Origin: an uncultured Vicinamibacterales bacterium
Lineage (GTDB): Bacteria > Acidobacteriota > Vicinamibacteria > Vicinamibacterales > JAKQTR01
NCBI GenBank assembly: GCA_964481395.1
Contig: CAYZYG010000014.1
Location: forward strand, 217-64,216
Direction of reading: 5' to 3'
Length of the DNA stretch: 64,000 nucleotides
Shown: piece after piece, positions 1 through 64,000 of the stretch
Layout: every line of letters begins with the position of its first letter
Numbering within the stretch: the first letter of the stretch is position 1
Translations under genes and position numbers: made by a program
Notes under the pieces: generated by a model
Databases searched by the model: none
What the model was told of the DNA's origin: nothing
What the model saw: only the letters and a program-made list of their open reading frames with translations

Positions 1-746
1 GTCGACCAGCACGATCTCGCCGGTGATCGCCGAGCTCTCCGGCCCCAGCAGGAACCGGCCGGTCTCGCCGACTTCCTCGAGTTCGACGTTTCGCCGCAGC
101 GGAGCCTTGTCGCGGTAGACCTGCAGGATGTTCGAGAACCCCGAGATGCCCGAGGCGGCCAGCGTGCGAATCGGCCCGGCCGAGATCGCGTTCACCCGGA
201 TGTTCTGTGGCCCCAGGTCCGCCGCCAGGTAGCGGACCGACGATTCGAGCGCCGCCTTGGCCACGCCCATGACGTTGTAATTCGTGAAAACGCGCTCGCT
301 GCCAAGATAGGTCAGCGTGAGGATGCTGCCGCCGCCCCGGGCGGCCATCATCGGCGCTGCCCGGCGCGACAGGGCGACGAGCGAGTACGCGCTCACCTCC
401 AGGGCGATACGGAACCCCTCCCGGCTCGTTTCGACGAAGGGGCGAGAGAGTTCCTCGCGCGGAGCGAACGCAGCGCCGTGGAGCAGGAAGTCGAGTCCCC
501 CGAACTCCCCGGCGATGGTCTCGAACGCCTCGTCGATCTCCATCTCCGAGGTGACATCGATAGGAAGCAGGAGGGGATCGGTGATCTCCTGGGCCAGCTC
601 ACGGACGTTTTCGCCCAGGCGCTCGCCCTGGTACGAGAGCGCGAGACGCGCCCCATCGCGGGCAAGGCACCTGGCAATCGCCCAGGCGATCGAGCGTCTG
701 TTGGCGATACCGGTGATCAGGCCGTGCTTGCCTGCCAGAACGCTCA
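1..746 (-). CDS. fabI: enoyl-[acyl-carrier-protein] reductase FabI (3-prime end runs off the window)
   Basis: Reverse translation from the ATG at complement 744-746 gives MSVLAGKHGLITGIANRRSIAWAIA...YNVMGVAKAALE...IRVNAISAGPIRTLAASGI. This shows the SDR glycine-rich loop and the Tyr-x6-Lys FabI motif. It is absent from the ORF track because the window edge truncates it. Confidence 0.9.
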
Positions 747-754
747 TGGGAGGG

Positions 755-1474
755 TCAGTGCTTCTTGCGGCGCCTGGGCCCCGATGGCGAGCCGTGCTGG
801 GGATGGCGCCCGCCGTGTCCGCCCTGCGGGTGATTCCCGCCGCGGCCGTGCCCCTGGCCGCCGCCGTGCCCGCGATGACCGAACTGACCCGTGTTCCCGT
901 GAGCGGAGCGTCCGCCCTGGCGGTGCTGGCTGCCGGATCCCTGCTTGAATCCCTTCCCGTGGAAGCCGCCACGGCCCGCCGGCACGCGGTGCATCGTGAA
1001 CTCGGGAATCGGACGCGTGACTTCCTGCCCCTCCACCCGCGGCAGCGTGGCCCGAATCAGGCGCCGGTGCACGGGACCATCGTGCGGGCCCCGCGGGGGA
1101 TGCTCATCCGCTTCGGCTTCGAGCGGCCCAGGCGCGGCGGCTGCCATCGGATTCGCCACGGCAACGGGGGCCTCCGCATCTTCTGTACGCCCGTCCTGTG
1201 CCAACGGACCCGCCGGCAGCGGATCCAGCCGCGCGCCGTTCGCCGGCTCCGGGCTCGGAGCGGCCGTCCTCGGCGGCAGCGGAACCTCGACCTTCTTCTT
1301 GCGGCTGACCGGAACCTTGGCCTGCTTGTACTCGTGCTCCGCGTCGCACGTCGTGCATCGGGTCTGGCGGATAGTCTCGCCAACCATAGCCACGACGGCG
1401 TGGTCGCTCAGGCGCCGTTCGCGCGGACAGTAGTCTTCGACGATGTCACCGACCCGTAGCTGCCGCTGCAGCAT
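755..1474 (-). CDS. hypothetical protein with N-terminal CxxC-type zinc-ribbon-like region and Gly/His/Arg-rich C-terminal tail
   Basis: 239-aa ORF directly upstream of fabI on the same strand (8-bp gap). It has Cys pairs CPRERR...CTTCDAEH and a tail HGKGFKQGSGSQHRQGGRSAHGNTGQFGHRGHGGGQGHGRGGNHPQGGHGG. I recognise no family. Confidence 0.55.
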   Translation of the reverse strand: MLQRQLRVGDIVEDYCPRERRLSDHAVVAMVGETIRQTRCTTCDAEHEYKQAKVPVSRKKKVEVPLPPRTAAPSPEPANGARLDPLPAGPLAQDGRTEDAEAPVAVANPMAAAAPGPLEAEADEHPPRGPHDGPVHRRLIRATLPRVEGQEVTRPIPEFTMHRVPAGRGGFHGKGFKQGSGSQHRQGGRSAHGNTGQFGHRGHGGGQGHGRGGNHPQGGHGGRHPQHGSPSGPRRRKKH

Positions 1475-1659
1475 GAAGCTCTCCCAAGAAAAACCAGACG
1501 GCGGGAATGGGCGTCGCTCTTAAACCCTGAGCTCAGTCGCGTCAGCGCGCCTGGGCGCGCGGCGTGCGCGGTGACGACTGGACCAACCAAGAATGCCCGA
1601 CGCAACTGGTCGTAGGGTAGGACAAGGGATGATAACAAGCTCCGGGCCTGAGGGCAACA

Positions 1660-3078
1660 TCAGGATGCGGTTCCTGGTCCCTGGGCCCCGGCCCCCGGTC
1701 CCTGTGCTCCCAGCCACGCCCTGAGTTCCGCGAGCGCCTGGCGGACCGCGTCGGGACTCGTCGACTGGGGCGTGCGCTTCGCGCCGACCGACGCGCGCGC
1801 GGTGATCGTCCATCCGGCGTCCTCACCGAAGGCCGGGGCGAACCGCGCCCACTCCTGGGGAGTCAGGTGGCTGAAGTCGCGCCCTGTCGCCGCCAGTTCC
1901 CGGACCATGGCGCCGACCGTCGCGTGCGCCTCGCGGAACGGCACGCCGCGCGCCACCAGGTAGTCCGCCACATCGGTCGCGAGCAGCAGCCCCGATGCCG
2001 CCGCCGCGGCACGATCGGCGGCGAAGCGAAGCCCGGCGACCACCGACGTTGTCGCGGCGAGCGACCCGGCCAGCGTCGCCTCGGCGTCGAACGCGGCTTC
2101 CTTGTCTTCCTGGAGGTCGCGGTTGTAGCCGCTCGGCAGTCCCTTCATCGTCGTCAGCCATCCGGCCAGAGCGCCGACGACGCGCCCGGTCTTGCCGCGA
2201 ACCAGTTCGAGGGGATCCGGGTTCTTCTTCTGGGGCATGAGGCTGCTGCCCGTGGCGAAGCGATCGGGCAGGTCGAAGTAGCCGAACTCCTCGCCGGTGA
2301 AGAACACCAGATCCTCGGCCAGCCGGCTCAGGTGCACCATCGTCAGCGCGGACGCGTGGAGGAAGCTCGACACGAAGTCGCGGTCCGAGGAGGCGTCGAG
2401 GCTGTTGACCACGACGCGGGAGAACCCCAGCTCGGCGGCCAGCGCCGTCGTGTCGACGGCGTAGTTCGTTCCGGCGATGGCTCCCGACCCGAGCGGCATG
2501 GCGTCGGCATCGGCCGAAGCCGTCTCGAGCCTGGCGACATCGCGTCGCAGCGCGGCCGCGTGGGCGAGGAAGTAGTGAGCGGCGAGGACCGGCTGCGCGC
2601 GTCGCACGTGCGTGTACGCCGGCATGACCGCCTCCCCGCAGGACGAGGCCTGATCGGCGAGCGCCGACACCAGCCGGCGAACGAGGTCGCGCAGCAGTGG
2701 AATGCGCCGCCGCAGGAAGAGCCGCAGGTCGAGCGACACCTGTTCGTTGCGCGACCGGCCTGTGTGGAGGCGTTTGCCCGCCTCCCCGATCCGCTCCACG
2801 AGCCGTCGTTCGACGAAGGCATGGATGTCCTCGTCCGGACCCGTGACGAATCCCGGATCGCGCCGTCCCTCTTCGAGGATTGCCTGCAGGCCGCTGATGA
2901 TCGCGTCTGCGTCGTCTGTCGAGATCGCCCCGGCCCGCGCGAGCGCGCGCGCCCACGCGAGGCTGCCCGTCACGTCGTCCTCGAAGAGACGCCGATCGAA
3001 CGGCAGGGAAACGCCGAAGCCGAACACGTCCGGATCCGGATCCCCATCGAACCGGCCCGACCAGAGATGCGTGGTCAT
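1660..3078 (-). CDS. argH: argininosuccinate lyase
   Basis: These are the C-terminal 472 codons of the 1660..4140 ORF, starting MTTHLWSGRFDG. The lyase-1 signature GSSLMPQKKNP is present. The ATG (3076-3078) overlaps the argG TGA (3078-3080) as ATGA. Confidence 0.93.
   Translation of the reverse strand: MTTHLWSGRFDGDPDPDVFGFGVSLPFDRRLFEDDVTGSLAWARALARAGAISTDDADAIISGLQAILEEGRRDPGFVTGPDEDIHAFVERRLVERIGEAGKRLHTGRSRNEQVSLDLRLFLRRRIPLLRDLVRRLVSALADQASSCGEAVMPAYTHVRRAQPVLAAHYFLAHAAALRRDVARLETASADADAMPLGSGAIAGTNYAVDTTALAAELGFSRVVVNSLDASSDRDFVSSFLHASALTMVHLSRLAEDLVFFTGEEFGYFDLPDRFATGSSLMPQKKNPDPLELVRGKTGRVVGALAGWLTTMKGLPSGYNRDLQEDKEAAFDAEATLAGSLAATTSVVAGLRFAADRAAAAASGLLLATDVADYLVARGVPFREAHATVGAMVRELAATGRDFSHLTPQEWARFAPAFGEDAGWTITARASVGAKRTPQSTSPDAVRQALAELRAWLGAQGPGAGAQGPGTAS
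1669..1703 (-). repeat. heptamer array, GGGGACC-type, 5 degenerate units
   Basis: Plus strand reads ggttcct ggtccct gggcccc ggccccc ggtccct. It lies inside the last codons of argH and encodes the tail GAQGPGAGAQGPG. Confidence 0.8.
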
Positions 3079-4178
3079 CAGAAGACTCCGTGCGGTGCCG
3101 GCACGCCGTCCGGAACGGCCGTCCGACCGTCCAGCGCGAACGGCGACCGCCGCGAACGGACCCGGCAGCTGCCCTGGAATACCGCGAGGCGGATCGTGCC
3201 GGTGACTCGCGGCTCGACGTCGGCGACCAGCGCGTCGATGGCGCTCCGGGTCGGCGAGAACCACGCTCCGCGATCCACGAGATCGGCGTAGCGGATGGCG
3301 AGGTCGCGGGTGAGTTGTTCGAGGTCCGCCGAAACGACGAGGCGCTGGAGTTCCCGGTGTGCGGCGAGCAGCACGACAGCGGCAGGCGCCTCGCCGATGA
3401 CCCGGGTCTTCAGGCCAGAGACCTCTGTCGTCGACGTGTCGAGGCGGCCGACGCCGTGGTCGCCCGCAATCGTCGTGATGCTGTCGATCAGCTCGAGTAG
3501 GCCCATGGACACGCCGTTCACCCCGATGGGCACCCCGCGGCTGAATTCGATGTCGAGCGTGGCCGGATGCGCGGGCCACCGATCCGGGTCTGTCGTCTGC
3601 GAGAACAGACCGCCTGGCAGTTCGCCCCAGGGATCCGACAGGCCATCCAGATGCACGGTTCGGCCCCACAGACTGGCGTCGACCCCTGAACGGCGCGGCC
3701 CGGATGCGGCGCCGGCGCGTATCACGGCGTCCTGAGTCACGGCTGTCGGCGGCGGCGCCACGATCCGGATGTCCGGGGCGACGGCTCTGACGGACCGCTC
3801 GAGACGCAGGCGGTCGTCGCCCTGGTCGCGGCACCCGTGGGCGACAGCCGAGGCGCCCTCGATTCGCGCGATCTCGGCGAGTCGGCTGGCGATGAGCGGA
3901 CGGCTGAGCGCGGTGGCGTGCGGATCGCCGCCCTCGCGCACGGAGCCCGCCTGCAGCGCGGGCAGGACGAACGAGGACGCGAAATCCTGGCGCGCGTCCA
4001 GCACGTGCGCGTTGACGGCACCTGCGGACAGGGCGCGTTCGCGAACGGCGTTGAGATCGCCCCCCTGCCCGACGTCGACCGTGAGGGTGATGACATCCGC
4101 CCCGAAGGTGGCGGCGAGCCACGGCACCGCCGCCGTGCACCGGTCTCCGCCCGAGTACGCCAGAACGATCCGTTCCAT
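3078..4178 (-). CDS. argG: argininosuccinate synthase-like protein (short, divergent)
   Basis: MERIVLAYSGG..., HG...G.D..R.E and GHGVGRLD are collinear with ArgG. The gene sits between argR and argH and is translationally coupled to argH. It is only 366 aa, and several canonical motifs are altered (see findings). Confidence 0.75.
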   Translation of the reverse strand: MERIVLAYSGGDRCTAAVPWLAATFGADVITLTVDVGQGGDLNAVRERALSAGAVNAHVLDARQDFASSFVLPALQAGSVREGGDPHATALSRPLIASRLAEIARIEGASAVAHGCRDQGDDRLRLERSVRAVAPDIRIVAPPPTAVTQDAVIRAGAASGPRRSGVDASLWGRTVHLDGLSDPWGELPGGLFSQTTDPDRWPAHPATLDIEFSRGVPIGVNGVSMGLLELIDSITTIAGDHGVGRLDTSTTEVSGLKTRVIGEAPAAVVLLAAHRELQRLVVSADLEQLTRDLAIRYADLVDRGAWFSPTRSAIDALVADVEPRVTGTIRLAVFQGSCRVRSRRSPFALDGRTAVPDGVPAPHGVF

Positions 4179-4186
4179 GAACTGGG

Positions 4187-4642
4187 TTACCCTGCGGTCA
4201 GCTCGAGCATGTGCCGCGCCGTTCGTGCGGCCGTGCGAGCGTCCCGGCAGATGACGAGCACCGTGTCGTCGCCGGCAATCGTGCCCATGACGCCGGCGAG
4301 GGCGGCAAGATCGAGGGCCGCCGCCAGCGGTTGGGCCTGGGCGGTCCCTGTCTTGGCGACGACCAATTGCCCGGCGTGGTCCACGCCCGTCAGATGCTCC
4401 TGCACCGCGTGTCGCAGGCGGGCCGAAATCAGCTCCGGCGCGGCCGGCTCGGCGCCCGGCCGATGGTACGCGCCGTTCGCCAGCCCTTTGACGAGACCGA
4501 GGTCCTTCAGGTCGCGAGAGAGGGTGGCCTGGGTCACCGAGAAGCCCTTGCGCTCGAGCCGCCGGCGCAGGGCGTCCTGGCTCACGATGGCCTCGTGATC
4601 GACCAGATCCAGAATCGCCGACTGGCGCTGCCGCTTCATCAT
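4187..4642 (-). CDS. argR: arginine repressor
   Basis: 151 aa. N-terminal winged helix SQDALRRRLERKGFSVTQATLSRDLKDLGLVK and C-terminal GTIAGDDTVLVI motif are typical of ArgR/AhrC. Confidence 0.9.
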   Translation of the reverse strand: MMKRQRQSAILDLVDHEAIVSQDALRRRLERKGFSVTQATLSRDLKDLGLVKGLANGAYHRPGAEPAAPELISARLRHAVQEHLTGVDHAGQLVVAKTGTAQAQPLAAALDLAALAGVMGTIAGDDTVLVICRDARTAARTARHMLELTAG

Positions 4643-4764
4643 GGTTGTGTAAGTCTATTCATAAATATTGATGATTATTCACTTCGTGTCAAGACTTGTC
4701 GCTTATTTTGTGCCGACTATCTTGACACAAGCGTCGTCCGTTCTGCATACTTATTCACTCTGAC
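4643..4764. promoter_or_regulatory. divergent arg promoter/operator region with ARG-box-like sites
   Basis: This is the only AT-rich stretch in the area. ARG-box-like imperfect palindromes lie at about 4654-4683 (ATTCATAAATATTGATGATTATTCA) and 4744-4757 (TGCATACTTATTCA). TTGACA at 4722-4727 plus CATACT at 4746-4751 (18-nt spacer) face argC. TTGACA on the minus strand (complement of 4687-4692) plus AATATT (4664-4669) face argR. A 9-bp inverted repeat GTGTCAAGA/TCTTGACAC lies at 4686-4694 and 4720-4728. Confidence 0.6.
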
Positions 4765-5768
<1,004 letters not shown>

Positions 5769-5769
<1 letters not shown>

Positions 5770-6662
5770 TGGCACCGCAGGCCGGTGAGCGACCGCAGGA
5801 GTGTCCCGGCCGGGCCCGGGCCGGCGCCGACACGACGGGAAGCGCGACCCCGACGCCCGTGGTGCTGAAACTCGGCGGCGAGTTGCTGGAAACGCCCCTG
5901 CGAATGGCGTCGCTCGCGGGAGCCATCGCCGCAGCAGCGGGCAATCTCCCGCTGGTCGTCGCCCACGGCGGCGGACGGGAGATCGACGCGTCGCTCAAGG
6001 CGGCAGGCATTCAGAAGCGTCAGGTGGACGGACTCCGCGTCACCGATGAGGCCACGCTGTCGGTCGTCGTGTCGGTGCTGGCTGGGTCGATCAACACCCG
6101 GTTCGTCGCCGCGATCAATGCCGCCGGCGGCCACGCCGTGGGCCTGACGGGCGCCGACGCCGGCGTGGTTCCGGTCGAACCGATGCCGGCCTACCGCACC
6201 GCGTCCGGCGAACTCGTGTCGCTCGAGCGCGTCGGTCAGCCGCTCCTGGACGGCGCGGCCGCGCTGCTCGGCCATCTGCTGGACGGCCGATACCTTCCCG
6301 TCGTCGCCAGCATCGGCGCGGGGCGGAACGGCGCGCTTTACAACGTCAACGCCGACACGCTGGCGGCCGCGCTTGCCGCGCGCACGCGCGCGGCGCGGCT
6401 GGTCATCGCCGGAACGTCGAATGGCGTCCTGGACGGCGAGGGCCGCACGATCCCCGTCCTCGACCAGGCAACCGAGTCAGCCATGATCCGGAGCGGCGCC
6501 GTCAACGCGGGCATGCTGGCGAAGCTGCAGGCCTGCCGCGCCGCCCTCGCGGCAGGCGTCGCCGACGTGATCGTCATCAACGGCTCCGACCCCCGGCGTC
6601 TTGCCGAGGTGGTCTCCGGCGCGAACGGCGTCGGCGTCGATGCCACGAGGATCGTCCCATGA
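5769..6662 (+). CDS. argB: acetylglutamate kinase
   Basis: In-frame ATG at 5769 overlaps the argC TGA. Amino-acid-kinase motifs VLKLGGELL, VVAHGGG and NVNADTLAAALA are present. The ORF-track start at 5676 overlaps argC and was not used. Confidence 0.88.
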
Positions 6663-7888
6663 CACTGCCCGCTCCATCCGTCATCAGCAGCGAGGCGAAG
6701 GCGCTCGAGGCCGTGCACGTGCTCCAGACCTACAAGCGCGCGCCGGTCGTCTTCGTCCGCGGTGAGGGAGTGTACCTCTTCGACGAGACCGGTCGCCGGT
6801 ACCTGGACCTGATCTCGGGGGTTGGCGTCGCGTCGCTGGGCCACGCCCATCCGGGCCTCGCCGAGGCGCTGAGTGAACAGGCGCGCACGCTCGTCCACAC
6901 GTCGAACCTGTACTTCCACCAGCTGCAGGGACAGGTGGCCGCGCGCCTCGCCTCGCTCTCGGGCCTCGGTCGCGCGTTCTTCTGCAACTCCGGCACCGAG
7001 GCCGTCGAAGGATGCCTCAAGTTCGCCCGGCGGTACTGGTACACTGCCGGCGATCGCGTCCGTACGGGCATCGTCGCCTTCGAGCACGCGTTTCACGGCC
7101 GGACGCTGGGCTCGCTCTCGCTCACGTGGGACGAGCACTACCGGGCGCCGTTCACCCCACTTCTGGCCGACGTCACCTGGGTGCCGCCCGGCGATCCCGA
7201 AGCCCTCGCCGCGGCCGTCACGCCGTCCACTGCGGCCATCATCATCGAGGCGATCCAGGGCGAGGGCGGCGTGCGACCGCTCGGCGCCGGGATGGCGACG
7301 GCGATCGCGGAGGCCCAGGAGCGGACGGGCGCCCTGCTCATCGCGGACGAGGTGCAGTGCGGCCTCGGGCGGACCGGCCGGCCCTTCGCGTACCAGACGC
7401 TCGGCCTGCGCCCGGATCTCGCCGCCGTCGGGAAGGCGCTTGGCGGCGGCATGCCGGTCGGCGCTGCGCTCCTCTCCGAACGGATGGCCGCGGCCGTCTC
7501 AGCAGGCGACCACGGCAGCACCTACGGCGGGAATCTCCTCGCCTGCCGCGCCGCCATGGTCTTCCTCGAAGCGCTGACGGACGGCGGCCTCCTCGAGCAC
7601 GTGAACCGCGTCGGCGCGTACCTCGGGAAGGAACTCGCGCACCTCGCCTCAGCCCACCCGATCGTCCGCGAGATCCGCGGCGCGGGGCTCATGTGGGGGC
7701 TCGATCTTCACGCGGACGCAGGTCCGTTCGTCGAGCGCGCCCTCGCGTCCGGACTGCTCATCAACCGCACGGCCGGCTCTGTCATCCGGATGCTGCCGCC
7801 GTTCGTGCTGACCGAAGCGCAGGCGGACGAAGCGCTCCACATGCTGGACGACGTCCTGACCCACACGACAGCGGAGCACAGGGCATGA
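6659..7888 (+). CDS. argD: acetylornithine aminotransferase
   Basis: 409 aa class-III aminotransferase. Motifs: FCNSGTEAVEGCLKFAR, ADEVQCGLGRTGRPFA, and the PLP lysine in AAVGKALGGG. The start overlaps the argB stop. Confidence 0.92.
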   Translation: MTLPAPSVISSEAKALEAVHVLQTYKRAPVVFVRGEGVYLFDETGRRYLDLISGVGVASLGHAHPGLAEALSEQARTLVHTSNLYFHQLQGQVAARLASLSGLGRAFFCNSGTEAVEGCLKFARRYWYTAGDRVRTGIVAFEHAFHGRTLGSLSLTWDEHYRAPFTPLLADVTWVPPGDPEALAAAVTPSTAAIIIEAIQGEGGVRPLGAGMATAIAEAQERTGALLIADEVQCGLGRTGRPFAYQTLGLRPDLAAVGKALGGGMPVGAALLSERMAAAVSAGDHGSTYGGNLLACRAAMVFLEALTDGGLLEHVNRVGAYLGKELAHLASAHPIVREIRGAGLMWGLDLHADAGPFVERALASGLLINRTAGSVIRMLPPFVLTEAQADEALHMLDDVLTHTTAEHRA

Positions 7889-8441
7889 ACAGCCAGGTCT
7901 CGAGTCCGATCGCCCCGCCGGAGCCGCACGCCCCGCCGGCCGGTCCCGTTCCGCGCCCGGCTGCCCCGGCAGACGCCGCGGCCATCCACGCGCTCATCGC
8001 GCGAAATCTCGAGGCGGGGCACCTGCTGCCACGCACGCTGGCCGACGTCGCGCGGCACGTCTGCCGGTTCGTCGTCGTCGCGTCCGGAGATGGCGAGCCG
8101 CTGGCATGCGCGGAACTCGCGCCTCTGAGCGCGGGCGTCGCCGAAGTGCGGTCGCTCGTGGTACACGAATCCGCCCGCAACCTGGGCCTCGGCCGCATCA
8201 TCGTCCGGGAACTGCGCCGCCGCGCCAGGGCCGGTCGATTCCGGACGCTTTGCGCGTTCACGCACGACCCGCGCTTCTTCACGCGGCTCGGGTTCTCGAT
8301 CGTGCCCCACTTCTGGCTGCCCGAGAAGGTCGCCGCCGACTGCTGGAACTGCCCGCTCTTCCAGAAGTGCGGGCAGTACGCCATGATCGACTCGTGCCTC
8401 GGGCGCGCAGGCCTGCCGGCCCCGGGACGGGAGCGATTCTC

Positions 8442-8445
<4 letters not shown>
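7885..8445 (+). CDS. GNAT-family N-acetyltransferase, short N-acetylglutamate-synthase-like
   Basis: 186 aa, from an in-frame ATG at 7885 (ATGA overlap with the argD stop). It has an acetyl-CoA loop RNLGLGRIIVREL and a C-terminal CWNCPLFQKC motif. It is embedded in the arg operon. Confidence 0.75.
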
Positions 8446-9674
<1,229 letters not shown>

Positions 9675-9682
9675 GATCGGAT

Positions 9683-12600
9683 CTACTTCCCGACGACTTT
9701 CATCAGGATCAGCCTCGCATCGTTGGCGGTCACGCGGCCGTCGCCGTCGAGATCCACACTCGTGTCCTGGCGCGTCAGTCTGACCGACATCTTGAGCGCG
9801 TCCAGGGCGCGAGCGGCCGTCATCGGCCCTCCGATTCCCTGGTTAACAGGCGACCCGGTTCCCCCGGGTTCCGCACCCCCGCTCGTGGAGCCGGCTCCCC
9901 TCCCCGGCCCAGGTGCGGGTGCGGTCGCCGGCGCGAGAGGCGCGGTTGGCGTCCCGACAGCGGCCGGCGGCGCGGACAGGGGACCGGTGCCGGCGGGGGA
10001 AGCCGGGGGCCTCGGAGCCGGATCGGATGGCGCGACATCGTGCGGAACCCGCGCGGCCTGCGCGGCTTCACACTCGCGAAGTTCAGCGGCACGCCGGGAG
10101 GTCTCCCGGTCGGTAGCGGCCCGATCGACGGACAGGCACCACTTGACGTGCGCGATACTGTCGGGATTCCAGAGTCCCGTCGGCTGGAAACCGCAACCGA
10201 CGGTCGACGCCCGCTGCACCTGTACCAGGACCGTCTTCGCGTAGTCACGGCACTCAGCTTCGCGCGCCTTGGTCGCCGCACAGTCCGCCAGCGCAGTGTC
10301 CCGCTGTCGAGCACCGGCCGCCTCCGCTTTTTCATCAACGGCGAGACACCACTTGACCTGCGCGTCGCTGTCCGGATTCCAGATTCCTGTCGGCGGAAAA
10401 CCGCAGCCGATCGACGACGCGCGCTGCACCTGCGCCAGGGCTGCCTTCGCGTAGTCGCGGCATGCCGCTTCACGAGCCTTGGTCGCCGTGCACTCTGCCA
10501 GCGCGGTGTCCCGCTCGCGCGCGCCGTCAGCCAGCGCCTTCTCATCGACGGCCATGCACCACTTGACGTGGGCTGAGACGTCGGAGCTCCATGCGCTACC
10601 CGTGAATCCGCACCCCCGGGCAGCGGCGTTCCTGACCTGCTGCGCCGCCGCGGCGGCGTACTCCCGGCAAGCTGCCTCCTTCGCGCGGCGCGCGTCCATC
10701 GCCCGCTCGCAGGCCAGCAGGGCCGTCGCCCTCCGGACTGCCTCGCGATCGGTGGCCGTCTGATCGACGGCCAGGCACCAGCGATAGTGCGAGTCGCGGT
10801 CGACGCTCCAGGTTCCGGTTTCGGCGAATCCGCATCCCTGGCGTTTGGCCTGTTGGACTTGGGTCAGCGCCGCTCCAGCGTACGTGCGACACGAGGTCTC
10901 CCGTTCACACGTTCTCCAGAGTCCGTTCCGACGTTCGACGTCGGCGTCAACCGTGGCGCGATCCGGCGCTGCGAGGCACCATTGGTACAGTGGGGCCTCG
11001 TCCCTGGCGAGTCCCTCAAGGGCACACCCCTTGGCCAGCATCGCCCGGGCCTGGTCTGCGACCGTTTTCGCGTACGTGCGACACGCCGTCTCCCGGCGCG
11101 TCACCGCCTCTCGAGTTCTTCGACATTCATCGAGCGCGCTCGTCCGGGCTGCAGTCTCGCGGTCGGCCGTCGCCGGGGTCACCGCCAGGCACCAGCGATA
11201 GTGTCCGTCACCATCGGAACTCCAGGTCCCCGTTTCGCTGAAGCCGCATCCCAGGCTCCGTGCCTGCTCCAGCTGGTTGAGCGCGCTGAGCGAGTACGTC
11301 CGACAGGTGGCCTCGCGCGCCTGCTGCCCCGAGCACGCCTCGACCAGCGCGTTGCGGCGGGCGATGTCGGCGTTCACCGCGCTTCCGTCGACACCAAGAC
11401 ACCAGCGGTACAGAGTGTTCTCATCAGCGGTCAGCCCTCCCAGCGAACAGCCGGCGGCCGTCACAGACCGTGCCTGTGTGGCCGCGTCCTTCGCGTACGA
11501 CCGGCAAGTCCCCTCTCGCCTCGCGCGGGACTCTTGAGTCGCCTTGCAACGAGCCAGCGCGCTCGTCCGGGCTGCAGTCTCGCGGTCGGCCGTCGCCGGG
11601 GTCACCGCCAGGCACCAGCGATAGTGGCCGTCACCGTCGGGACTCCAGGTCCCGGTTTCGCTGAATCCGCATCCCAGGCTCCGTGCCTGCTCCAGTTGGT
11701 TAAGCGCGCTGAGCGAGTACGTCCGACAGGTGGCCTGGAGCGCCTGCTGCCCCGAACACGCCTCGACCAGCGCGTTGCGGCGGGCGATGTCGGCGTTCAC
11801 CGCGCTCGTCTCAGCGCCAAGGCACCACCGGTAGAGTGCGTTCGCGTCCGAGCTGAGCCCCCCGAGCGAACAGCCTGCTGCGCTGAGGTTGCGCGCCTGG
11901 TCGGCCGCGCCGATCGCGTAGACGCGGCAGTCCTGGTCCCTCGGATTCGCAGGTGGGAGCGCAGCAGGGGGTGCCGGCGCCGGAGGTGCTGATACAGGCG
12001 GTCGCGTCTGGGCGGGGGGCGGAGGGGCCGCAGGGCTCGGCGCACTGGGTTTCGCCGGAGGAGGTCCCGACAGCCGTCCCCATGTCAGCCGGGTTCCATG
12101 GTTGTTCTGGCCGTCAAGCCGCTGGCCATCGGCGGACAACCTCATGGCGTCGATATAGCCGTGTTGCCAGCGTACGACCCACAGCGCCTGGCCGTTCCGA
12201 TTCTCAGCTCCCCAGGTGCAGCGATAGGCTTCGCCATTGTCGTTGACCGACCGGCACGTGCCATCGGCAGCAAGCTCGTTCACACCGCCCGGCCAGCGCC
12301 ATCTGCCGACCAGATTCAACGCGGTCCCCGCCGCCGGCCTGGCTTGGTTGACCCGCGTGCGATCCACGAACCCACTGATGCGCGTGGGACTCGGCACGGG
12401 GTTCCCGTAGCCGGGGCCTTTCAGCCAGCAGTGCCCGACGGGCCCTGACGCCCCGGGAACATTGGGCGGCAGGTACTCCCACCCGCTGCACGCCTCGTGT
12501 TGAGCGCAGGCGTTCCGGCAGACGTCCGGTCCGGCGGAGGTGTCGAAGTGATGCACGTCGCCGCCGACGATCCCGATGCCGTTCTGCATCGTACCGTGCG

Positions 12601-12691
12601 GGTACGGCTGGGCGGACGCCCCGAGTGTCCACGCCAGCATGATCGCAACGCTCCACGCCACCACACGGGGTACGGAAGTCGCCGGTCTCAT
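9683..12691 (-). CDS. secreted PAN/Apple-domain protein with nine Cys-rich repeats and a C-terminal dockerin-like module
   Basis: 1002 aa. Domain order: signal peptide MRPATSVPRVVAWSVAIMLAWTLGASAQ, PAN-like CRNACAQHEACSGWEY...GHCWLKGP, Pro-rich linkers, nine repeats of about 69 aa (CR.Y...GC...W...H..WC...C), and the C-terminal DLDGDGRVTANDARLILMKVVGK. Confidence 0.85.
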   Translation of the reverse strand: MRPATSVPRVVAWSVAIMLAWTLGASAQPYPHGTMQNGIGIVGGDVHHFDTSAGPDVCRNACAQHEACSGWEYLPPNVPGASGPVGHCWLKGPGYGNPVPSPTRISGFVDRTRVNQARPAAGTALNLVGRWRWPGGVNELAADGTCRSVNDNGEAYRCTWGAENRNGQALWVVRWQHGYIDAMRLSADGQRLDGQNNHGTRLTWGRLSGPPPAKPSAPSPAAPPPPAQTRPPVSAPPAPAPPAALPPANPRDQDCRVYAIGAADQARNLSAAGCSLGGLSSDANALYRWCLGAETSAVNADIARRNALVEACSGQQALQATCRTYSLSALNQLEQARSLGCGFSETGTWSPDGDGHYRWCLAVTPATADRETAARTSALARCKATQESRARREGTCRSYAKDAATQARSVTAAGCSLGGLTADENTLYRWCLGVDGSAVNADIARRNALVEACSGQQAREATCRTYSLSALNQLEQARSLGCGFSETGTWSSDGDGHYRWCLAVTPATADRETAARTSALDECRRTREAVTRRETACRTYAKTVADQARAMLAKGCALEGLARDEAPLYQWCLAAPDRATVDADVERRNGLWRTCERETSCRTYAGAALTQVQQAKRQGCGFAETGTWSVDRDSHYRWCLAVDQTATDREAVRRATALLACERAMDARRAKEAACREYAAAAAQQVRNAAARGCGFTGSAWSSDVSAHVKWCMAVDEKALADGARERDTALAECTATKAREAACRDYAKAALAQVQRASSIGCGFPPTGIWNPDSDAQVKWCLAVDEKAEAAGARQRDTALADCAATKAREAECRDYAKTVLVQVQRASTVGCGFQPTGLWNPDSIAHVKWCLSVDRAATDRETSRRAAELRECEAAQAARVPHDVAPSDPAPRPPASPAGTGPLSAPPAAVGTPTAPLAPATAPAPGPGRGAGSTSGGAEPGGTGSPVNQGIGGPMTAARALDALKMSVRLTRQDTSVDLDGDGRVTANDARLILMKVVGK
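11135..11803 (-). repeat. recent in-frame 423-bp tandem duplication inside the 1002-aa gene
   Basis: About 245 bp starting gcgcgctcgtccgggctgcagtctcgcggtcggccgtcgccggggtcaccgccaggcaccagcgatagtg recur at about 11135-11380 and 11558-11803 with only scattered mismatches. The offset is 423 bp, which is 141 codons or two protein repeats. Confidence 0.85.
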
Positions 12692-12752
12692 GGGCCGCCT
12701 CCGGAATCAGGAACCCCACGCTACAGGTCGACGGCCAGCTCCGTGACACGCA

Positions 12753-13451
12753 TCAGCCGAGAGCCCCACCGCACGCCCGGCAGAACCGGCTGCCGGCCTC
12801 GACGGGCTTGCCGCAGTGAGGGCAGAAGCCCTCGGCCTGGATGGTCGAGCCACGGTGCGACGCACTCTCGGGGGGCGCGGGATCAGCCTTCGTGGAGGAC
12901 CTGCGACGCGCCACGAACGCCACGGCCACAGCCACCAGCACGAGCGCCGCGGCGGCCGCCACCCACAAGAGGACCGACGTGCCTGTCCGCGTGAACGAAC
13001 CCGCCCTTGGCGCGACGGACATTTCGAGCGACCGTTCGTACTCCCACGCCAGCACCTCGTGCAGGCTGAGCGGCACGGTCGTGTCGTCGCCGTCCATCAC
13101 CGTGAAGGTCAGGATCACGAGCGGCCCGCCGGCCTGCGTCACGGCCTGCGACATGGCCGCCGCCAGGCGAGCCCGGCCTGGCTCGACCACGTTCCAGTCG
13201 AGCATCGCCCCCGGCAGAAGGCCACCCGCGGCAACGGCGGTCAGTTCGAGGACCGCCGCGTCGTAGACCACGTCGAACTGGATCGCGCCCAGGCCGACAG
13301 CCCCGTCGGCCACGACTGGAATCTCGACGCTGCCGCCGCCAGGTCCGCTCTTGGCCTCGAACCCAAGTCCGACGGGCGCGGCTGAGGCGGTCGCCGCCAG
13401 CAGGCAGGCCAGGAGGATTACGCTCCCGCGCATCGCACGATGTGCTTTCAT
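12753..13451 (-). CDS. membrane-anchored cohesin-domain protein with cytoplasmic zinc ribbon
   Basis: 232 aa. Domain order: signal peptide, cohesin-like GSVEIPVVADGAVGLGAIQFDVVYDAAVLELTAV...LVILTFTV, TM helix VLLWVAAAAALVLVAVAVAFVA followed by RRRSS, and C-terminal CPHCGKPVEAGSRFCRACG. Confidence 0.8.
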   Translation of the reverse strand: MKAHRAMRGSVILLACLLAATASAAPVGLGFEAKSGPGGGSVEIPVVADGAVGLGAIQFDVVYDAAVLELTAVAAGGLLPGAMLDWNVVEPGRARLAAAMSQAVTQAGGPLVILTFTVMDGDDTTVPLSLHEVLAWEYERSLEMSVAPRAGSFTRTGTSVLLWVAAAAALVLVAVAVAFVARRRSSTKADPAPPESASHRGSTIQAEGFCPHCGKPVEAGSRFCRACGGALG

Positions 13452-13467
13452 CGGTTTGCCCTCCTCC

Positions 13468-14883
13468 CTACTTGCCGACGACGGCCTGAAGGATCAACCG
13501 CGCGTCGTTGGCCGTGACGCGGCCATCCTTGTCCATGTCGCACTTACGATCTTCATCCAGCAGCCGCACCGACATCTTCAGCGCGTTCTTCGCATCGTTC
13601 GCGGTGAGCCTGCCATCGCCATCGGAGTCTCCCGTGAGCGAGGCCTGGCGAATCTCGACCGCCCCGTCGATGGTTGCGACACCCACCTTTGCACCGCCGC
13701 TCGCGTTCGCACTGGTGACACTCGGCACCAGAGCCGCTCGCGAACCCGCCCGGCCGACGGCCTTGAACGTAATCCCGGCAAACGGCGATCCGGTCGATAC
13801 GCTCGCCTTGCCGGCGAATCCCAGATAGATGATGCCCGGCTCACCTCTGGGACTGGCGTTCGCCTCAAAGAGCGCATCCCCGAGCGCACTGCCGCGCGCC
13901 GGCGTCCCCACAACGCTGACGACGGCGGGGTCGTACCTGATGGTGACGTTCAGACTCGCCACGTCGCCGCTCCCGATCAGTTCGACGGGAACATCGACAG
14001 TCCCGCCAGGTTCGACCGTCCTCGTGCCCACGCGTACGGAGAGGGGCACTTCGTGCTGCACCGAGTCCGGGATCCTGGGCCGATTGGGGCGATCGGGCCT
14101 GCCAAGGTCCGTCTCTCCCTGTCCTGTAGTCGTGCCGGGGCCGACCGTTGTCCCGGTGCCGCCTCCGGTTCCGGTTCCGCTACCGGTTCCGTCGCCCGGC
14201 GGTGGGGACGACTCGGGCCCTTTGGTTCTCGTCGCCTCCAGTTTCGTGTTGTACTGATCCCGGCCGTCCATCCGAGTTTCGCTGATGCTGGTCATCCACT
14301 GGACGGGACCGTCCGCCCAGCGAAACACCAGGTACTGGCGGCCGTCTTTCGTCTCCGGGCCCCAGGTGCACCTGCCCCGCGCCGTGCCGTTCTGCCGAAG
14401 GACGCAGGTACCATCCGCGAGTATCACGTTCTCCCCGCTCCACCACGTCCACGTCCCCAGTGCCGCCACCGCCGCGCCGGTCGCCGGCCGCGCGGTGTTG
14501 ATTCGCGTGCGGTCCACGAAGCCCACGTCGCGCTGGGGCTCGGCTCGAAGCGGGCTGGTCGCCCAGCCATTGAGAAGCCAGCAGTGCCCATCAGCATCCC
14601 CGCCCGATGGACGCAGAAAGTTCCAGCTGCCGCAGGTTTCGTTGGCGACGCACGCCTGCATACAGCCCTTCGCTCCGGTCGGGTTCCGGATTTCGGCAGG
14701 CGGAGATGCCGCGTTGAGCGCGTTCGTAAAGTCTTTCTGCTCCAGAACGGTCGCGTGTGGATACGGGGGCTCCTGGGCGAAGGCCCCGCCCGACGGCAGT
14801 ACCGGAATCGCCAACGTCAGGATGATGGCGCACAGGACGAACCGGATATCCGTTCCTCTCTGGGAGCACCGTCTCGTGGGCAT
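13468..14883 (-). CDS. secreted PAN/Apple + cohesin + dockerin protein (putative adaptor)
   Basis: Start chosen at MPTRRCSQRGTDIRFVLCAIILTLAIPVLPSGGAFAQ (complement 14881-14883). Domains: PAN-like CMQACVANETCGSWNF..GHCWLL, cohesin-like GGTVDVPVELIGSGDVASLNVTIRYDPAVVSVV, and two dockerin Ca loops DSDGDGRLTANDAKNAL and DMDKDGRVTANDARLIL. Confidence 0.82.
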   Translation of the reverse strand: MPTRRCSQRGTDIRFVLCAIILTLAIPVLPSGGAFAQEPPYPHATVLEQKDFTNALNAASPPAEIRNPTGAKGCMQACVANETCGSWNFLRPSGGDADGHCWLLNGWATSPLRAEPQRDVGFVDRTRINTARPATGAAVAALGTWTWWSGENVILADGTCVLRQNGTARGRCTWGPETKDGRQYLVFRWADGPVQWMTSISETRMDGRDQYNTKLEATRTKGPESSPPPGDGTGSGTGTGGGTGTTVGPGTTTGQGETDLGRPDRPNRPRIPDSVQHEVPLSVRVGTRTVEPGGTVDVPVELIGSGDVASLNVTIRYDPAVVSVVGTPARGSALGDALFEANASPRGEPGIIYLGFAGKASVSTGSPFAGITFKAVGRAGSRAALVPSVTSANASGGAKVGVATIDGAVEIRQASLTGDSDGDGRLTANDAKNALKMSVRLLDEDRKCDMDKDGRVTANDARLILQAVVGK

Positions 14884-15184
14884 GGCGGGAACCTCCTCAG
14901 TATCCGGCGTGGCCGGAGTGGGCGAGACAACCGTGGCCCGCTGGGCGGGACGATTCGGATGGGAGGGGCAGACCAAAAGCGGGTCGGACGCAGCACCGCC
15001 GAACGGCGACCCGGGCGTGGACATGACCCACCTCGGCCGACAGGACGCTGGGCGTATCTGGAGGGTATTGCGCTCGCCGAGTGGCCAGGAGGCTGGGCCA
15101 CCCCACGGCAGGCACTCGTCCGGGGGCGCTAGGCTGCGCCTGCAGCGGGTCAACTCTGCGCCTTTTCGATCGAGCTGTCAACTC

Positions 15185-15222
15185 GGACCATCGCGCGGAC
15201 CATCGCGCGACTATCGCGCGCT
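15185..15222. repeat. three tandem 11/12-nt units ACCATCGCGCG
   Basis: ggaccatcgcgc ggaccatcgcgc gactatcgcgcgc, inside the 590-bp intergenic region between the cohesin-dockerin module and the PDZ-Sel1 gene. Confidence 0.7.
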
Positions 15223-15472
15223 GGACTACCGTGCGGATGATCGGGCGTTACCGGGCGTATCGCGCGGCTCTGTGCTTGGCTGTGCTGTTGGCTCTGCTGT
15301 TCCGTGCTGCCGCTATGGTCGCTCTCTGGTCCCGGATTCCCTCTCCTGGCCGGCATGACGCAGGCGACCACCCGCCCGATCCCTGTTGCGACGATGACTC
15401 CGCCCCCGCCGTCGATCGGGTATGCTATGCGCACCCGTCGTGCCCCAACGGTCCCGTGCAGGAGGGGATGAC

Positions 15473-17137
15473 ATGCGCCTCGCGTGCGTCGTCGTCATGC
15501 TGCTGGTGTGGAGCACTCAGGAGCTGGCCGGGCAACAGCCGCCAGCGCCGTGTTCGGGGCGCCTCGATGAACTGCAGATCCTGAAGCTGGCGGCCGGGCA
15601 GGCCCCGGAGGCGGACCTGCTGGATCTCATCAGCAGGTGCGGCTCGGCGATCGACGTCACGCCGGAAGTCGAAAAGCGGCTGCGCGCGGTCGGCGTGACG
15701 GATCGCGTCCTCGACGCACTCCGCGCAACTGGCCACGCACCGGCTCAGGACGTCAAGGGAGCCGAGCCTCCTCGGCAGCCAGCGGCACCCACGTCACCGC
15801 CTTTCCCCTCTCCGGGATTCGTCACGGGAATCGCCAGCGATGAGTTCCGGAAGGAGAAGGGGTTCCCTCTGGACCAGATGGGAGCACGGGTTCTCCGGGT
15901 TCTGAGCGGAGGTCCGGCCGATCGGGCAGGCCTGCGCGTGGGGGACATCATCGTGGGCCTCAACGGCCACCCCCTGACCAGGGTCGGCGGGGACGTGGCG
16001 AGACGAGTCGAGCAGGACGCTGCCGTCGGCATGGTGGTCCGCCTCGAGGTTCATCGGCCCAGCGGCCGGGCGACCATCAGTGTCGAGCTCACCGATCAGG
16101 CCAAGTACCTCGACGAGCAGTGTTCGAAAGGCATGGCGTATGCCTGTACGGTGCTGGCCTCCGGGTTTACCGGCGGCCCGCACCTCCCGGAGGACCGGCC
16201 CCGTGCCGTCAACTTGTGGCGCCGGGCGTGCGATCTCGGAGATCTCATTGGCTGCAGGAACCTCGCCAGCGAAGAGGCGTTCGGCACACCACCGGGCATC
16301 GGAGCCGAAACGGCGGTGGCGTGGCTACGGAAGGCATGCGACCAGAAGGACGAGCATGCGTGTCTGTGGCTGGGCAGCGCCTACAGCAACGAGAAGCTCG
16401 GGTTGAAGCGCAACCCCAGCGAGTCCAGGAGGCTGTTCGAGTTGGGATGCAACAACGGGGCTCCCAGCGCGTGTTTCTATTTCGCCTTTGATGTATTCGC
16501 TGGAGAACCCGACTCGGCGGCTGCCGGCCGGGCCGAGCGGGCGTACCTTCTCGCCTGCGACTTCGGCGACGCAACAGCCTGTCACAATCTGGGCAACGGC
16601 TACTGGTTTGGAGAGCACGTCCCCGAGGACGAGGAGAAGGCTCTCTCTTTTTGGAGGCTGGCCTGCGATCACGAGGCCGGTTTCAGCTGCGGACAACTGG
16701 CTGAACTTTACTACCTCGGGTTCACCGGCACCGTCACGGTTCCCCAGGATTTCGAGAAGGCACTCGGACTCTACCGCAAGGCCGCGTCTCTCGGCCATGC
16801 GCCTTCCCAAACGGCGCTCGGGCGTGCCTTGGCAACGGGAGACGGCTTCTCTGCCGACACCACCGAGGCCGCGCGCTGGCTGGCACAGGCGGCCGAACAT
16901 GATGAGCCTGCTGCTCAGGTCTACCTGGCCAGGCTCCTCGTCCGCGGCGATGGCGTGAACCGCGACGACGTCGCCGCCATGATGTGGCTCACGATAGCGT
17001 TGGATTCCCTCGACGAGGATGCGGCGTTCGACTGGGTAGACGAAGCCCGCAAGCTGCTCGATTCGATGAAGGGGTGGATGACGCCCAAGGAGATCGCAGA
17101 GGCTCAAAAGCGCGTCGCCGAGCGAAAATCGAAATGA
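15473..17137 (+). CDS. secreted PDZ-domain protein with Cys-paired Sel1-like repeats
   Basis: Start at MRLACVVVMLLVW (signal peptide). PDZ segment GARVLRVLSGGPADRAGLRVGDIIVGLNG. Repeated Sel1/Hcp-like units carry Cys pairs: ACDLGDLIGC, ACDQKDEHAC, GCNNGAPSAC, ACDFGDATAC, ACDHEAGFSC. Confidence 0.8.
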   Translation: MRLACVVVMLLVWSTQELAGQQPPAPCSGRLDELQILKLAAGQAPEADLLDLISRCGSAIDVTPEVEKRLRAVGVTDRVLDALRATGHAPAQDVKGAEPPRQPAAPTSPPFPSPGFVTGIASDEFRKEKGFPLDQMGARVLRVLSGGPADRAGLRVGDIIVGLNGHPLTRVGGDVARRVEQDAAVGMVVRLEVHRPSGRATISVELTDQAKYLDEQCSKGMAYACTVLASGFTGGPHLPEDRPRAVNLWRRACDLGDLIGCRNLASEEAFGTPPGIGAETAVAWLRKACDQKDEHACLWLGSAYSNEKLGLKRNPSESRRLFELGCNNGAPSACFYFAFDVFAGEPDSAAAGRAERAYLLACDFGDATACHNLGNGYWFGEHVPEDEEKALSFWRLACDHEAGFSCGQLAELYYLGFTGTVTVPQDFEKALGLYRKAASLGHAPSQTALGRALATGDGFSADTTEAARWLAQAAEHDEPAAQVYLARLLVRGDGVNRDDVAAMMWLTIALDSLDEDAAFDWVDEARKLLDSMKGWMTPKEIAEAQKRVAERKSK

Positions 17138-17176
17138 GGCGCAGCCTCGCTGGAACTCTTCCGCCGTCCCGCGGCG

Positions 17177-18436
17177 TCAATCGCGCGACAGCCCCACCAC
17201 CGTCTCGACGTGCGGCGTGTGCGGGAACATGTCCACGGGCTGCACCGAGTCGACGCGATAACCGGCCCGGGTGATGATGGGCAACTCCTTGGCGAGCGCC
17301 TCGGGATTGCACGACACGTAGACGGCGCGCGCCGGCGCCATTCGCTCGAACACGATCGACAGCACCATCCGCGGGCAGCCCTGCCTCGGCGGGTCGAGCA
17401 CGACCAGGTCGAACGCCTCGCGTCCCAGGCGCGGCAGCGCGTCCTCCGTCCGGCTCGCGAGGAAGCGGAGTCGCTGGCCCGGCACGCGGTTGACGCGGGC
17501 GTTCTCCTCGCCGTTCCTGACGGCCCGGCGGTCTTCTTCCACTGCCGTCACGCGGTGCCCGGCCAGCGCGAGCGGAACGGCGAAGAGTCCGCTTCCGCAG
17601 TAGAGATCCAGGATGCGCAGCGACTCGGCACCCGCGTGCGCAGCCACCAACCCAACCAACTCCCGTGCCGCGCGGACGTTGGTCTGGAAGAACGAATCCG
17701 GCGAGATCAGGAATGCCGGCCCCACCGCCCGCTCGTACACCCGGCCGGGCCCGGCGATCGTCATCGTCCGCCGGCCGACCATGTAGGGCCCGGCTTCGTC
17801 GTGTTCGTTGATCAGGAGGCTATCCGGCGCGTCCGGAGATCCGGAGAACGCGGTCAGCGGCGCCCGCAGACGACGGTCGTTGCGCGTGACCACCAGCATC
17901 GCCGCCGCCTCGCGGTCGTCCGCGGTCGTCCGGACGATGAGATGGCGCAGCAGGCCGTCGAGTTTCGGTCCGGCAGCCGGAATCGACGCCCGTGCGAGAC
18001 GGTCCCGGAGCGCGAACGCAATCCGGTTGGCGCGGTCGGCGTGCACGGGGCACTCTTCGACGGGAATGACCCGGTTCGTCCCGCGCGCGTAGTGGCCCAT
18101 GAGGAGCCCGCGGCCGCGCGGGCCGGGCCCGAAGACGAACGACGCTTTCTGCCTGAACCCCCAGGGCATCCCGTCGGCTCCGACGGGCATGCCGACCATC
18201 GGAGAGACCTCCGGTGCGGTGCGGCCGAGCGCGGCCCGTATGAGTTCTTCGACCCGGCGCTGCTTGAGACGCAGCTGGTCGTCGTAGGCGACGTGCTGCC
18301 ACGAGCAGCCGCCGCACTCCCCGGCGTGGCGGCACCGGGGTACGACTCCGCGTTGCAGGGACTCCTCACTCATCGGTCGTCTGCGGTCCTTCCTGAGTTC
18401 GTCATGCCGGGGCCGCTTTCTTCGATCCTTGGACAC
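17177..18436 (-). CDS. class I SAM-dependent RNA (uracil-5-)-methyltransferase, RlmD/TrmA family
   Basis: Fe-S Cys cluster CRHAGECGGCSWQH, SAM motif LDLYCGSGLFAVPLA and catalytic YVSCNP. The start may instead be the internal ATG at complement 18373. Confidence 0.85.
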   Translation of the reverse strand: MSKDRRKRPRHDELRKDRRRPMSEESLQRGVVPRCRHAGECGGCSWQHVAYDDQLRLKQRRVEELIRAALGRTAPEVSPMVGMPVGADGMPWGFRQKASFVFGPGPRGRGLLMGHYARGTNRVIPVEECPVHADRANRIAFALRDRLARASIPAAGPKLDGLLRHLIVRTTADDREAAAMLVVTRNDRRLRAPLTAFSGSPDAPDSLLINEHDEAGPYMVGRRTMTIAGPGRVYERAVGPAFLISPDSFFQTNVRAARELVGLVAAHAGAESLRILDLYCGSGLFAVPLALAGHRVTAVEEDRRAVRNGEENARVNRVPGQRLRFLASRTEDALPRLGREAFDLVVLDPPRQGCPRMVLSIVFERMAPARAVYVSCNPEALAKELPIITRAGYRVDSVQPVDMFPHTPHVETVVGLSRD

Positions 18437-18508
18437 ACTCAGGGTCGTCCCGAGCCTGGCCGAGGAACGGCGCGGATCAGGGCTGCCCTGAGCGAAGGCG
18501 AGGGGCGC

Positions 18509-18560
18509 AGCGGAACCCGGAATTCAGCTCTGGATTCCCGCCTTCGCGGGAATGACGTCG
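18509..18560. repeat. partial copy of a hairpin miniature repeat (translates as IPAFAGMT-like)
   Basis: gcagcggaacccggaattcagctctggattcccgccttcgcgggaatgacgtc matches the right half of the element at 27967..28050. It contains the hairpin ATTCCCGC/GCGGGAAT. Confidence 0.8.
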
Positions 18561-18591
18561 AGTCGGCGATGGGACTGGGGACATCCACAAC

Positions 18592-18619
18592 CGGCCCCCG
18601 ATCCCCGGTCCCCGGCCCC
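18592..18619 (-). repeat. heptamer array, GGGGACC/GGGGATC-type, 4 units
   Basis: ggccccc gatcccc ggtcccc ggcccca, starting 19 nt downstream of the stop of the 18638..19942 gene. Confidence 0.85.
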
Positions 18620-18637
18620 AGTCAAGATTCATCGCAT

Positions 18638-19942
18638 CTACCGCCGCCGGCCTTTCAGCAGCACCGCCACCTCGTCCGGGCGCGGGTTGTTGTAGTCGAG
18701 CCGCACCCGTCCGTCCGACGTCATCGTCACCACGGCCGGAATGGAGCTGGCGGTCACGTACCAGCCGGCGGGCAGGACGACGGCGTTGCGGGACCGGCCG
18801 AGTGCGCGGTCCCAGACGAACTCGTCGCCGTTCAGGTAGTAGCGCCCCTCGTCGGTGTAGGTCTCGCTGATGCGCAGGCGGACGGTCTGTCCCTTCTGTA
18901 CGGCCGGGAAGTGGATGACCACGACCTCCGTCTCGGGCCTGACCTCTTCGCCGATGTCGATCTTCGCCGCCGTGATCGCGCTGCCCTTGAGCGTTTCAAC
19001 CCTGAGAGTCTCGCCCGTATCCAGCAGGCGCGCGGCCGGATTGGACGCGCGGCTTCCCGCGCGCACGACATTGAGGTACTTGTCCGTGCCGGGGCGTGAT
19101 TCCGTGTAGTCGTGATAGAGCGCGAAGGCGTGCGTCTCGGGCTGCTGCAGGAAGTAGACGATCTCGCGATCCTGGCGCGCGCGTTCGCTGAGGCGCGACG
19201 CCATCGACCCGGCGCTCATCGTGGTGACGGGACGCGACCCCGCGGCGGGTGCGGCGGGCTTCGTCGCGGCCGCGGCTGCGGGCTTCGGCAGCGGCCGTGC
19301 CTTGAGGACGAGCGGCGCTTCTCCGGGGTACGTGTTGAGGAAGCTGATCGCCGTCCGCCCGTCAGGCTCGGCGAGAACCTGCGACGGCACGTTGCAGGCC
19401 ACGACCTCGTAGCCGGCAGGCAGGACCACGCTGTTGCGCTTGATGCCGAGCCCGCGGTTGAAGACGATCAGATCCCCCTCGCGATAGTACGACTTCGGAT
19501 CCCGGTACGTCTTGTCGATGCGCAGACGCGTTTCGCCGGCCTCGGGCACCGGACGGGCGAGCGTCACCTGGATGTAGCTCGCCTCGGGATCGGCGTTGGC
19601 CTGGCCGGCCGCGCGCGCCTCGGTGCCGCTGACGACCGTGAACGGCAGGGGCTGCCCGGTCATCCGGTCGTACACCGCCTCGTCGCTGGCTTCGCTGCCC
19701 TTGCGGATGATGTTGAAGTAGTAGCGGGCGCCGGGCCGCGTCGCGGTCACCTCGTAGACGATCTTGAACTGGGCCGAGTCCGGCGCCAGCAACTCGTAAC
19801 GCGTGTAATCGTCGCCCTCGAAGCCCTCGAGGATCGACGACGGCGGCGCCTGCGCAGTGACGGTCGCGACCCACCCGAGCACGAACAGCGCCGCCAGCAT
19901 CGAGAACCCGTTCCAACGTCCGGATCTGTTGACCTTCGGCAT
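18638..19942 (-). CDS. secreted hypothetical protein made of two homologous halves
   Basis: Signal peptide MPKVNRSGRWNGFSMLAALFVLGWVATVTAQA. The two halves align: ...TRLRIDKTYRDPKSYYREGDLIVFNRGLGIKRNSVVLPAGYEV... against ...VRLRISETYTDEGRYYLNGDEFVWDRALGRSRNAVVLPAGWYV... An Ala/Pro linker joins them. Confidence 0.7.
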   Translation of the reverse strand: MPKVNRSGRWNGFSMLAALFVLGWVATVTAQAPPSSILEGFEGDDYTRYELLAPDSAQFKIVYEVTATRPGARYYFNIIRKGSEASDEAVYDRMTGQPLPFTVVSGTEARAAGQANADPEASYIQVTLARPVPEAGETRLRIDKTYRDPKSYYREGDLIVFNRGLGIKRNSVVLPAGYEVVACNVPSQVLAEPDGRTAISFLNTYPGEAPLVLKARPLPKPAAAAATKPAAPAAGSRPVTTMSAGSMASRLSERARQDREIVYFLQQPETHAFALYHDYTESRPGTDKYLNVVRAGSRASNPAARLLDTGETLRVETLKGSAITAAKIDIGEEVRPETEVVVIHFPAVQKGQTVRLRISETYTDEGRYYLNGDEFVWDRALGRSRNAVVLPAGWYVTASSIPAVVTMTSDGRVRLDYNNPRPDEVAVLLKGRRR

Positions 19943-20072
19943 CACCACTCCTCCCAGGCCCACGCCCTCGCGGGCGGCCGCGCGGTCCGCGGGCCGGATT
20001 TCTCACGAATCGACAGCCCCGGCACACAACTCCGTGTCCAATCCGGCGTATTGTATGCGCGAGGGAACTCAC

Positions 20073-22469
20073 ATGGACGAAATGGCCGCGATCCTGTTCG
20101 CGCTTGGGCTGACGGTCGCCGCGGTGACGCTGGCCGTCGTACTGCCCATCGCCTCGTTTGTCGGGATGCGGCGGGCGAGAGCGGCGGCGCAGGCGCTCGA
20201 GCAGCGGATCGGTGCGCTCGAGTCAGCCGTGCGGACGCTCGAGCGGACGTGGTTGTCGGATATGCGGACGGCGGACGGCAGCACCGCCGCACCGCAGCCC
20301 GCCGAGGTACGAGCGGAAGCCGGCCGTGCCCCGGCAGCGCCGGGCCCAGCTCCGGTGCCCGGGGAGGAACCGCCGCCGCCCCAGCCGCCCGTCACGGCGC
20401 TTCGGCCAGAACCGGTTCCGGATGGCGGCCCGACCCCTGAGCCCGCAGCCGTCGCGCCGGAAACTGTCGGGTTGTCGACGGCCCACACCGTCGTCGCGCA
20501 GGAACCCGCCGATGCTGCTGGGATCGACCGGCAGACCGGCCATCCCGGCCCCAGCCGGCCGACCGAAACCATCGAGAGCCGGATCGGCGGGCGGGGCCTG
20601 CTGTACGTCGGCGCGGTCGCCCTCCTGTTCGGGGTGGCATTCTTCGTGAAGTACGCCTTCGACAACGAGTGGATCAACGAGACCGCCCGCGTGGGGCTCG
20701 GAAGCCTCACCGGGCTGGCGCTCGTCGCGCTGGGTTGGCGCCTCGATCGGCGTGGCTACGCGCAGTACGGCCAGATCCTGGCAGGGACCGGCTTCGTCGC
20801 GCTCTACATCTCCACGTTCGCGGCCATCTCGTTCTACGGGCTCCTCTCGCAGGGCGCGGCGTTCGGCCTGATGGTCGCGATCACGCTGGCCTCGGCGCTG
20901 ATGGCCGACCGCCTGCCCGCGTACGGGCTGGCGGTCGTCGCGGTGCTGGGCGGGTTCGCCACACCGTTCCTCGTCGGCGGGGGCGAAGACAGGCAGGTCA
21001 CGCTGCTGACCTACGACGCAATCCTCGCGGTCGGAACCGTCTGTCTGGCCGGCAGGCGGTCCTGGCCGTCGTTGAGCCTCTTCGCCTACGCTCTTTCCGC
21101 CCTGACGTTCATCGCCTGGGCCGACCGATACTACGACGCGTCGAAGTACGCCACGACTCAGGTGTTTCTGGTGGCGTTCTGCACGATCTTCCTCGCGGCC
21201 TGGTGGGTGTTGCGCAGGGGATCGCGTGCGGGCAAGACCGCGGCCGGATGGCTTGCGGGCACCGACGGTACGATCGAGCCCTTCCTCGCGACCGTCCCGA
21301 TCGTCTTCCACGTCGCGTCGCTGGTAAACCTCCAGTCGCATCCCCTGCCGCTCCTGGTCTACCTCCTGCTCTTCACGCTCGCAGGTGTCGTCGCGAGCAT
21401 CCGGCTCGATCGGGCGTGGCTGCGTCTCGTCGTGCTGCTGACGGCTGCGCCATTCGTCATCGGCTGGGTCGTCGAGCACCGCAGTCCGGGATGGGTGCCA
21501 GCCGCCACGGTGGCGGTTCTGGCGGTTTACGTGCTGCACCTGGCCGGGCAGTGGGAGGGACGCACGCGCAGACCCGACGATCGCCCGCCACGGGCCGACG
21601 TCGCGCTGTTCCATGCGAACGGATTGGCGCTCGCAGGAGGCGTCTACGCGCTGACGTGGGACTGGCCGCTGCCGTGGTCCGTGGGTCTCGCCCTCGTCCA
21701 GGCCGCCTGGCACGCCGCGCTCGCCTGGGCGACGCGCAGGTGGCGCCAGGAGGTGTCCCCGAATGCGCTCGCGCTGATGTTCGCGATGCTGGGCCTGGCC
21801 ATCGGCCTGCTCTGGGACGGCTGGCCCGCCATCGTCGCCTGGATGATCGAGGGCGGTGCCGTCGTCTGGGTCGGCCTGCGCACCCGTCAGGCCTGGCTCA
21901 GAGCCTGCGGCGTCACCGTGACGGCCTGGATGCTCCTGCTGGCCCTGTTCAACGACTTCTTCCTGACGCCGGCAGGATTCACGATGGTCTGGAACGCGCG
22001 CGTGGGCGCCGGGGCAGTACTCATCGCCGTGCTGTATTTCGCGGCCGCCGCGTACAGGCGCGCGGAGACGGCGCTGCCGGAAGAGGCGCCCGTCATGCGC
22101 GCGGCCTACCTCGTCGCGGCCAATGTCATGACGCTGCTCCTCGCCTCGACCGAGGTCAATTCGTACTGGCACGCTCGAGCGGGATCCGATGCCGCAGCCG
22201 ACCTGGCACTCCAGGCCTCGCTCTCGATTCTCTGGGTTGTCTACGGCACGGCTCTCATCGTCGCGGGCATCGTCCGTCGGTACCGGCCGGTGCGCTACCT
22301 CGCGATCGCGATCCTCTCTCTCACGATCGTCAAGGTCTTCCTGTCCGACCTGTCCCAGTTGGGCGGCATCTACCGAATCGCCGGCTTCCTGGGTCTGGGC
22401 GCGTTTCTGCTGGTGGGAGCGTGGCTGTATCAGAAGTACAAGGACATCATCGTGGGCGACAGGCGATAG
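20073..22469 (+). CDS. polytopic membrane protein, DUF2339-like
   Basis: Start at MDEMAAILFALGLTVAAV. Architecture: N-terminal TM helix, coiled-coil segment, Pro-rich linker, then many predicted TM helices. This matches DUF2339 architecture as I recall it. The ORF-track start at 19857 was not used. Confidence 0.7.
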   Translation: MDEMAAILFALGLTVAAVTLAVVLPIASFVGMRRARAAAQALEQRIGALESAVRTLERTWLSDMRTADGSTAAPQPAEVRAEAGRAPAAPGPAPVPGEEPPPPQPPVTALRPEPVPDGGPTPEPAAVAPETVGLSTAHTVVAQEPADAAGIDRQTGHPGPSRPTETIESRIGGRGLLYVGAVALLFGVAFFVKYAFDNEWINETARVGLGSLTGLALVALGWRLDRRGYAQYGQILAGTGFVALYISTFAAISFYGLLSQGAAFGLMVAITLASALMADRLPAYGLAVVAVLGGFATPFLVGGGEDRQVTLLTYDAILAVGTVCLAGRRSWPSLSLFAYALSALTFIAWADRYYDASKYATTQVFLVAFCTIFLAAWWVLRRGSRAGKTAAGWLAGTDGTIEPFLATVPIVFHVASLVNLQSHPLPLLVYLLLFTLAGVVASIRLDRAWLRLVVLLTAAPFVIGWVVEHRSPGWVPAATVAVLAVYVLHLAGQWEGRTRRPDDRPPRADVALFHANGLALAGGVYALTWDWPLPWSVGLALVQAAWHAALAWATRRWRQEVSPNALALMFAMLGLAIGLLWDGWPAIVAWMIEGGAVVWVGLRTRQAWLRACGVTVTAWMLLLALFNDFFLTPAGFTMVWNARVGAGAVLIAVLYFAAAAYRRAETALPEEAPVMRAAYLVAANVMTLLLASTEVNSYWHARAGSDAAADLALQASLSILWVVYGTALIVAGIVRRYRPVRYLAIAILSLTIVKVFLSDLSQLGGIYRIAGFLGLGAFLLVGAWLYQKYKDIIVGDRR

Positions 22470-22536
22470 GCGACAGGCGACAGGGGGAGAACGGGCGGCA
22501 GGCGATAGGCGACAGGCGACAGGCGACCGGCGTCAG
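22456..22536 (+). repeat. heptamer arrays, GCGACAG-type, 4 + 6 units
   Basis: gcgacag gcgatag gcgacag gcgacag, an 11-nt break, then gcggcag gcgatag gcgacag gcgacag gcgaccg gcgtcag. The arrays fill the gap between convergent stops and overlap both stop codons. Confidence 0.9.
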
Positions 22537-23666
22537 GGGCCGATGCCCTCGGGGTACTGCAGCGCCAGGCGCAACTCCTTGGCGAGGGTGTCGACGTTCG
22601 CGTTGTTCGCCCAGGCACCCTCGGTTTCGAAGCGGAGGTCTCCGATGCGGCGTCCCCAGGGTGCAATGACCCGCCCGATCGCACGGAAGTCCGTCCGCTC
22701 GGCGCGCTCCTGGTCGAGCTGCCGGACGACGTCAGGAGCCACGCGAAGGAAGGCCCGCAAGGCGGCTGACGACTTGATGCTGTACTTGCGGCCGTTCCAC
22801 GCGGTGCCGAACAAGGTCGCGATCTGCTTGAAGTAGTTCACGAAGAAGCGCCGGGCGTCGTCGCGGAACTCGGCGCCCCGCCGGCCGCTGCCGAAGGCGT
22901 CGGTCTGGAGCAGGCGCTTCAGCTCCTGCGCGAGCGGCGCCTGGGCCACGGCGCCGTGCCCGACACCGAGCAGTTTGATCATGCCCGAGAGCGGCGAGTC
23001 CTCGCGCTCGTTCAGCGCCCGGAGGATGTCGTGCGCGGCCGCCAGATTGTCGTCGCGGTAGAGCTGGCGGCCGGACAGGCTCACGAGATGCGACGAGTTC
23101 AGCCGCGTGTGCTTCGCGTTGATCGTCACGAACATCTGGACGATGTGGTCTTCGGGAAGCTGGTCGAAGATGACCGCCGGCACCGAGAACGCCTCGCTGC
23201 CGAAGCGATCGATGTCGGCGTGCATCGCGAGCAGGCGGTGCTGGCCGTCGATGGCGCGGAGGATGCCCTCCGTCTCGGGAACCTTCAAGGTGCCGAGGTT
23301 GGAGCCTTCCTCGACCGGCACGAACGACAGCCGCTCGTCGCACGAGATGATCACCGCGCCCGGGATCGATGGAAGATCCCGCGCCTGGCGGCACTGCTCG
23401 TAGTACTGCACGAGCTCGTCGATCTTCCGCCGGATGATCTGCCGCTGGTAGGCCTTCTCGTTGGCCCCAATGCGGCGTTCCAGCAGATCCCAGTTGACCT
23501 TCGAGACTGGAGTGGTCCGCTTCTTGCCACGGACCGCCGGGTGGTGCTGTTCCCCGTAGCTCAGCACCTCGAACCGCACCAGTTTGTCGATGTCTCGGGC
23601 CGTCAGGGAGGCCTGGTAGAACTGCACCCCGAACTGCTGCATCCGGATGGCTGAGACGTTGATCAT
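22533..23666 (-). CDS. DGQHR-domain protein (DndB-like, ParB/Srx-fold superfamily)
   Basis: 377 aa with the literal motif AIDGQHRLLAM, followed by FVTINAKHTRLNSSHL. It is monocistronic, lying between convergent and divergent neighbours. Confidence 0.8.
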   Translation of the reverse strand: MINVSAIRMQQFGVQFYQASLTARDIDKLVRFEVLSYGEQHHPAVRGKKRTTPVSKVNWDLLERRIGANEKAYQRQIIRRKIDELVQYYEQCRQARDLPSIPGAVIISCDERLSFVPVEEGSNLGTLKVPETEGILRAIDGQHRLLAMHADIDRFGSEAFSVPAVIFDQLPEDHIVQMFVTINAKHTRLNSSHLVSLSGRQLYRDDNLAAAHDILRALNEREDSPLSGMIKLLGVGHGAVAQAPLAQELKRLLQTDAFGSGRRGAEFRDDARRFFVNYFKQIATLFGTAWNGRKYSIKSSAALRAFLRVAPDVVRQLDQERAERTDFRAIGRVIAPWGRRIGDLRFETEGAWANNANVDTLAKELRLALQYPEGIGP

Positions 23667-23842
23667 CGCGGGCTCTCCGGGTTGAGCCTGTCATGCTATG
23701 GCTCCCCCCGGGGAATCTCAACCGTTTTTTCACGCGATTTCGGGCTGTTTCTGCGATTATTGGGACTCTGCGCACGGGCCGTTCCCGACAACCCGGACCG
23801 GGCCGGCGTGGACATCTCTCTGACTGGCAAGGAGTTACAGGA

Positions 23843-26644
<2,802 letters not shown>

Positions 26645-26709
26645 ACAGCAGGGGAAACCACGCCTACACAGACGAGTCGGGACGCGGCCTGCGGCTGGGG
26701 TCGCCAGGG

Positions 26710-26790
26710 ATGTGATCCTTGGCGTCATTCCCGCGGAAGCGGGAATCAAGTGGATTCCGGGTTCCGCTACGCGGCCCCGGAATGACGATC
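26710..26790. repeat. 81-bp double-hairpin miniature repeat, copy B
   Basis: tgtgatccttggcgtcattcccgcggaagcgggaatcaagtggattccgggttccgctacgcggccccggaatgacgatcc. Its reverse complement is nearly identical to 27967..28050. Confidence 0.9.
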
Positions 26791-26797
26791 CTGTCAA

Positions 26798-26865
26798 GGT
26801 GTCCGGCGGGCTCGGCGAGCCCGCCCTACCGTATGCGGTGTGGTAGGGCGCGGTCGCCGACCGCG
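26798..26865. repeat. triple-hairpin GC-rich miniature repeat, copy 1
   Basis: Three hairpins: GGCGGGCTCG/CGAGCCCGCC, CCCTACC...GGTAGGG and GCGCGGTCG/CGACCGCGC. Its reverse complement matches 62685..62747. Confidence 0.85.
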
Positions 26866-26923
26866 CCTCGACGGTGACACGCGCGGATCTGTAGAGGATC
26901 ACAGATGAGCGGACGTGTTCTTC

Positions 26924-27925
26924 CTACCCTCTTGCGTGTCCGAGGATGGCGCTCGCCACGGCCAGCCCGGACATGAACGCGCCTTCGATCCGGCCGCCAA
27001 GGCACCAGTCGCCGCACGCGAAGAGCATCAGGTCCTCGTCGGCCAGACATCGAATACCCAGAGGGCGGGTCGGCGCGGCGAAGCGCCAGCGGTGACCGGT
27101 CGCCACCTGGGGCGGCGGCAGCCGCCGCCCCAGAATCTCGCCGAACGCATCCAGCAGGCGCGCGACGGCCTCGTCGGGTGACTGTTCCAGGTTGGCGTGG
27201 GACCACGCGGCCGATGCGTGCATCACCCAGGATTCGGTCGGCGGCCATCCCGGTTTGCTGGTGTTGCGCGCGATCCACGACAGCGGAGAGTTGTGGGCGA
27301 AGGCCCCGTCGAAATCGAGGTGCAGCGCTTCGCCGAAACCGGCCATGACGGCCCAGCACGGGTCCATCGACACATCGAGCGCGGCCTGCTCGATGGTGGA
27401 ACCCGCCAGCAGGGGAACGGCTTGCGGGGCCGGAACGGCCACGACGACGGCTCCGAAGACTCCGAGGTCGGTGCCGTCCTCGGCTTCGAGCCGCCATCCG
27501 TCTCCCACCCTCCAGCGCGTGACCACGCGCACGCCGTGGCGGACATCCACGTCACTGGCGAAGTAGCGGGCGATCGCGCTCATCCCGCCGACGCCGACGT
27601 ACCGGGTCTCGGGATCGGCCGGGCGAACGGAACCGGGTCCCTGTTCTCCGATGACGGCGATGCGTCCCTGCCACCGTTCGACCACGCCCGCTTCGAGCCA
27701 CAGGTCCACGTGATGTCCGAACACCGTGCTCTCGCGGAAAGTGAAGTACTGCGCTCCGTGATCGAAGCGCCATTCGTCGACGCGCCTCGTCGAAATCCGG
27801 CCGCCCGGGCCCCTGGCCTTGTCGAACACCGTCACCGGCACGCCCTGTTCGTGCAGGGCGTGCGCACACGCCAATCCGGCCACGCCGGCGCCCACGACCG
27901 CTACCCCAGGTGTACTCGCTGCCAT
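26924..27925 (-). CDS. NAD(P)/FAD-dependent oxidoreductase (renalase/COG3380-like)
   Basis: Start MAASTPGVAVVGAGVAGLACAHAL (GxGxxG), and C-terminal FACGDW..GGRIEGAFMSG. Confidence 0.8.
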   Translation of the reverse strand: MAASTPGVAVVGAGVAGLACAHALHEQGVPVTVFDKARGPGGRISTRRVDEWRFDHGAQYFTFRESTVFGHHVDLWLEAGVVERWQGRIAVIGEQGPGSVRPADPETRYVGVGGMSAIARYFASDVDVRHGVRVVTRWRVGDGWRLEAEDGTDLGVFGAVVVAVPAPQAVPLLAGSTIEQAALDVSMDPCWAVMAGFGEALHLDFDGAFAHNSPLSWIARNTSKPGWPPTESWVMHASAAWSHANLEQSPDEAVARLLDAFGEILGRRLPPPQVATGHRWRFAAPTRPLGIRCLADEDLMLFACGDWCLGGRIEGAFMSGLAVASAILGHARG

Positions 27926-27966
27926 CCCCTCCTCCACGTCCGTCGACCCGTCTGTGATCCTCCCTC

Positions 27967-28050
27967 GGATCGTCATTCCGGGGCCGCGTAGCGAAACCCG
28001 GAATCCAGCCTGGATTCCCGCATTCGCGGGAATGACGCCGGAGGATCACA
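27967..28050. repeat. 84-bp double-hairpin miniature repeat, copy C (inverted relative to copy B)
   Basis: ggatcgtcattccggggccgcgtagcgaaacccggaatccagcctggattcccgcattcgcgggaatgacgccggaggatcaca. Confidence 0.9.
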
Positions 28051-28235
28051 CCTTTCCGCTCCGGTCGCCTGCCGCGCCCCAGATCATCGGTGATCCTCGG
28101 CAGACGGGCGCCCGCCCGTGTCTGCTGGAGGCCGGGGCCCTTCAGCCGCGGCTGGATCCCGGCGCAGATCACCGTCTCGGCGCGGTCAGCGCCGCGCCCT
28201 GCCCGCGAGGAATGGGAACTGGGGACTCGAAAACC

Positions 28236-28284
28236 GATCCCAGGTCCCCGACCCCTGTTCTTCCGTCCTCGGTCCCCGTCTTCT
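28236..28284 (-). repeat. heptamer array, degenerate GGGGACC-type, 7 units
   Basis: gatccca ggtcccc gacccct gttcttc cgtcctc ggtcccc gtcttct, immediately downstream of the penicillin acylase stop. Confidence 0.75.
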
Positions 28285-30827
28285 CACTTCGCCGGCACGA
28301 GGCGCAGCCGCGCGGCCACGTTCGCTTCGACCGCCTGCCGCGAAAACAGCATGGGATGATACCGTTCGGCCGCCCACAGTTCGAGCAGATTCCCATAGTA
28401 CGGGCTGCCCGGCTGGCCCGACGCCCCTGGCACGTTGATCATCGTCGAGCGATCCCAATCCGAAACGTCGACGACTTCGCGGAACGAGGCGCCGTGCGTC
28501 TGGCGTCGGCCTCCGCCAGTCGCGAACGGCGTGTTGCCGTCCCCGCCGCGGGGCACGTCCGGGAGGTTCAGCACGGCGCGCAGCGGGTCGGTCGAGGCCA
28601 GGGCGTGTTCCCAGGAGGCCCGGTGTATCCGGCCCCATGCCCACTGGCGCTCGTCGGGTCCCATCAGCTTGACCGCTTCCTGCCAGGCTTCGTCGAGACT
28701 GGACCCGAGGAGCACGTCCTGCACGGCGGCATCCGTGGCGGCGCGAGCGAGTTCATGCAGGAGGCGCGCGGTCGGCATCGACGATCCGACGAACGGCTGA
28801 TCCGCCTTCGGCACGAGCGCGCGGGCCGCCGCCACCGAGAGGCGAGGCACCCACAGCTGATAGAGCGCGGCCGCGGCGGATTCACGCCCCAGGACGTGGT
28901 CCCAGCCAGCCAGCAGATCGGCCGCACGGGCACGCACCGAAGGCCGGCCCTCCGAATCCGGTCCGGAAAGCAGCGGTCGCGCCCGGTGCGCGGCCCGGAG
29001 CGCGTCGCAGATCTCGCGCGCGACGACGGACAGCGCGTCGTGCTGGAGACGCTCCGAGTCCGCCACCGTGAACCGGTGACCGCTCTCGACGCCTGCGGAC
29101 AGCACCTCCACGATCCGGCGATAGCGGTACGGGGCGCTCCACTCGTAGCCCAGCGGTTTGTCGTACCCGGGCGGCAGGATGTTGTGATTGGCGGTCGCGA
29201 TGATCCCGTTCGCCGGATTGAACGCCTGTGGCAGGTCCTCCAACCGGAGGAATCCGGCCCATTCGTACTTGCCCTCGTGGCCTGGAACGGGCAGCAGGCC
29301 CGACCAGCCCGGCCGGATCGGGGCCATCCCCGCCGCCACCCACCCGATGTTGCCGTCGACATCCGCGTAGATGAGGTTCTCGGACGGCACCTGCCACCCG
29401 CGCACCGCCTCCAGGAACTCGGGCCAGCTTCGGGCGGTGTTCAGCGCGAGCGACCGCAGGTAACCGGCGGTCCCGGGCTCCATGCCGACCCATTTGAGGG
29501 CGTAGGCGCGCCGCTTGGCGGCATCCACGTGAAGCACGGGGCCGTGTCGGGTGAAACGCAGTTCGACCGCCCGCGGCCCGGCCTCGCCTCGGACGCGGAT
29601 GAGCTCGCGCTCGACACGCATGGGCTCCGACACGCCTTTGTAGAAACAGTGGTCGGGCTTCACCGGGTCGAGCCGCTCGACGTAGAGATCCTGCTGATCG
29701 ATGCCGACGATGGTGAAGCCGAAGGCCACGCGGTCGTTGTGCCCGGCTGCCACACCGGGCAGCGCGGGCTCGCCCGCGCCAATGACGTTCCAGCCCGGCC
29801 CGACCAGATGGACGCTGTAGCGCAGCGACGGCAGCGCGACGACGCGGTGCGGGTCGTTCGCTAGGATCGGCTTGCCGGTCGCCGTGAGCTTTCCGGAGAT
29901 GACCCAGTTGTTCGATCCGTGCCGCCACGCGTCCTCGGCCCAGTTGTCGAGCGGCGCGGCCGGAGCCAGCGTGTCTGCGGTCGCCGCGCGAATCGAGGCC
30001 GGTGCGCCGGGCGCCTGTGCCGCGAAGCCGAACGCAGGAGCCGCACCGCCGGCCCTGGGAAGGGTCTCGGGAAAGCGGACCGTTTCGCTGGCATCACTGG
30101 CGATGTCCATGATGGCATCCGTGATGTCGTCGAGATCGAGGCCGTCCGGGATCTCGAGGGCGATGGGGGGCTCGACGGGCTGGAACTCCGTCACGCGTCC
30201 GATGCCGACCCGCCGTGCGAATCGCGCGCGTTGGACCTCGCTGCGGGCGTTCCGCGTCATCACGTATCCGGCCATGCGCCCGATCACGACCTCCGGCGTC
30301 CACGGTTCCGGTGTGGCACCGATGAGCTGGAACTCGAGCGGCAGTTTCCCCGGGTTGGCCTTGACGTAGGCGATCTGCGCGTTGATGCCGGCAACGAACG
30401 CCTCCACGATGCGCCGGGCGTCGGGACCGTAGGCAGCCCATTCGGCCTCCATGTCGCCCCGGTAGCGGAGGAGACGTGCGAACGTGTCGCGCCTGACGGC
30501 GGATGGGCCGACCACTTCGGCCAGCTTGCCCTCCGCGTTGCGACGCCACAGATCGAGTTGCCAGAGCCGGTCCTGGGCCGCGACGTATCCCTGGGCGAAG
30601 AACAGGTCGTGGGTGGTCTTCGCGTAAATATGGGGAACGCCCCATCGATCGCGCAGCACGTCGACCTCGTCGTCGAGGCCGGGGATTTCAATGCTGCCCG
30701 AGGTCTGGGCCAGCGCGACGGCGGCGCGCTCCTTCAAGGACGAGATGGCAGAGTCCGGATCGGGCTGGCTTGCGGCCAGCGCGACGGCGACGAGCACGCA
30801 TCCCCCGACACTGAGCACCCGGTTCAT
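28284..30827 (-). CDS. penicillin acylase family protein (Ntn hydrolase, S45)
   Basis: 847 aa. Signal peptide, RDRWGVPHIYA, FAQGYVAAQDRLWQLD, and the beta-subunit N-terminal nucleophile context HGSNNWVISG. Confidence 0.9.
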   Translation of the reverse strand: MNRVLSVGGCVLVAVALAASQPDPDSAISSLKERAAVALAQTSGSIEIPGLDDEVDVLRDRWGVPHIYAKTTHDLFFAQGYVAAQDRLWQLDLWRRNAEGKLAEVVGPSAVRRDTFARLLRYRGDMEAEWAAYGPDARRIVEAFVAGINAQIAYVKANPGKLPLEFQLIGATPEPWTPEVVIGRMAGYVMTRNARSEVQRARFARRVGIGRVTEFQPVEPPIALEIPDGLDLDDITDAIMDIASDASETVRFPETLPRAGGAAPAFGFAAQAPGAPASIRAATADTLAPAAPLDNWAEDAWRHGSNNWVISGKLTATGKPILANDPHRVVALPSLRYSVHLVGPGWNVIGAGEPALPGVAAGHNDRVAFGFTIVGIDQQDLYVERLDPVKPDHCFYKGVSEPMRVERELIRVRGEAGPRAVELRFTRHGPVLHVDAAKRRAYALKWVGMEPGTAGYLRSLALNTARSWPEFLEAVRGWQVPSENLIYADVDGNIGWVAAGMAPIRPGWSGLLPVPGHEGKYEWAGFLRLEDLPQAFNPANGIIATANHNILPPGYDKPLGYEWSAPYRYRRIVEVLSAGVESGHRFTVADSERLQHDALSVVAREICDALRAAHRARPLLSGPDSEGRPSVRARAADLLAGWDHVLGRESAAAALYQLWVPRLSVAAARALVPKADQPFVGSSMPTARLLHELARAATDAAVQDVLLGSSLDEAWQEAVKLMGPDERQWAWGRIHRASWEHALASTDPLRAVLNLPDVPRGGDGNTPFATGGGRRQTHGASFREVVDVSDWDRSTMINVPGASGQPGSPYYGNLLELWAAERYHPMLFSRQAVEANVAARLRLVPAK

Positions 30828-30892
30828 AGGCCCTCCGTGACGGGATCCTATCAGCCTCCGCGCGTGCCGTGCGGTTCAGGTGGATTCGCTCA

Positions 30893-31300
30893 GCGCACGG
30901 CGGGCGGCCTGGGCATTCCGGAGCAGCACCAAGTCCGTCAGGCGGCGGCGTAAGATTCCCGCAGCAAACCGCTCGACCCGCCTCCGCCGGCCCGGCTTCG
31001 GCGCAGCACGCACGGCGGGCGACCGGGGCATTCCGTGGCAGCACCCGGCGTGTCGGGCAGCGGCGCAAGACTCCCTTCGCAAACCGCTCGACACGGCGGC
31101 AAAACCAGCCTCCGGCCCGTTGCGGGCCGCTGGCCGCCGGCTGCCGCGTCGCGGCCGCGCGCGGGCGCGGCTGCTCCGCGGACCACTGCGCCGGCTGACC
31201 CCCTCGTTCTCCGGCTGGTTTTGCAGACTGCCGCCGTCGCCGTGCTCGCCATGGTTTGCTCCGGGAGTCTTGCGCCGCCGCTTGACACGGGTCGTGTCGG
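30893..31300. repeat. non-coding block with three copies (two direct, one inverted) of a roughly 95-nt element
   Basis: Copy 1 is about 30893-30990 and copy 2 about 31005-31100. They share gcacggcgggcg..ggggcattccg..gcagcacc...ggcggcg.aaga.tccc..gcaaaccgctcgac. The inverted copy at about 31215-31300 reads ggtttgctccgggagtcttgcgccgccgcttgacacg. Confidence 0.75.
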
Positions 31301-31328
31301 CCGCCAGCCGGCTGTCTCTGCCCGAGCC

Positions 31329-31751
31329 TCACCGCCCGACCGGCGTCAGCTCCACGCTCGTCACGAACTCGATGTCCTGTCTCATCGACTGCCAGACCGA
31401 ACAGTATTTCTCGCGCGAGAGATCGATGGCCCGTTCCACGGCGTCGATCGGGGCCGACGATGTCAGCGTGAACCGCAGGTCGATGCGGGTGAACCGCTTG
31501 GGATCCGTCTCGGCGCGCTGGCCCGTGAATTCCGCCTCGAGCGCGGCGACCTTGTGCCGCCCGCGCGTGAGGATGTGCACGAGATCGATGCCCATGCAGC
31601 CCGCCAGCGCGGAGGCCATCACCACCACGGGGCCCGGACCCGCCTCGTTCCTCCCGTCGAGCGTCCACGTCACCGTCTTGCTCGAGGCGGTGAACCTGAG
31701 CCCCTCTTCCCACTTCAGCGCGATGACTGTCGCCGGCTTCACGTCACTCAT
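31329..31751 (-). CDS. OsmC family peroxiredoxin-like protein
   Basis: Start MSDVKPATVIALKW. Two conserved Cys lie in LAGCMGID and EKYCSVW. Confidence 0.8.
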   Translation of the reverse strand: MSDVKPATVIALKWEEGLRFTASSKTVTWTLDGRNEAGPGPVVVMASALAGCMGIDLVHILTRGRHKVAALEAEFTGQRAETDPKRFTRIDLRFTLTSSAPIDAVERAIDLSREKYCSVWQSMRQDIEFVTSVELTPVGR

Positions 31752-31856
31752 GAAGGCACCTCGCAGGGGCCGACCGTCGCCGCCCGCAGGGGCCGGCCGT
31801 CCCGAAGAATACGGGCCGATTGTAGCCACACCTCACCAGCTTCGCCAGTGGGCTGC

Positions 31857-31948
31857 CCCTGATCCCTGATCCCTGCCCCCCGCTTTTCCCTGTCGCCTGT
31901 CGCCTGTCGCCTGTCGCCTGTTCTTCCCTGTCGCCTGTCGCCTGTCGC
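31857..31948 (-). repeat. heptamer arrays, GGGATCA-type (3 units) + GCGACAG-type (7 units)
   Basis: ccctgat ccctgat ccctgcc, then ctgtcgc x4, ctgttct, ctgtcgc x3, abutting the TonB receptor stop at 31949-31951. Confidence 0.9.
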
Positions 31949-34177
31949 CTAGAACTTGATCCCGTAAACCACCTTGAACGTCCTGCCCATTTCCGGCACG
32001 ACATCCTTCACGTACGAGAGGTGGTTCCGGTACAGCTCGTTCGTCAGGTTGTCGACGCGCGCCGTGATGGTGGAGACCGCGCCGCCGGTCATGAACGAGT
32101 ACGACGCGAACAGCTTGGCGATCGTGTAGCCGTCCGTCGGCGTCTCGATGCCGAACACCCGGTCCTGCGTGGCCGTGCCCGTCACCTCGACGCCGGCGTT
32201 CAGGGCGTTGTACTGATAGCGCAGGCTCCCGCGGACGCGGACGGGCGGGATTCGCGGCAGCGGGTCTCCCGTGTCCTTCAGCGTGCCGCGGACGTAGTCG
32301 AAGCCGAAGTCGGCGAACCACCGGCTCGCGATCTGGATGTCCGCGTGGATCTCGACGCCCTGGAGGATGCTGTCGCGCGCCACGTACTCGATGACCTGGA
32401 GGTCCTCGTGGTGGTGCCCTTCGTGCTCCTCTTCCTCCTCGTGCGGGAGTCCCTCGATCGGGTTCCGGAAGATGTAGTCGCCAATGCTGTTGCGGAAGTA
32501 CGTCACCTCGGCGGAGAGCCTGGGCGACCGCCAACGGAACGAGGCGTCGAAGCCGAGCGCGTGCTCGGAATCGAGGTTCGGGTTGCCGATCTCGAAGGCG
32601 AAGTTCCCCGGGTGCGGCCCGTTGAAGTACAGCTCTTCGAGGGCCGGATGCCGCGCGGCGCGTGCGAGACTGATGGCGTACGACGTCCGGTGGTCCAGGA
32701 GAGGCGGATTGATGACCAGCCCCGCCGACCACGACGCGTCGGTGAAGTCGCGGGCGGGCAACTCGCCGCCCTGGGGCGAGAACGACGTGTGGTCCAGGCG
32801 TCCGCCGAGCTGCAGGGTCACGTGATGCCAGGCGATCTCCTCGTAAAGGAACGCGGCGAACCCGGTTTGTCCAACCGGCGGCGACAGGGCTTCGTCGCCG
32901 GTCGCCGAGAAGTCCCGGTTCGAGATCCAGGCCCCCATCGATCCCGACAGCCGCCCCGTCCGGCGGTGGTTGGCGCGGAACTCGAAATCGTCCGTGTTGT
33001 TGCGGAAGGCCGTGTGAATGTCGCCGGCCACCACCTCTTCGTGGCGATAGCGACGCCCGGCGTAGGTGCCGCGCACCGACGAGATGAAGCCGGACAGGTC
33101 GTGGGCTTCACCGCGCAGCGACACCATGTGGCGCCGCGGCGTCAGTTCGACCAGCCCTTCTTCGACGAACGGGATGCCGTAGCGGGAGTCCTCGTAGCCG
33201 TAGCTGCCGCCGAAGTACCCTTTCGTTCCCGTCCAGGAGAGGCCGAGCGACGTGAAGCCGTTCCGCGACTGCGTGTTGTCGATCGTGCCTTCCGGCGTCT
33301 CGTAGTCGCCCGAACGCGACCCCCCACCGCCGGCGCGCAGCGCCCACGAGCCGTTGCCCCACTGGACGTCACCGGCGCCCGTGGCCAGGCCGCCATTCGA
33401 TCCGAGATCGACCGTGAAGGCTCCCGCCACTCCCGTGAGCGACTGGCTGGGCACGCTGTCGGCGATGACGTTGACGAGGCCGCCGAGCGCGTTCGATCCG
33501 TACAGCAGCATCGCCGGTCCGCGCACGACCTCGATCTTCGTCGCGGCCGCAGGGTTGATCGTGATGCCATGATCGCCCGACTGACTCGACAGGTCGCCGG
33601 TCCGCTGGCCGTCTTCGAGAATCAGGACCCGGTCACCGTCGAGGCCGCGGATGATCGGACGAGCCGGCGCGTTGCCGAACGATCGCACGGCCATGCCGGG
33701 CTGCGACTCGACCGTCGCCGCCAGCGTGGTCGCGATCTCCCGCGCCAGGTCCTGGCCCGCCAGCACCGAGACCGGCTGGTACGAATTGAACATGTCCCGC
33801 GGCTCGGCGCTGACCGACACGACCTCGGTGTAGTGCAATTCGGGATCGACCGGGACATCGATCGTCGTCTCCGGCGCCTTCACGTCGTATTCGTGGTGCT
33901 TGCCGCTGAAACCCGGGGCTTCGACCACGAGGTGGTACCGGCCGGGCTTGACGCCTTCGATGAGAAACGTCCCGTCAGCGGCTGATATCGCGTGCTGGTG
34001 CGTTTCCTCGAGCATGACCTTGGCCTGGCCGACGGGCTCGCCGGTCAGCGAGTGCAGCAGACGCCCCTTGAGCACCGCATCCGCAGCCTCGGCCGGCGCG
34101 GCGGCGAGCGCGAGCGCCGTGACGACCCCAGCCAGCGCCCGGAATCGCAAGAGCACCTTCACCGTGTGAACATCCAT
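31949..34177 (-). CDS. TonB-dependent receptor with N-terminal CarboxypepD_reg domain and a His/Glu-rich loop
   Basis: Start MDVHTVKVLLRFRALAGVVTALALAAAPAEA. Plug motifs IIRGLDGDRVLILEDG and VEVVRGPAMLLYGSNALGGLVNV. Loop PHEEEEEHEGHHHEDL. C-terminal F. Confidence 0.88.
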   Translation of the reverse strand: MDVHTVKVLLRFRALAGVVTALALAAAPAEAADAVLKGRLLHSLTGEPVGQAKVMLEETHQHAISAADGTFLIEGVKPGRYHLVVEAPGFSGKHHEYDVKAPETTIDVPVDPELHYTEVVSVSAEPRDMFNSYQPVSVLAGQDLAREIATTLAATVESQPGMAVRSFGNAPARPIIRGLDGDRVLILEDGQRTGDLSSQSGDHGITINPAAATKIEVVRGPAMLLYGSNALGGLVNVIADSVPSQSLTGVAGAFTVDLGSNGGLATGAGDVQWGNGSWALRAGGGGSRSGDYETPEGTIDNTQSRNGFTSLGLSWTGTKGYFGGSYGYEDSRYGIPFVEEGLVELTPRRHMVSLRGEAHDLSGFISSVRGTYAGRRYRHEEVVAGDIHTAFRNNTDDFEFRANHRRTGRLSGSMGAWISNRDFSATGDEALSPPVGQTGFAAFLYEEIAWHHVTLQLGGRLDHTSFSPQGGELPARDFTDASWSAGLVINPPLLDHRTSYAISLARAARHPALEELYFNGPHPGNFAFEIGNPNLDSEHALGFDASFRWRSPRLSAEVTYFRNSIGDYIFRNPIEGLPHEEEEEHEGHHHEDLQVIEYVARDSILQGVEIHADIQIASRWFADFGFDYVRGTLKDTGDPLPRIPPVRVRGSLRYQYNALNAGVEVTGTATQDRVFGIETPTDGYTIAKLFASYSFMTGGAVSTITARVDNLTNELYRNHLSYVKDVVPEMGRTFKVVYGIKF

Positions 34178-34348
34178 GACTGCCTCCACCGGAGCCGTCT
34201 GCCCCGGCCGTCGCGATCCATGCGAGCCGTCGGGCACGCACGCGCGATAGACGTGGCCTGGCCGGCTGGAACCGGTCGGCCGTCGCCCGGCGGGATCGCC
34301 CCCCGCCTCGTTACCATTAATCAATCAGAACGCGGTCTGCGGCGAACG

Positions 34349-34708
34349 TCAGGACAGGGGCGGGGCCCGTGAAGCGAGGTGGAGCGTTGCGCAGGCGGCA
34401 GGACTCGCGTGGAGGGTGCGGGGGAGGTCGGCCGACGCGGCGTCGCCGAGCGGGACGCAGGCTGCCCAGGCGAAGGCCGTACGGAGCGACTGGAACCAGT
34501 GGCACGTGAAGCAGTGCCCGTGGGATTCCGCGTCGGGAGCGGCCGACAGATGGCGCCCATCGGCGTCGGGGGCAGCCGCGGACACCCGTGCGCCTGCATC
34601 GTCGTGCTGCATGGCGCCAGGGTGCGCCAGGCCCACGGGCGTGGCGAGGAACCCCGCCACGAGCCCGAGCGCCACGCCCGCCCGCACGAACTGGATCCAT
34701 CTGTGCAT
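34349..34708 (-). CDS. small secreted His/Cys protein upstream of the TonB-dependent receptor
   Basis: Start MHRWIQFVRAGVALGLVAGFLATPVGLAHPG (signal-like). Contains HGHCFTCHW. It is co-oriented with, and 171 bp upstream of, the receptor. Confidence 0.5.
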   Translation of the reverse strand: MHRWIQFVRAGVALGLVAGFLATPVGLAHPGAMQHDDAGARVSAAAPDADGRHLSAAPDAESHGHCFTCHWFQSLRTAFAWAACVPLGDAASADLPRTLHASPAACATLHLASRAPPLS

Positions 34709-34827
34709 GAGAGCCAATCCCACCATAACGGGCTCAGCCGACACCCGTCAAGATTTGGACGCAGGCTGGATCGCCACGGATCCAGGGCGCGCGCGATGCG
34801 GGACAGACGGGCACGTCACTTGCTACG

Positions 34828-35760
34828 ATGGACCTCATGCAACGCAGATTGTCCACCTTTGCGGCCATCGCCCTGCTGGCGGCCCTGTTCTCGCCTGCCC
34901 TGATGGGCCGGAATCGCCCGTTCGACGACCAACAGCAGCCGGGAGCGATCTTCCGATCGGGCACCCGGATCGTTCCCATCTACGCCACGGTGACCGACGC
35001 GCAGGACCGCCTCGTCCCCGACCTGGCCCGCGAGGACTTCGAGGTGTTCGACAACGGCGTGCGCCAGGATCTCGTCGTCTTCGAGAATCAGATCCAGCCC
35101 ATCACCGCCGTCGTCATGCTCGACACGAGTGCCAGCATGACGGAGTCGCTGAAGCTCGTACGCGACGGCGCCGAGCAGTTCCTGATCCGGCTGCTGCCGC
35201 ACGACCGCGCGATGGTCGGCGCGTTCAACGACAAGATCGAGTTCAGCGGCATCTTCACGGCGGATCGCGACGAACTCATCGCGGCCCTGAAGGAGCTCGA
35301 TTTCGGGTACCCGACGCGCCTCAACGACGCGATCGATCAGTCCCTGAACCAGCTCGCGGGCATCGAGGGGCGGCGGGTGATTCTGCTCCTCACGGACGGC
35401 GAAGATACCGCCAGCAAGGTTGGCCAGGGCGACGTGCTCGAGCGGGCCCAGGCCGACGAGGTGATGATCTACGGGATCGGCCTCGAGTCGGTCTACTTCG
35501 ACGGGATCCGCCAGGTACGGACCAGGCCCGACCGCGTTCTGCGCAGGCTCGCCGACGAAACGGGCGGGGGGTACTTCGCGCTCACGGGCACCAAGGATCT
35601 CGGGGCGTCGTTCACGCGCATCGCCCAGGAGCTGCGGAGTCAGTACGTGCTGGGCTTCGCTCCGGCCTCGCTGGACGGCAAGGTCCACAAGCTGGCCGTG
35701 AACGTGAAGAAGCCGGGCATGAAGGTCAGGGCACGGAAGACGTACGTGGCGGCGCAGTAG
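34828..35760 (+). CDS. VWA-domain protein, VWFA-related Acidobacterial type
   Basis: Signal peptide, FRSGTRIVPIYATVTDAQDRLVPDL..DFEVFDNG, MIDAS-like DTSASM, and LLTDGEDT. Confidence 0.85.
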   Translation: MDLMQRRLSTFAAIALLAALFSPALMGRNRPFDDQQQPGAIFRSGTRIVPIYATVTDAQDRLVPDLAREDFEVFDNGVRQDLVVFENQIQPITAVVMLDTSASMTESLKLVRDGAEQFLIRLLPHDRAMVGAFNDKIEFSGIFTADRDELIAALKELDFGYPTRLNDAIDQSLNQLAGIEGRRVILLLTDGEDTASKVGQGDVLERAQADEVMIYGIGLESVYFDGIRQVRTRPDRVLRRLADETGGGYFALTGTKDLGASFTRIAQELRSQYVLGFAPASLDGKVHKLAVNVKKPGMKVRARKTYVAAQ

Positions 35761-35820
35761 CGCCCGGCTGCACCACCCGCCGCCATGTTGCCGGGAACGG
35801 GTCGCCTCAACGCGGCGATT

Positions 35821-35907
35821 CTATGAGACAGCTGCGGCGGCCACCGACAGCACCAGCAGGACGGCGACGATCCATTCGGCATTCCGCGAGAAATTCCACT
35901 CCAACAT
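35821..35907 (-). CDS. candidate 28-aa single-TM small protein
   Basis: Not in the ORF track. The complement encodes MLEWNFSRNAEWIVAVLLVLSVAAAAVS. A GGGGGTG Shine-Dalgarno-like run sits 5 nt upstream of the ATG. Third-codon positions are mostly G/C, as in real genes here. Confidence 0.35.
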   Translation of the reverse strand: MLEWNFSRNAEWIVAVLLVLSVAAAAVS

Positions 35908-35924
35908 TTCACACCCCCGAAGAA

Positions 35925-35951
35925 CTGGGGCCGGGGACCGGGGACCGGGGA
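35925..35951 (+). repeat. heptamer array, GGGGACC-type, four G4 runs
   Basis: ggggcc ggggacc ggggacc ggggacc. Confidence 0.9.
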
Positions 35952-36124
35952 CCAGTTCGGCCCACGATCGATCCGATCAGCGCCGGCTGACGGGCAGAGC
36001 TCACGCAGGAAGGCGGACCACCCACCCTCCGGGAGAAGCACCGCGCCCGGTGGCGCGGCGTCTCTGTTGTCTGCTACTGCTATAGACGGATCTGGGAGCG
36101 TTCTGGTTTAGCGCCTCGCCCCGC

Positions 36125-36676
36125 TTACTGACTCGCGTGGGGATTGTCGATTACCAGGTCGGGGCGCTGCCGGCGGAACGTCTCCGCGATGTGGCAGTCC
36201 CAGCACACGGGCGTGTGCGAGGCGAAGACCTCGTAGAGCGCCTCGGGCTTCACATCGGCCCAGACGAGCGTCACCCCGTCTGGTCCCATCAGCGCGGGCT
36301 TGTGCTGGCCCCACTCCACATGGTTGAGAGGCTTGCCGCAAAGCGCGCACGACTTGTCGGCGTACCAGCGCGCCACCTGCGTTCTGACGAGGCAATCCAG
36401 GGGCTGGGCCTCGATCTGCGTGAGGCACTCCTGCCCGCACCCCGCTTTCTCCGGCCAGCGCGTGCAGGACTCGAGGCGCAGGTGTTCGTGTCCGGCGGCG
36501 GTGGTCCGCGCCGCGTGACCGGCGTCTACGCGCACCGCGACGGTCTCGCCGTTGTCTGGACAGGCGACCACCCGGTCTCCCCGCATCCTGACGTATTCGC
36601 GTATCGGTTTGCGCAGCACGAAGTACAGGGCCGCCACGACCGCGAGGGCTCCGATGACGTACATGGCAGCGTTCAC
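36125..36676 (-). CDS. membrane-anchored Cys-rich hypothetical protein
   Basis: 183 aa with an N-terminal TM helix MYVIGALAVVAALYFVL and ten Cys, including CALCGKP and CWDCH pairs. Confidence 0.6.
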   Translation of the reverse strand: MNAAMYVIGALAVVAALYFVLRKPIREYVRMRGDRVVACPDNGETVAVRVDAGHAARTTAAGHEHLRLESCTRWPEKAGCGQECLTQIEAQPLDCLVRTQVARWYADKSCALCGKPLNHVEWGQHKPALMGPDGVTLVWADVKPEALYEVFASHTPVCWDCHIAETFRRQRPDLVIDNPHASQ

Positions 36677-36742
36677 GGGCTCATCCTCCAGCGCTCTCGC
36701 TTATCTTAATCCCCTCCGTCGGCTTCTGCTATCATCCAGCCG

Positions 36743-37066
36743 ATGATCGAGGCGCTCTCGGATCAGGATTTCCGGGTCAGGGCCGACGCGGCGCTGGAGG
36801 CCGTGCAGCGGTCCCTCATGCCGATCGCCGACGCTGAAGGTTTTGACGTCGAGTTCGAGAACGGCGTGCTGGACATCCGTTTCGAAGACCCCTCCCCGGT
36901 CCGATTCGTGGTGAGTCCGAACGCCCCCGTGCGGCAGGTGTGGGTCTCGGCGCTGGGCCGGGGATACAAGCTGTCCTGGTTGGCGGAATCCGGAGTCTTC
37001 GCGCTGGACGGCGAGCCGCTCGCGTCACTCGTCGAACGCCTCGTGCATCAGCACCTGGGACACTGA
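36743..37066 (+). CDS. cyaY: frataxin-like iron donor CyaY
   Basis: 107 aa. Acidic N-terminal helix, then DVEFENGVLDIRF...VVSPNAPVRQVWVS...GYKLSW, typical of CyaY/frataxin. Confidence 0.8.
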   Translation: MIEALSDQDFRVRADAALEAVQRSLMPIADAEGFDVEFENGVLDIRFEDPSPVRFVVSPNAPVRQVWVSALGRGYKLSWLAESGVFALDGEPLASLVERLVHQHLGH

Positions 37067-37131
37067 TCCGGCCGGCCGGGAGCATCGGCGGACGGGAACC
37101 AAGGCGTCGTGACAGCCCTCGTGGAGGCAGC

Positions 37132-37779
37132 ATGCGAAAACTGAGTGTGTTCGTGGTCGTCGTGGCCGTCGCGTTCGCGGCAGGCGCGTGCGGCGGCCAG
37201 CAGGAAGAAGCCCAGAAGGCGGCCGACCAGGCCGCCGAGCAGGCCAAACCGGCGGGCTCGCCCGCCAGCGACGCCGCAGCCGGCCTGCAGCAGATGGCCG
37301 ACGCCTTCAAGCAGATGGCCGGTGAAGGCGATCTGAAGGAAGTCGAGCCGGTCAGCTTTCGCGACCTGCAGACGGTCCTGCCCGAGCTGAGCGGCTGGGA
37401 AAAGGGTTCGCCCACTGGCGAGAAGATGTCCGCGCCCATCGCCATGTCGAAGACGGAGGTCACCTACTCGAAGGACGAAATGAGCATCGAGGCGTCCGTC
37501 ATCGACACGGGCTATCGCCAGATGTTCTTCATGCCCTACATGATGATGATGGCGGTCGGCTACGAGAAGGAATCGGGCACCGGCTACGAGAAGGGCACGA
37601 CCGTCAGCGGCAACCCGGGCTTCGAGAAATGGGACAGCGAGTCGAAGGACGGCGAACTGGCCGTCGTCGTGAACAAGCGGTTCTTCGTACAGCTCCAGGG
37701 GCGCAACATCCCTGACAACTCGGTGCTGCGCGATCTGATGGGTCAGGTCGACCTCGGGAAACTGGCCGGCATGAAGTAG
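37132..37779 (+). CDS. lipoprotein, function unknown
   Basis: In-frame ATG at 37132. MRKLSVFVVVVAVAFAAGAC has a lipobox (AAGAC). Confidence 0.65.
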   Translation: MRKLSVFVVVVAVAFAAGACGGQQEEAQKAADQAAEQAKPAGSPASDAAAGLQQMADAFKQMAGEGDLKEVEPVSFRDLQTVLPELSGWEKGSPTGEKMSAPIAMSKTEVTYSKDEMSIEASVIDTGYRQMFFMPYMMMMAVGYEKESGTGYEKGTTVSGNPGFEKWDSESKDGELAVVVNKRFFVQLQGRNIPDNSVLRDLMGQVDLGKLAGMK

Positions 37780-37907
37780 GGTCGGGTCCACACCGATTCC
37801 GGGCTCCATCGCAGCGCCGGGAACCGGCGCGCCTCCTGAACGTCGAAAGAGTCAGGGGGCGCGCCCACGCAGCGGCTTGGCGTCCGCCGCCCTCCGAGAC
37901 GCGGGTC

Positions 37908-38423
37908 ATGGCGAAAAAGACACCCTGGGGCCTCATCATCCTCGGCATCGCGACGTTCGTCGTGATCGTCGGGGTGGCCCTTGTGGCCGTGGCCGGCTGG
38001 GTCATCTACCAGCAGTTCGCCTTCCAGGCCGCGCCCGCCACCCGCGTGGACGCCGAAGCCGAGTTCGAGTCCATCGTCCGAAAGTTCGAGGGACAGAAGC
38101 CCTTTCTGGAGATCGTCAACGGTGAGCCGGTGCTCAACAAGCAGCGCCCCGCCGAGGCCCCTCGGCACACCGGGCAACTCGAAGCCATCCACGTGGTCGT
38201 CTGGGATCCCGACGAGCAGAAGATGGTCCGCCTGAACATCCCGTTCTGGCTGCTGCGCATGACGAAAGGCCAGCCGATCAAGCTCTCCTCCGGCGACGAG
38301 GAGTTTGGTCACGCGCCGGTGCGGCTCGATGTGACGGCCGAGGATCTCGAGCGGTACGGCCCCGGTCTCATCCTGGACCACCGCGAATCGTCGGGCGAGC
38401 GTGTCCTCGTCTGGGCACGCTGA
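37908..38423 (+). CDS. membrane-anchored hypothetical protein
   Basis: 171 aa with an N-terminal TM helix WGLIILGIATFVVIVGVALVAVAGWVIY. No family recognised. Confidence 0.55.
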   Translation: MAKKTPWGLIILGIATFVVIVGVALVAVAGWVIYQQFAFQAAPATRVDAEAEFESIVRKFEGQKPFLEIVNGEPVLNKQRPAEAPRHTGQLEAIHVVVWDPDEQKMVRLNIPFWLLRMTKGQPIKLSSGDEEFGHAPVRLDVTAEDLERYGPGLILDHRESSGERVLVWAR

Positions 38424-38599
38424 CGCGAGCGTCCCGTCCAGTTCCTGGTTCAGCTCGTCCTGTCGCAGCCCTTTTCCGGCCGAAAGCACGCGAGGTCGAT
38501 TGGCGCAGGCCTTGCAATGCTGGAGGGTGCCAGCCAGCGCCCGCCATGCCGGCGGTTCCCGTTCACGGAGGAACGAGGCCGTCGCACAGGGAGGGCACC

Positions 38600-39133
38600 A
38601 TGAAAGCCACACTGCTCAGCGCTCTGGCTGTGTTGGCAGGAACCGGACTGCTGTTCGTCCCGGCGCTCCAGGCACAGTCCATCGGTCTTGGCGTCGCGGT
38701 TTCGGCCGCGCCCGCACAGTATCCAGGGACGTACACCGGGCAATACCCTGGGACGTCTCCTCGGCAATACCCGAGCGGCCCGTACGGACGGGGACGGGGC
38801 TACTCCGGGGTCGATGACTACGCGCGGAGCAACGGGTTCCGCGACGGGTACGACAAGGGCTTCGAGGACGCCCGCGACCGCGACCGGTTCGATCCGCGGC
38901 GGCATCGCTGGTATCGGAACGGCGATCGCGGGTACGACCGGAGCTACCGGATGTCCCGCCGCCAGTACGAAGACTTCTACCGGCAGGGATTCCTGACGGG
39001 ATACCAGGCCGGATACCGGGACGGGCAGCGAGGCTACTACGGACCGGGCTACGGCACGCCCTATCCCCCGTACACCTCGCGTCCGCCCCGGCGCGGTCCG
39101 ACGTGGGGAGGATGGATGTACTTCAGGTTCTGA
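38600..39133 (+). CDS. secreted Tyr/Arg/Gly/Asp-rich low-complexity protein
   Basis: Start MKATLLSALAVLAGTGLLFVPALQAQ (signal peptide), then repeated YPG/GYR/DRGYDR motifs. Confidence 0.6.
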   Translation: MKATLLSALAVLAGTGLLFVPALQAQSIGLGVAVSAAPAQYPGTYTGQYPGTSPRQYPSGPYGRGRGYSGVDDYARSNGFRDGYDKGFEDARDRDRFDPRRHRWYRNGDRGYDRSYRMSRRQYEDFYRQGFLTGYQAGYRDGQRGYYGPGYGTPYPPYTSRPPRRGPTWGGWMYFRF

Positions 39134-39135
39134 AG

Positions 39136-39170
39136 GACAGGGAACAGGCGACAGGCGACAGGCGACAGGG
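39136..39170 (+). repeat. heptamer array, GACAGGC-type, 5 units
   Basis: gacaggg aacaggc gacaggc gacaggc gacaggg. It starts 3 nt after the stop at 39133 and ends just before the terminator hairpin. Confidence 0.9.
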
Positions 39171-39187
39171 AAGGGCGGGGGGCAGGG

Positions 39188-39220
39188 GTCAGGGACGATG
39201 TGCCCTGACTCCTGTTTTTT
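39188..39220 (+). terminator. rho-independent terminator
   Basis: Stem GTCAGGG (39188-39194) pairs with CCCTGAC (39203-39209) around an 8-nt loop. TCCTG and TTTTTT (39215-39220) follow. Confidence 0.7.
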
Positions 39221-39262
<42 letters not shown>

Positions 39263-39266
39263 TTTC

Positions 39267-41138
39267 CTATTGCGGGCAGGTGCCGGGCGCGGGGGCGAGT
39301 CGCAGTCGCGTGATTCGGCCGCGGTCGGGGTCGAGACCCAGCGACAGCCGCAGATCGCCCTTCGCGCACGAAACCGTCAGTGTCGCGTTCCGCTCGCCGT
39401 CACCCGAGAGGATTTCGCCTGGCCTGCAGGAACCCCACCGGCCGGCCGCCTCGAGCGTCCCCGACACGGCTGCCGCGTCCACTCCGGGCATGCTGAGGTC
39501 ACGGACGACGGCTTCGTCGCGCGTGCCGATGAGGCTCACCACGCGCTCGACGGCCTTCGTCATGCCGGCGCCAAGCGGCATCGCCGACTCCCACGCGAGG
39601 TACTGGACCTTCGCGGGCATCGTCGGCGCGAGCGTGATCCGGACGCGGACCTGACCACGCGCGCAGCGCATCTTCCATTCACCGCGCAGCGCGTTCTCGG
39701 CGTCGATTCCGCCGTCCGGCGCGCAGGCGCCGTGCCGCGCGGCAAGCGAATCGAGGCTCGCGCGGCGACGAGGCTTCGGTTCGTCGAGATAGAGGTTGTC
39801 CGCCGCAATCCGGTCGGCGAGGGCGTCATCCCATCCGGACATCAGGCGGATCACGTCGTCTCGGGCCGCGAGCAGAGCCGGCGAGGCCTGAGGCACGCGC
39901 GCCTGAAGCCCCCCGCTACGCGCCAGCGCGTCGATCGCGTCGTCGACGACACGGGTCCAGCTCGTGTACGTGAGGTTGCCGAGCGCGATGATGCCGACGC
40001 CATGCTCCGGCAGCCAGCGCATGTGGGAACCGTAGCCTGGCAGCCCGCCGCTGTGCGCCACCTGGTGGCGAATCGCGCAGGTCTGCCAGATGCGCAGCCC
40101 GAAGCCGTAGCCCCCCGAGTTGAGGGCGAGCGGCGCATCGACCGACGGGCGCGTCACCGTCGCCGGCGCAGGGCGCCACACCTGCTGCATCTCGCGCGCC
40201 GAAGCCCGGCGTATCGGGCCGGTCTCAGGCCCATCTCGCGGAGGCCAGGCCGACATCAGGAAGCCGACGTACTTCGCCAGGTCGCTCGTGGTCGTGAGCA
40301 TGCCCCCCATCGCGCCGAATGCGCCGTCGGGAAGGGGCGGTTCCTCGACCCACGAACCGTCCTCCAGGCGGTACCCGTGCGCCAGAGCCGGGGCTGGCAC
40401 GTCAGCCGCCTCCATCGTTGTCGCGCGCATGCCCAGCGGCTCGAACACGCGCGTGCGGACGTACTGCGCGTAGGGCACGCCAGACGCGCGGGCGACAATC
40501 CTGCCGAGGATCGCGAAGCCGAAGTTGGAATACTCGTACGCGGTGCCTGGCGCCGTCGAGAACGGGATCCCGCGGCCCATCATCGCGGCCATTTCATCAT
40601 CCGTCGCGTCGAGCTGCCGGTCGCCCCACGGATTGTCTTCGGGAAACCCTTCCGCGTGCGACAGCAGGTGACGGATGGTGATGCGGGGCGAATCGGTGGT
40701 CGGGTACTTCAGGCCGGCGAGTTCGGGTACGTAGCGCTCCGCCGGGTCGTCGAGCGAGAGCCGTCCCTCGTCGCGCAGCCGGAGGATGGCCACCGCGGTG
40801 AAGCTCTTGGTCATCGACGCGATGCGGAAGACCGTGTCGAGCGTCACCGGTGAGCCGGTTCGTGTCTCCCGCTGCCCGGCGGTGCCGCTGTGCACGAGCG
40901 CGCCATCGACAAGGACGCCCCAGGCGATGCCAGGCACGCGGGACTGGGATGCAAACGCCCTGAAGAGGCCGTCGATCTCGGGGAACGCGCGCGCGAGGGC
41001 CTCGCGTCGATCGGCGTTTGGAAAGCGCGGCTCGGGGGCGACGCTGGAGGGCGCCTGTTCCTGCGCCGCAGCGCCCGCCACCACCGCGCACATGGCCGCC
41101 GCCAGGAACAGCCACAGATACCGCTGTTTCATGCGCAC
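39267..41138 (-). CDS. serine hydrolase, beta-lactamase/transpeptidase-like family, with C-terminal extension
   Basis: 623 aa. Signal peptide, FRIASMTKSF (SxxK) and YEYSNFG (YxN). Confidence 0.85.
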   Translation of the reverse strand: MRMKQRYLWLFLAAAMCAVVAGAAAQEQAPSSVAPEPRFPNADRREALARAFPEIDGLFRAFASQSRVPGIAWGVLVDGALVHSGTAGQRETRTGSPVTLDTVFRIASMTKSFTAVAILRLRDEGRLSLDDPAERYVPELAGLKYPTTDSPRITIRHLLSHAEGFPEDNPWGDRQLDATDDEMAAMMGRGIPFSTAPGTAYEYSNFGFAILGRIVARASGVPYAQYVRTRVFEPLGMRATTMEAADVPAPALAHGYRLEDGSWVEEPPLPDGAFGAMGGMLTTTSDLAKYVGFLMSAWPPRDGPETGPIRRASAREMQQVWRPAPATVTRPSVDAPLALNSGGYGFGLRIWQTCAIRHQVAHSGGLPGYGSHMRWLPEHGVGIIALGNLTYTSWTRVVDDAIDALARSGGLQARVPQASPALLAARDDVIRLMSGWDDALADRIAADNLYLDEPKPRRRASLDSLAARHGACAPDGGIDAENALRGEWKMRCARGQVRVRITLAPTMPAKVQYLAWESAMPLGAGMTKAVERVVSLIGTRDEAVVRDLSMPGVDAAAVSGTLEAAGRWGSCRPGEILSGDGERNATLTVSCAKGDLRLSLGLDPDRGRITRLRLAPAPGTCPQ

Positions 41139-41208
41139 TCCTCTGGGATTGGGGATTGAACACTCGCGCGCGCGTCCGACAATGACTCCGGGAGTGATTC
41201 TCAGAACC

Positions 41209-41229
41209 GGTCCCCGATCCCCGGTCCCC
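41209..41229 (-). repeat. heptamer array, GGGGACC/GGGGATC-type, 3 units
   Basis: ggtcccc gatcccc ggtcccc, downstream of the MscS-cNMP gene. Confidence 0.85.
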
Positions 41230-41285
41230 GGCTTGCCTCGACGAAGCCGCGCCGCAACGCGTTTGGCGAAGTCGGGTCCCTGTTC

Positions 41286-42728
41286 TTAGAGTCCCAGAAA
41301 CGCCTGAATCCGCGACAGCAGAGACCGTGACGTCTCTGGCGCCTTGCCGCGCGCCGCGGCGGCCTCGTCGCGCTGGCGCTCCAGGTCGGCCCGGCGAGCC
41401 GCGACCACGTCGCTGATCGTCGCGAGCACGTCCGCGTTCACCAGCGCCAGTTCGCGCAGGGCATCGGCCGTCAACTCGATCAGCTCGCACTCGGTCTCGG
41501 CGAAGACAGAGGCGGACCGGGGCTGCCCGGTCAGCATCGACATCTCGCCGAAGTACCCGTGGCGCCCGATCGTGGCGAGCACCACCCCGGACGACTCAAC
41601 GACCCTGACCCGACCGGACGCGACGACGAACATCGACCGCCCTTCGTCGTTCTGGCGCACGATCAGGTGTCCCGACCCGTAGATCTGCTCTGCCGCATGC
41701 GCCGCGAGATCGTAGCGTTGCTGGTCGCTGAGCGGCGCGAAGAGGTCCACGTGGCGCAGGACGCCGTCGATCCGCGCGATCCGGTCCCCTGGCCGTTCGG
41801 GTACCTCCTCGCGCTGGTACTCGATCTGGATCGGCCACGGGATTTCGTAGCCGCAGCGCCTGAGCGCGTAATAGATGGCGGAGCGCACCTGGTCCCTGGC
41901 GCGGGTGTCGGCCGCGAAGTCATCGATCCAGAAGCGCACCAGATAAATGATCGCGGACGCGCCGAAGTCCTGGACCAGAATCTCTGGCGGCGGATCCCGC
42001 AGCACGAGCGGCAATTCGCGCATCCCCTCACGAATGCACGCCTTCACCCGGTCGGGCGGCACGCCGTAGGCCACGCCGACTTCGATTTCCAGCCGCGTCG
42101 GGACGTCGGGCTCCGAATAGTTGACGATGGCCTCTTTCGAGATGAACGAGTTCGGCAGAATGACCTGGTTGCCGGACTTCGTGCGCATCTTCGTGGCCCG
42201 CCAGGTCACCTCGGTCACGATTCCTTCGTAGGGGCCCACCGTCACCCAGTGCCCGACGCGGAACGGCTTCTCGACCTGGATGGCGAGCCCCGAGAACATG
42301 TTCCCGAGCGTGTCCTGCAGGGCGAACCCGACAACGACCGCGCCGACGGCGGAGGTCGTCAGGAACTTCTCCTGCATCACGAAGGTCGACACTAGCACGA
42401 ACAGCCCGACGATGATGGTGTCCTGGACGATGTTCGGGAAGCGCTCCGGTACCCGATCGACCCTGAGCGGGTTGATGAGCCCCACCACCATCAGGGTGAT
42501 GGCCGACAGGGCCGTCAGCAACTGGTTGATGGAGACGATGCGAGCCTTGAGGTCGTCGCCGACCGGCACGTTCCACAGGAAGAGATTGACGGTGATGTTC
42601 ACCGCGAGCAGCAGGATCGGGAGGCGGAGCTTCTGCCGCACGAGGCGGTTCACGCTGACGCCCCTGACGAGCAGCGTCAGCACGAGAACGCTGAGGCTGA
42701 TCGCCAGTCGAATCGGAATGTCGTTCAT
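41286..42728 (-). CDS. MscS-family channel with C-terminal cyclic-nucleotide-binding domain (bCNG-like)
   Basis: MscS pore helix GFALQDTLGNMFSGLAIQVEKPFRVGHWV. cNMP-binding motif GYFGEMSMLTGQPRSASV near the C-terminus. Confidence 0.88.
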   Translation of the reverse strand: MNDIPIRLAISLSVLVLTLLVRGVSVNRLVRQKLRLPILLLAVNITVNLFLWNVPVGDDLKARIVSINQLLTALSAITLMVVGLINPLRVDRVPERFPNIVQDTIIVGLFVLVSTFVMQEKFLTTSAVGAVVVGFALQDTLGNMFSGLAIQVEKPFRVGHWVTVGPYEGIVTEVTWRATKMRTKSGNQVILPNSFISKEAIVNYSEPDVPTRLEIEVGVAYGVPPDRVKACIREGMRELPLVLRDPPPEILVQDFGASAIIYLVRFWIDDFAADTRARDQVRSAIYYALRRCGYEIPWPIQIEYQREEVPERPGDRIARIDGVLRHVDLFAPLSDQQRYDLAAHAAEQIYGSGHLIVRQNDEGRSMFVVASGRVRVVESSGVVLATIGRHGYFGEMSMLTGQPRSASVFAETECELIELTADALRELALVNADVLATISDVVAARRADLERQRDEAAAARGKAPETSRSLLSRIQAFLGL

Positions 42729-42823
42729 GGCTGCTTGTCGATCTCTCGTCCGTGAGCGTGGGCGCCGGTTCCGGAGGACAGCCCTGACGTTGCCGCTTCC
42801 GAACCCTCAAGCCGTGCGGAACC

Positions 42824-42885
42824 GGATCCCGAATCCCGACCCCCGGTCTGAAGCACTGGTCCCCGGTCCCCGATCCCCGGTCCCT
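42824..42885 (-). repeat. heptamer arrays, GGGGACC/GGGGATC-type, 4 + 4 units
   Basis: ggatccc gaatccc gaccccc ggtctga, a 6-nt break, then ggtcccc ggtcccc gatcccc ggtccct, abutting the M48 stop. Confidence 0.9.
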
Positions 42886-42886
42886 G

Positions 42887-44062
42887 TTACTTCAGCAGTC
42901 CCTTCGTCTTGAACTCCGCGATGTCCGCCGGCGTGAGGTTGATGACGACCAGTGTCTTGACCGGGCCGCCCTTCGCGTTGCGTTCCGTGTCCACGCCGCG
43001 CGACGCGCCGGACCCTGTCACTTCAGCCGATTTCTTCTCCGACCCGCCGGGTTTCAGCAGGGACCCCAGGCCGAATCCTTTTTTCTTCGGTTCATCCTTC
43101 TTCCCGGCGTCCGACGAGCTTCCGCCCGACTTGCCCGACGATCCGCCCGCGAGGCCAGCCGTCCCTTCGGCCACCGTGGCGATTTCGGTGACCGGCTTGG
43201 CGGTGTACGTGATGGTCGCCTTGTAGCGGTCGGCCAGCACGGCCTCGCCGTTCATCTTCCCGTCCTTGATGATCTTGTCGATCTTCGAGAGGCGCTCGTC
43301 CATCTCGGGATGGGACGCGAACAGGCCCTGCTTCTCGGTCGCGGACTTATTCCGTTCGGTCAACCGCGTCAGGAAGTCCGGCAGACCGGACGGTGCGTAC
43401 CCGACCTTGTTGGCCAGCTCGAGCCCTTCCCGGTCGGACTCGAGTTCCTCCGACCGTCCGAACCCCGCCATGACCAGCTCGGTCGTCTTGTCGACGAGCT
43501 GCGAGAACAGCGCCGCGTTGTTCGAGAGGGTCTCCTCGGCGCCCATCTGGATCATCTTGCCCTTCTTGATGGCGCTGATCGTGTGCTTCTCCGTCACGTG
43601 GACGATCTCGTGAGCGAGCACGCCGGCCAGCTCGGCCTCACTCGACATCAGCCCGAGCGCGCCCCGCGTGATGTGCACGAAGCCTCCCGGCGCGGCGAAC
43701 GCGTTGACGCCGTCGGTGTCCAGCACGATGAACGTGAACGGGAGGTTCGGCCGCGTGCTGCGCTGCACGAGCACGGACCCGACCAGCGACACGTAGCGGT
43801 GCACGGCCTTGTCCTGGACCACGCCGTAACGGTTGCGGACCTTCTCGCTGACCGCCGCGCCCAGCTTGATCTCCTCGTCCTCCGAGATCTGCAGCTCCCG
43901 CAGCTGGTTCGCCCGCTTCAGAATCCCCCCGATCTGCGGGAGTCGGGAGTCGGGAGTCGGGAGTCGGGGCGTTGCCCCCCAGCCCGCATTCGGCGCTGCC
44001 ATCCCCGCGGCCACCGCGGCCGCCACCCAGATCACCATTCGGCGCATCGGCGTGTTCTCCAA
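42887..44062 (-). CDS. M48-family zinc metalloprotease, periplasmic
   Basis: Active-site motif LAHEIVHVTEKH (HExxH). Signal-like MRRMVIWVAAAVAAGMAA; the start may be the ATG at complement 44047. A Gly/Ser/Lys-rich C-terminal region is present. Confidence 0.85.
   Translation of the reverse strand: MENTPMRRMVIWVAAAVAAGMAAPNAGWGATPRLPTPDSRLPQIGGILKRANQLRELQISEDEEIKLGAAVSEKVRNRYGVVQDKAVHRYVSLVGSVLVQRSTRPNLPFTFIVLDTDGVNAFAAPGGFVHITRGALGLMSSEAELAGVLAHEIVHVTEKHTISAIKKGKMIQMGAEETLSNNAALFSQLVDKTTELVMAGFGRSEELESDREGLELANKVGYAPSGLPDFLTRLTERNKSATEKQGLFASHPEMDERLSKIDKIIKDGKMNGEAVLADRYKATITYTAKPVTEIATVAEGTAGLAGGSSGKSGGSSSDAGKKDEPKKKGFGLGSLLKPGGSEKKSAEVTGSGASRGVDTERNAKGGPVKTLVVINLTPADIAEFKTKGLLK
43938..43965 (-). 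repeat. heptamer array, GGGAGTC-type, 4 perfect units, inside the M48 coding sequence
   Basis: gggagtc x4. It encodes TPRLPTPDSRLP just after the predicted signal peptide. Confidence 0.95.
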
Positions 44063-44128
44063 GTCGCGCGGGCCGCAAGGCCGTCAAGGACGTCGGGCTC
44101 TTCCGCCGGGTCGGCGTGCTGAGGCCGA

Positions 44129-46162
44129 TCAGGCTGATGCCGTCAGACCCGGCCGCCCGTCGCCGGACGCCGGGCGCCTGATTTCGTAAATCCCCACCGC
44201 CTCCGTCTTGCCTTTCACGACCACCTGGCCCAGTGGATTCATATCATAGCGCCCTTTCAGCCGGCGCTTCGTCTCCTCGCTGACGATGATCGATGTGCCG
44301 TATTCCTTGTTGAGCGACTCCAGGCGCGCGCCGAGGTTCACGGCGTCGCCGATCACCGTGTAGCTCATGACCGACTCGGACCCGATGTTTCCCGCAATCA
44401 TCTCCCCCGTGTTGATGCCGATCCCGATGCCGAGCGCCGGGCGCCCCGCAGCGGCCCATTCCCGGTTGAGCGCGTCGAGCCCGTCGATCATCGCGAGCGC
44501 CGTCTCGACCGCGTGGTCCGCGTGTTCGTCGTCGTCCAGGGGCGCGCCGAAGAGGGCCATGATCATGTCGCCGACGAATTTGTCCACCGTGCCCCGGTGA
44601 GCCAGCACGACCGCCACCATGCGCGAGAAGTACTCGTTGAGCTGCGCCACGACCGCTTCGGCCTGTCCGGCCTCCGTGAACGTGGTGAATCCCCGGATGT
44701 CCGCGAACAGCACCGTCATGTCGCGCCGCGCGCCGCCAAGGCGGGCCCGCGACGGATCGGCCATCAGTTCCGTGAACACGTCACGGGACACGAAACGCGA
44801 GAAGACCTGCTTGACCTGCCGCTTCTCGCGCCCCTCGACGAAGTACTGGTACGCCGTCCCGCCGAACGTCCCGAACGCGAGGGCCAGGGCGGGCACCGCC
44901 ACGTCCATCCAGACGCCGCGCGCGAACACCGCTACGCTCATGCCGGCGAGGCCGGCGGCAGCCACGACCGCGATCCCGATGCCCCCCCAGACGGAGAGCC
45001 AGACGCCCGACACGCCGATCAGCACCGCGCAGGCCAGCAGGACGCTCGCGTTCAGCCAGGCCCCGGCCGGCTCCATGAACCGCCCCGACAGCACGTTGTC
45101 GATGACGTTCGCGTGAATCTGGGCGCCGGGCATCTTGCCTTCTGCGAACGGCGTCGTGAACAGATCGCTCAGGCCCGCAGCCGTCGTCCCGACGACCACG
45201 ATCGCGTCCTTGAGGAGCGCGGGGTCGACGAGCGGCTTCTCACCGGCGAGGATCTGCTCCTCCGAGTAGTACAGGTCGAAGAAGGGATACTCGCGGTAGG
45301 TGGTTCGGCTGTCCGCGAAGGCCGGCCCGGTGTAGCGGATGAGCATCCGCTGCGCGTCGACGGTCGGGCCGTCGTAGCTCAGGATCGCCGACGCCGTGAG
45401 CGGCACGGCAGTCGCCCCCACGCTCAGCACATCCCCGCGGCGCGCGATCGCCGACGGCGCCAGGCGGGCCACCTGCATGGCTGCGACGAGCCCGAGCGAC
45501 GGCACCCCCACGTCATCGACCCTGACGAGCGGCGCGGTGCGACGGACGGGTCCATCGGCGTCCAAGATCGTCAGGTTGTGGCCGATGGCCAGGGCGGCGT
45601 CGGTCAGCTCGTCGTACGGCAGCACGAGCGACGGGCGCGGCTCGAACGCCGCGTCGGCCCCGAAGGGCTGCCCGGCCTTGAGCCGCTCGACCGGGTCGTC
45701 GTTCAGCCGCGCCGTCTCGCCCGAGGTCACATCCGCCGCGAACACGACGTTGCCGGCGCGCGAGGCGGACTCGGCCAGTGCCCGGTCGGACTCCTCCCCG
45801 GTCCACGTTTCGCCACCCATGGGAAACGTCCGCCGGTCGCGCTCGGTGAAGAGCACGTCGTAGACAACGAGCCGTGCAGGCGCGCGCGACAGGTAGTCGA
45901 TGAGGAGGGCGTGGACCACCCTGGGCCACGGCCACCGCCCGACATGTTCCTCGAGCCTTCTGATGCTCCCATCGTCGATGGTCACGAGGACGATGTCCTG
46001 CCTGGCCTGGGAGGGTTCGGCGGTACGGCGAACGCGAAAGTCGTAGGTCTTGAGCTCGATCGTGGCGACGAAGGACGTGAGGCCCAGCGCCCAGGCGAGC
46101 GCGGCCGAGGCGAGGCCAATCGCCACGCCGATCCCCGTGCGGCGGAGGGGTGGCGTCTTCAT
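44129..46162 (-). CDS. CHASE2-sensor class III adenylate/guanylate cyclase
   Basis: 677 aa. N-terminal TM helix, periplasmic CHASE2-like region (DIVLVTIDDGSI...WPWPR), three or four TM helices, and cyclase motifs VLFADIRGFT, FVGDMIMALFGAP and GDAVNLGARLES. Confidence 0.88.
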   Translation of the reverse strand: MKTPPLRRTGIGVAIGLASAALAWALGLTSFVATIELKTYDFRVRRTAEPSQARQDIVLVTIDDGSIRRLEEHVGRWPWPRVVHALLIDYLSRAPARLVVYDVLFTERDRRTFPMGGETWTGEESDRALAESASRAGNVVFAADVTSGETARLNDDPVERLKAGQPFGADAAFEPRPSLVLPYDELTDAALAIGHNLTILDADGPVRRTAPLVRVDDVGVPSLGLVAAMQVARLAPSAIARRGDVLSVGATAVPLTASAILSYDGPTVDAQRMLIRYTGPAFADSRTTYREYPFFDLYYSEEQILAGEKPLVDPALLKDAIVVVGTTAAGLSDLFTTPFAEGKMPGAQIHANVIDNVLSGRFMEPAGAWLNASVLLACAVLIGVSGVWLSVWGGIGIAVVAAAGLAGMSVAVFARGVWMDVAVPALALAFGTFGGTAYQYFVEGREKRQVKQVFSRFVSRDVFTELMADPSRARLGGARRDMTVLFADIRGFTTFTEAGQAEAVVAQLNEYFSRMVAVVLAHRGTVDKFVGDMIMALFGAPLDDDEHADHAVETALAMIDGLDALNREWAAAGRPALGIGIGINTGEMIAGNIGSESVMSYTVIGDAVNLGARLESLNKEYGTSIIVSEETKRRLKGRYDMNPLGQVVVKGKTEAVGIYEIRRPASGDGRPGLTASA

Positions 46163-46231
46163 GAGGACGCCCGCACCGACCGGGGTAGCGGTGAGGCCGG
46201 CGACGTCGCGCGTGGAGCGCGACGTCGAGTC

Positions 46232-46259
46232 GAGTCCCGACGCCCGACTCCCGATTCCC
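46232..46259 (+). repeat. heptamer array, GACTCCC-type, 4 units
   Basis: gagtccc gacgccc gactccc gattccc, in the divergent region between the cyclase and ornithine cyclodeaminase genes. Confidence 0.8.
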
Positions 46260-46293
46260 GGTGATGCCCCGCCCCTCGCGCTACAATGCCCCG

Positions 46294-47265
46294 ATGCGCC
46301 TGCCCTTCATCGACGAGCCCGCGATCCGTGAGTCGATCACCGCCGCGGAGGCCGTGGCTGCCGTCCGCGAGGCGTTCCGGGCTGACGGCGAAGGCCGGAC
46401 GGCCGTGCCCGCCGTGATCAATCTGCCGATCCCAGGCACGCAGGGGGAGTTTCACGTCAAGACCGCCTGGGTGGAAGGAGTGCCGTTCATCGCGGTGAAG
46501 GTGGCCTCTGGATTCTACGACAATCCAGCGCGGGGGCTACCCACCGGCTCCGGCATGATGGCGCTCTTCGACGCGGGAACCGGCCTGCCGGCGGGCCTCA
46601 TCTTCGACAACGGCTACCTCACCGATTTGCGGACCGGTGCCGCGGGCGCTGTTGCCGCCGATGCGCTGGCTCGCCGTACGATGGCCACCGTCGGTGTCAT
46701 CGGGTCCGGCGTGCAGGCCCGCCACCAGGTGACGTGCCTGCGGGAGGTCCGGTCGTTCTCGGGAATTGTGGCCTGGAGCCCCGACCGGCCGGGGCTCGAG
46801 CGATACTGCGCGGAAATGGCCCGGACGCTGGGCATCGAGACCCTCGCGGCACCGTCAGCAGAAGCCGTCTGCCGCGAGGCGGACGTGCTCATCACCGCCA
46901 CGCCCTCGCGAGAACCCTTCATCCGGACCGGGTGGCTGCGGCCGGGCATGCACGTCACGGCCTTGGGATCCGACACGCCGGGCAAGCAGGAACTCGATGC
47001 GGCGTGCCTCGCGCGCGCGGATCTGGTTGTCGTCGATCGCCTCGAACAGTGCGCGCGGTTCGGTGAACTGTCACACGCCCTTGCGGCGGGTCTGCTCGCA
47101 CCAGAGCGGATCACCGGTCAGCTCGGCGAAGTAGTCGCGGGCCGCCGGCCCGGCCGCACGGACGACCGGCAGATCACGATCTGCGATCTGACGGGAGTGG
47201 GCTTCCAGGACACGGCCATCGCGGCGCTGGCGTGGTCCAAAGTACGTGAAAAAGGCCTCGCGTGA
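46294..47265 (+). CDS. ornithine cyclodeaminase / mu-crystallin family protein
   Basis: Start MRLPFIDEPAI. Rossmann VGVIGSGVQA, and LGSDTPGKQELD. Confidence 0.85.
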   Translation: MRLPFIDEPAIRESITAAEAVAAVREAFRADGEGRTAVPAVINLPIPGTQGEFHVKTAWVEGVPFIAVKVASGFYDNPARGLPTGSGMMALFDAGTGLPAGLIFDNGYLTDLRTGAAGAVAADALARRTMATVGVIGSGVQARHQVTCLREVRSFSGIVAWSPDRPGLERYCAEMARTLGIETLAAPSAEAVCREADVLITATPSREPFIRTGWLRPGMHVTALGSDTPGKQELDAACLARADLVVVDRLEQCARFGELSHALAAGLLAPERITGQLGEVVAGRRPGRTDDRQITICDLTGVGFQDTAIAALAWSKVREKGLA

Positions 47266-47300
47266 GGCGAGGCCTGCCATCAAGGGATGAATATGAGTGA

Positions 47301-47375
47301 TGGTACCGGTACGGGGATTCGAACCCCGGTCCCGTGGCTGAGAACCACGTGTCCTAACCCCTAGACGATACCGGC
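47301..47375 (-). tRNA. tRNA-Glu (anticodon CUC)
   Basis: The complement folds by hand into a cloverleaf. The acceptor stem is GCCGGTA/TACCGGT (G1-U72 wobble) and the D stem is GTCT/GGAC. The anticodon stem CGTGG/CCACG carries the loop TTCTCAG. The T arm is CGGGG-TTCGAAT-CCCCG, followed by discriminator A and an encoded CCA. Confidence 0.85.
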
Positions 47376-47441
47376 ACTCGCCGCTAGGAACTTCCTATTT
47401 TAGCCGTCGGTCCGTCCGACGGTCAAGTCACGGGAGTCCTG

Positions 47442-48851
47442 ATGTCCGTTCGCACCGTGCTCGTCCCTGTTCTGGCCCTCGTCGTCGTCGCCGGTGGCCT
47501 CGGTCTCTACGTCGCGGGGCAGGAACCGGGTCCCGTCGTCAAGATCCTCCAGCCTGACGCCGTCGGCCAGGCCGGCCTGGTCTTCGACGCCACCGTCGAC
47601 GCCCTCGGTACGCGGCTGTCGCGCTTCGACGTTGTGCTGGAACAGGGATTCACGCGGCACACGCTGTTCTCGCTGGGCGCGCCGGGATCCGCGCGCTTCG
47701 AGCAGGAATCGGCGGAGCGGATGCGGATCCGCACCACCGTCCCGGCCTCGTCTCTCGCCGGGCTCAGCGATGGCCCGGCGACGGTGCACATCGACGCCGG
47801 GCGGCGGATCCTCTTCGGCCTCCGGGAAGCGTCCACGACGGTGATGCATCCGGTCGAAGTCCAGCTCACGCCGCCCGTCATCAAGGTCCTGTCGAGCCAC
47901 CACTACATCCGGCTCGGTGGCGCCGAGGCGGTGGTCTACTGGGTCGCCCCCCCCGACGCGGTGTCGGGAGTCATGGTCGGCGACCGCTTCTACCCCGGCT
48001 TCGCCGCCTCCGGTGTCTCGGGCGCACAGAGCACGGACCCGTCCCTCAAGATCGCGTTCTTCGCCCTCGCCTTCGACCAGGACGTGAACACGCCAATCCG
48101 ACTGCACGCCAAGGATGACGCCGGGAATACGGCGACGGCGGAGTTCCCGTACCGGGCGTTCTCGTCCGCGTTCGCCACCTCACGCGTGCAACTGGACGAC
48201 CGGTTCCTGTCCAGGGTGATCCCGGCGATTCTCGAGGCCTCGCCGGGGTTCACGGCCGACGGGGAGGAAACCCTCCTCGAGACCTTCCTGCTGATCAACC
48301 GTGAACTGCGGGAACGGAATGCGGAGACGATTGCGGCGTTCGCGAAGGACACGTCGCCGGACTGGCTGTCGCGCGGACCGTTCTCGCGGCTCAGCCGGTC
48401 CAGTTCGGAGGCCATGTTCGCCGATCACCGGACGTACTTCTACAACGGGGAAGAGGTCGATCGGCAGGTCCATCTCGGGATCGACCTCGCGTCCACACGA
48501 CAGGCTTCTGTCCGGTCCGCGCAGGCCGGCCGGGTTCTGCTGGCCGGATACCTCGGCATCTACGGCAACACGGTGATTCTGGACCACGGCATGGGCGTGC
48601 AGTCCCTCTATTCGCACCTGTCGTCGATGGAGGTCGAAAAGGGCGACCGGGTCGATCGCGGCGAGGTCATCGGCCGCAGCGGCACGACGGGGCTCGCCGG
48701 TGGCGATCACGTGCATTTCACCATGCTGGTGGGCGGTACGCCGGTGAATCCTCTCGAGTGGTTCGATCCCGGCTGGGTGCACGATCGGGTCGAGCGCAAG
48801 CTGCAGGAGGCGGGCATCGTCACGGAGGCCGTCGGGGCCGCGAGGCGGTAA
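47442..48851 (+). CDS. M23-family metallopeptidase
   Basis: N-terminal TM/signal region. LytM motifs HLGIDLA and GGDHVHFTM near the C-terminus. Confidence 0.88.
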   Translation: MSVRTVLVPVLALVVVAGGLGLYVAGQEPGPVVKILQPDAVGQAGLVFDATVDALGTRLSRFDVVLEQGFTRHTLFSLGAPGSARFEQESAERMRIRTTVPASSLAGLSDGPATVHIDAGRRILFGLREASTTVMHPVEVQLTPPVIKVLSSHHYIRLGGAEAVVYWVAPPDAVSGVMVGDRFYPGFAASGVSGAQSTDPSLKIAFFALAFDQDVNTPIRLHAKDDAGNTATAEFPYRAFSSAFATSRVQLDDRFLSRVIPAILEASPGFTADGEETLLETFLLINRELRERNAETIAAFAKDTSPDWLSRGPFSRLSRSSSEAMFADHRTYFYNGEEVDRQVHLGIDLASTRQASVRSAQAGRVLLAGYLGIYGNTVILDHGMGVQSLYSHLSSMEVEKGDRVDRGEVIGRSGTTGLAGGDHVHFTMLVGGTPVNPLEWFDPGWVHDRVERKLQEAGIVTEAVGAARR

Positions 48852-48865
48852 CGGCTATCATGGTC

Positions 48866-48886
48866 GGGAATCGGGAGTCGGGAGTC
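48866..48886 (+). repeat. heptamer array, GGGAGTC-type, 3 units
   Basis: gggaatc gggagtc gggagtc, 15 nt after the M23 peptidase stop. Confidence 0.85.
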
Positions 48887-48912
48887 GGAGGCCTGGGGGC
48901 GGAGTAGGAGAC

Positions 48913-49821
48913 GTGTCCGAGCAGCAGACCGACACGACCGTCGCGCGGGATGCGGTCCCCGAGACGATGCCCTCGCGGGCGTCGGATTACGTCACGCTGG
49001 CGAAGCCCCGCCTGAACGTGCTCGTGGTCGTCACGACGCTGGCCGGGTACTACATGGGGCACCCGACCGGCAGCTGGTGGCTGCTACTGCACACGCTGGT
49101 CGGCACCGCGCTTGTCGCGAGCGGGGCGGCGGCGTTCAACCAACTGCTCGAGATCGACGTGGACGGACGCATGCGGCGCACGCGGCGGCGGCCGCTGCCG
49201 AGCCAGCGGCTGACACCGGCCCAGGCGCGCGGGTTCGCCGTGGTGCTGTCCGTCCTCGGGACCGTCCAGCTCGCCTGGGGCGTCAACCTGGTGGCGGCCG
49301 CGGTGGCGCTGGCAACGCTGCTCACCTACACGGTCTTCTACACACCGCTCAAGCGGCGTACCTCCCTGTCGACCGTGGTCGGCGGCGTGCCCGGTGCGTT
49401 GCCCCCGCTCATCGGCTGGGCGGCGGCACGGGGCACGTTGTCGATGGAGGCCTGGATTCTCTTCGCCATCGTCTTTCTGTGGCAGATGCCGCACTTCCTC
49501 GCCATCGCCTGGATGTACCGGGAGGACTACGGCAGGGCCGGGTTCCCGCTGCTGCCGGTCATCGAACCCGACGGGGCCTCGACCGGTCGGCAGGCCGTGC
49601 TCTACGCCGCCGCGCTCGTGCCCGTGAGCCTGGCCAGCACGGCCGTGGGTCTGACGGGTGTTCCCTACGCGATTGGTGCCGGTCTGCTGGGCGTCGCGTT
49701 CACGGCGCTCGCTGTCCGCTTTGCCTGGCTGCGCACGCCGCAGTCGGCGAAGCGGCTGTTCTTCGGCTCGCTCGCGTATCTGCCGCTGGTGTGGATCTTG
49801 ATGGTGGTGGATCGGCAATAG
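48913..49821 (+). CDS. ctaB: protoheme IX farnesyltransferase (heme O synthase)
   Basis: GTG start. UbiA-family motif NQLLEIDVDGRMRRTRRRPL, and YTPLKRRT. Polytopic. Confidence 0.9.
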   Translation: MSEQQTDTTVARDAVPETMPSRASDYVTLAKPRLNVLVVVTTLAGYYMGHPTGSWWLLLHTLVGTALVASGAAAFNQLLEIDVDGRMRRTRRRPLPSQRLTPAQARGFAVVLSVLGTVQLAWGVNLVAAAVALATLLTYTVFYTPLKRRTSLSTVVGGVPGALPPLIGWAAARGTLSMEAWILFAIVFLWQMPHFLAIAWMYREDYGRAGFPLLPVIEPDGASTGRQAVLYAAALVPVSLASTAVGLTGVPYAIGAGLLGVAFTALAVRFAWLRTPQSAKRLFFGSLAYLPLVWILMVVDRQ

Positions 49822-49858
49822 GAAAGTAGATAGTAGACAGTAGATAGTAGATAGTAGG
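49817..49858 (+). repeat. heptamer array, TAGTAGA/CAGTAGA-type, 6 units
   Basis: aatagga aagtaga tagtaga cagtaga tagtaga tagtagg. It overlaps the ctaB stop. Confidence 0.9.
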
Positions 49859-49864
49859 GTTGGT

Positions 49865-49885
49865 GTGCCGGCTGGCCGCCGGCAC
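49865..49885 (+). terminator. GC hairpin downstream of ctaB (possible terminator, no clean T-tract)
   Basis: Perfect 8-bp stem GTGCCGGC (49865-49872) pairs with GCCGGCAC (49878-49885) around a 5-nt loop. CTCATCTTCTC follows. Confidence 0.4.
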
Positions 49886-49931
49886 CTCATCTTCTCGTGC
49901 AGACACAGTCGCGCGGTCAGCGCGTCGCCTT

Positions 49932-49966
49932 TTCCTACTCTCTACTGTCTACTATCTACGGTCTAC
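49932..49966 (-). repeat. heptamer array, same family as 49817..49858 in inverted orientation, 5 units
   Basis: tcctact ctctact gtctact atctacg gtctact. Confidence 0.9.
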
Positions 49967-49978
49967 TATGTGAAGCTC

Positions 49979-50395
49979 ATGTCCGTCTCCTCGCTTCCCA
50001 CGCTCAACGCCTCCCTCAACGCGCTGGCGGCGTGTCTGCTCGTCGTCGGCTACGTTCTCATCCGCCGCGGAAATGCGCGCGCGCACAAGGCCGCCATGCT
50101 CGCCGCGTTCGCGACATCGGCCCTGTTCCTGTTTTCGTACGTGATCTATCACGCGAACGCCGGCTCCCGGCCGTTTCCCGGAACGGGGCCGATCCGTGTC
50201 TTCTACTTCGCGATTCTGATTTCGCACGTCGTCCTGGCTGCGGCGATTCTGCCCATGGCGCTCGTCACGCTGTGGCACGCCCTGGGGGAACGATTCGACC
50301 GTCACCGTCGTATCGCCAGGTACACGCTCCCGATCTGGCTCTACGTGTCGGTGACGGGGGTGGTGATCTACGGGATGCTGTATCTGCTGTACTGA
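49979..50395 (+). CDS. DUF420-family membrane protein (often linked to heme-copper oxidase genes)
   Basis: In-frame ATG at 49979, MSVSSLPTLNASLNALAACLLVVGYVLIRRG. Four TM helices and H-containing helices typical of DUF420. It lies next to ctaB. Confidence 0.75.
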   Translation: MSVSSLPTLNASLNALAACLLVVGYVLIRRGNARAHKAAMLAAFATSALFLFSYVIYHANAGSRPFPGTGPIRVFYFAILISHVVLAAAILPMALVTLWHALGERFDRHRRIARYTLPIWLYVSVTGVVIYGMLYLLY

Positions 50396-50398
50396 GCA

Positions 50399-50426
50399 GG
50401 GACCAGGGATCGGGGACCGGGGATCG
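50399..50426 (+). repeat. heptamer array, GGGACCG/GGGATCG-type, 4 units
   Basis: gggacca gggatcg gggaccg gggatcg, starting 4 nt after the DUF420 stop. Confidence 0.9.
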
Positions 50427-50538
50427 GGTGTGGATGTTCCCAGTCCCCATTCGATGTCGCGGCAGGGCGCGGTCAGCCTGCCGCGCCGAAGCCCGATAGG
50501 GCGGAGGCGGGCCGAACGCGCCGAGGGGCGAGGCTGCG

Positions 50539-51351
50539 ATGAGTGGACGTCGAGCGCGGCTGGTGATGGCGGCGGTGGCGTACTTGGGTGCCGCGCAGGC
50601 CGCGCCGCGCGCTCAACTCCCGGGAGCCGTGCTTGCGACCCAGATCGTCATCACGTCTCCCGAAACGGTCGTGGAACTGGACCACCGCGAGCTTCCGGGC
50701 ATTCCCACGCGGCTGGCGTGGGCGCCGGATCACCGGTACTTGTACCTGCGCGTCAGCCGGTTCGACCGGTGGGCCAACGAGACGGCGTCGCACGCGATCG
50801 TGGACGTGGAAGCGCGAACCGTGTCTCCCACGACCGGCGAACCGCCCTGGGCTTCGCGATACTGGTTCTGGAAGTCGGCGCCCGCCTCACCGGGCGATCC
50901 CACGTGGAAGTTGTCGTTCGACGCGCGCGAGGAACAGGTGCGCACAACCAACGTGCCGCGGGGCGGCGACATCGCCGGCTTCATGAGCGACCCCGGCGCG
51001 GGATACGACGAACTGGCGCAGAAGGCCATCCTGGCCAACCAAAAGGTCCGATTCGAGCGGCTGACCCTGAACGGGCGCGTCATCGACGAGACCGTGAACA
51101 CCTCACTCACGCCGGGCCGGCGCTTCGGGTGGTCGCCGCCCGCGCGAGGCCTCATCGCGGTCGCCGACCGCAACGGCCATCTTGTTCTGATCGATCGCGA
51201 CGGCAAGACGCAGACGGCCGAGGGCACGAAGCAGGTGCTCCTCCCGGCATGGAGCGAGGACGGAACGCGCATCGCGTTCGTCGAGCGGGTCAGGAACGAG
51301 CGCTATGCGTTGCGGCTGGTGAGGGTGGGACAGGACGGGAATAGGAGATAG
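50539..51351 (+). CDS. secreted hypothetical protein
   Basis: 270 aa. Signal-like MSGRRARLVMAAVAYLGAAQAAP and a C-terminal propeller-blade-like PAWSEDGTRIAFV. Confidence 0.55.
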   Translation: MSGRRARLVMAAVAYLGAAQAAPRAQLPGAVLATQIVITSPETVVELDHRELPGIPTRLAWAPDHRYLYLRVSRFDRWANETASHAIVDVEARTVSPTTGEPPWASRYWFWKSAPASPGDPTWKLSFDAREEQVRTTNVPRGGDIAGFMSDPGAGYDELAQKAILANQKVRFERLTLNGRVIDETVNTSLTPGRRFGWSPPARGLIAVADRNGHLVLIDRDGKTQTAEGTKQVLLPAWSEDGTRIAFVERVRNERYALRLVRVGQDGNRR

Positions 51352-51376
51352 GAGATAGGAGATAGTAGACAGTAGC
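51342..51376 (+). repeat. heptamer array, ATAGGAG/ATAGTAG-type, 5 units
   Basis: ataggag x3, atagtag, acagtag. It overlaps the stop of the 50539..51351 gene. Confidence 0.9.
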
Positions 51377-51457
51377 GGGAAGACCCGGCCTGATCGGCCG
51401 ACCAGCTTTCCCTCCATCGCCCGCGCGGCTTGCCGGGCGGTCTCCCAACCGCCTCTG

Positions 51458-51504
51458 AAACGAAAACCGCCCCGGCCGCGCCACGCTGGCGCGACCGGGG
51501 CGGC
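51458..51504 (-). terminator. rho-independent terminator of the Oar-like receptor gene
   Basis: A 17-bp stem with one mismatch spans 51468-51484 and 51488-51504, with a 3-nt loop. On the minus strand TTTTCGTTTC follows. Confidence 0.7.
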
Positions 51505-51515
51505 TGACTGAACCG

Positions 51516-51543
51516 GTCCCCGATCCCCGGTCCCCGGTCCCTG
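51516..51543 (-). repeat. heptamer array, GGGGACC/GGGGATC-type, 4 units
   Basis: ggtcccc gatcccc ggtcccc ggtccct, between the receptor stop (51547) and its terminator hairpin (51504). Confidence 0.9.
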
Positions 51544-51546
51544 GTC

Positions 51547-54420
51547 TTAGAACCCTACCCGCAGCCCGATCCGGGCGATCCGCGGGTTCATGATCTCCAG
51601 CACCTGGTCGAAACCGGTCACGCCCGTCAACCGGTAGTTGTACTGCCGGCCGAGAACGGTGCCCGAGTTGAACAGGTTGAAGATGTCGAAGTCGATGTTC
51701 ATGTTCACGCGATTGAACTTGAACATCTTGCCAATGCGGAAGTCCACGGTGTTGATCGTCGGGAGGCGGTTCTTGTCGATGTCCTGCCAGAGACCGACGG
51801 TCTTGTTGCTGCCGAAGTAGTCACCGGTGGCCACGCGATCCCGGTACCACGCCTGGCCGAAGCCCTGGCGCATGACGTAGTTGACCCCGAGGTCGATCCC
51901 CCAGGGTGCCTGGTACAGGCCAGTCAGGATGAGCTGGTACTTGGGAAGCAACTGGTAGATGCCGCTCTTGCCGGATCCGCCAGACGCCACGACCACGAGG
52001 CTGCCGTCCTGGTAGTTCGCCGTCGTGCCAGGTGTCGGATCCTGGATCGCGTTGACGTCGTCGTCCCAGTACTGTGTGTGTTCGTTCGTCGAGAACCCGA
52101 AGCGCGCCATCCACTTGTTCGACAGCCGCTTCGTCGCGCTCAGCTCCAACCCCCAGAACTGCTGGTGGTAGCCTTCCCGGGCCGTGTACTCCGAGCCGCC
52201 GGCCAGCGCCTCGGGCGAGAGCCGCGCGGTGTCCACCCGGTAGTACGGCACTGCGAAGTTCGATCCGTCGGGCAGCGGCCCACCGGTGAACGTCCCGGCC
52301 TGCACGTAGTCATCTGCCCGCACGCCTATGCGTGGCGACCAGTTGAAGTCCACGAACTTGCGCCACGTGAACGACGCGCTCACGCCGAAGTCCTTGAACA
52401 GCTCGTGGTCCACGCCGGCAATGACCTCGTGGGTCTTGGGCACTCCGTAGTCGCCGGTCTTGTTGATGCTCTTCGACACGTTCCCGGGGTCGTTGATGTC
52501 GAACCCCGTCCAGTAGTCGAGACCGGAGGTGATCTCGTTCGGCTGGGCGATCCGGTCGCCGTTCAGATCGCGTCCGTAGAAGCCGATGTAGCGGTACTGC
52601 ACGACGCCCAGGAGCCCCGATGCGCCGTTCCCGAGTTGGGACGAGAACATCGAGTAGCTGCCGCGCAACTGCGTCCGACGCGATTCGTTGAGAGCATAGG
52701 TGATGCCCACGCGGGGCGAGAACGAATTCCACACGATGGCCTTCGGCAGCTCGGGGCCCGTGATGGCCGGCAGCCACTGCTCGAAGCCCGGCACCGCCGG
52801 CTCGCTCGACTCAAGCACTCCGTCGTTCTGCCAGTCGAAGCGCACGCCAGCGGTGATCGTCGCACGGTCGAGGGAAATCGTGTCACCGACCCACGCCGAC
52901 GTGTAGAACGCCCGGTTCGACGACATCCAGGGGCTGGCTACTCCGACGTAGAAGTCGGGATAGCCGATGTGATAGGTCACGATGCTGTTGCCCTGCGAGC
53001 TGGACAGTGCGGACGTCGACGTCACGGTCACGCGGCGCCACGAGAGGCCGAACTTGATCTCGTGCTTTCCGCGGAAGTAGCTGCCCTCGGCCATGATGGT
53101 CTGCTGCGGCCGGTCGCTGAGGTAGTTCCAGAACGAACCGTGCCACACGCCGCTGTCGTCCATGTAGACGTCTTTGTCCATTCCGCCCTGGGGCTCGAAC
53201 CCGAAGCCCGTCGGGAAGTGCGAACCGCGCGCCGTCAGGAACAGGTTGTTCCCGAGGACGAAGTTCACCTCGCCCTTGTAGAAGTCCGATGGGCCCGACT
53301 GGTTGTAGGTCGTCTCAGGCGGCCGCGTCGCGCTCGCGTTGCGCCCGTACTTCAGCTTGTCGCCGAAGAAGTACGTGAAGCTCGCGCGGATGTTCTGCGA
53401 CGCCTGTCCCTGGATCTTCAGCGACCGGTTCTTCAGGATCGTGTTGTCCGGGGTCTGCCGAATGGTCAGGATGCGCACGTCGGTCTTGCCCATCGCGCCC
53501 CAGACCCACAGCCGGTCCTTCATGATCGGGCCGCCGATCTCGAACCCGTAGTCGGCGTACTGCGCCGTCCGGTTGCCCTTGCCGTTCGGGCTCCCCAGGT
53601 TCGTCGCCAGCTCCTCGGACATGTTGTTCGACTGCATGTCCTCGTTTTCGAAGTAGCCGCGAGCCGACCCACGCCACTGGTTCGTTCCCGACTTCAGAAC
53701 GAAGTTCAGGCCGACGCCGCCCGTCGCCATCGACATGTCAGCGCCGCCGGTCGTCACGGCCATCTCCTGGAACATGTCGAAGTCGTAGTACGTCGGTGTC
53801 GCACCCGTGGCCGCCATGTCCGTGATCGGAACGCCGTCCATGTTCCAGGTCGCGTCGGCGCCCGAGGCGCCCTTGGCCTGGTACCCGGACTGCTGCCCGG
53901 ACTCGGACCCGCCCACGTTCACGCGGTCCATGATGATGCCCGGCACGGTCTGCATCACGACCCACGGGTCGCGCGCCGACGGGATGTTCTGCAGCTCTTC
54001 CAGCGTCACGTTGGTGCCCGTGCCGGTCTTCTTCGCGTCAATGACCGGAGTCTCAGCGGTGACTTCCACCTGCTCCTGTACGCCGCCGACACGCAGCAAG
54101 GCCTTCAGCGCGATGTTGCCGCCCGCCACGACGGGCACGCTGCTGTTCAGGTAATCACTGAACCCCTGCAGCACGGCCTTCACCGTATACGTGCCCGGTG
54201 GGAGGTTCAGGAACCGCGCGACGCCGTCGGCATCGCTGACCTGCGTCCTCGTCTGGGGACCGCCGAGGTCGACCGTCGCGCCGGGGAGCACCGCTCCCGT
54301 CGAGTCGACGACCGTGACTTCGATTCGGCCCGTGAACTGCTGGGCCGCCGCTGGTGCCGCCATGGCCAGTGCCAACAGCACCGCCACGACCGGCCAAATC
54401 CGGCTTGATAGACCCTTCAT
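51547..54420 (-). CDS. Oar-like TonB-dependent outer-membrane receptor with CarboxypepD_reg domain
   Basis: Start MKGLSSRIWPVVAVLLALAMAAPAAAQQ, preceded by AGGAGGAGG. FTGRIEVTVVDSTGAVLPGATV...PGTYTV is the CarboxypepD_reg domain. C-terminal IGLRVGF. Confidence 0.85.
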   Translation of the reverse strand: MKGLSSRIWPVVAVLLALAMAAPAAAQQFTGRIEVTVVDSTGAVLPGATVDLGGPQTRTQVSDADGVARFLNLPPGTYTVKAVLQGFSDYLNSSVPVVAGGNIALKALLRVGGVQEQVEVTAETPVIDAKKTGTGTNVTLEELQNIPSARDPWVVMQTVPGIIMDRVNVGGSESGQQSGYQAKGASGADATWNMDGVPITDMAATGATPTYYDFDMFQEMAVTTGGADMSMATGGVGLNFVLKSGTNQWRGSARGYFENEDMQSNNMSEELATNLGSPNGKGNRTAQYADYGFEIGGPIMKDRLWVWGAMGKTDVRILTIRQTPDNTILKNRSLKIQGQASQNIRASFTYFFGDKLKYGRNASATRPPETTYNQSGPSDFYKGEVNFVLGNNLFLTARGSHFPTGFGFEPQGGMDKDVYMDDSGVWHGSFWNYLSDRPQQTIMAEGSYFRGKHEIKFGLSWRRVTVTSTSALSSSQGNSIVTYHIGYPDFYVGVASPWMSSNRAFYTSAWVGDTISLDRATITAGVRFDWQNDGVLESSEPAVPGFEQWLPAITGPELPKAIVWNSFSPRVGITYALNESRRTQLRGSYSMFSSQLGNGASGLLGVVQYRYIGFYGRDLNGDRIAQPNEITSGLDYWTGFDINDPGNVSKSINKTGDYGVPKTHEVIAGVDHELFKDFGVSASFTWRKFVDFNWSPRIGVRADDYVQAGTFTGGPLPDGSNFAVPYYRVDTARLSPEALAGGSEYTAREGYHQQFWGLELSATKRLSNKWMARFGFSTNEHTQYWDDDVNAIQDPTPGTTANYQDGSLVVVASGGSGKSGIYQLLPKYQLILTGLYQAPWGIDLGVNYVMRQGFGQAWYRDRVATGDYFGSNKTVGLWQDIDKNRLPTINTVDFRIGKMFKFNRVNMNIDFDIFNLFNSGTVLGRQYNYRLTGVTGFDQVLEIMNPRIARIGLRVGF

Positions 54421-54681
54421 TCGCTTTCCTCCTCCTTGCTGGGGTGAACGCGGGGCAAAGAAATCCCACCGTCCGACACACCACAGGCAGTACTCGACCC
54501 AGACCTGCCCGCGGAGTTTGGCCAAGTATGCAGCAAGAATCGTGCGGAGGGAAGTCGAACCTGCTAACTCACTGATAATAAGAGACTATCTGCTTCTGGC
54601 GGAGCCCCAGCCATCCACGGAATTGGATTCAGGCCCTCGCTAAATCCAACAATTTGCCATCACGGGTCGTGCCGAGAACTG

Positions 54682-57171
54682 CTATCGGTACAGCAGATGG
54701 GCCGCGCGAAGAAGCCGCCACCGCGCCTCGGCCCGCCCCCACGAGGCGGCGATCTCGGCGGCCGTCTGACCTGACCGGATGCGCCTCACGGTGTCTGCCC
54801 CGAACAGCCGGCCCACCTGATCCACATTGAACGAGTGCGGGTACAGCCGGAACAGCGCGACCGCCAGTTCGATGCCGAGTCTGACAGGACGCAGCCGCGC
54901 GCGGTCGGTGACGACGATGAACACGCCCCCGCAGGATTCCTTCGCGTAACGGGATGCGGTGGGCGTGAAGCGGAGGGGATAGAAGCGCACGCCGGGGATA
55001 GCGCGGCCGTTCAGTTCGGCGGCGAGTGCCACGCCGTCGATCCACGGCGCGCCAATCTGCTCGAACGGAGTGTCGGTCCCTCGCCCCACCGAAATGTTCG
55101 ACGCTTCGATCGCGCCGACGCCCGTGTATAGGCTCGCCGCGACGAGGTTCCTCATGTTGGGTGAGGGATTGATCCACGGCAGCCCAGCCTCATCGAACCA
55201 CGCGTCGCGCGTCCAGTGCTCCAGTTTGACGACGGTCAGATCGGCGCCGATCTTTCGCTCGGCGTTGAACACCGACGCCAGCTCGCCCATCGTGAGACCG
55301 TGGCGGATCGGCATCGGCATGTACGCGGTGAAGCTCAGCTCCGTCTCGTCGATCGTGGGGCCCTCGACGGCCGCGCCCCCAATCGGGTTGACGCGGTCCA
55401 GCACCACCACGCGGATCTTCCGCTTCGCCGCCTCCTCCATGACATAGGCCATCGTCGTCATGTAGGTGTAGAAACGCGCACCGATGTCCTGCAGGTCGAT
55501 CACGAGGGTGTCGAGACCCTGGAACATCTCATCGGTCGGCCGCATCGTCGCGCCGTAGAGCGAGTGGATGGGCAGACCGGTCTTCGCGTCTACCTCCGCC
55601 GGCACGTTGTCGTCGAGGACGCCGCGGATGCCGTGTTCGGGGCTGAACAGCGACACAAGCGTTACGCCCTTGGCCGCGGCGATGAGGTCGATGGTGCTCT
55701 CACCGCCGCGTGCGATCCCGGTGTGATTCGTGACGAGCCCCACCCGCCGGCCCTGGAGCAGCGCGAAGTTGCTGGCGCGCAGGACGTCGATGCCGCTCAG
55801 CGTCCTCCCGGCTGGCTCGTCTCCGCGCACCGGGGTTGAACCGACGGCCCCGAAGTCGGAGCCGGTCCAGGTCCGTTGCCGCAGGACGCCAGCCGCCGGC
55901 ACGTTCTCCAGGGCCGCCGCCACGATCGTCGCGACGCGCGCCCGCAGGGGCGTCACGTCACCCGTCCCATCCGGGTGGACCCGGTTCGACAGAAAGACGA
56001 CAAAGGTCTCGGTGAGGGGATCGATCCAGACGGACGTGCCCGTGAACCCGGTGTGCCCGAACGATCCTATCGGCAGCAGCTCGCCCCGGTTCGACGAGTA
56101 CGACGTGTCGATGTCCCATCCGAGGCCGCGCACGTGCGGCGACGATGCGGGCGAGGCGGGAGCGGTCATCTTCGTCACCGACAGCGCCGAGAGCACGCGC
56201 GCGCCGTCCAGGACGCCGCCGTTCAGGATCATGCGGCAGTAGCGGGCGAGGTCGGCCGCTGTACTGAACAGGCCAGCGTGTCCCGCGACGCCAGCCATCC
56301 GCCTGGCCGTCGGGTCGTGCACGATACCACGGAGCATGATCTGATCGGGCCCTTCGCACGGCCATCCGTACCGCGTGCAGCGCTGCGTCGGCGCGATGCG
56401 CGGCTGCATCGACTCGGGCGGGTTGAACATCGTGTCCGCCATGCCCAGCGGCATGAAGACCCGCTCGCGGGCGAACCGGTCGAAGGGCATGCCGGACACG
56501 CGCGCGACGATCTCGCCCAGCAGGAAGAAGTTGATATCGCTGTAGACGAAACGCTCGCCCGGCGCGCTCGTCGGCACCTCTTCGGCAGCCAGTGCGATCG
56601 CCTTCTCGTACCCCACCCACGGATCCCCGAGATCGACGTCCGGCCGCAACCCCGAGACGTGCGTCAGGAGATGCCGAACCGTGATGTCGCCCTTCCCGTA
56701 GCGGCCGAAGTCGGGGATGAACGCGGCGACGCGGTCGTTGAGGCGGATCTTCCCCTCCTGCACCAGCACCATCACGCTGGTCGTTGTGGCGACGACTTTC
56801 GTCACCGAAGCCATATCGAACACCGTGTCGAGCGTCATGGCCTCTGGCTGCGGCACGAGCGCCCGCTGGCCGTACGCCTTCTGATAGACGATGCGCTGGC
56901 CGCGGCCGACGAGGAGGACCGCACCCGGGAGCTGCTTGTCCGCGATGGCCCGCTCGATGACCCGATCGGCCTCGGAGAGACGCTCGATGTTGATTCCGGT
57001 TGGAGGAGCGGGTGCCGCCTTCGATGTCTGCGCGGCGACGTGGACGCTGCCGGCTCCCAGCCCCAGCAGCAGTGCGGCAAGCGGGATACGGATGTTTCGC
57101 ACAGCGACCCTCCCGACCAGTGAAGAACCCGCTGTCGGCGGACGAGGCCGACTAAGTGCTTCGACTCGCAA
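54682..57171 (-). CDS. fusion of a beta-lactamase-fold serine hydrolase with a DUF1343 (NamZ-like exo-muramidase) domain
   Basis: The N-terminal half has DMASVTKVV (SxxK), YSDINF and GHTGFTGT. The C-terminal half has DUF1343 motifs GLVTNHTG, LFSPEHGIRG, DLQDIGARFYTYMTT and LDRVNP. The exact start is uncertain. Confidence 0.85.
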   Translation of the reverse strand: MRVEALSRPRPPTAGSSLVGRVAVRNIRIPLAALLLGLGAGSVHVAAQTSKAAPAPPTGINIERLSEADRVIERAIADKQLPGAVLLVGRGQRIVYQKAYGQRALVPQPEAMTLDTVFDMASVTKVVATTTSVMVLVQEGKIRLNDRVAAFIPDFGRYGKGDITVRHLLTHVSGLRPDVDLGDPWVGYEKAIALAAEEVPTSAPGERFVYSDINFFLLGEIVARVSGMPFDRFARERVFMPLGMADTMFNPPESMQPRIAPTQRCTRYGWPCEGPDQIMLRGIVHDPTARRMAGVAGHAGLFSTAADLARYCRMILNGGVLDGARVLSALSVTKMTAPASPASSPHVRGLGWDIDTSYSSNRGELLPIGSFGHTGFTGTSVWIDPLTETFVVFLSNRVHPDGTGDVTPLRARVATIVAAALENVPAAGVLRQRTWTGSDFGAVGSTPVRGDEPAGRTLSGIDVLRASNFALLQGRRVGLVTNHTGIARGGESTIDLIAAAKGVTLVSLFSPEHGIRGVLDDNVPAEVDAKTGLPIHSLYGATMRPTDEMFQGLDTLVIDLQDIGARFYTYMTTMAYVMEEAAKRKIRVVVLDRVNPIGGAAVEGPTIDETELSFTAYMPMPIRHGLTMGELASVFNAERKIGADLTVVKLEHWTRDAWFDEAGLPWINPSPNMRNLVAASLYTGVGAIEASNISVGRGTDTPFEQIGAPWIDGVALAAELNGRAIPGVRFYPLRFTPTASRYAKESCGGVFIVVTDRARLRPVRLGIELAVALFRLYPHSFNVDQVGRLFGADTVRRIRSGQTAAEIAASWGRAEARWRLLRAAHLLYR

Positions 57172-57339
57172 GTTCGGCGACGTATAGCGGTCGAGCGTCG
57201 AGACCTTTTCGCTCGCTCAGCACTCAGTCCTGAGGGCGCAAGGATCGTTGCCGTGCCTTCGCCTCGAAGAACTGAGAGGCCAACGCCCTGGCGGGAGCCC
57301 GCCCGGCGCCGCCCGCGCGGTCGTGACGCGCGTCCTTCC

Positions 57340-57374
57340 GCCTACTGTCTACTATCTACTGTCTACTATCTACT
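57340..57374. repeat. heptamer array, GTCTACT/ATCTACT-type, 5 units
   Basis: gcctact gtctact atctact gtctact atctact, in a divergent intergenic region. Confidence 0.9.
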
Positions 57375-57416
57375 GTCCCGTGCCCGTACGCTAACATAAA
57401 CCCAGGAATCCCGATC

Positions 57417-58130
57417 ATGCGCCTTTTCACCTTCTCGCTGGCGGTCGTCCTAGCCCTCGCGTCCGTCTCTGAAGCCCAGGTGGCCAGGATCCGCGGCACG
57501 GTCAGGACCGATCAGGGCGAGCCCGTCAAAGGGGCCGTCGTCACCGCGCGCAGCGCGATGGCGCAGCCCAACGAGTTCACGTCGAGCACGAACGACAAGG
57601 GCGAATGGGCCATGCTCGGCCTCCGCTCGGGCATCTGGTCCATCGCGGTGACGGCCGACGGGTTCGAGACCGCGCAGGGCGACGTGCGCGTATCGTCGTT
57701 CGATCGCAGCCGGAGCTTCGACTTCGTGCTGGCGCCCGTGCGCCAGGGATCGGGAGGCCGGATCGATGCGGCGGCGCTGCAGGCGGATCTGAAAGTCGCG
57801 GACGACCACGCCGCAGCAGCGAGATGGGCCGAGGCGATCGACGCCTACCGCGCGGTGCTGCGGAAGGTGCCGGCTCTCACATCCGTCTACCTGCCGCTGG
57901 GGCGCGCCTGCCGAGAGGCCGGCCGTCACCGCGAGGCTGTCGAGGCCTTCAAGACCTATCTGGAGCTGCACCCGGGCCACCAGACCGCCTTCGTCGAACT
58001 GGGCCGGACGTATCTCGCGACCAGCGACGCGGCTGCTGCCCTTGCGGCGCTGACCAGCGCCGTTGAGGCCGACCCGTCGAGTACCGCCGCTGCCACGGCG
58101 CGCACGCTGCTCGAACAGATCAAGAAGTAG
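57417..58130 (+). CDS. secreted CarboxypepD_reg-like domain + TPR protein
   Basis: Signal peptide MRLFTFSLAVVLALASVSEAQ, RIRGTVRTDQGEPVKGAVV...GIWSIAV, and C-terminal TPR-like helices. Confidence 0.75.
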   Translation: MRLFTFSLAVVLALASVSEAQVARIRGTVRTDQGEPVKGAVVTARSAMAQPNEFTSSTNDKGEWAMLGLRSGIWSIAVTADGFETAQGDVRVSSFDRSRSFDFVLAPVRQGSGGRIDAAALQADLKVADDHAAAARWAEAIDAYRAVLRKVPALTSVYLPLGRACREAGRHREAVEAFKTYLELHPGHQTAFVELGRTYLATSDAAAALAALTSAVEADPSSTAAATARTLLEQIKK

Positions 58131-58135
58131 GCATC

Positions 58136-60400
58136 GTGGCCAAGCGAAAGACCCCGCGACGTCCCGCCCCGTCGCCTTCCCCGAGGGCTGTCGGGCCAGC
58201 GTCCACCGGGCGGCGGCGCTGGTGGATCGCCCTGCCTGCGGCAGCGGCCCTGGCGGCAATCGCGTGGGGTGTCTGGTCTGTCTCCGGCGGCCGCGCTCCG
58301 GCGCCAGGCCCGATCGTCCTGGTCTCCATCGACACGCTCAGGGCCGACCGCCTGCCGATCTACGGCTACACGAAGGTGACCACGCCCGCGATCGACCGGC
58401 TCGCCGCTGACGGCGTCGTCTTCGACTACGCGTGGGCCCACTCGCCGCAGACGCTGCCGTCACACGCGTCCATCTTCACCGGACTGCTGCCCTTCGAGCA
58501 CGGCGTGCGCGACAACATGGGCTTCACCGTCAAGGACGGGGCCGAGACCATGGCCGGCCTGCTCCGCGCGCGCGGGTACGCCACCGGCGGCTTCGTCTCC
58601 GCCTACGTGATGCGGCGCGACACGGGCATCGCCCAGGGCTTCGACACGTACGACGACCACCTGCCGCCCACCTCACCGGAGAAGGCGACCGGCGAGGTCC
58701 AGCGCGACGGGGCCGACACGCTCCTGGCGGCCGACGCATGGCTCGACGGTCTGGCGTCGGACCGGTTCTTCCTCTTCCTGCATCTGTACGAGCCGCATTC
58801 CCCGTATACGCCGCCGGAGCGTTTCTCCCGGTACGATCCGTACGACGGCGAGATCGCTTACGCGGACGAACTCGTGGGCCGCCTCGTCGACTCGCTCAAG
58901 CGCCGCGGCCTGTACGACGCGGCGACGATCATCGTCCTGTCGGATCACGGCGAGGGGCTGGGCGACCACGGCGAGATGGAGCACGGTATCTTCGTCTACA
59001 GCGAGACGATCAAGGTGCCGCTCGTCGTGAAGCTGCCGCGCGGGGCGGAGGCCGGCCGGCGCGTCGCCGATCCCGTGCAGCACATCGATCTCGTCCCCAC
59101 GCTGCTCGATCTGTCGGGCGGGTCCTCCGGAAGCGGCCACCGCGGCCGCTCGCTGCTGCCGGCGATGCGAGGCCGCGCTATTCCCGAGCAGGGGCTGTAC
59201 GCCGAGGCCCTGTATTCGCGGTTCCATTTCGGCTGGAGCGAGCTGTACGCCCTGACGGACGCGCGCTATCGGTTCATCCGCGCTCCGCGGGACGAACTCT
59301 ACGACCTGCAGCGGGACCCTCGGGAGCGCGAGAACATCGCGGCGGCGCGGGAGACCACGCGCGTGGCCATGCGACAGGCGCTCGATGGGCTGCTGGCCGG
59401 GCGCGACATCGAGGCCCCGGCGGCGGTGTCGGCTGAGGATCGCGAAGCGCTGCGCGCGCTGGGGTACGTCGGCATGCAGGCCACGGTGAGCGATACCGCC
59501 GGCGCCGACTCGCTGCCGGATCCGAAGGACAAGGTGCAGGTGCTGGCCGACTACCGGGACGGTCTGGAGCTCGTGCGCAGCGGACGCGCCGCCGAGGCCA
59601 TCGGCCTGTTCGAGCGGATGGTCGCCGAGAACCCCGGCATGGGCGACGTGTGGAACGAGATTGCCGGACTGTTCGTCGTCCAGGGCCGTCTGGAAGACGC
59701 GCTGGTCGCCTACCGGCGCCTGGTCGAAGTCGCGCCGTACGACCCGGCAGCCCTCGTGAGTGTGGCGCAGGTGCTCGTCGAACTCGGCCGGCTGGACGAG
59801 GCCCGAGCCCAGGCCGAGCAGGCCGTGAAGATGCTCCCCGCGACCGAGGGGCGCTGGCTGGCATCCGCGCACAAGATGATCATGCGCGTCGCGCTCGCGG
59901 AGAACGACCAGGCTGCCGCCCGCGCCGCGGCGGCCCGGGCCGAGCAGGCCGACGCGTCGTTTCCGATGATCGACTACTGCGAGGGCCTGATCCGGTACAA
60001 CGCCGGGCAGTACCGCGAGGCGCTGCCGTACTTCGAGGCCGCGATCCGCAGGAGCGCCGGCCGCACGTTCCAGGTCCCCGACCTCCGGTACTACGCCGGC
60101 GACACGCTCGGGCACCTCGAGCGCCTCGGCGACGCCGAGCGGTTGTTCAACGAGGAACTCGTGCTCTTCCCGAACAGCCTGCGGGCCACGTCCGGGCTCG
60201 CCATGGTGTATCGCGCGCAGGGGAGAGCCGACGCCTCGAATCGCGCGATCGAGCAGATGCTGAGGCGGACGCCAACGCTCCAGGCGTTCGAACTGGCCGG
60301 CAAGCTGTGGACGATGTTCGGGGAAACCGCGCGGGCAGAGGCCGCGCGCGCCTCGCAGCGGAAGGCGCAGGCCGAACTCGCGTCGCGCGGCCGCGACTGA
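58136..60400 (+). CDS. membrane-anchored sulfatase-like (alkaline phosphatase superfamily) protein with C-terminal TPR repeats
   Basis: Basic N-terminus plus a TM helix. Motifs: VSIDTLRADRL, HSPQTLPSHASIFTG, VLSDHGEGLGDHGE. TPR repeats run from about residue 480. Confidence 0.85.
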   Translation: MAKRKTPRRPAPSPSPRAVGPASTGRRRWWIALPAAAALAAIAWGVWSVSGGRAPAPGPIVLVSIDTLRADRLPIYGYTKVTTPAIDRLAADGVVFDYAWAHSPQTLPSHASIFTGLLPFEHGVRDNMGFTVKDGAETMAGLLRARGYATGGFVSAYVMRRDTGIAQGFDTYDDHLPPTSPEKATGEVQRDGADTLLAADAWLDGLASDRFFLFLHLYEPHSPYTPPERFSRYDPYDGEIAYADELVGRLVDSLKRRGLYDAATIIVLSDHGEGLGDHGEMEHGIFVYSETIKVPLVVKLPRGAEAGRRVADPVQHIDLVPTLLDLSGGSSGSGHRGRSLLPAMRGRAIPEQGLYAEALYSRFHFGWSELYALTDARYRFIRAPRDELYDLQRDPRERENIAAARETTRVAMRQALDGLLAGRDIEAPAAVSAEDREALRALGYVGMQATVSDTAGADSLPDPKDKVQVLADYRDGLELVRSGRAAEAIGLFERMVAENPGMGDVWNEIAGLFVVQGRLEDALVAYRRLVEVAPYDPAALVSVAQVLVELGRLDEARAQAEQAVKMLPATEGRWLASAHKMIMRVALAENDQAAARAAAARAEQADASFPMIDYCEGLIRYNAGQYREALPYFEAAIRRSAGRTFQVPDLRYYAGDTLGHLERLGDAERLFNEELVLFPNSLRATSGLAMVYRAQGRADASNRAIEQMLRRTPTLQAFELAGKLWTMFGETARAEAARASQRKAQAELASRGRD

Positions 60401-60410
60401 CGGGAAGGCC

Positions 60411-62609
60411 ATGTCCAAGCGCAAGCGATCCGCACCGTCGCCGTCGCCGCCGGAACCGGCGGCCGCGCCAGCCGGCCGGCGTCCGCGCCGCCTGCGCGCC
60501 TGGTGGATGTTCGGTGGGGTGGCGCTCGTCGCCGCTGGAGCCGCGTGGTGCGTCTGGCCCGGAGAAACCCGCCTCGAGATCACGCGGACGCCGGATCAGA
60601 ACGTCCTAATCGTCACGATCGACACGTTGCGCGCCGACGCCCTGGGGTCGTACGGCGGTCGAGCCGCGACGCCCCATCTCGATCGCCTGGCTGCCGACGG
60701 CGTCCGGTACGACTTCGCCCACGCGCACAGCGTGGTCACGCTGCCGTCGCACGTCAGCATCCTGACTGGCTTGTACCCGTTCCAGCACGGCGTCCGTGAC
60801 AACGCCGGATTCCGAGTGCCGGCGGGCACCGAGACGCTGGCCACGCGGCTGCGATCGCAGGGGTTCGCCACCGGCGCCTTCATCGGCGCGTTCCCGCTCG
60901 ACTCGCAGTTCGGTCTCGATTCCGGCTTCGACGTGTACGACGACCGGCTCAATGAGGTGTCGGGCCCTTCCGACTTTGCGTTCAGCGAGCGCCGCGCGGA
61001 CGAGGTGGTCACGTCAGCCCTGACGTGGCTCGAGGAACGCCCGGGCAAGTGGTTCGCATGGGTGCACGTGTACGATCCGCACGCACCGGCCAGCCCGCCG
61101 GAACCGTTCGCCACGCAGTACGCGAATAACCTCTACGCCGGAGAGGTCGCGTTCACCGACGCCGCGCTCGGGCCGCTCTTCGATCGCGTGCGCGCCATCC
61201 GCGGCCGCCCCACCCTCGCCGTGATCGCTCGTTACCACGACGAGGGCCTCGGCGACCACGGCGAGCCGACCCACGGCGTGTTCGCGTACGAGCCGACCCT
61301 CCGCGTGCCGCTCATCGTGGCGCAGTACCAGGACGGTCAGCCCACCAGAGGATCGCTCGGCCGCCGGCCCCGGGTGTCCCATCTGGCGGCCCAGCACGTG
61401 GACATCCTGCCGACAATCGCTGACGCACTGGCGCTCGACTGGCCGGGGGAACGGCCCGGCCGTTCCCTGACGGGACAGACGCAGGCGAGCGCCGCGCTGC
61501 GCGCGTCGTACTTCGAGGCGCTGTCGCCGTCGCTGAACCGCGGATGGGCTCCACTGACCGGAGTCATGGTCGATCGCGACAAGTTCATCGACTTGCCCTT
61601 GCCCGAGTTGTACGACCTGGGCCGCGATCCCGGCGAGCAGACGAATCTCATCGATCGCGTCGATCGGCGGCGCCTGCTCGAGGTCCGGCTCCGGGAGTTC
61701 GGTCCGACCGCGCCAGGCGATCGTCGGGTCGAAGATCCGGAGACGGCGGCCCGCCTCCGGGCCCTCGGATACACCTCCGGAACCGCAGCGCCCCGCAAGG
61801 CCTACACGGAGGAGGACGACCCCAAGCGGTTGATCGCCATCGACCGCGACATGCAGCGGGCTATTGAGCTGTTCCAGGCCCGCCGCCTGGCCGAGGCGGC
61901 CGGCATCTACCGCGGCATCATCGAGCGGCGTCCCGACATGGCGATCGCCTATCAGCACCTCGCCTTCCTTCAGTGGGAGTCCGGCCAGCCGGAGATGGCC
62001 ATCACCACGCTCACACTGGCGCGGCAGAAGGCCGGCGAGAGCGCGGAGACCGATACGCTGCTCGGGATGTACCTCTCGGAGAGCGGGCGCGCGGCCGAGG
62101 CCCTGCCACTGCTCGAACGGACGGTCCTGCTCCCGGACGCGGGCGTGGACGCCCTCAATGCGCTGGGCATTGCCTACGAACGGACGGGCCAGCCCGAGAA
62201 GGCCGCCGAGACGTTTGAACGCCTGCTCGACGTGGATCCCCGCAACGCCATGGCCGTCCAGAATCTCGGCTCGGTTCACCTCGCCTGGAACAGGCTCGAC
62301 GAAGCGGAGCGCGCCTTCCAGCGGGCGCTCGACATCAACCCCTCGTGGGCGGCCGCGTACACCGGCCTGGGCGCCGTGCTCGCCAAGCGTGGGGATCAGC
62401 CCGGCGCCATCGACGCCTGGACGAAGGCGGTGGCGCTCAGTCCGTCCGAGTTCGACGCGCTCTTCAACCTCGCGACGGAACTCATCAACGCGGGCCGGGA
62501 GCGCGAGGCCCGCCCGTACGTCGAGCGGTTCGTGCGCACGGCCCCGCCGGCGTTCTACGGCCCCGACATCGCCCGGCTCCGCGCCTGGCTCGGTGCTTCG
62601 GTTCGATAG
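60411..62609 (+). CDS. paralogous membrane-anchored sulfatase-like TPR protein
   Basis: Same architecture as the gene upstream, 10-bp gap. Motifs: VTIDTLRADAL and HSVVTLPSHVSILTG. It has IARYHDEGLGDHGE in place of LSDHGEGLGDHGE. Confidence 0.85.
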   Translation: MSKRKRSAPSPSPPEPAAAPAGRRPRRLRAWWMFGGVALVAAGAAWCVWPGETRLEITRTPDQNVLIVTIDTLRADALGSYGGRAATPHLDRLAADGVRYDFAHAHSVVTLPSHVSILTGLYPFQHGVRDNAGFRVPAGTETLATRLRSQGFATGAFIGAFPLDSQFGLDSGFDVYDDRLNEVSGPSDFAFSERRADEVVTSALTWLEERPGKWFAWVHVYDPHAPASPPEPFATQYANNLYAGEVAFTDAALGPLFDRVRAIRGRPTLAVIARYHDEGLGDHGEPTHGVFAYEPTLRVPLIVAQYQDGQPTRGSLGRRPRVSHLAAQHVDILPTIADALALDWPGERPGRSLTGQTQASAALRASYFEALSPSLNRGWAPLTGVMVDRDKFIDLPLPELYDLGRDPGEQTNLIDRVDRRRLLEVRLREFGPTAPGDRRVEDPETAARLRALGYTSGTAAPRKAYTEEDDPKRLIAIDRDMQRAIELFQARRLAEAAGIYRGIIERRPDMAIAYQHLAFLQWESGQPEMAITTLTLARQKAGESAETDTLLGMYLSESGRAAEALPLLERTVLLPDAGVDALNALGIAYERTGQPEKAAETFERLLDVDPRNAMAVQNLGSVHLAWNRLDEAERAFQRALDINPSWAAAYTGLGAVLAKRGDQPGAIDAWTKAVALSPSEFDALFNLATELINAGREREARPYVERFVRTAPPAFYGPDIARLRAWLGASVR

Positions 62610-62684
62610 ACGTCTACGCCCCGCCGCAGGCGGGGCAACGAAACACTGTCAGTTGGCAAGGTGGAGCCGCTCCCACGTGGCGCG

Positions 62685-62747
62685 GTCGGCGACCGGGCCC
62701 TACCGCATCGGGTACGGTAGGGCTGGCTCGCCGAGCCCGCCGGACAC
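62685..62747. repeat. triple-hairpin GC-rich miniature repeat, copy 2 (inverted)
   Basis: ggtcggcgaccgggccctaccgcatcgggtacggtagggctggctcgccgagcccgccggacac. Confidence 0.85.
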
Positions 62748-62803
62748 GCTGAAGGCTGGTAAGATCAGGTGTGAGCCCTGCCCGTCAGCGCCGGAGTGAC
62801 AAC

Positions 62804-64000
62804 ATGCGACGAACGGTCCTCGCGACTGTGGTGGCCTGTGGCCTGGCGACCGCGTCATCGGTTCTCTTCGCTCTCGGCACGTCCAGCGACGATCATGGAT
62901 GGGGACTGCGGACATCCAGAACTGGTCCCCGGTCCCAGGTCCCCGGTCCCCGTCCTCAGCCGCCCTTCCCTGCTGCCTTCGGGTTTCAGGGGACGGCCCC
63001 GCAGGAGTCCTCCGCCCAGGTCTTCCGCACGGGCGTCGAAATCGTGCGCCTGGATGTGCGGGTGACCGACGCCGACGGCGTCCCGATCCGAGACCTGCGC
63101 GCCGACGAGATCCAGGTCCTCGAAAGCGGCGACGAGCGCCCGATCGTCCTGTTCCAGCACGTCATCCAGCCGATCGGCACCTACGCGGACGTCGCCCGCC
63201 GGACCATCGCATCGGAGGTCTCGACGAACCAGGGCGCGCCGCGCGGCAACGTCTACGCGCTGGTCTTCGACCAGGGGCACATCACGGCCGGCAACGAACA
63301 GCGGGCCAGGATGGCCGCCGAGCGGTTCCTGCGCACGCGCGTGAAACCGGGCGACCGGGTCGCCCTGTACGCGGTCCCCGGCCCGGGCCCGCAGCTCGAG
63401 TTCACCGCTGACGCAACGCGCGCCGCAAAGGAACTCGTGGCAGTGCGCGGCACGCGACAGGACGAGCAGACCGGCGCGCTCGGGTCCATGCGCGTCTACG
63501 ACGCCTACGAAATCACGCGCGGCAACCAGGACGTGGTCACCCGCTACGTCAACCGCCTGGCGGACAATCCGACCTCGTCCGACCAGCCTGCGACGGCGAA
63601 CCGTCAGACCGTGCGGGTCGAGACGGAGGACCCGTCGGTGACCCGCCGCCTCGTGCAGGAGGACGCGCGGACGATTGTCAGCCGCGCTGACGGGGATGCG
63701 CGGCGGTTCCTGCAGGACCTGACGGCGATCGTCCGCACGTTGCGCGAGGTGGACGGCCGCAAGTCGGTCATCCTGTTCTCCGAAGGCTTCGCCATCGACC
63801 ACGTCCGCCAGGAGCTCGAGGACGTTGCGGCTGCGGCCGCGCAGTCGTACTGCCTGGTGTACGCGCTCGATCTCAACTCCCGCGCCGTCGATCTCAGCCA
63901 GGCCACGCCGCGCGATTCGGCGCTGGGAACCGAGATTCTGAGCCGCCTCGAGCCGCTCGGCAGTCTCGTCGCCGAGACCGACGGCGAGCTGTTCATCGAC
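62804..64000 (+). CDS. VWA-domain protein, VWFA-related Acidobacterial type (3-prime end runs off the window)
   Basis: ATG at 62804, MRRTVLATVVACGLATASSVLFALG, then FRTGVEIVRLDVRVTDADGVPIRDLRADEIQVLESG and VILFSEGF. The frame stays open to the window end. Not in the ORF track because of truncation. Confidence 0.8.
   Translation, partial: MRRTVLATVVACGLATASSVLFALGTSSDDHGWGLRTSRTGPRSQVPGPRPQPPFPAAFGFQGTAPQESSAQVFRTGVEIVRLDVRVTDADGVPIRDLRADEIQVLESGDERPIVLFQHVIQPIGTYADVARRTIASEVSTNQGAPRGNVYALVFDQGHITAGNEQRARMAAERFLRTRVKPGDRVALYAVPGPGPQLEFTADATRAAKELVAVRGTRQDEQTGALGSMRVYDAYEITRGNQDVVTRYVNRLADNPTSSDQPATANRQTVRVETEDPSVTRRLVQEDARTIVSRADGDARRFLQDLTAIVRTLREVDGRKSVILFSEGFAIDHVRQELEDVAAAAAQSYCLVYALDLNSRAVDLSQATPRDSALGTEILSRLEPLGSLVAETDGELFID
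62924..62951. repeat. heptamer array, GGTCCCC-type, 4 units, inside the predicted N-terminal linker of the VWA gene
   Basis: ggtcccc ggtccca ggtcccc ggtcccc. It encodes TGPRSQVPGPRP. Confidence 0.9.

What the first reader, a model, noticed from the sequence alone, without database searches (positions are those of the whole stretch)
1669..62951. At least twenty tandem arrays with a strict 7-nt period, in five related unit families
I found arrays of 3-10 heptamers at 1669, 18592, 22456, 26615, 28236, 31857, 35925, 39136, 39221, 41209, 42824, 43938, 46232, 48866, 49817, 49932, 50399, 51342, 51516, 57340 and 62924.

The units fall into five families: GGGGACC/GGGGATC, GCGACAG, GACAGTA/GATAGTA (also ATAGGAG), GGGAGTC and CTGTCTT. 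Read on the sense strand of the upstream gene, most can be written GAC-NNNN (GACCGGG, GACAGGC, GACAGTA, GACAGAA). That suggests a common origin or a common recognition core.

This amounts to roughly one array per two genes, far more than chance in unique sequence. They are not CRISPR arrays (no spacers) and not REP hairpins (the units are not palindromic). I do not know of a described element class with these properties.
Basis: seen in the sequence. Interest (0 to 1): 0.7.

Follow-up and report, generated by a model that had tools for sequence, protein, structure and literature searches.

The report
Heptamer repeat arrays at gene ends
The 7-base tandem arrays are real and far beyond chance, but they belong to a class already described in Xanthomonas, Nostoc, Geobacter and cyanobacteria (intergenic heptanucleotide repeats), seen here in a soil Acidobacteriota lineage, where they sit just after stop codons and often form hairpin arms.

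Summary
**Observation:** confirmed. The window, from an uncultured Vicinamibacterales genome (about 69% GC), holds about 24 period-7 arrays. A strict detector finds 15 at period 7, none at periods 5, 6 or 8-11, and 0.00 expected by simulation.

**Anatomy:**
- The arrays are almost all intergenic and abut or overlap stop codons.
- The G/purine-rich strand is the sense strand of the gene just ended (14/14).
- Arrays next to start codons have the opposite polarity.
- Several are hairpin arms. Two inverted pairs enclose terminator-like stem-loops (fold z about -6).
- Four GGGGAYC arrays carry the same loop and the same short inverted arm.
- Copies share non-repeat segments, so these are dispersed element families.
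- Strains about 99.6% identical differ by exactly one 7-nt unit.

**Wider pattern:** the same rules hold in Vicinamibacteria-like and Blastocatellia genomes, with genome-specific units at orthologous positions.

**Interpretation:** partly supported. Heptanucleotide repeats are documented, including the same unit (four GGGACCG repeats, 49 copies) in Geobacter metallireducens. "Not hairpins" is also partly wrong.

**Best reading:** slippage-prone, REP-like 3'-UTR repeats that act, if at all, through structure. New member of a known kind; function unproven.

The parts
1669..1710 (-). Degenerate G-rich array, about 5-6 units of GGGRMCC on the minus strand. It lies inside the last ~17 codons of argH (1660-3078, minus strand) and encodes the tail GAQGPGAGAQGPGTAS.
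18591..18623 (-). (GGGGNCC) x4.9, 14 nt after the TAG stop of gene 18638-19963 (minus strand). G4-capable.
18568..18587 (-). Loop plus short inverted arm (TGGATGTCCCCAGTCCCATC) that pairs with array 18591.
22455..22537 (+). (GGCGACA/GGCGATA) x12 in two blocks, bridging two convergent stop codons. The TAG stop of the plus-strand gene is a variant unit. Predicted unstructured (z +3.3).
26615..26648 (+). (GACAGTA) x~4.7. The last ~10 codons and the TAG stop of gene 23897-26644 lie inside the array.
28236..28290 (-). Degenerate GGGGAYC-type array overlapping the 3' end of the penicillin-amidase gene 28284-30827 (minus strand).
28205..28232 (-). Approximate position of the short inverted arm (GAGTCCCCAGTTCCCAT) that pairs with array 28236.
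31857..31875 (-). (ATCAGGG) x2.7, the distal part of the composite element that starts at 31950.
31889..31950 (-). (GACAGGC) x8.4 starting at the TAG stop of TonB-receptor gene 31949-34189 (minus strand). Shares non-repeat segments with 39136 and 22455. Predicted unstructured (z +2.9).
35927..35953 (+). (GGGGACC) x3.9 between convergent genes. Short-read contigs from several samples break here, or join a different flank (L113).
39136..39169 (+). (GACAGGC) x4.9, 2 nt after the stop of gene 38630-39133. It is the 5' arm of a giant hairpin.
39177..39220 (+). Terminator-like stem-loop (18 pairs) followed by T6, enclosed by the two arrays.
39219..39262 (-). (GACAGAA) x6.3 on the minus strand (CTGTCTT on plus), 4 nt after the TAG stop of gene 39267-41138 (minus strand). 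It is the 3' arm of the giant hairpin (region 39125-39275: MFE -79.6, z -6.2).
41207..41231 (-). (GGGGAYC) x3.6, 54 nt after the stop of gene 41286-42728 (minus strand). It sits next to a REP-like palindrome, AATCACTCCCGGAGTCATT.
42824..42884 (-). Two GGGGAYC/GGGRTYC arrays (42858-42884 x3.9; 42824-42850 degenerate) starting 2 nt after the TAA stop of the M48 peptidase gene. This intergenic region (IGR) is only 10-30 nt long, with no array, in relatives L004, L006, L007 and L016.
43937..43968 (+). (GGGAGTC) x4.6 lying inside the M48 peptidase ORF (minus strand). It encodes the linker TPRLPTPDSRLP after a signal-peptide-like N-terminus and is absent from orthologues.
46231..46260 (-). Degenerate (GGGAGTC) x4.3 (the plus strand reads GACTCCC). 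It ends 3 nt before the ATG (46264) of the OCD/mu-crystallin gene, and is C-rich on the sense strand.
48863..48888 (+). (GGGAATC/GGGAGTC) x3.7 between the M23 peptidase stop and the ctaB start. Six strain contigs carry exactly one extra unit (+7 nt).
49825..49857 (+). (GATAGTA/GACAGTA) x4.7, 3 nt after the TAG stop of ctaB. It is the 5' arm of a giant hairpin.
49865..49885 (+). GC-rich stem-loop GTGCCGGC-TGGCC-GCCGGCAC enclosed by the inverted arrays.
49935..49969 (-). Inverted array (the plus strand reads CTACTRT) x~5, ending 9 nt before the DUF420 start at 49979. It is the 3' arm (region 49815-49985: MFE -78.4, z -6.5).
50397..50450 (+). (GGGGAYC) x4.3 starting 1 nt after the DUF420 stop, followed by the loop and short inverted arm TGGATGTTCCCAGTCCCCAT (50431-50450). 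Strain SNPs fall at 50410, 50414 and 50429.
51341..51375 (+). (ATAGGAG) x3 followed by GATAGTA/GACAGTA units. It overlaps the last codons and the TAG stop of gene 50563-51351.
51465..51505 (-). Canonical intrinsic-terminator-like hairpin (19 pairs) with a T-run, directly downstream of array 51513 on the minus strand.
51513..51546 (-). (GGGGAYC) x4.9 starting immediately after the TAA stop of TonB-type receptor gene 51547-54525 (minus strand), i.e. between the stop codon and the terminator. Short-read contigs end here.
57342..57377 (-). (GACAGTA/GATAGTA) x~5 (the plus strand reads CTACTGT), 39 nt upstream of the start of gene 57417-58130. Nine strain contigs begin inside it.
62899..62952 (-). 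(GGGGACC) x4.1 (62924-62952) plus the loop and short inverted arm TGGATGTCCGCAGTCCCCAT (62899-18). It lies 91 nt upstream of the plus-strand gene at 63044. This IGR is replaced by other palindromic repeats in strain contigs L104 and L105.

Best explanation
These are heptanucleotide long simple-sequence repeats, the class also called STRR-like in cyanobacteria, in an uncultured Vicinamibacterales (Acidobacteriota) genome.

**Shown**
- They are short, dispersed, REP-like intergenic elements built from tandem 7-nt units.
- They sit at the ends of transcription units, typically starting at or within a few bases of a stop codon and upstream of a GC-rich terminator-type stem-loop.
- They have a fixed polarity. 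The G/purine-rich strand is the sense strand after a stop codon, and the C/pyrimidine-rich strand is the sense strand before a start codon. On either strand, an element therefore reads R-array, centre, Y-array.
- Many are arms of hairpins.
- Copies share non-repeat loops and tails, so they spread by copying.
- They change by gain or loss of whole units and by homogenisation, so unit sequences turn over while period and position persist.

**Inferred**
- They are transcribed as 3'-UTR or inter-cistronic RNA.
- They act, if at all, through structure rather than as sequence-specific protein sites. Candidate structures are register-tolerant long hairpins, G-quadruplexes for the GGGGAYC family, or unstructured spacers between stop codon and terminator. 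Candidate roles resemble those of REP/BIME elements: 3'-end protection, help with termination, or insulation.
- The 7-nt period most likely reflects a lineage-specific slippage bias of replication (Mrazek's hypothesis).
- The TAG-rich stop codons arise because arrays invade gene 3' ends and a CAG/GAG-type triplet in a purine-rich unit mutates to TAG.
For: **Period and excess**
- 15 arrays at period 7 against 0.00 simulated, and none at neighbouring periods.

**Position and polarity in the window**
- Distance to the stop codon is -30 to +14 nt for most arrays. The G-rich/GAY strand is the sense strand in 14/14 stop-adjacent arrays (binomial p = 1e-4).
- Start-adjacent arrays (46231, 49935, 57342, 62924) are C/Y-rich on the sense strand.

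**Phylum sample**
- The sample is 80 ctaB loci holding 121 arrays. Only 7 arrays lie inside genes, and 41 start within -10 to +5 nt of a stop.
- Sense-strand G>C holds in 48 arrays against 11. Counting one vote per distinct unit outside the window gives 29 against 7, p = 3e-4.

**Hairpins**
- Fold z is -6.2 for 39125-39275 and -6.5 for 49815-49985, each enclosing a terminator-like stem-loop.
- 54 of 119 arrays have an inverted partner within 130 nt, against 2-3 in controls.
- In Pyrinomonadaceae, the IGR after ctaB reads stop-(U)n-loop-(U')n-AAGGAG-ATG with genome-specific units. Other genomes have a plain long hairpin at the same place.

**Dispersal**
- Four GGGGAYC copies share the loop and arm GGTTGTGGATGTCCCCAGTCCCCAT.
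- GACAGGC copies share non-periodic segments.
- Short-read contigs from many samples break exactly at arrays.

**Slippage**
- The only indel in 7.6 kb among strains about 99.6% identical is one 7-nt unit.
- 6 of about 32 substitution sites lie in two arrays, 49825 and 50397. All arrays together make up roughly 2.6% of that stretch (my estimate from array lengths).

**Turnover**
- An array follows the DUF420 stop in at least 8 genomes, each with a different unit.

**Stop codons**
- TAG is the stop in 23/37 array-adjacent genes against 211/734 others (odds ratio 4.1, p = 6e-5).

**Literature**
- Xanthomonas and Nostoc arrays follow the same rules.
- Geobacter has the same unit.
Against: - No expression, 3'-end or structure data exist for this organism, so transcription and any RNA-level role are inferred.
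- About half of the window's arrays have no inverted partner and are predicted to be unusually unstructured (z +2.9 and +3.3). A single 'hairpin' function therefore cannot cover all of them.
- No transposase or RAYT gene is present in the window, no target-site duplications were seen, and the copying mechanism is unknown.
- Why the period is 7 is unexplained. A plain slippage model would favour shorter units.
- Slippage inserts units rather than overwriting flanks, so the exact abutment to stop codons needs an extra assumption: insertion at or into gene ends, followed by stop-codon capture.
- The phylum-wide statistics rest on my own GC3-based gene calls and on loci that all surround one gene. 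Orthologous positions are therefore partly pseudo-replicated.
Confidence: 0.55

Rival explanations
1. The arrays are multimerised binding sites for a lineage-specific, sequence-specific RNA- or DNA-binding protein with a 7-nt register (for example a cold-shock-domain, S1 or CsrA-like protein, or a regulator).
For: - Most window units share G-N-N-G-A-Y-N.
- Orientation relative to transcription is strict.
- Arrays are enriched in Vicinamibacteria-like loci (11.0 per 100 kb) and Blastocatellia (9.1 per 100 kb), against 0 in 154 kb of other Acidobacteriota. A lineage-specific factor would explain this.
- The typical length is 4-5 units.
- Published proposals of this kind exist for TAACTGA repeats and for Geobacter heptamer sites.
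Against: - Orthologous arrays in related genomes have unrelated units (ATTGCCG, GGTAAAT, ATGAGTG, GCTGACG, GGGATTC and others). No core is conserved, and one genome carries several units.
- At the same IGR some genomes have a non-repetitive hairpin instead.
- Flanking genes are ordinary housekeeping genes with no functional theme.
Confidence: 0.15
2. The arrays are purely neutral by-products of replication slippage, or selfish junk, with no function at all. They accumulate wherever selection tolerates them.
For: - Most window arrays are absent from orthologous IGRs of relatives at 70-76% nucleotide identity, where the IGR is only 10-40 nt.
- Strains differ by a unit and by whole-IGR replacement.
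- Units turn over freely.
- Arrays are excluded from coding sequence as expected, because 7 is not a multiple of 3.
- Arrays are absent from the tightly packed arg operon at 3-9.7 kb.
Against: - Strand polarity is 14/14 in the window and 29 against 7 distinct units elsewhere.
- Arrays abut stop codons exactly. Slippage alone cannot produce this.
- Inverted-arm pairing is far above controls.
- An array persists after the DUF420 and ctaB stops across family-level divergence.
- Part of this rival is already contained in the best explanation. The difference is only whether the structures are used.
Confidence: 0.22
3. The arrays are G-quadruplex regulatory elements. The G-rich arrays exist to form G4 structures in the non-template DNA strand or in the 3'-UTR RNA, pausing RNA polymerase or blocking exonucleases.
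For: - 10 of 14 G4 motifs in the window lie in arrays, and there are 14 motifs against 6.7 expected.
- GGGGAYC arrays have about 4 G-tracts and are always G-rich on the sense strand.
- G4 formation was shown in vitro for the analogous Xanthomonas and Nostoc repeats, which also prefer 4 units.
Against: - The GACAGTA, GATAGTA, GACAGAA, GACAGGC and ATAGGAG arrays cannot form G4, yet obey the same position, polarity and length rules.
- Units in relatives are often A/T-rich.
- Several GGGGAYC arrays carry a complementary C-rich arm that would compete with G4 formation.
- Rehm et al. found no regulatory effect.
Confidence: 0.06
4. The arrays are phase-variation (contingency) loci. Changes in unit number switch genes on and off.
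For: - A 7-nt copy-number polymorphism exists between strains.
- One array (43937-43968) lies inside the M48 peptidase ORF, where a one-unit change would shift the reading frame.
Against: - Nearly all arrays lie downstream of stop codons of housekeeping genes.
- The polymorphic array at 48863 lies between genes and changes no reading frame.
Confidence: 0.02

Closest known systems
G-rich heptameric SSRs of Xanthomonas (GGGAATC) and Nostoc PCC 7120 (GGGGA(C/T)T), Rehm et al. 2015, PMC4692102
   Same: - Tandem 7-nt units with nearly the same motif (GGGGAYC here).
- About 90% intergenic and close to the upstream ORF (mean 28 nt).
[quoted passage not shown]
- Frequent inverted pairs.
- About 4 units typical, and G4-capable.
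- Length and sequence vary between close relatives.
- Function unresolved.
   Different: - A different phylum.
- Several co-existing non-G4 unit families (GACAGTA, GACAGGC, GACAGAA, ATAGGAG) obey the same rules here.
- Arrays start at, or overlap, the stop codon, with TAG enrichment.
- Short inverted arms with a conserved loop.
Geobacter metallireducens 'four tandem heptanucleotide repeats' elements (GGGACCG, 49 copies; also (MTYCTGA)5 sites), Aklujkar et al. 2009, PMC2700814
   Same: - An identical unit (GGGACCG is a rotation of GGGGACC).
- Four copies per element.
- Multicopy and dispersed.
- Both intergenic and intragenic sites.
   Different: - Annotated there as putative regulatory RNA elements or regulator sites, without analysis of position or strand.
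- No relation to stop codons was reported in the passages I read.
- I did not examine their alignment.
Cyanobacterial STRR (short tandemly repeated repetitive) heptanucleotides and Mrazek's heptanucleotide LSSR class
   Same: - Tandem heptamers in several families per genome.
- Mostly intergenic.
- Sporadic phylogenetic distribution.
- Slippage is the proposed origin. The original STRR description rests on my own knowledge (Mazel et al. 1990).
   Different: - A high-GC soil Acidobacteriota genome.
- Units are unrelated to STRR1-3.
- Hairpin-arm organisation and stop-codon abutment are documented here.
REP / BIME / REPIN elements of Proteobacteria
   Same: - Short dispersed intergenic repeats just after stop codons.
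- Often inverted doublets forming long hairpins next to terminators.
- Mosaic with other small palindromes. The window also holds ATTCCCGC-N4-GCGGGAAT and AATCACTCCCGGAGTGATT palindromes.
- Known REP roles are mRNA 3'-end stabilisation and termination (established knowledge).
   Different: - The arms are tandem heptamers rather than a fixed 20-40-nt imperfect palindrome.
- Sequence is not conserved between genomes.
- No RAYT gene was seen, and there is no conserved GTAG head.
TAACTGA direct repeats of marine Beggiatoaceae, cyanobacteria and Bacteroidetes, MacGregor 2015, PMC4679880
   Same: - Abundant intergenic heptamer direct repeats, 2-6 copies per set.
- Oriented relative to genes.
- Not linked to any gene function class.
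   Different: - A single unit shared across phyla.
- Placed just upstream of start codons, whereas here most arrays follow stop codons and units are genome-specific.

Membership tests
Heptanucleotide LSSR / STRR-type intergenic repeats | Head-to-tail tandem copies of a 7-nt unit, longer than chance allows | tested here: met
   15 strict arrays at period 7 against 0.00 simulated, and none at neighbouring periods.
Heptanucleotide LSSR / STRR-type intergenic repeats | Many dispersed copies, predominantly intergenic | tested here: met
   About 24 arrays in 64 kb; all but about 3 lie outside ORF bodies. Across 80 loci, 114 of 121 are intergenic. A genome-wide count is not possible from one window.
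Heptanucleotide LSSR / STRR-type intergenic repeats | Unit-number variation between close relatives (slippage behaviour) | tested here: met
   One +7-nt allele at 48863 in six strain contigs. It is the only indel in 7.6 kb.
Xanthomonas/Nostoc GGGNATC-type G4 repeats | Unit GGG(G/A)AYC-like, with at least 4 G-tracts | tested here: met
   Met for the GGGGAYC family only: 9 arrays, with G4 regex hits at 8 of them. Not met by the GACAG-type families.
Xanthomonas/Nostoc GGGNATC-type G4 repeats | [quoted passage not shown] | tested here: met
   compared with the rule stated.
Xanthomonas/Nostoc GGGNATC-type G4 repeats | Actual G-quadruplex formation | not testable with these tools
   Only the sequence motif could be checked.
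REP / REPIN | Each unit is a fixed imperfect palindrome of 20-40 nt, conserved across the genome | tested here: not met
   The arms are tandem heptamers. Single arrays are predicted unstructured, with z +2.9 and +3.3.
REP / REPIN | Inverted doublets forming long hairpins in intergenic regions after genes | tested here: met
   Pairs 39136/39219 and 49825/49935 fold with z about -6. 54 of 119 arrays phylum-wide have an inverted partner.
REP / REPIN | Cognate RAYT (Y1 transposase) gene in the genome | not testable with these tools
   None among the window's genes. The rest of the genome is not available.
Intrinsic terminator | GC-rich stem-loop immediately followed by a U-run | tested here: not met
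   The arrays themselves lack this. Separate terminator-like hairpins lie next to or between arrays, at 39177-39220 and 51465-51505.
CRISPR array | Repeats of 23-50 nt separated by unique spacers of similar length | tested here: not met
   Units are contiguous 7-mers with no spacers.
Phase-variation contingency SSR | Repeat located in a promoter or 5' coding region of a surface or virulence gene, so that unit changes switch expression | tested here: not met
   Most arrays follow stop codons of housekeeping genes. One possible exception lies inside the M48 peptidase ORF.
Curated RNA families (Rfam 15) | Match at the gathering threshold | tested here: not met
   The only hit in the window is a tRNA at 47304-47375.

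The most novel reading that the evidence does not exclude
In Vicinamibacteria and Blastocatellia the heptamer arrays may be a selected, lineage-wide gene-end device rather than junk. The stop codon would be followed by a register-tolerant 'zipper' arm, with free sequence but fixed 7-nt period and fixed G>C polarity. This arm would build adjustable hairpins or G4 structures around terminators. The device would be created or propagated by a dedicated, still unknown activity, such as a RAYT-like nuclease or a repeat-adding polymerase, that targets stop-codon-proximal DNA and supplies TAG stops.
Probability: 0.12. Interest if true: 0.7.

Novelty: new member of a known kind. Interest (0 to 1): 0.35.

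Why it matters
**Gap filled.** Heptanucleotide repeats have been noted in scattered bacterial genomes since 1990, and their function has not been established in the papers I read. This window shows that two classes of Acidobacteriota, a dominant and mostly uncultured soil phylum, carry them densely (about 10-25 per 100 kb). No paper in the searched library describes this.

**Rules that constrain explanations.** This window and its relatives give unusually clean rules:
- exact abutment to stop codons, with TAG enrichment;
- a transcription-linked polarity shared by G4-capable and non-G4 units;
- frequent hairpin-arm organisation;
- positional persistence with complete turnover of unit sequence.

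**Practical consequences.**
- The arrays fragment short-read assemblies, and may create chimeric joins, exactly at gene boundaries.
- They add array-encoded tails or linkers to proteins (ArgH, M48 peptidase).
- They could serve as strain-typing VNTR (variable-number tandem repeat) markers.

Tried and rejected
1. **'Frame-independent backstop' idea** (a unit containing a stop codon gives stops in all three frames). Rejected. 23 of 62 stop-adjacent arrays have a sense-strand stop in the unit, against 21.9 expected from shuffled units.
2. **Assembly artefact.** Rejected. The same arrays appear in independent contigs from many runs and in long-read MAGs.
3. **Coding repeats.** Rejected for all but about 3 arrays, using GC3-based ORF calls and Pfam.
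4. **Known RNA family.** None; the Rfam gathering scan gives only a tRNA.
5. **Universal purine-richness of the sense strand.** Holds in the window but only weakly across the phylum (44 against 18). G>C skew is the better rule.
6. **Metagenome scan for the conserved hairpin arm** GGATGTYCCCAGTCCCCAT. Unproductive. 11 of 12 hits are unrelated to the element: 8 share one high-GC sequence context that looks coding, and 3 are identical low-GC contigs. Only L103 is a true element copy.
7. **Target-site duplications** around the four GGGGAYC-plus-arm copies. None seen by eye.
8. **Literature on heptamer repeats in Acidobacteria or Vicinamibacter.** Nothing found. The STRR search was swamped by an unrelated acronym. 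Mrazek 2007 is not held and is cited only through other papers.
9. **First pattern for the second palindromic repeat.** It found nothing because I had mis-specified it. The corrected pattern found 3 copies.

Full report

Yes. Direct reading of all 21 listed positions shows tandem 7-nt units. TRF recovers 18 of them. It also finds further arrays at 31889-31950, 39173-39194 and 42858-42884. The runs at 1669, 28236 and 42824 are degenerate, with 3-5 units.

A strict detector of my own finds 15 arrays at period 7. It finds none at periods 5, 6 or 8-11 and one at period 12. One hundred Markov-1 simulations give 0.00 arrays at period 7.

The arrays are not artefacts. Independent short-read contigs from many sequencing runs carry the same arrays.

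**2. Source organism and gene content**

The window is about 69% GC. Its ctaB protein is most similar (84%) to an Acidobacteriota MAG, and further hits are Vicinamibacterales.

The genes are ordinary:
- an arg operon;
- TonB-type receptors with CarboxypepD_reg domains;
- sulfatase-TPR proteins;
- NamZ, M23 and M48 peptidases;
- ctaB and DUF420.

No transposase or RAYT gene is present.

**3. Anatomy in the window**

*Gene calls.* I used GC3-based gene calls, checked against Prodigal calls on identical Logan contigs.

*Position.* Nearly every array lies at a gene end. Most begin between 30 nt before and 14 nt after a stop codon. Several contain the stop codon itself:
- at 22455 the stop TAG is a variant unit, GCGATAG;
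- the same holds at 26615, 31889 and 51341.

*Arrays in coding sequence.* The array at 1669 encodes the last ~16 residues of ArgH, beyond the last Pfam domain. The array at 43937 lies inside the M48 peptidase ORF and encodes a TPRLPTPDSRLP linker after a signal-peptide-like N-terminus.

*Polarity.* In all 14 stop-adjacent cases the G-rich/GAY-reading strand is the sense strand of the gene that has just ended (p = 1e-4). Arrays next to start codons (46231, 49935, 57342, 62924) are C/pyrimidine-rich on the sense strand. On either strand, an element therefore reads R-array, centre, Y-array. The one exception is 22455, which keeps a single polarity between two convergent genes.

*Relation to terminators.* Arrays lie between the stop codon and a GC-rich stem-loop:
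- 51513 is followed by a canonical hairpin plus T-run at 51465-51505;
- 39136 is followed by the hairpin plus T6 at 39177-39220;
- 49825 is followed by GTGCCGGC-TGGCC-GCCGGCAC.

*No arrays inside the arg operon.* The tightly packed arg operon (3-9.7 kb) has no arrays.

**4. Hairpins**

- Two inverted array pairs fold into very long stems enclosing the terminator-like hairpins. Region 39125-39275 has MFE -79.6 and z -6.2. Region 49815-49985 has MFE -78.4 and z -6.5.
- Four GGGGAYC arrays (18591, 28236, 50397, 62924) are followed by the same loop and a two-unit inverted arm, GGTTGTGGAT-GTCCCCAGTCCCCAT.
- Other arrays have no partner and are predicted to be unusually unstructured: z +3.3 at 22455 and +2.9 at 31857.

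**5. Dispersed families, not isolated slippage events**

- The GGGGAYC copies share a non-repeat loop.
- The GACAGGC copies at 39136, 31889 and 22455 share non-periodic interruptions and a tail, GACAGGGAAnnGCGGGGGGCAGGGrTCAGGGA.
- Contigs from many samples start or stop inside arrays (43939, 51537, 35925-9, 39166-71, 57346). This is the expected behaviour of multi-copy sequence in de Bruijn assemblies.
- Contig L113 joins a different left flank exactly at array 35927. This is either a chimera or a rearrangement.

**6. Dynamics**

*Between strains.* Among strain contigs 99.5-99.9% identical to the window, the only indel in 7.6 kb is one extra unit (TCGGGAA) in array 48863. Six of about 32 substitution sites fall in two arrays, 49825 and 50397. 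All arrays together make up roughly 2.6% of that stretch by my estimate.

*Against relatives at 70-76% nucleotide identity.* Most window arrays are absent, and the orthologous IGRs are only 10-40 nt long. In L004-L007 and L016, ctaB and DUF420 even overlap (ATGA). The window and L003 instead have a ~150-nt insert at this junction: array-hairpin-inverted array in the window, and a single array after the stop in L003.

*Persistence with turnover.* An array follows the DUF420 stop in at least eight genomes and the ctaB stop in at least twelve, each with a different unit. Period and place persist while sequence turns over, as expected for concerted evolution of a satellite.

**7. Generality**

I analysed 80 ctaB-centred loci.

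| Group | Period-7 arrays per 100 kb |
|---|---|
| Window | 25 |
| Vicinamibacteria-like | 11.0 |
| Blastocatellia / Pyrinomonadaceae | 9.1 |
| Other Acidobacteriota (154 kb sampled) | 0 |
| Non-Acidobacteriota | 2.1 |

Further results across the 121 arrays:
- Seven arrays lie inside genes, 62 lie within 30 nt of a stop, and 41 start within -10 to +5 nt of one.
- Sense-strand G>C holds in 48 against 11. With one vote per distinct unit outside the window it is 29 against 7, p = 3e-4.
- 54 of 119 arrays have an inverted partner within 130 nt, against 2-3 in controls.
- In many Pyrinomonadaceae the ctaB-downstream IGR reads stop-(U)n-loop-(U')n-AAGGAG-ATG. Other genomes have a plain long hairpin at the same place. 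The hairpin therefore seems to be the conserved entity, with heptamer arms as one way of building it.
- Array-adjacent stop codons are TAG in 23/37 high-GC cases against 211/734 elsewhere (odds ratio 4.1, p = 6e-5).

*Caveat.* The gene calls are my own, and all loci surround one gene, so these counts are partly pseudo-replicated.

**8. What it most likely is and does**

*Shown.* A family of short, dispersed, transcription-oriented intergenic repeats built from tandem heptamers. They are located in the stop-to-terminator interval. They mutate by whole-unit indels and often form hairpin arms.

*Inferred.*
- They are transcribed in 3' UTRs.
- They behave like REP/BIME elements: selfish or tolerated, and possibly used as 3'-end structures, G4 structures or spacers.
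- The 7-nt period most likely reflects a replication-slippage bias (Mrazek's hypothesis).
- The TAG bias plausibly arises because arrays invade gene ends and a purine-rich unit mutates to TAG. The array-encoded C-terminal tails support this.

*Not established.* I could not establish the copying mechanism or any function.

**9. Comparison with known systems**

The class is known.
- Rehm et al. describe GGGAATC and GGGGA(C/T)T arrays in Xanthomonas and Nostoc. They report the same intergenic bias, the same proximity to the upstream ORF, the same strand rule, frequent inverted pairs, about 4 units, and in-vitro G4 formation. They found no function.
- Geobacter metallireducens carries 49 elements with four GGGACCG repeats, the very unit found here.
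- Heptanucleotides were reported as the commonest long-SSR class in most genomes examined.
- TAACTGA repeats are a start-codon-proximal analogue.

I found no report for Acidobacteria.

These points appear not to be in the papers I read:
- several non-G4 families obey the same rules as the G4-capable one;
- stop-codon capture and TAG enrichment;
- positional persistence with unit turnover;
- restriction to two acidobacterial classes.

**10. Verdict**

The arrays are a new member of a known kind. They are of moderate interest, because the rules are clean and the function of the whole class remains open.

Noticed in passing
window 18534-18553, 26727-26746, 28014-28033 (with ~40-nt flanks): A second dispersed repeat: a ~75-nt MITE/REP-like element with inverted ends GTCATTCC...GGAATGAC. 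It contains the palindrome ATTCCCGC-N4-GCGGGAAT and a second hairpin, GGATTCCGGGTTCCGCTACGCGGCCCCGGAAT. There are three copies against 0 expected, all in IGRs that also hold heptamer arrays.
   Followed up: partly
window ~41180-41200; L104/L105 last 130 nt (corresponding to the IGR after window 62609): A third small palindromic repeat, AATCACTCCCGGAGTGATT. It sits next to array 41207 in the window. It occurs twice in strain contigs L104 and L105, where it replaces the window's IGR sequence downstream of 62609. Whole IGRs therefore differ between strains about 99.5% identical.
   Followed up: partly
window 43937-43968 within ORF 42887-44046 (minus strand): A heptamer array lies inside the M48 peptidase gene, between a signal-peptide-like N-terminus and the catalytic domain. 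A one-unit change would shift the reading frame, so this is a possible on/off switch. The array is absent from orthologues in L004, L006, L007 and L016.
   Followed up: partly
window 1660-1710: ArgH (argininosuccinate lyase) carries a ~16-residue Gly/Pro/Ala-rich C-terminal tail encoded by a degenerate G-rich array, beyond the last Pfam domain.
   Followed up: partly
L113 positions ~2600-2660 versus window 35925: Logan contig L113 is 100% identical to the window from 35925 onward. To the left of the (GGGGACC) array it carries different genes (ATP synthase epsilon, PP2C-like, ABC-2 permease). This is either an assembly chimera through the repeat or a rearrangement at an array. By the same logic the window contig itself could be mis-joined at arrays.
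   Followed up: partly
window 9683-12664 (minus strand); TRF rows 10124-10567 and 11133-11933: A large ORF (about 990 aa, with an N-terminal PAN_4 domain) contains long tandem repeats of 210 nt (x2.1, 79% identity) and 423 nt (x1.9, 87% identity). Neighbouring genes encode cohesin-domain proteins.
   Followed up: no
window 22533-23666 (minus strand): A DndB-like (PF14072, DNA-sulfur-modification-associated) protein gene stands alone between housekeeping genes. Its stop codon is overlapped by the longest array, 22455-22537.
   Followed up: no
window 47304-47375 (minus strand): A single tRNA gene, the only Rfam gathering-level hit in the window.
   Followed up: no
L007 ~2390-2600; L016 11310-11410: In the relative L007, the IGR orthologous to window 41139-41285 holds a ~200-nt long inverted repeat (MITE-like) instead of heptamer arrays. 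In L016, an assembly gap (a run of N) begins right after the heptamer array that follows DUF420.
   Followed up: no
L004, L005, L006, L007, L016 at the ctaB/DUF420 junction, versus window 49819-49981: In several relatives the ctaB stop and the DUF420 start overlap (ATGA). The window and L003 instead have a ~150-nt insert at this junction. In the window it carries arrays and a hairpin and supplies a new TAG stop.
   Followed up: yes

Follow-up and report, generated by a model that had tools for sequence, protein, structure and literature searches.

A diderm bacterium with a putative non-catalytic, membrane-anchored cohesin–dockerin assembly of the ORF2375/ORF2376 type of Archaeoglobus fulgidus

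Three co-oriented genes, A, B and C, lie close together in the window (the whole 64-kb stretch of DNA that was analysed), with intergenic gaps of 16 nt between A and B and 61 nt between B and C (Table 1). The ORF list agrees with the minus-strand positions and gaps given in an earlier note on this DNA, and the GC3 of the three genes in the claimed frames is 0.78–0.85. Gene callers returned the identical A product on independent contigs and the exact B protein on 10 contigs. A Shine–Dalgarno sequence precedes each gene (GGAGGAGG 8 nt upstream of the ATG of B; GGAGG 6 nt upstream of the ATG of C), and no terminator-like site was found. The tight co-oriented spacing, the Shine–Dalgarno sites and the absent terminator-like site point to operon-like packing, as the note had proposed. 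Arginine-biosynthesis genes adjoin one end of the cluster; at the other end are genes for a PDZ/Sel1 protein and a tRNA methyltransferase. As the note had also remarked, neither A, B and C nor the flanking genes carry an enzyme partner (glycoside hydrolases included), a CBM, an SLH domain or a sortase signal, and the host is diderm, because two TonB-dependent receptors are encoded within the window. The bacterium is of Gram-negative type and comes from soil or sediment.

Table 1. Positions of genes A, B and C and their modules in the window.
Feature	Position	Strand	Residues and description	Basis
Gene A	13468–14883	minus	471 aa; candidate adaptor with variable head, cohesin and C-terminal dockerin	ORF; Pfam Cohesin, PAN_4, Dockerin_1
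A signal peptide	14776–14883	minus	aa 1–36, AFA|QE; sole hydrophobic segment of A	Read from sequence
A PAN/Apple module	14572–14706	minus	aa 60–104; Cys 74, 78, 84, 101	PAN_4, 27.0 bits
A two-Cys module	14218–14478	minus	aa 136–222; predicted small beta-barrel	AF2
A Gly/Thr/Pro-rich linker	14050–14217	minus	aa 223–278	Read from sequence
A-type cohesin	13645–14049	minus	aa 279–413	Pfam Cohesin, 6e-12
A dockerin	13471–13632	minus	aa 418–471; two intact Ca loops, DSDGDGRLTAND and DMDKDGRVTAND; reaches C terminus	
Gene B	12753–13451	minus	232 aa; putative membrane-anchored cohesin	ORF; Pfam
B-type cohesin	12978–13376	minus	aa 26–158	Pfam Cohesin, 1e-9
B transmembrane helix and basic cluster	12897–12968	minus	aa about 162–185	Kyte–Doolittle maximum
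B cytoplasmic zinc ribbon	12756–12836	minus	CPHC...CRAC	Zn_Ribbon_1, 8.7e-8
Gene C	9683–12691	minus	1002 aa; dockerin-bearing, without cohesin	ORF; Pfam PAN_4; family dockerin HMM
C head	12071–12565	minus	PAN aa 43–91 and beta-barrel module aa 119–207	Alignment to A head
C repeats	10064–11935	minus	Nine tandem, 62–74 aa, four Cys each	
C dockerin	9686–9835	minus	aa 953–1002; second Ca loop intact, first degenerate	Family HMM

The architecture first read for protein A holds: a signal peptide, a PAN/Apple module, a two-Cys module and a linker lead into a cohesin and a two-loop dockerin. The PAN_4 score lies at the Pfam cut-off of 27, and the AF2 model of this part is of low confidence. The two-Cys module, put at roughly 80 aa in the earlier note, is present in A and C, although its size is about 87 aa; in A it is predicted to form eight strands (AF2 block pLDDT 74–88), and Foldseek linked it weakly to lipocalin-like barrels (Tp0751, E 0.03, probability 0.99). 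A low-complexity linker equivalent to that of A is found in every A-like relative. The cohesin reaches 46.4 bits against Pfam Cohesin (cut-off 24.1) and scores 174 bits with the A-type HMM versus 32 bits with the B-type HMM. Only about 4–7 aa separate it from the dockerin, which contains two DxDxDG...D loops with a helix after each.

Protein B likewise has the signal peptide, cohesin, single transmembrane helix and cytoplasmic zinc ribbon originally assigned to it (Pfam Cohesin 39.2 bits, Zn_Ribbon_1 32.2 bits). Hydrophobic segments in B are limited to the signal peptide and residues about 159–181 in the helix region, where the Kyte–Doolittle maximum (2.84 at windows 156–165) is followed by RRRSS, and its cohesin scores 161 bits with the B-type HMM versus 33 bits with the A-type HMM. 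A membrane anchor ends every B-type protein, and in bacteria this is a transmembrane helix, to which a zinc ribbon may or may not be added. The tails of the B proteins at loci L042 and L046, with a TPGFE motif, a transmembrane helix and a basic tail, resemble Heimdall/Loki-CTERM sorting signals, at scores (19–21 bits) under the cut-off of 24. In the manner of RsgI or FecR-type systems, the A head might bind a ligand and pass a signal through the B helix to the cytoplasmic zinc ribbon, and a FecR domain is indeed present in 6 of 86 A-like proteins. We regard such a sensor as very improbable, however: the ribbon occurs in only four of 12 B-type sequences examined (B itself, L008, L012 and the fusion P0102), elsewhere the tail is 4–20 residues long or a CTERM-type sorting signal, and the conserved neighbours of the A–B pair include no sigma factor or regulator.

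Protein C combines the PAN and two-Cys head, nine Cys-rich repeats and C-terminal dockerin previously described, with the correction that its first Ca loop is degenerate (NQGIGGPMTAAR). The head (PAN_4 29.9 bits) is 38% identical to that of A over its whole length, with Cys, Trp and Gly positions conserved, and the two are paralogous. The repeats follow the pattern C-x18-C-x15-18-C-x21-C and are predicted by AF2 to fold into three helices (pLDDT 96.3). As the earlier note had it, the repeat is unnamed: it matched no Pfam family and no PDB fold, gave nothing significant against PDB sequences (best E 0.34), and its sole homologue found is P0010, in a Thermoanaerobaculia MAG, which makes a host among the Acidobacteriota plausible. 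Given its nine repeats of three helices and its two Pro-rich linkers, C may exceed the width of the periplasm and would therefore be hard to fit into a complex confined to that compartment; no route for export across the outer membrane is apparent.

Profile searches bear out the proposed cohesins, above cut-off in A and B, and the PAN modules of A and C, but place the dockerins of both A (17.0 bits, cut-off 22.9) and C (13.4 bits) below the Dockerin_1 cut-off. Both are nonetheless real dockerins, because A has the expected loops and helices, the family HMM gives 98 bits for A and 85 bits for C, and related modules pass. Relative P0015, with the same module, scores 28.2 bits, over the Pfam cut-off, and the rumen Clostridia dockerins related to that of A (50–58% identity) passed in four of the five tested (24.7–37.2 bits). 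The C dockerin is 60% identical to the A dockerin, and the helix motifs ALKMSVRL and TANDARLIL are common to both, so the two probably have the same specificity. A family HMM scan of the window found this dockerin type in A and C only; an M14 peptidase at 23663–26644 lacks it.

Across the A-type family, which comprises at least 447 protein clusters at 50% identity, a highly conserved cohesin–dockerin tail contrasts with hypervariable, non-catalytic heads. Among 86 members, Pfam detected no enzyme domains in the heads, only binding or structural modules (FecR, LCCL, WSC, LGFP, PKD, TSP3, CarboxypepD_reg and similar families). The A-type module was located at 20 distinct loci from Pirellulales, Gemmataceae, two Verrucomicrobiota MAGs, metagenomes and probable archaea, 18 of which had sufficient downstream sequence to be judged. 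A B-type cohesin gene lies directly downstream on the same strand in 17 of these 18, with A–B gaps elsewhere of −11 to +34 nt; L043 has merely a remnant of a B-type gene. The natural fusion P0102 joins an A-type cohesin, a dockerin, a 68-aa linker, a B-type cohesin, a transmembrane helix and a zinc ribbon. Because of this adjacency and this fusion, A and B are functionally linked. L042 holds two tandem A–B pairs whose B copies are 45% and dockerins 54% identical, so that each A keeps its own B. Synteny is kept in relatives for A and B but not across all three genes: a third gene with a dockerin follows B at only four loci (the window, L012, L042 and L046), with different content in each. Similarity among the dockerins of one locus clearly exceeds that between loci only in L012 (67%), not in L042 or L046, which counts against the assembly proposed below. 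In this cluster, the plug-and-socket modules of cellulose-degrading complexes are joined to nothing but binding domains, and A–B is a widespread conserved pair.

A pair of this kind was reportedly first seen in the archaeon A. fulgidus, as ORF2375/ORF2376, in work ascribed to Bayer 1999, Haimovitz 2008 and Voronov-Goldman 2011. The best solved relative of both the B-type (3e-22) and the A-type profile (4e-9) is the noncellulosomal cohesin of ORF2375, 2xdh, whose N terminus KTTII agrees with the cloning primer for 'cohesin 2375' (PMC3520109). The archaeal pair also consists of two adjacent genes outside any cellulolytic context, one encoding a protein of ~500 aa whose cohesin is internal and whose dockerin is C-terminal, the other, like B, carrying its cohesin just after the N terminus (aa 29–162; PMC9705933, PMC3520109). 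As isolated modules in vitro, dockerin 2375 served as the partner of cohesin 2375 of the same protein (PMC3520109), and Doc2375 (aa 432–506) bound Coh2376 strongly and specifically (PMC9705933). Surveys of noncellulosomal cohesin and dockerin modules go back to 2009 (Peer et al., as cited in PMC9012536 and PMC6461901). The A–B cluster shares the ORF2375/ORF2376 layout and is sequence-related to that pair, which removes the earlier claim of an undescribed system; it differs in its bacterial diderm host, its PAN and beta-barrel head, and the additional dockerin-bearing protein C, whose repeat is new, and it may also differ in the transmembrane helix and zinc ribbon that anchor B. The A. fulgidus modules have been called an 'enigmatic vestige' (Bayer et al. 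1999, as cited in PMC9012536), and the sub-threshold Dockerin_1 scores of A and C would suit Ig-like and EF-hand spacers that do not bind each other. Such a role is highly unlikely given the strong conservation of ALKMSV and DARLIL between phyla, the invariant Ca-loop aspartates, the strict A–B synteny with the fusion P0102, and the binding by the archaeal homologues.

Bacillota cellulosomes and amylosomes, built from anchoring, adaptor and primary scaffoldins and dockerin-bearing enzymes, share the plug-and-socket logic, an adaptor with cohesin and dockerin, and, in rumen Clostridia, type I dockerins akin to that of A. In the A–B–C cluster, by contrast, cohesins occur singly in the proteins, glycoside hydrolases and CBMs are absent, the putative anchor is a membrane helix in a diderm host rather than an SLH domain or a sortase signal, and binding modules are the only cargo. 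The hypothetical 'planctosome' of Nemodlikiaceae (Andrei et al. 2019, PMC6461901) is a proposed non-cellulolytic assembly in PVC bacteria with an adaptor of dockerin, binding domain and cohesin, and relatives of gene A occur in Planctomycetota. That model, however, invokes a protein of 2,210 aa anchored through an LTD, together with peptidases (M12B and M14) that bear dockerins, whereas the window has a 232-aa transmembrane protein as putative anchor and no dockerin-bearing peptidase was seen. The dockerin and cohesin proteins of ANME archaea (Chadwick et al. 2022, PMC9012536) are also noncellulosomal and cell-envelope-associated with variable partner domains, but some are scaffoldin-like with several cohesins, and others are ABC substrate-binding or S-layer proteins tagged with a dockerin, in contrast to the fixed two-gene module with single cohesins.

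On balance, we consider it probable that the cluster encodes a non-catalytic, membrane-anchored cohesin–dockerin assembly of the ORF2375/ORF2376 type. B would be exported, with its cohesin held by the C-terminal helix at the outer surface of the cytoplasmic membrane and the optional zinc ribbon remaining in the cytoplasm. Exported A would then plug its C-terminal dockerin into the B cohesin in a Ca2+-dependent manner, leaving the A cohesin to take a second dockerin of the same type. The most likely roles are B as membrane anchor, A docked on B, and C or another A on the A cohesin. The outcome would be a short membrane-tethered chain presenting PAN and small beta-barrel heads in the cell envelope, borne on long spacers that are flexible or rod-like. 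We infer the dockerin–cohesin pairing, the assembly order and a periplasmic site in the diderm host, as well as the binding of envelope or external polymers by the heads.

Minimal loci contain two cohesins and a single local dockerin, so one cohesin would be left without a dockerin unless A binds to itself or other partners come from genes outside the locus. The A cohesin thus needs a partner at most loci, and it is possible, if rather unlikely, that A molecules join head to tail, each dockerin in the cohesin of its neighbour, giving a non-covalent filament that B starts and C ends and from which the variable heads hang via Gly/Thr linkers. The use of dockerin 2375 as partner of both archaeal cohesins and the conserved tail behind hypervariable heads are consistent with such a polymer. 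The A-type and B-type cohesins are distinct, however (30% identity over 82 aa, each scoring 4–5 times better with its own HMM), which suggests distinct roles or specificities, and the archaeal results come from isolated modules in vitro. The short linker in A would also allow its dockerin to fold onto its own cohesin as a rigid intramolecular unit, with B receiving this composite or other dockerins, from C here or from proteins encoded elsewhere. The conserved linker length in the family (median 7 aa) and the invariably C-terminal dockerin (tail median 1 aa) agree with this arrangement, which we nevertheless find doubtful: linkers reach 58 aa in some members and about 45 aa in P0006 and P0007, most loci offer B no other local dockerin, and the B-type cohesin of P0102, 68 aa past the dockerin, better fits pairing of the dockerin with the B cohesin.

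Genes A, B and C lie on the minus strand exactly as the earlier note had described, with the same coordinates in the ORF listing and gaps of 16 nt between A and B and 61 nt between B and C. A joins a PAN–barrel head and a linker to a cohesin and a dockerin, B consists of a cohesin, a transmembrane (TM) helix and a zinc ribbon, and C carries an A-like head, nine four-Cys repeats and a dockerin. The motif GGAGGAGG is found 8 nt upstream of the ATG of B, and GGAGG 6 nt upstream of that of C. GC3 in the claimed frames (0.79 for A, 0.85 for B and 0.78 for C) is typical for genes of this 69% GC window, and the full-length A and B products are also independent gene calls on public contigs. A promoter and terminator scan of the cluster found neither, nor any terminator-like hairpin, with consensus models that may not suit this organism. 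Housekeeping genes flank the cluster on both sides. At 9674–9683 the stop codons of argJ (plus strand, 9674) and C (minus strand, 9683) are just 8 nt apart; no terminator-like hairpin was detected at these convergent stops, and both transcripts would overlap or collide.

Features of the three-gene cluster and its flanks, in window coordinates. Pfam gathering cut-offs are 24.1 bits for Cohesin (PF00963), 22.9 bits for Dockerin_1 (PF00404) and 27 bits for PAN_4 (PF14295).
Feature	Position	Strand	Residues	Detail
A	13468-14883	-		471 aa, ATG at 14883
A PAN_4				27.0 bits, at cut-off
A Cohesin			282-411	46.4 bits, above cut-off
A Dockerin_1			418-464	17.0 bits, below cut-off
B	12753-13451	-		232 aa
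B Cohesin			34-145	39.2 bits, above cut-off
B Zn_Ribbon_1			209-228	32.2 bits
C	9683-12691	-		1002 aa
C PAN_4				29.9 bits, above cut-off
C four-Cys repeats	10064-11935	-		nine repeats of 62-74 aa, C-x18-C-x15-18-C-x21-C
C Dockerin_1				13.4 bits, below cut-off
Flank beyond C				arginine-biosynthesis cluster, convergent on C: N-acetyl-gamma-glutamyl-phosphate reductase-like, amino-acid kinase, class-III aminotransferase, ArgJ
Other flank				divergent PDZ/Sel1 protein and tRNA U5-methyltransferase-like gene

Both proposed cohesins passed the Pfam check, with module bounds of aa 279–413 in A and 26–158 in B; an NCBIfam scan of the three proteins returned nothing meaningful. In hydropathy profiles, the signal peptide is the sole hydrophobic segment of A, and C contains no transmembrane segment. 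B has a signal peptide and one helix at ~159–181, followed by RRRSS; it is predicted to be bitopic, with the cohesin on the outer side of the membrane. Both A and C are exported, and their dockerins belong to a single type. We considered whether the C terminus of B is a cleaved sorting signal (PEP-CTERM, GPS-CTERM or sortase) and rejected this, as the sortase-type and CTERM-type NCBIfam matches score far below their cut-offs and the helix leads into a folded zinc ribbon. That this helix and ribbon transmit a signal across the membrane is a reading we consider very improbable.

The heads of A and C share 38% identity and comprise a PAN module followed by a two-Cys module of ~87 aa. The PAN assignment holds at the level of profiles, reaching the gathering score in both proteins, and its four cysteines are conserved in A, C and the proteins P0002 and P0003, but the AlphaFold2 model of this part, built on a four-sequence alignment, is of low confidence (pLDDT <50) and does not confirm the fold. 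The two-Cys module is modelled as an eight-stranded barrel (block pLDDT 74–88), for which Foldseek returned weak matches (E ~0.03) to the lipocalin-like barrels Tp0751, Omp19 and the protease inhibitor LupI. We treat a possible lipocalin-like identity as only a lead.

A dockerin is expected to contain two tandem segments of ~22 residues, with a Ca loop (D1, D/N3, D/N5, D12) and then a helix. The A dockerin (aa 418–471) shows this feature in full: its loops DSDGDGRLTAND and DMDKDGRVTAND are both canonical, and a helix comes after each. C shows half of it: the second loop (DLDGDGRVTAND) is intact, but the first (NQGIGGPMTAAR) is degenerate and has lost its Ca ligands. Although the Dockerin_1 search suggested in the earlier note left both modules below threshold, a family dockerin HMM scores 98 bits in A and 85 bits in C, and it detected no further copy within the 64 kb window. 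The same module exceeds the Pfam cut-off in relatives, at 28.2 bits in the protein P0015 and 29.6 bits in the third gene of locus L042. The A dockerin is also 50–58% identical to dockerins of rumen Clostridia, where four of five proteins scored 24.7–37.2 bits in Pfam, two of the four being BspA-type LRR proteins. On these grounds the A and C dockerins are well supported despite their sub-threshold Pfam scores. In a large subfamily of the A-type dockerins (P0038–P0159), a conserved Cys pair (GDCDGDG...DALCALxMSV) points to a disulfide that would link helix 1 to the first Ca loop; the window dockerins do not have this pair.

Word-indexed homology searches returned only eight proteins for A and only B itself for B. 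Four of the eight have unrelated heads on the same linker–cohesin–dockerin tail, and the gene that comes after them codes, in each of the four contigs, for a protein of 208–247 aa that bears a signal peptide, one cohesin and one TM helix. A GTDB scan contributed four further loci (a Pirellulales MAG, a Gemmataceae MAG and two Verrucomicrobiota MAGs), and a metagenome scan added others. Six-frame translations were then searched with one HMM per cohesin type (A-type and B-type) and one for the dockerin. The A-type module occurs in 20 distinct loci, 18 of which have sufficient downstream sequence to judge, and a B-type cohesin gene lies directly downstream on the same strand in 17 of these 18. 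The exception, L043, retains only a remnant of B followed by a second A-like gene. Cohesins of the two types are cleanly separable, each scoring 4–5 times higher on its own HMM, and those of A and B in the window are only 30% identical over 82 aa. Spacing between the two genes ranges from an 11-nt overlap to 34 nt, and nothing else is conserved in the neighbourhoods of the pair across the loci.

The pair has also been fused and duplicated. P0102 is a natural fusion of 848 aa that runs from a head through an A-type cohesin, a dockerin and a 68-aa linker to a B-type cohesin, a TM helix and a zinc ribbon, and it is a Rosetta-stone link between the A and B genes. L042 contains two tandem A–B pairs that have diverged (B copies 45% identical, dockerins 54%). 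A and B form a conserved, tightly packed and occasionally fused pair. It is very unlikely, in our view, that their modules are vestigial. The synteny check proposed for all three genes holds for this pair, but not for the third gene: just four loci have a gene with the family dockerin after B, and no common content unites these genes. In the window it is C; in L012 it is a 131-aa protein with a signal peptide, linker and dockerin; in L042 and L046 it is ~190 aa long, with an N-terminal dockerin and then an uncharacterised domain of ~120 aa. Dockerins of one locus clearly resemble each other in L012 and marginally so in the window, but show no such resemblance in L042 and L046, and this measure was therefore not taken as evidence of co-evolution.

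Every B-type protein terminates in a membrane anchor; this consists of a TM helix and a basic tail, to which a zinc ribbon is added in the window, L008, L012 and P0102. The B-like proteins of the low-GC loci L042 and L046 end in a TPGFE motif, a TM helix and a basic tail. Because these tails resemble the Heimdall-CTERM and Loki-CTERM sorting signals, with sub-threshold matches, both loci are probably archaeal. They have the same order of A, B and dockerin protein as the window (L042, 81–6417; L046, 3–1658). In L043 (3795–6794), two A-like genes stand in tandem; their cohesin regions are almost identical but their heads unrelated, the B-type cohesin remnant between them scores 39 bits, and the first gene is a close relative of the A-like gene of L007. 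This arrangement suggests that heads are swapped when the conserved tail recombines. Frameshifts interrupt A-like or B-like genes in two MFD-named isolate MAGs (L014, 7581–9213, Pirellulales; L017, 7392–9189, Gemmataceae), and we suspect assembly errors rather than pseudogenes, since both halves keep high HMM scores.

The insensitivity of the word-indexed search made an exhaustive profile search necessary. HMMER was run with the cohesin–dockerin tail (alignment A2) against 1.84 billion cluster representatives, giving 14,259 matches at E <= 1e-3 and 447 at E <= 1e-30. Head, A-type cohesin and dockerin follow one another in 152 of 159 proteins. Across this set the dockerin lies at the C-terminal end (median tail 1 aa), and median lengths are 7 aa for the linker between cohesin and dockerin (range 4–58) and 285 aa for the head (range 1–1348). 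A Pfam scan of 86 full-length members found Cohesin in 77 and Dockerin_1 in 26, together with FecR (6), LCCL (3), CarboxypepD_reg, TSP3_bac, Rxt3, WSC, LGFP, PKD and Big_9 modules. These are all non-catalytic, and no enzyme domain was found among the 86 members; most heads have no Pfam match. The family is large, phylogenetically broad and, as far as its heads could be annotated, enzyme-free.

Significant matches in PDB profile searches were all cohesin chains (2xdh, 3l8q, 1g1k, 2vn5, 4ums and others), which relates both types, at the level of profiles, to the solved nine-stranded jelly-roll cohesins. The top match for both profiles was 2xdh, a noncellulosomal cohesin of Archaeoglobus fulgidus, at 3e-22 for the B-type (82 bits against 59 for the next; best cellulosomal cohesin 4e-15) and at 4e-9 for the A-type (39.8 bits against 35.1). 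Its N-terminus, KTTII, matches the 'cohesin 2375' forward primer of PMC3520109, which encodes VPPKTTI. In that work cohesin 2375 and dockerin 2375 serve as a cognate pair. A second paper (PMC9705933, citing Haimovitz 2008 and Voronov-Goldman 2011) reports that Doc2375 (aa 432–506) binds Coh2376 (aa 29–162) strongly and specifically. These module positions and pairings give the archaeal archetype the layout of A and B: like A, ORF2375 carries a cohesin and then a C-terminal dockerin, and like B, the adjacent ORF2376 has an N-terminal cohesin. A single dockerin able to bind both cohesins is known from the literature for the archaeal modules only. With window cohesins closer to 2xdh than to cellulosomal cohesins, the cluster is a bacterial member of the A. 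fulgidus-type noncellulosomal cohesin–dockerin pair, and the system put forward in the earlier note as undescribed belongs to a type already known (PMC3520109, PMC9705933).

A true cellulosome was rejected. A and B carry one cohesin each, in contrast to a multi-cohesin scaffoldin, and B is anchored by a TM helix with a cytoplasmic zinc ribbon rather than by an SLH domain or sortase signal. Only A and C carry dockerins in the 64 kb window, neither having a catalytic domain or CBM, in line with the enzyme-free character first proposed. Noncellulosomal modules were surveyed in all three domains by Peer et al. 2009, as cited in PMC9012536 and PMC6461901, and ANME archaea encode many such proteins (PMC9012536). 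We also rejected the speculative 'planctosome' proposed for Planctomycetes (Andrei et al. 2019, PMC6461901), as no LTD domain is present and the M14 peptidase of the window has no dockerin. Our literature search returned no description of a conserved adaptor–anchor gene pair as a family.

Two TonB-dependent receptors with Plug and CarboxypepD_reg domains are encoded in the window, so the host has an outer membrane, as the description of a diderm had implied; that it belongs to Acidobacteriota is plausible. We lean slightly towards an anchor–adaptor model, in which A docks on the membrane protein B and the cohesin of A takes C or another A. Following the archaeal precedent, the dockerin of A would plug into the cohesin of B, and the cohesin of A would accept the dockerin of C or of a second A. 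The complex would lie at the periplasmic face of the inner membrane, with PAN–barrel heads held on a Gly/Thr linker of ~55 aa in A and on a long repeat rod in C; C may, however, be too long for the periplasm. From the kinds of head present across the family (PAN, WSC, LCCL, LGFP and FecR), we speculate that these bind envelope or external polymers. The structural interpretation in the earlier note was reasonable, and the A–B link is much stronger than was apparent from the sequence alone.

Most loci encode two cohesins per dockerin, which favours self-association of A or partners encoded elsewhere. A daisy-chain polymer of A is unlikely, and it is quite unlikely that A and B assemble themselves into a non-covalent cohesin–dockerin daisy chain that starts at the cytoplasmic membrane, with B as base, A as repeating unit and C as cap. 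Were such a chain real, diderm bacteria and archaea would possess an envelope fibre or tether on which hypervariable binding heads are displayed and can be interchanged, and this would define a new class of assembly that spans the envelope and has no relation to pili or S-layers. The very short linker between cohesin and dockerin leaves room for a closed form in which A caps itself intramolecularly, which we regard as decidedly improbable.

The repeats of C were correctly recognised as nine Cys-rich units, with four cysteines in each. AlphaFold2 folds a single repeat with confidence as a three-helix unit (pLDDT 96.3). The repeat matches no Pfam family, its comparison with PDB sequences gave nothing significant (best E 0.34), and Foldseek against the PDB found no solved fold (best E 9.4). 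The sole homologue found, P0010 (HEX4953491.1), is a secreted protein of 496 aa from a Thermoanaerobaculia MAG, with six repeats and no dockerin. This ~65-aa, four-Cys, three-helix repeat is a previously unclassified domain. Specific to the window are a third, dockerin-tagged protein built of this repeat, the duplication of the PAN–barrel head in A and C, and the zinc-ribbon tail on the anchor B.

Catalogues of noncellulosomal cohesins and dockerins go back 25 years, to our knowledge with no role assigned. Adaptor and anchor form a strictly conserved two-gene module that spans the PVC superphylum, this diderm host and, probably, Archaea. With this conservation and spread, its hypervariable, binding-only heads, and its natural fusions and paired duplications, the question of a role becomes testable: the family supplies defined pairs for binding tests, predicts a membrane location that can be verified, and is large enough for covariation analysis. 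It also provides hundreds of natural, possibly orthogonal cohesin–dockerin pairs for protein-assembly engineering, and is accompanied by a new, confidently folding helical repeat. The finding sharpens a long-standing question and overturns nothing.

Elsewhere in the window, an 844-aa fusion (54682–57216, minus strand) joins a beta-lactamase-family domain to both domains of the exo-beta-N-acetylmuramidase NamZ, near a second beta-lactamase-family protein (39267–41285) and a penicillin amidase (28284–30875). At 41286–46306 (minus strand), a CHASE2-sensor adenylate/guanylate cyclase lies close to an MscS-type channel (41286–42806) with a C-terminal cyclic-nucleotide-binding domain. A 398-aa ORF separates the two, which may constitute a cNMP-gated mechanosensitive channel module.
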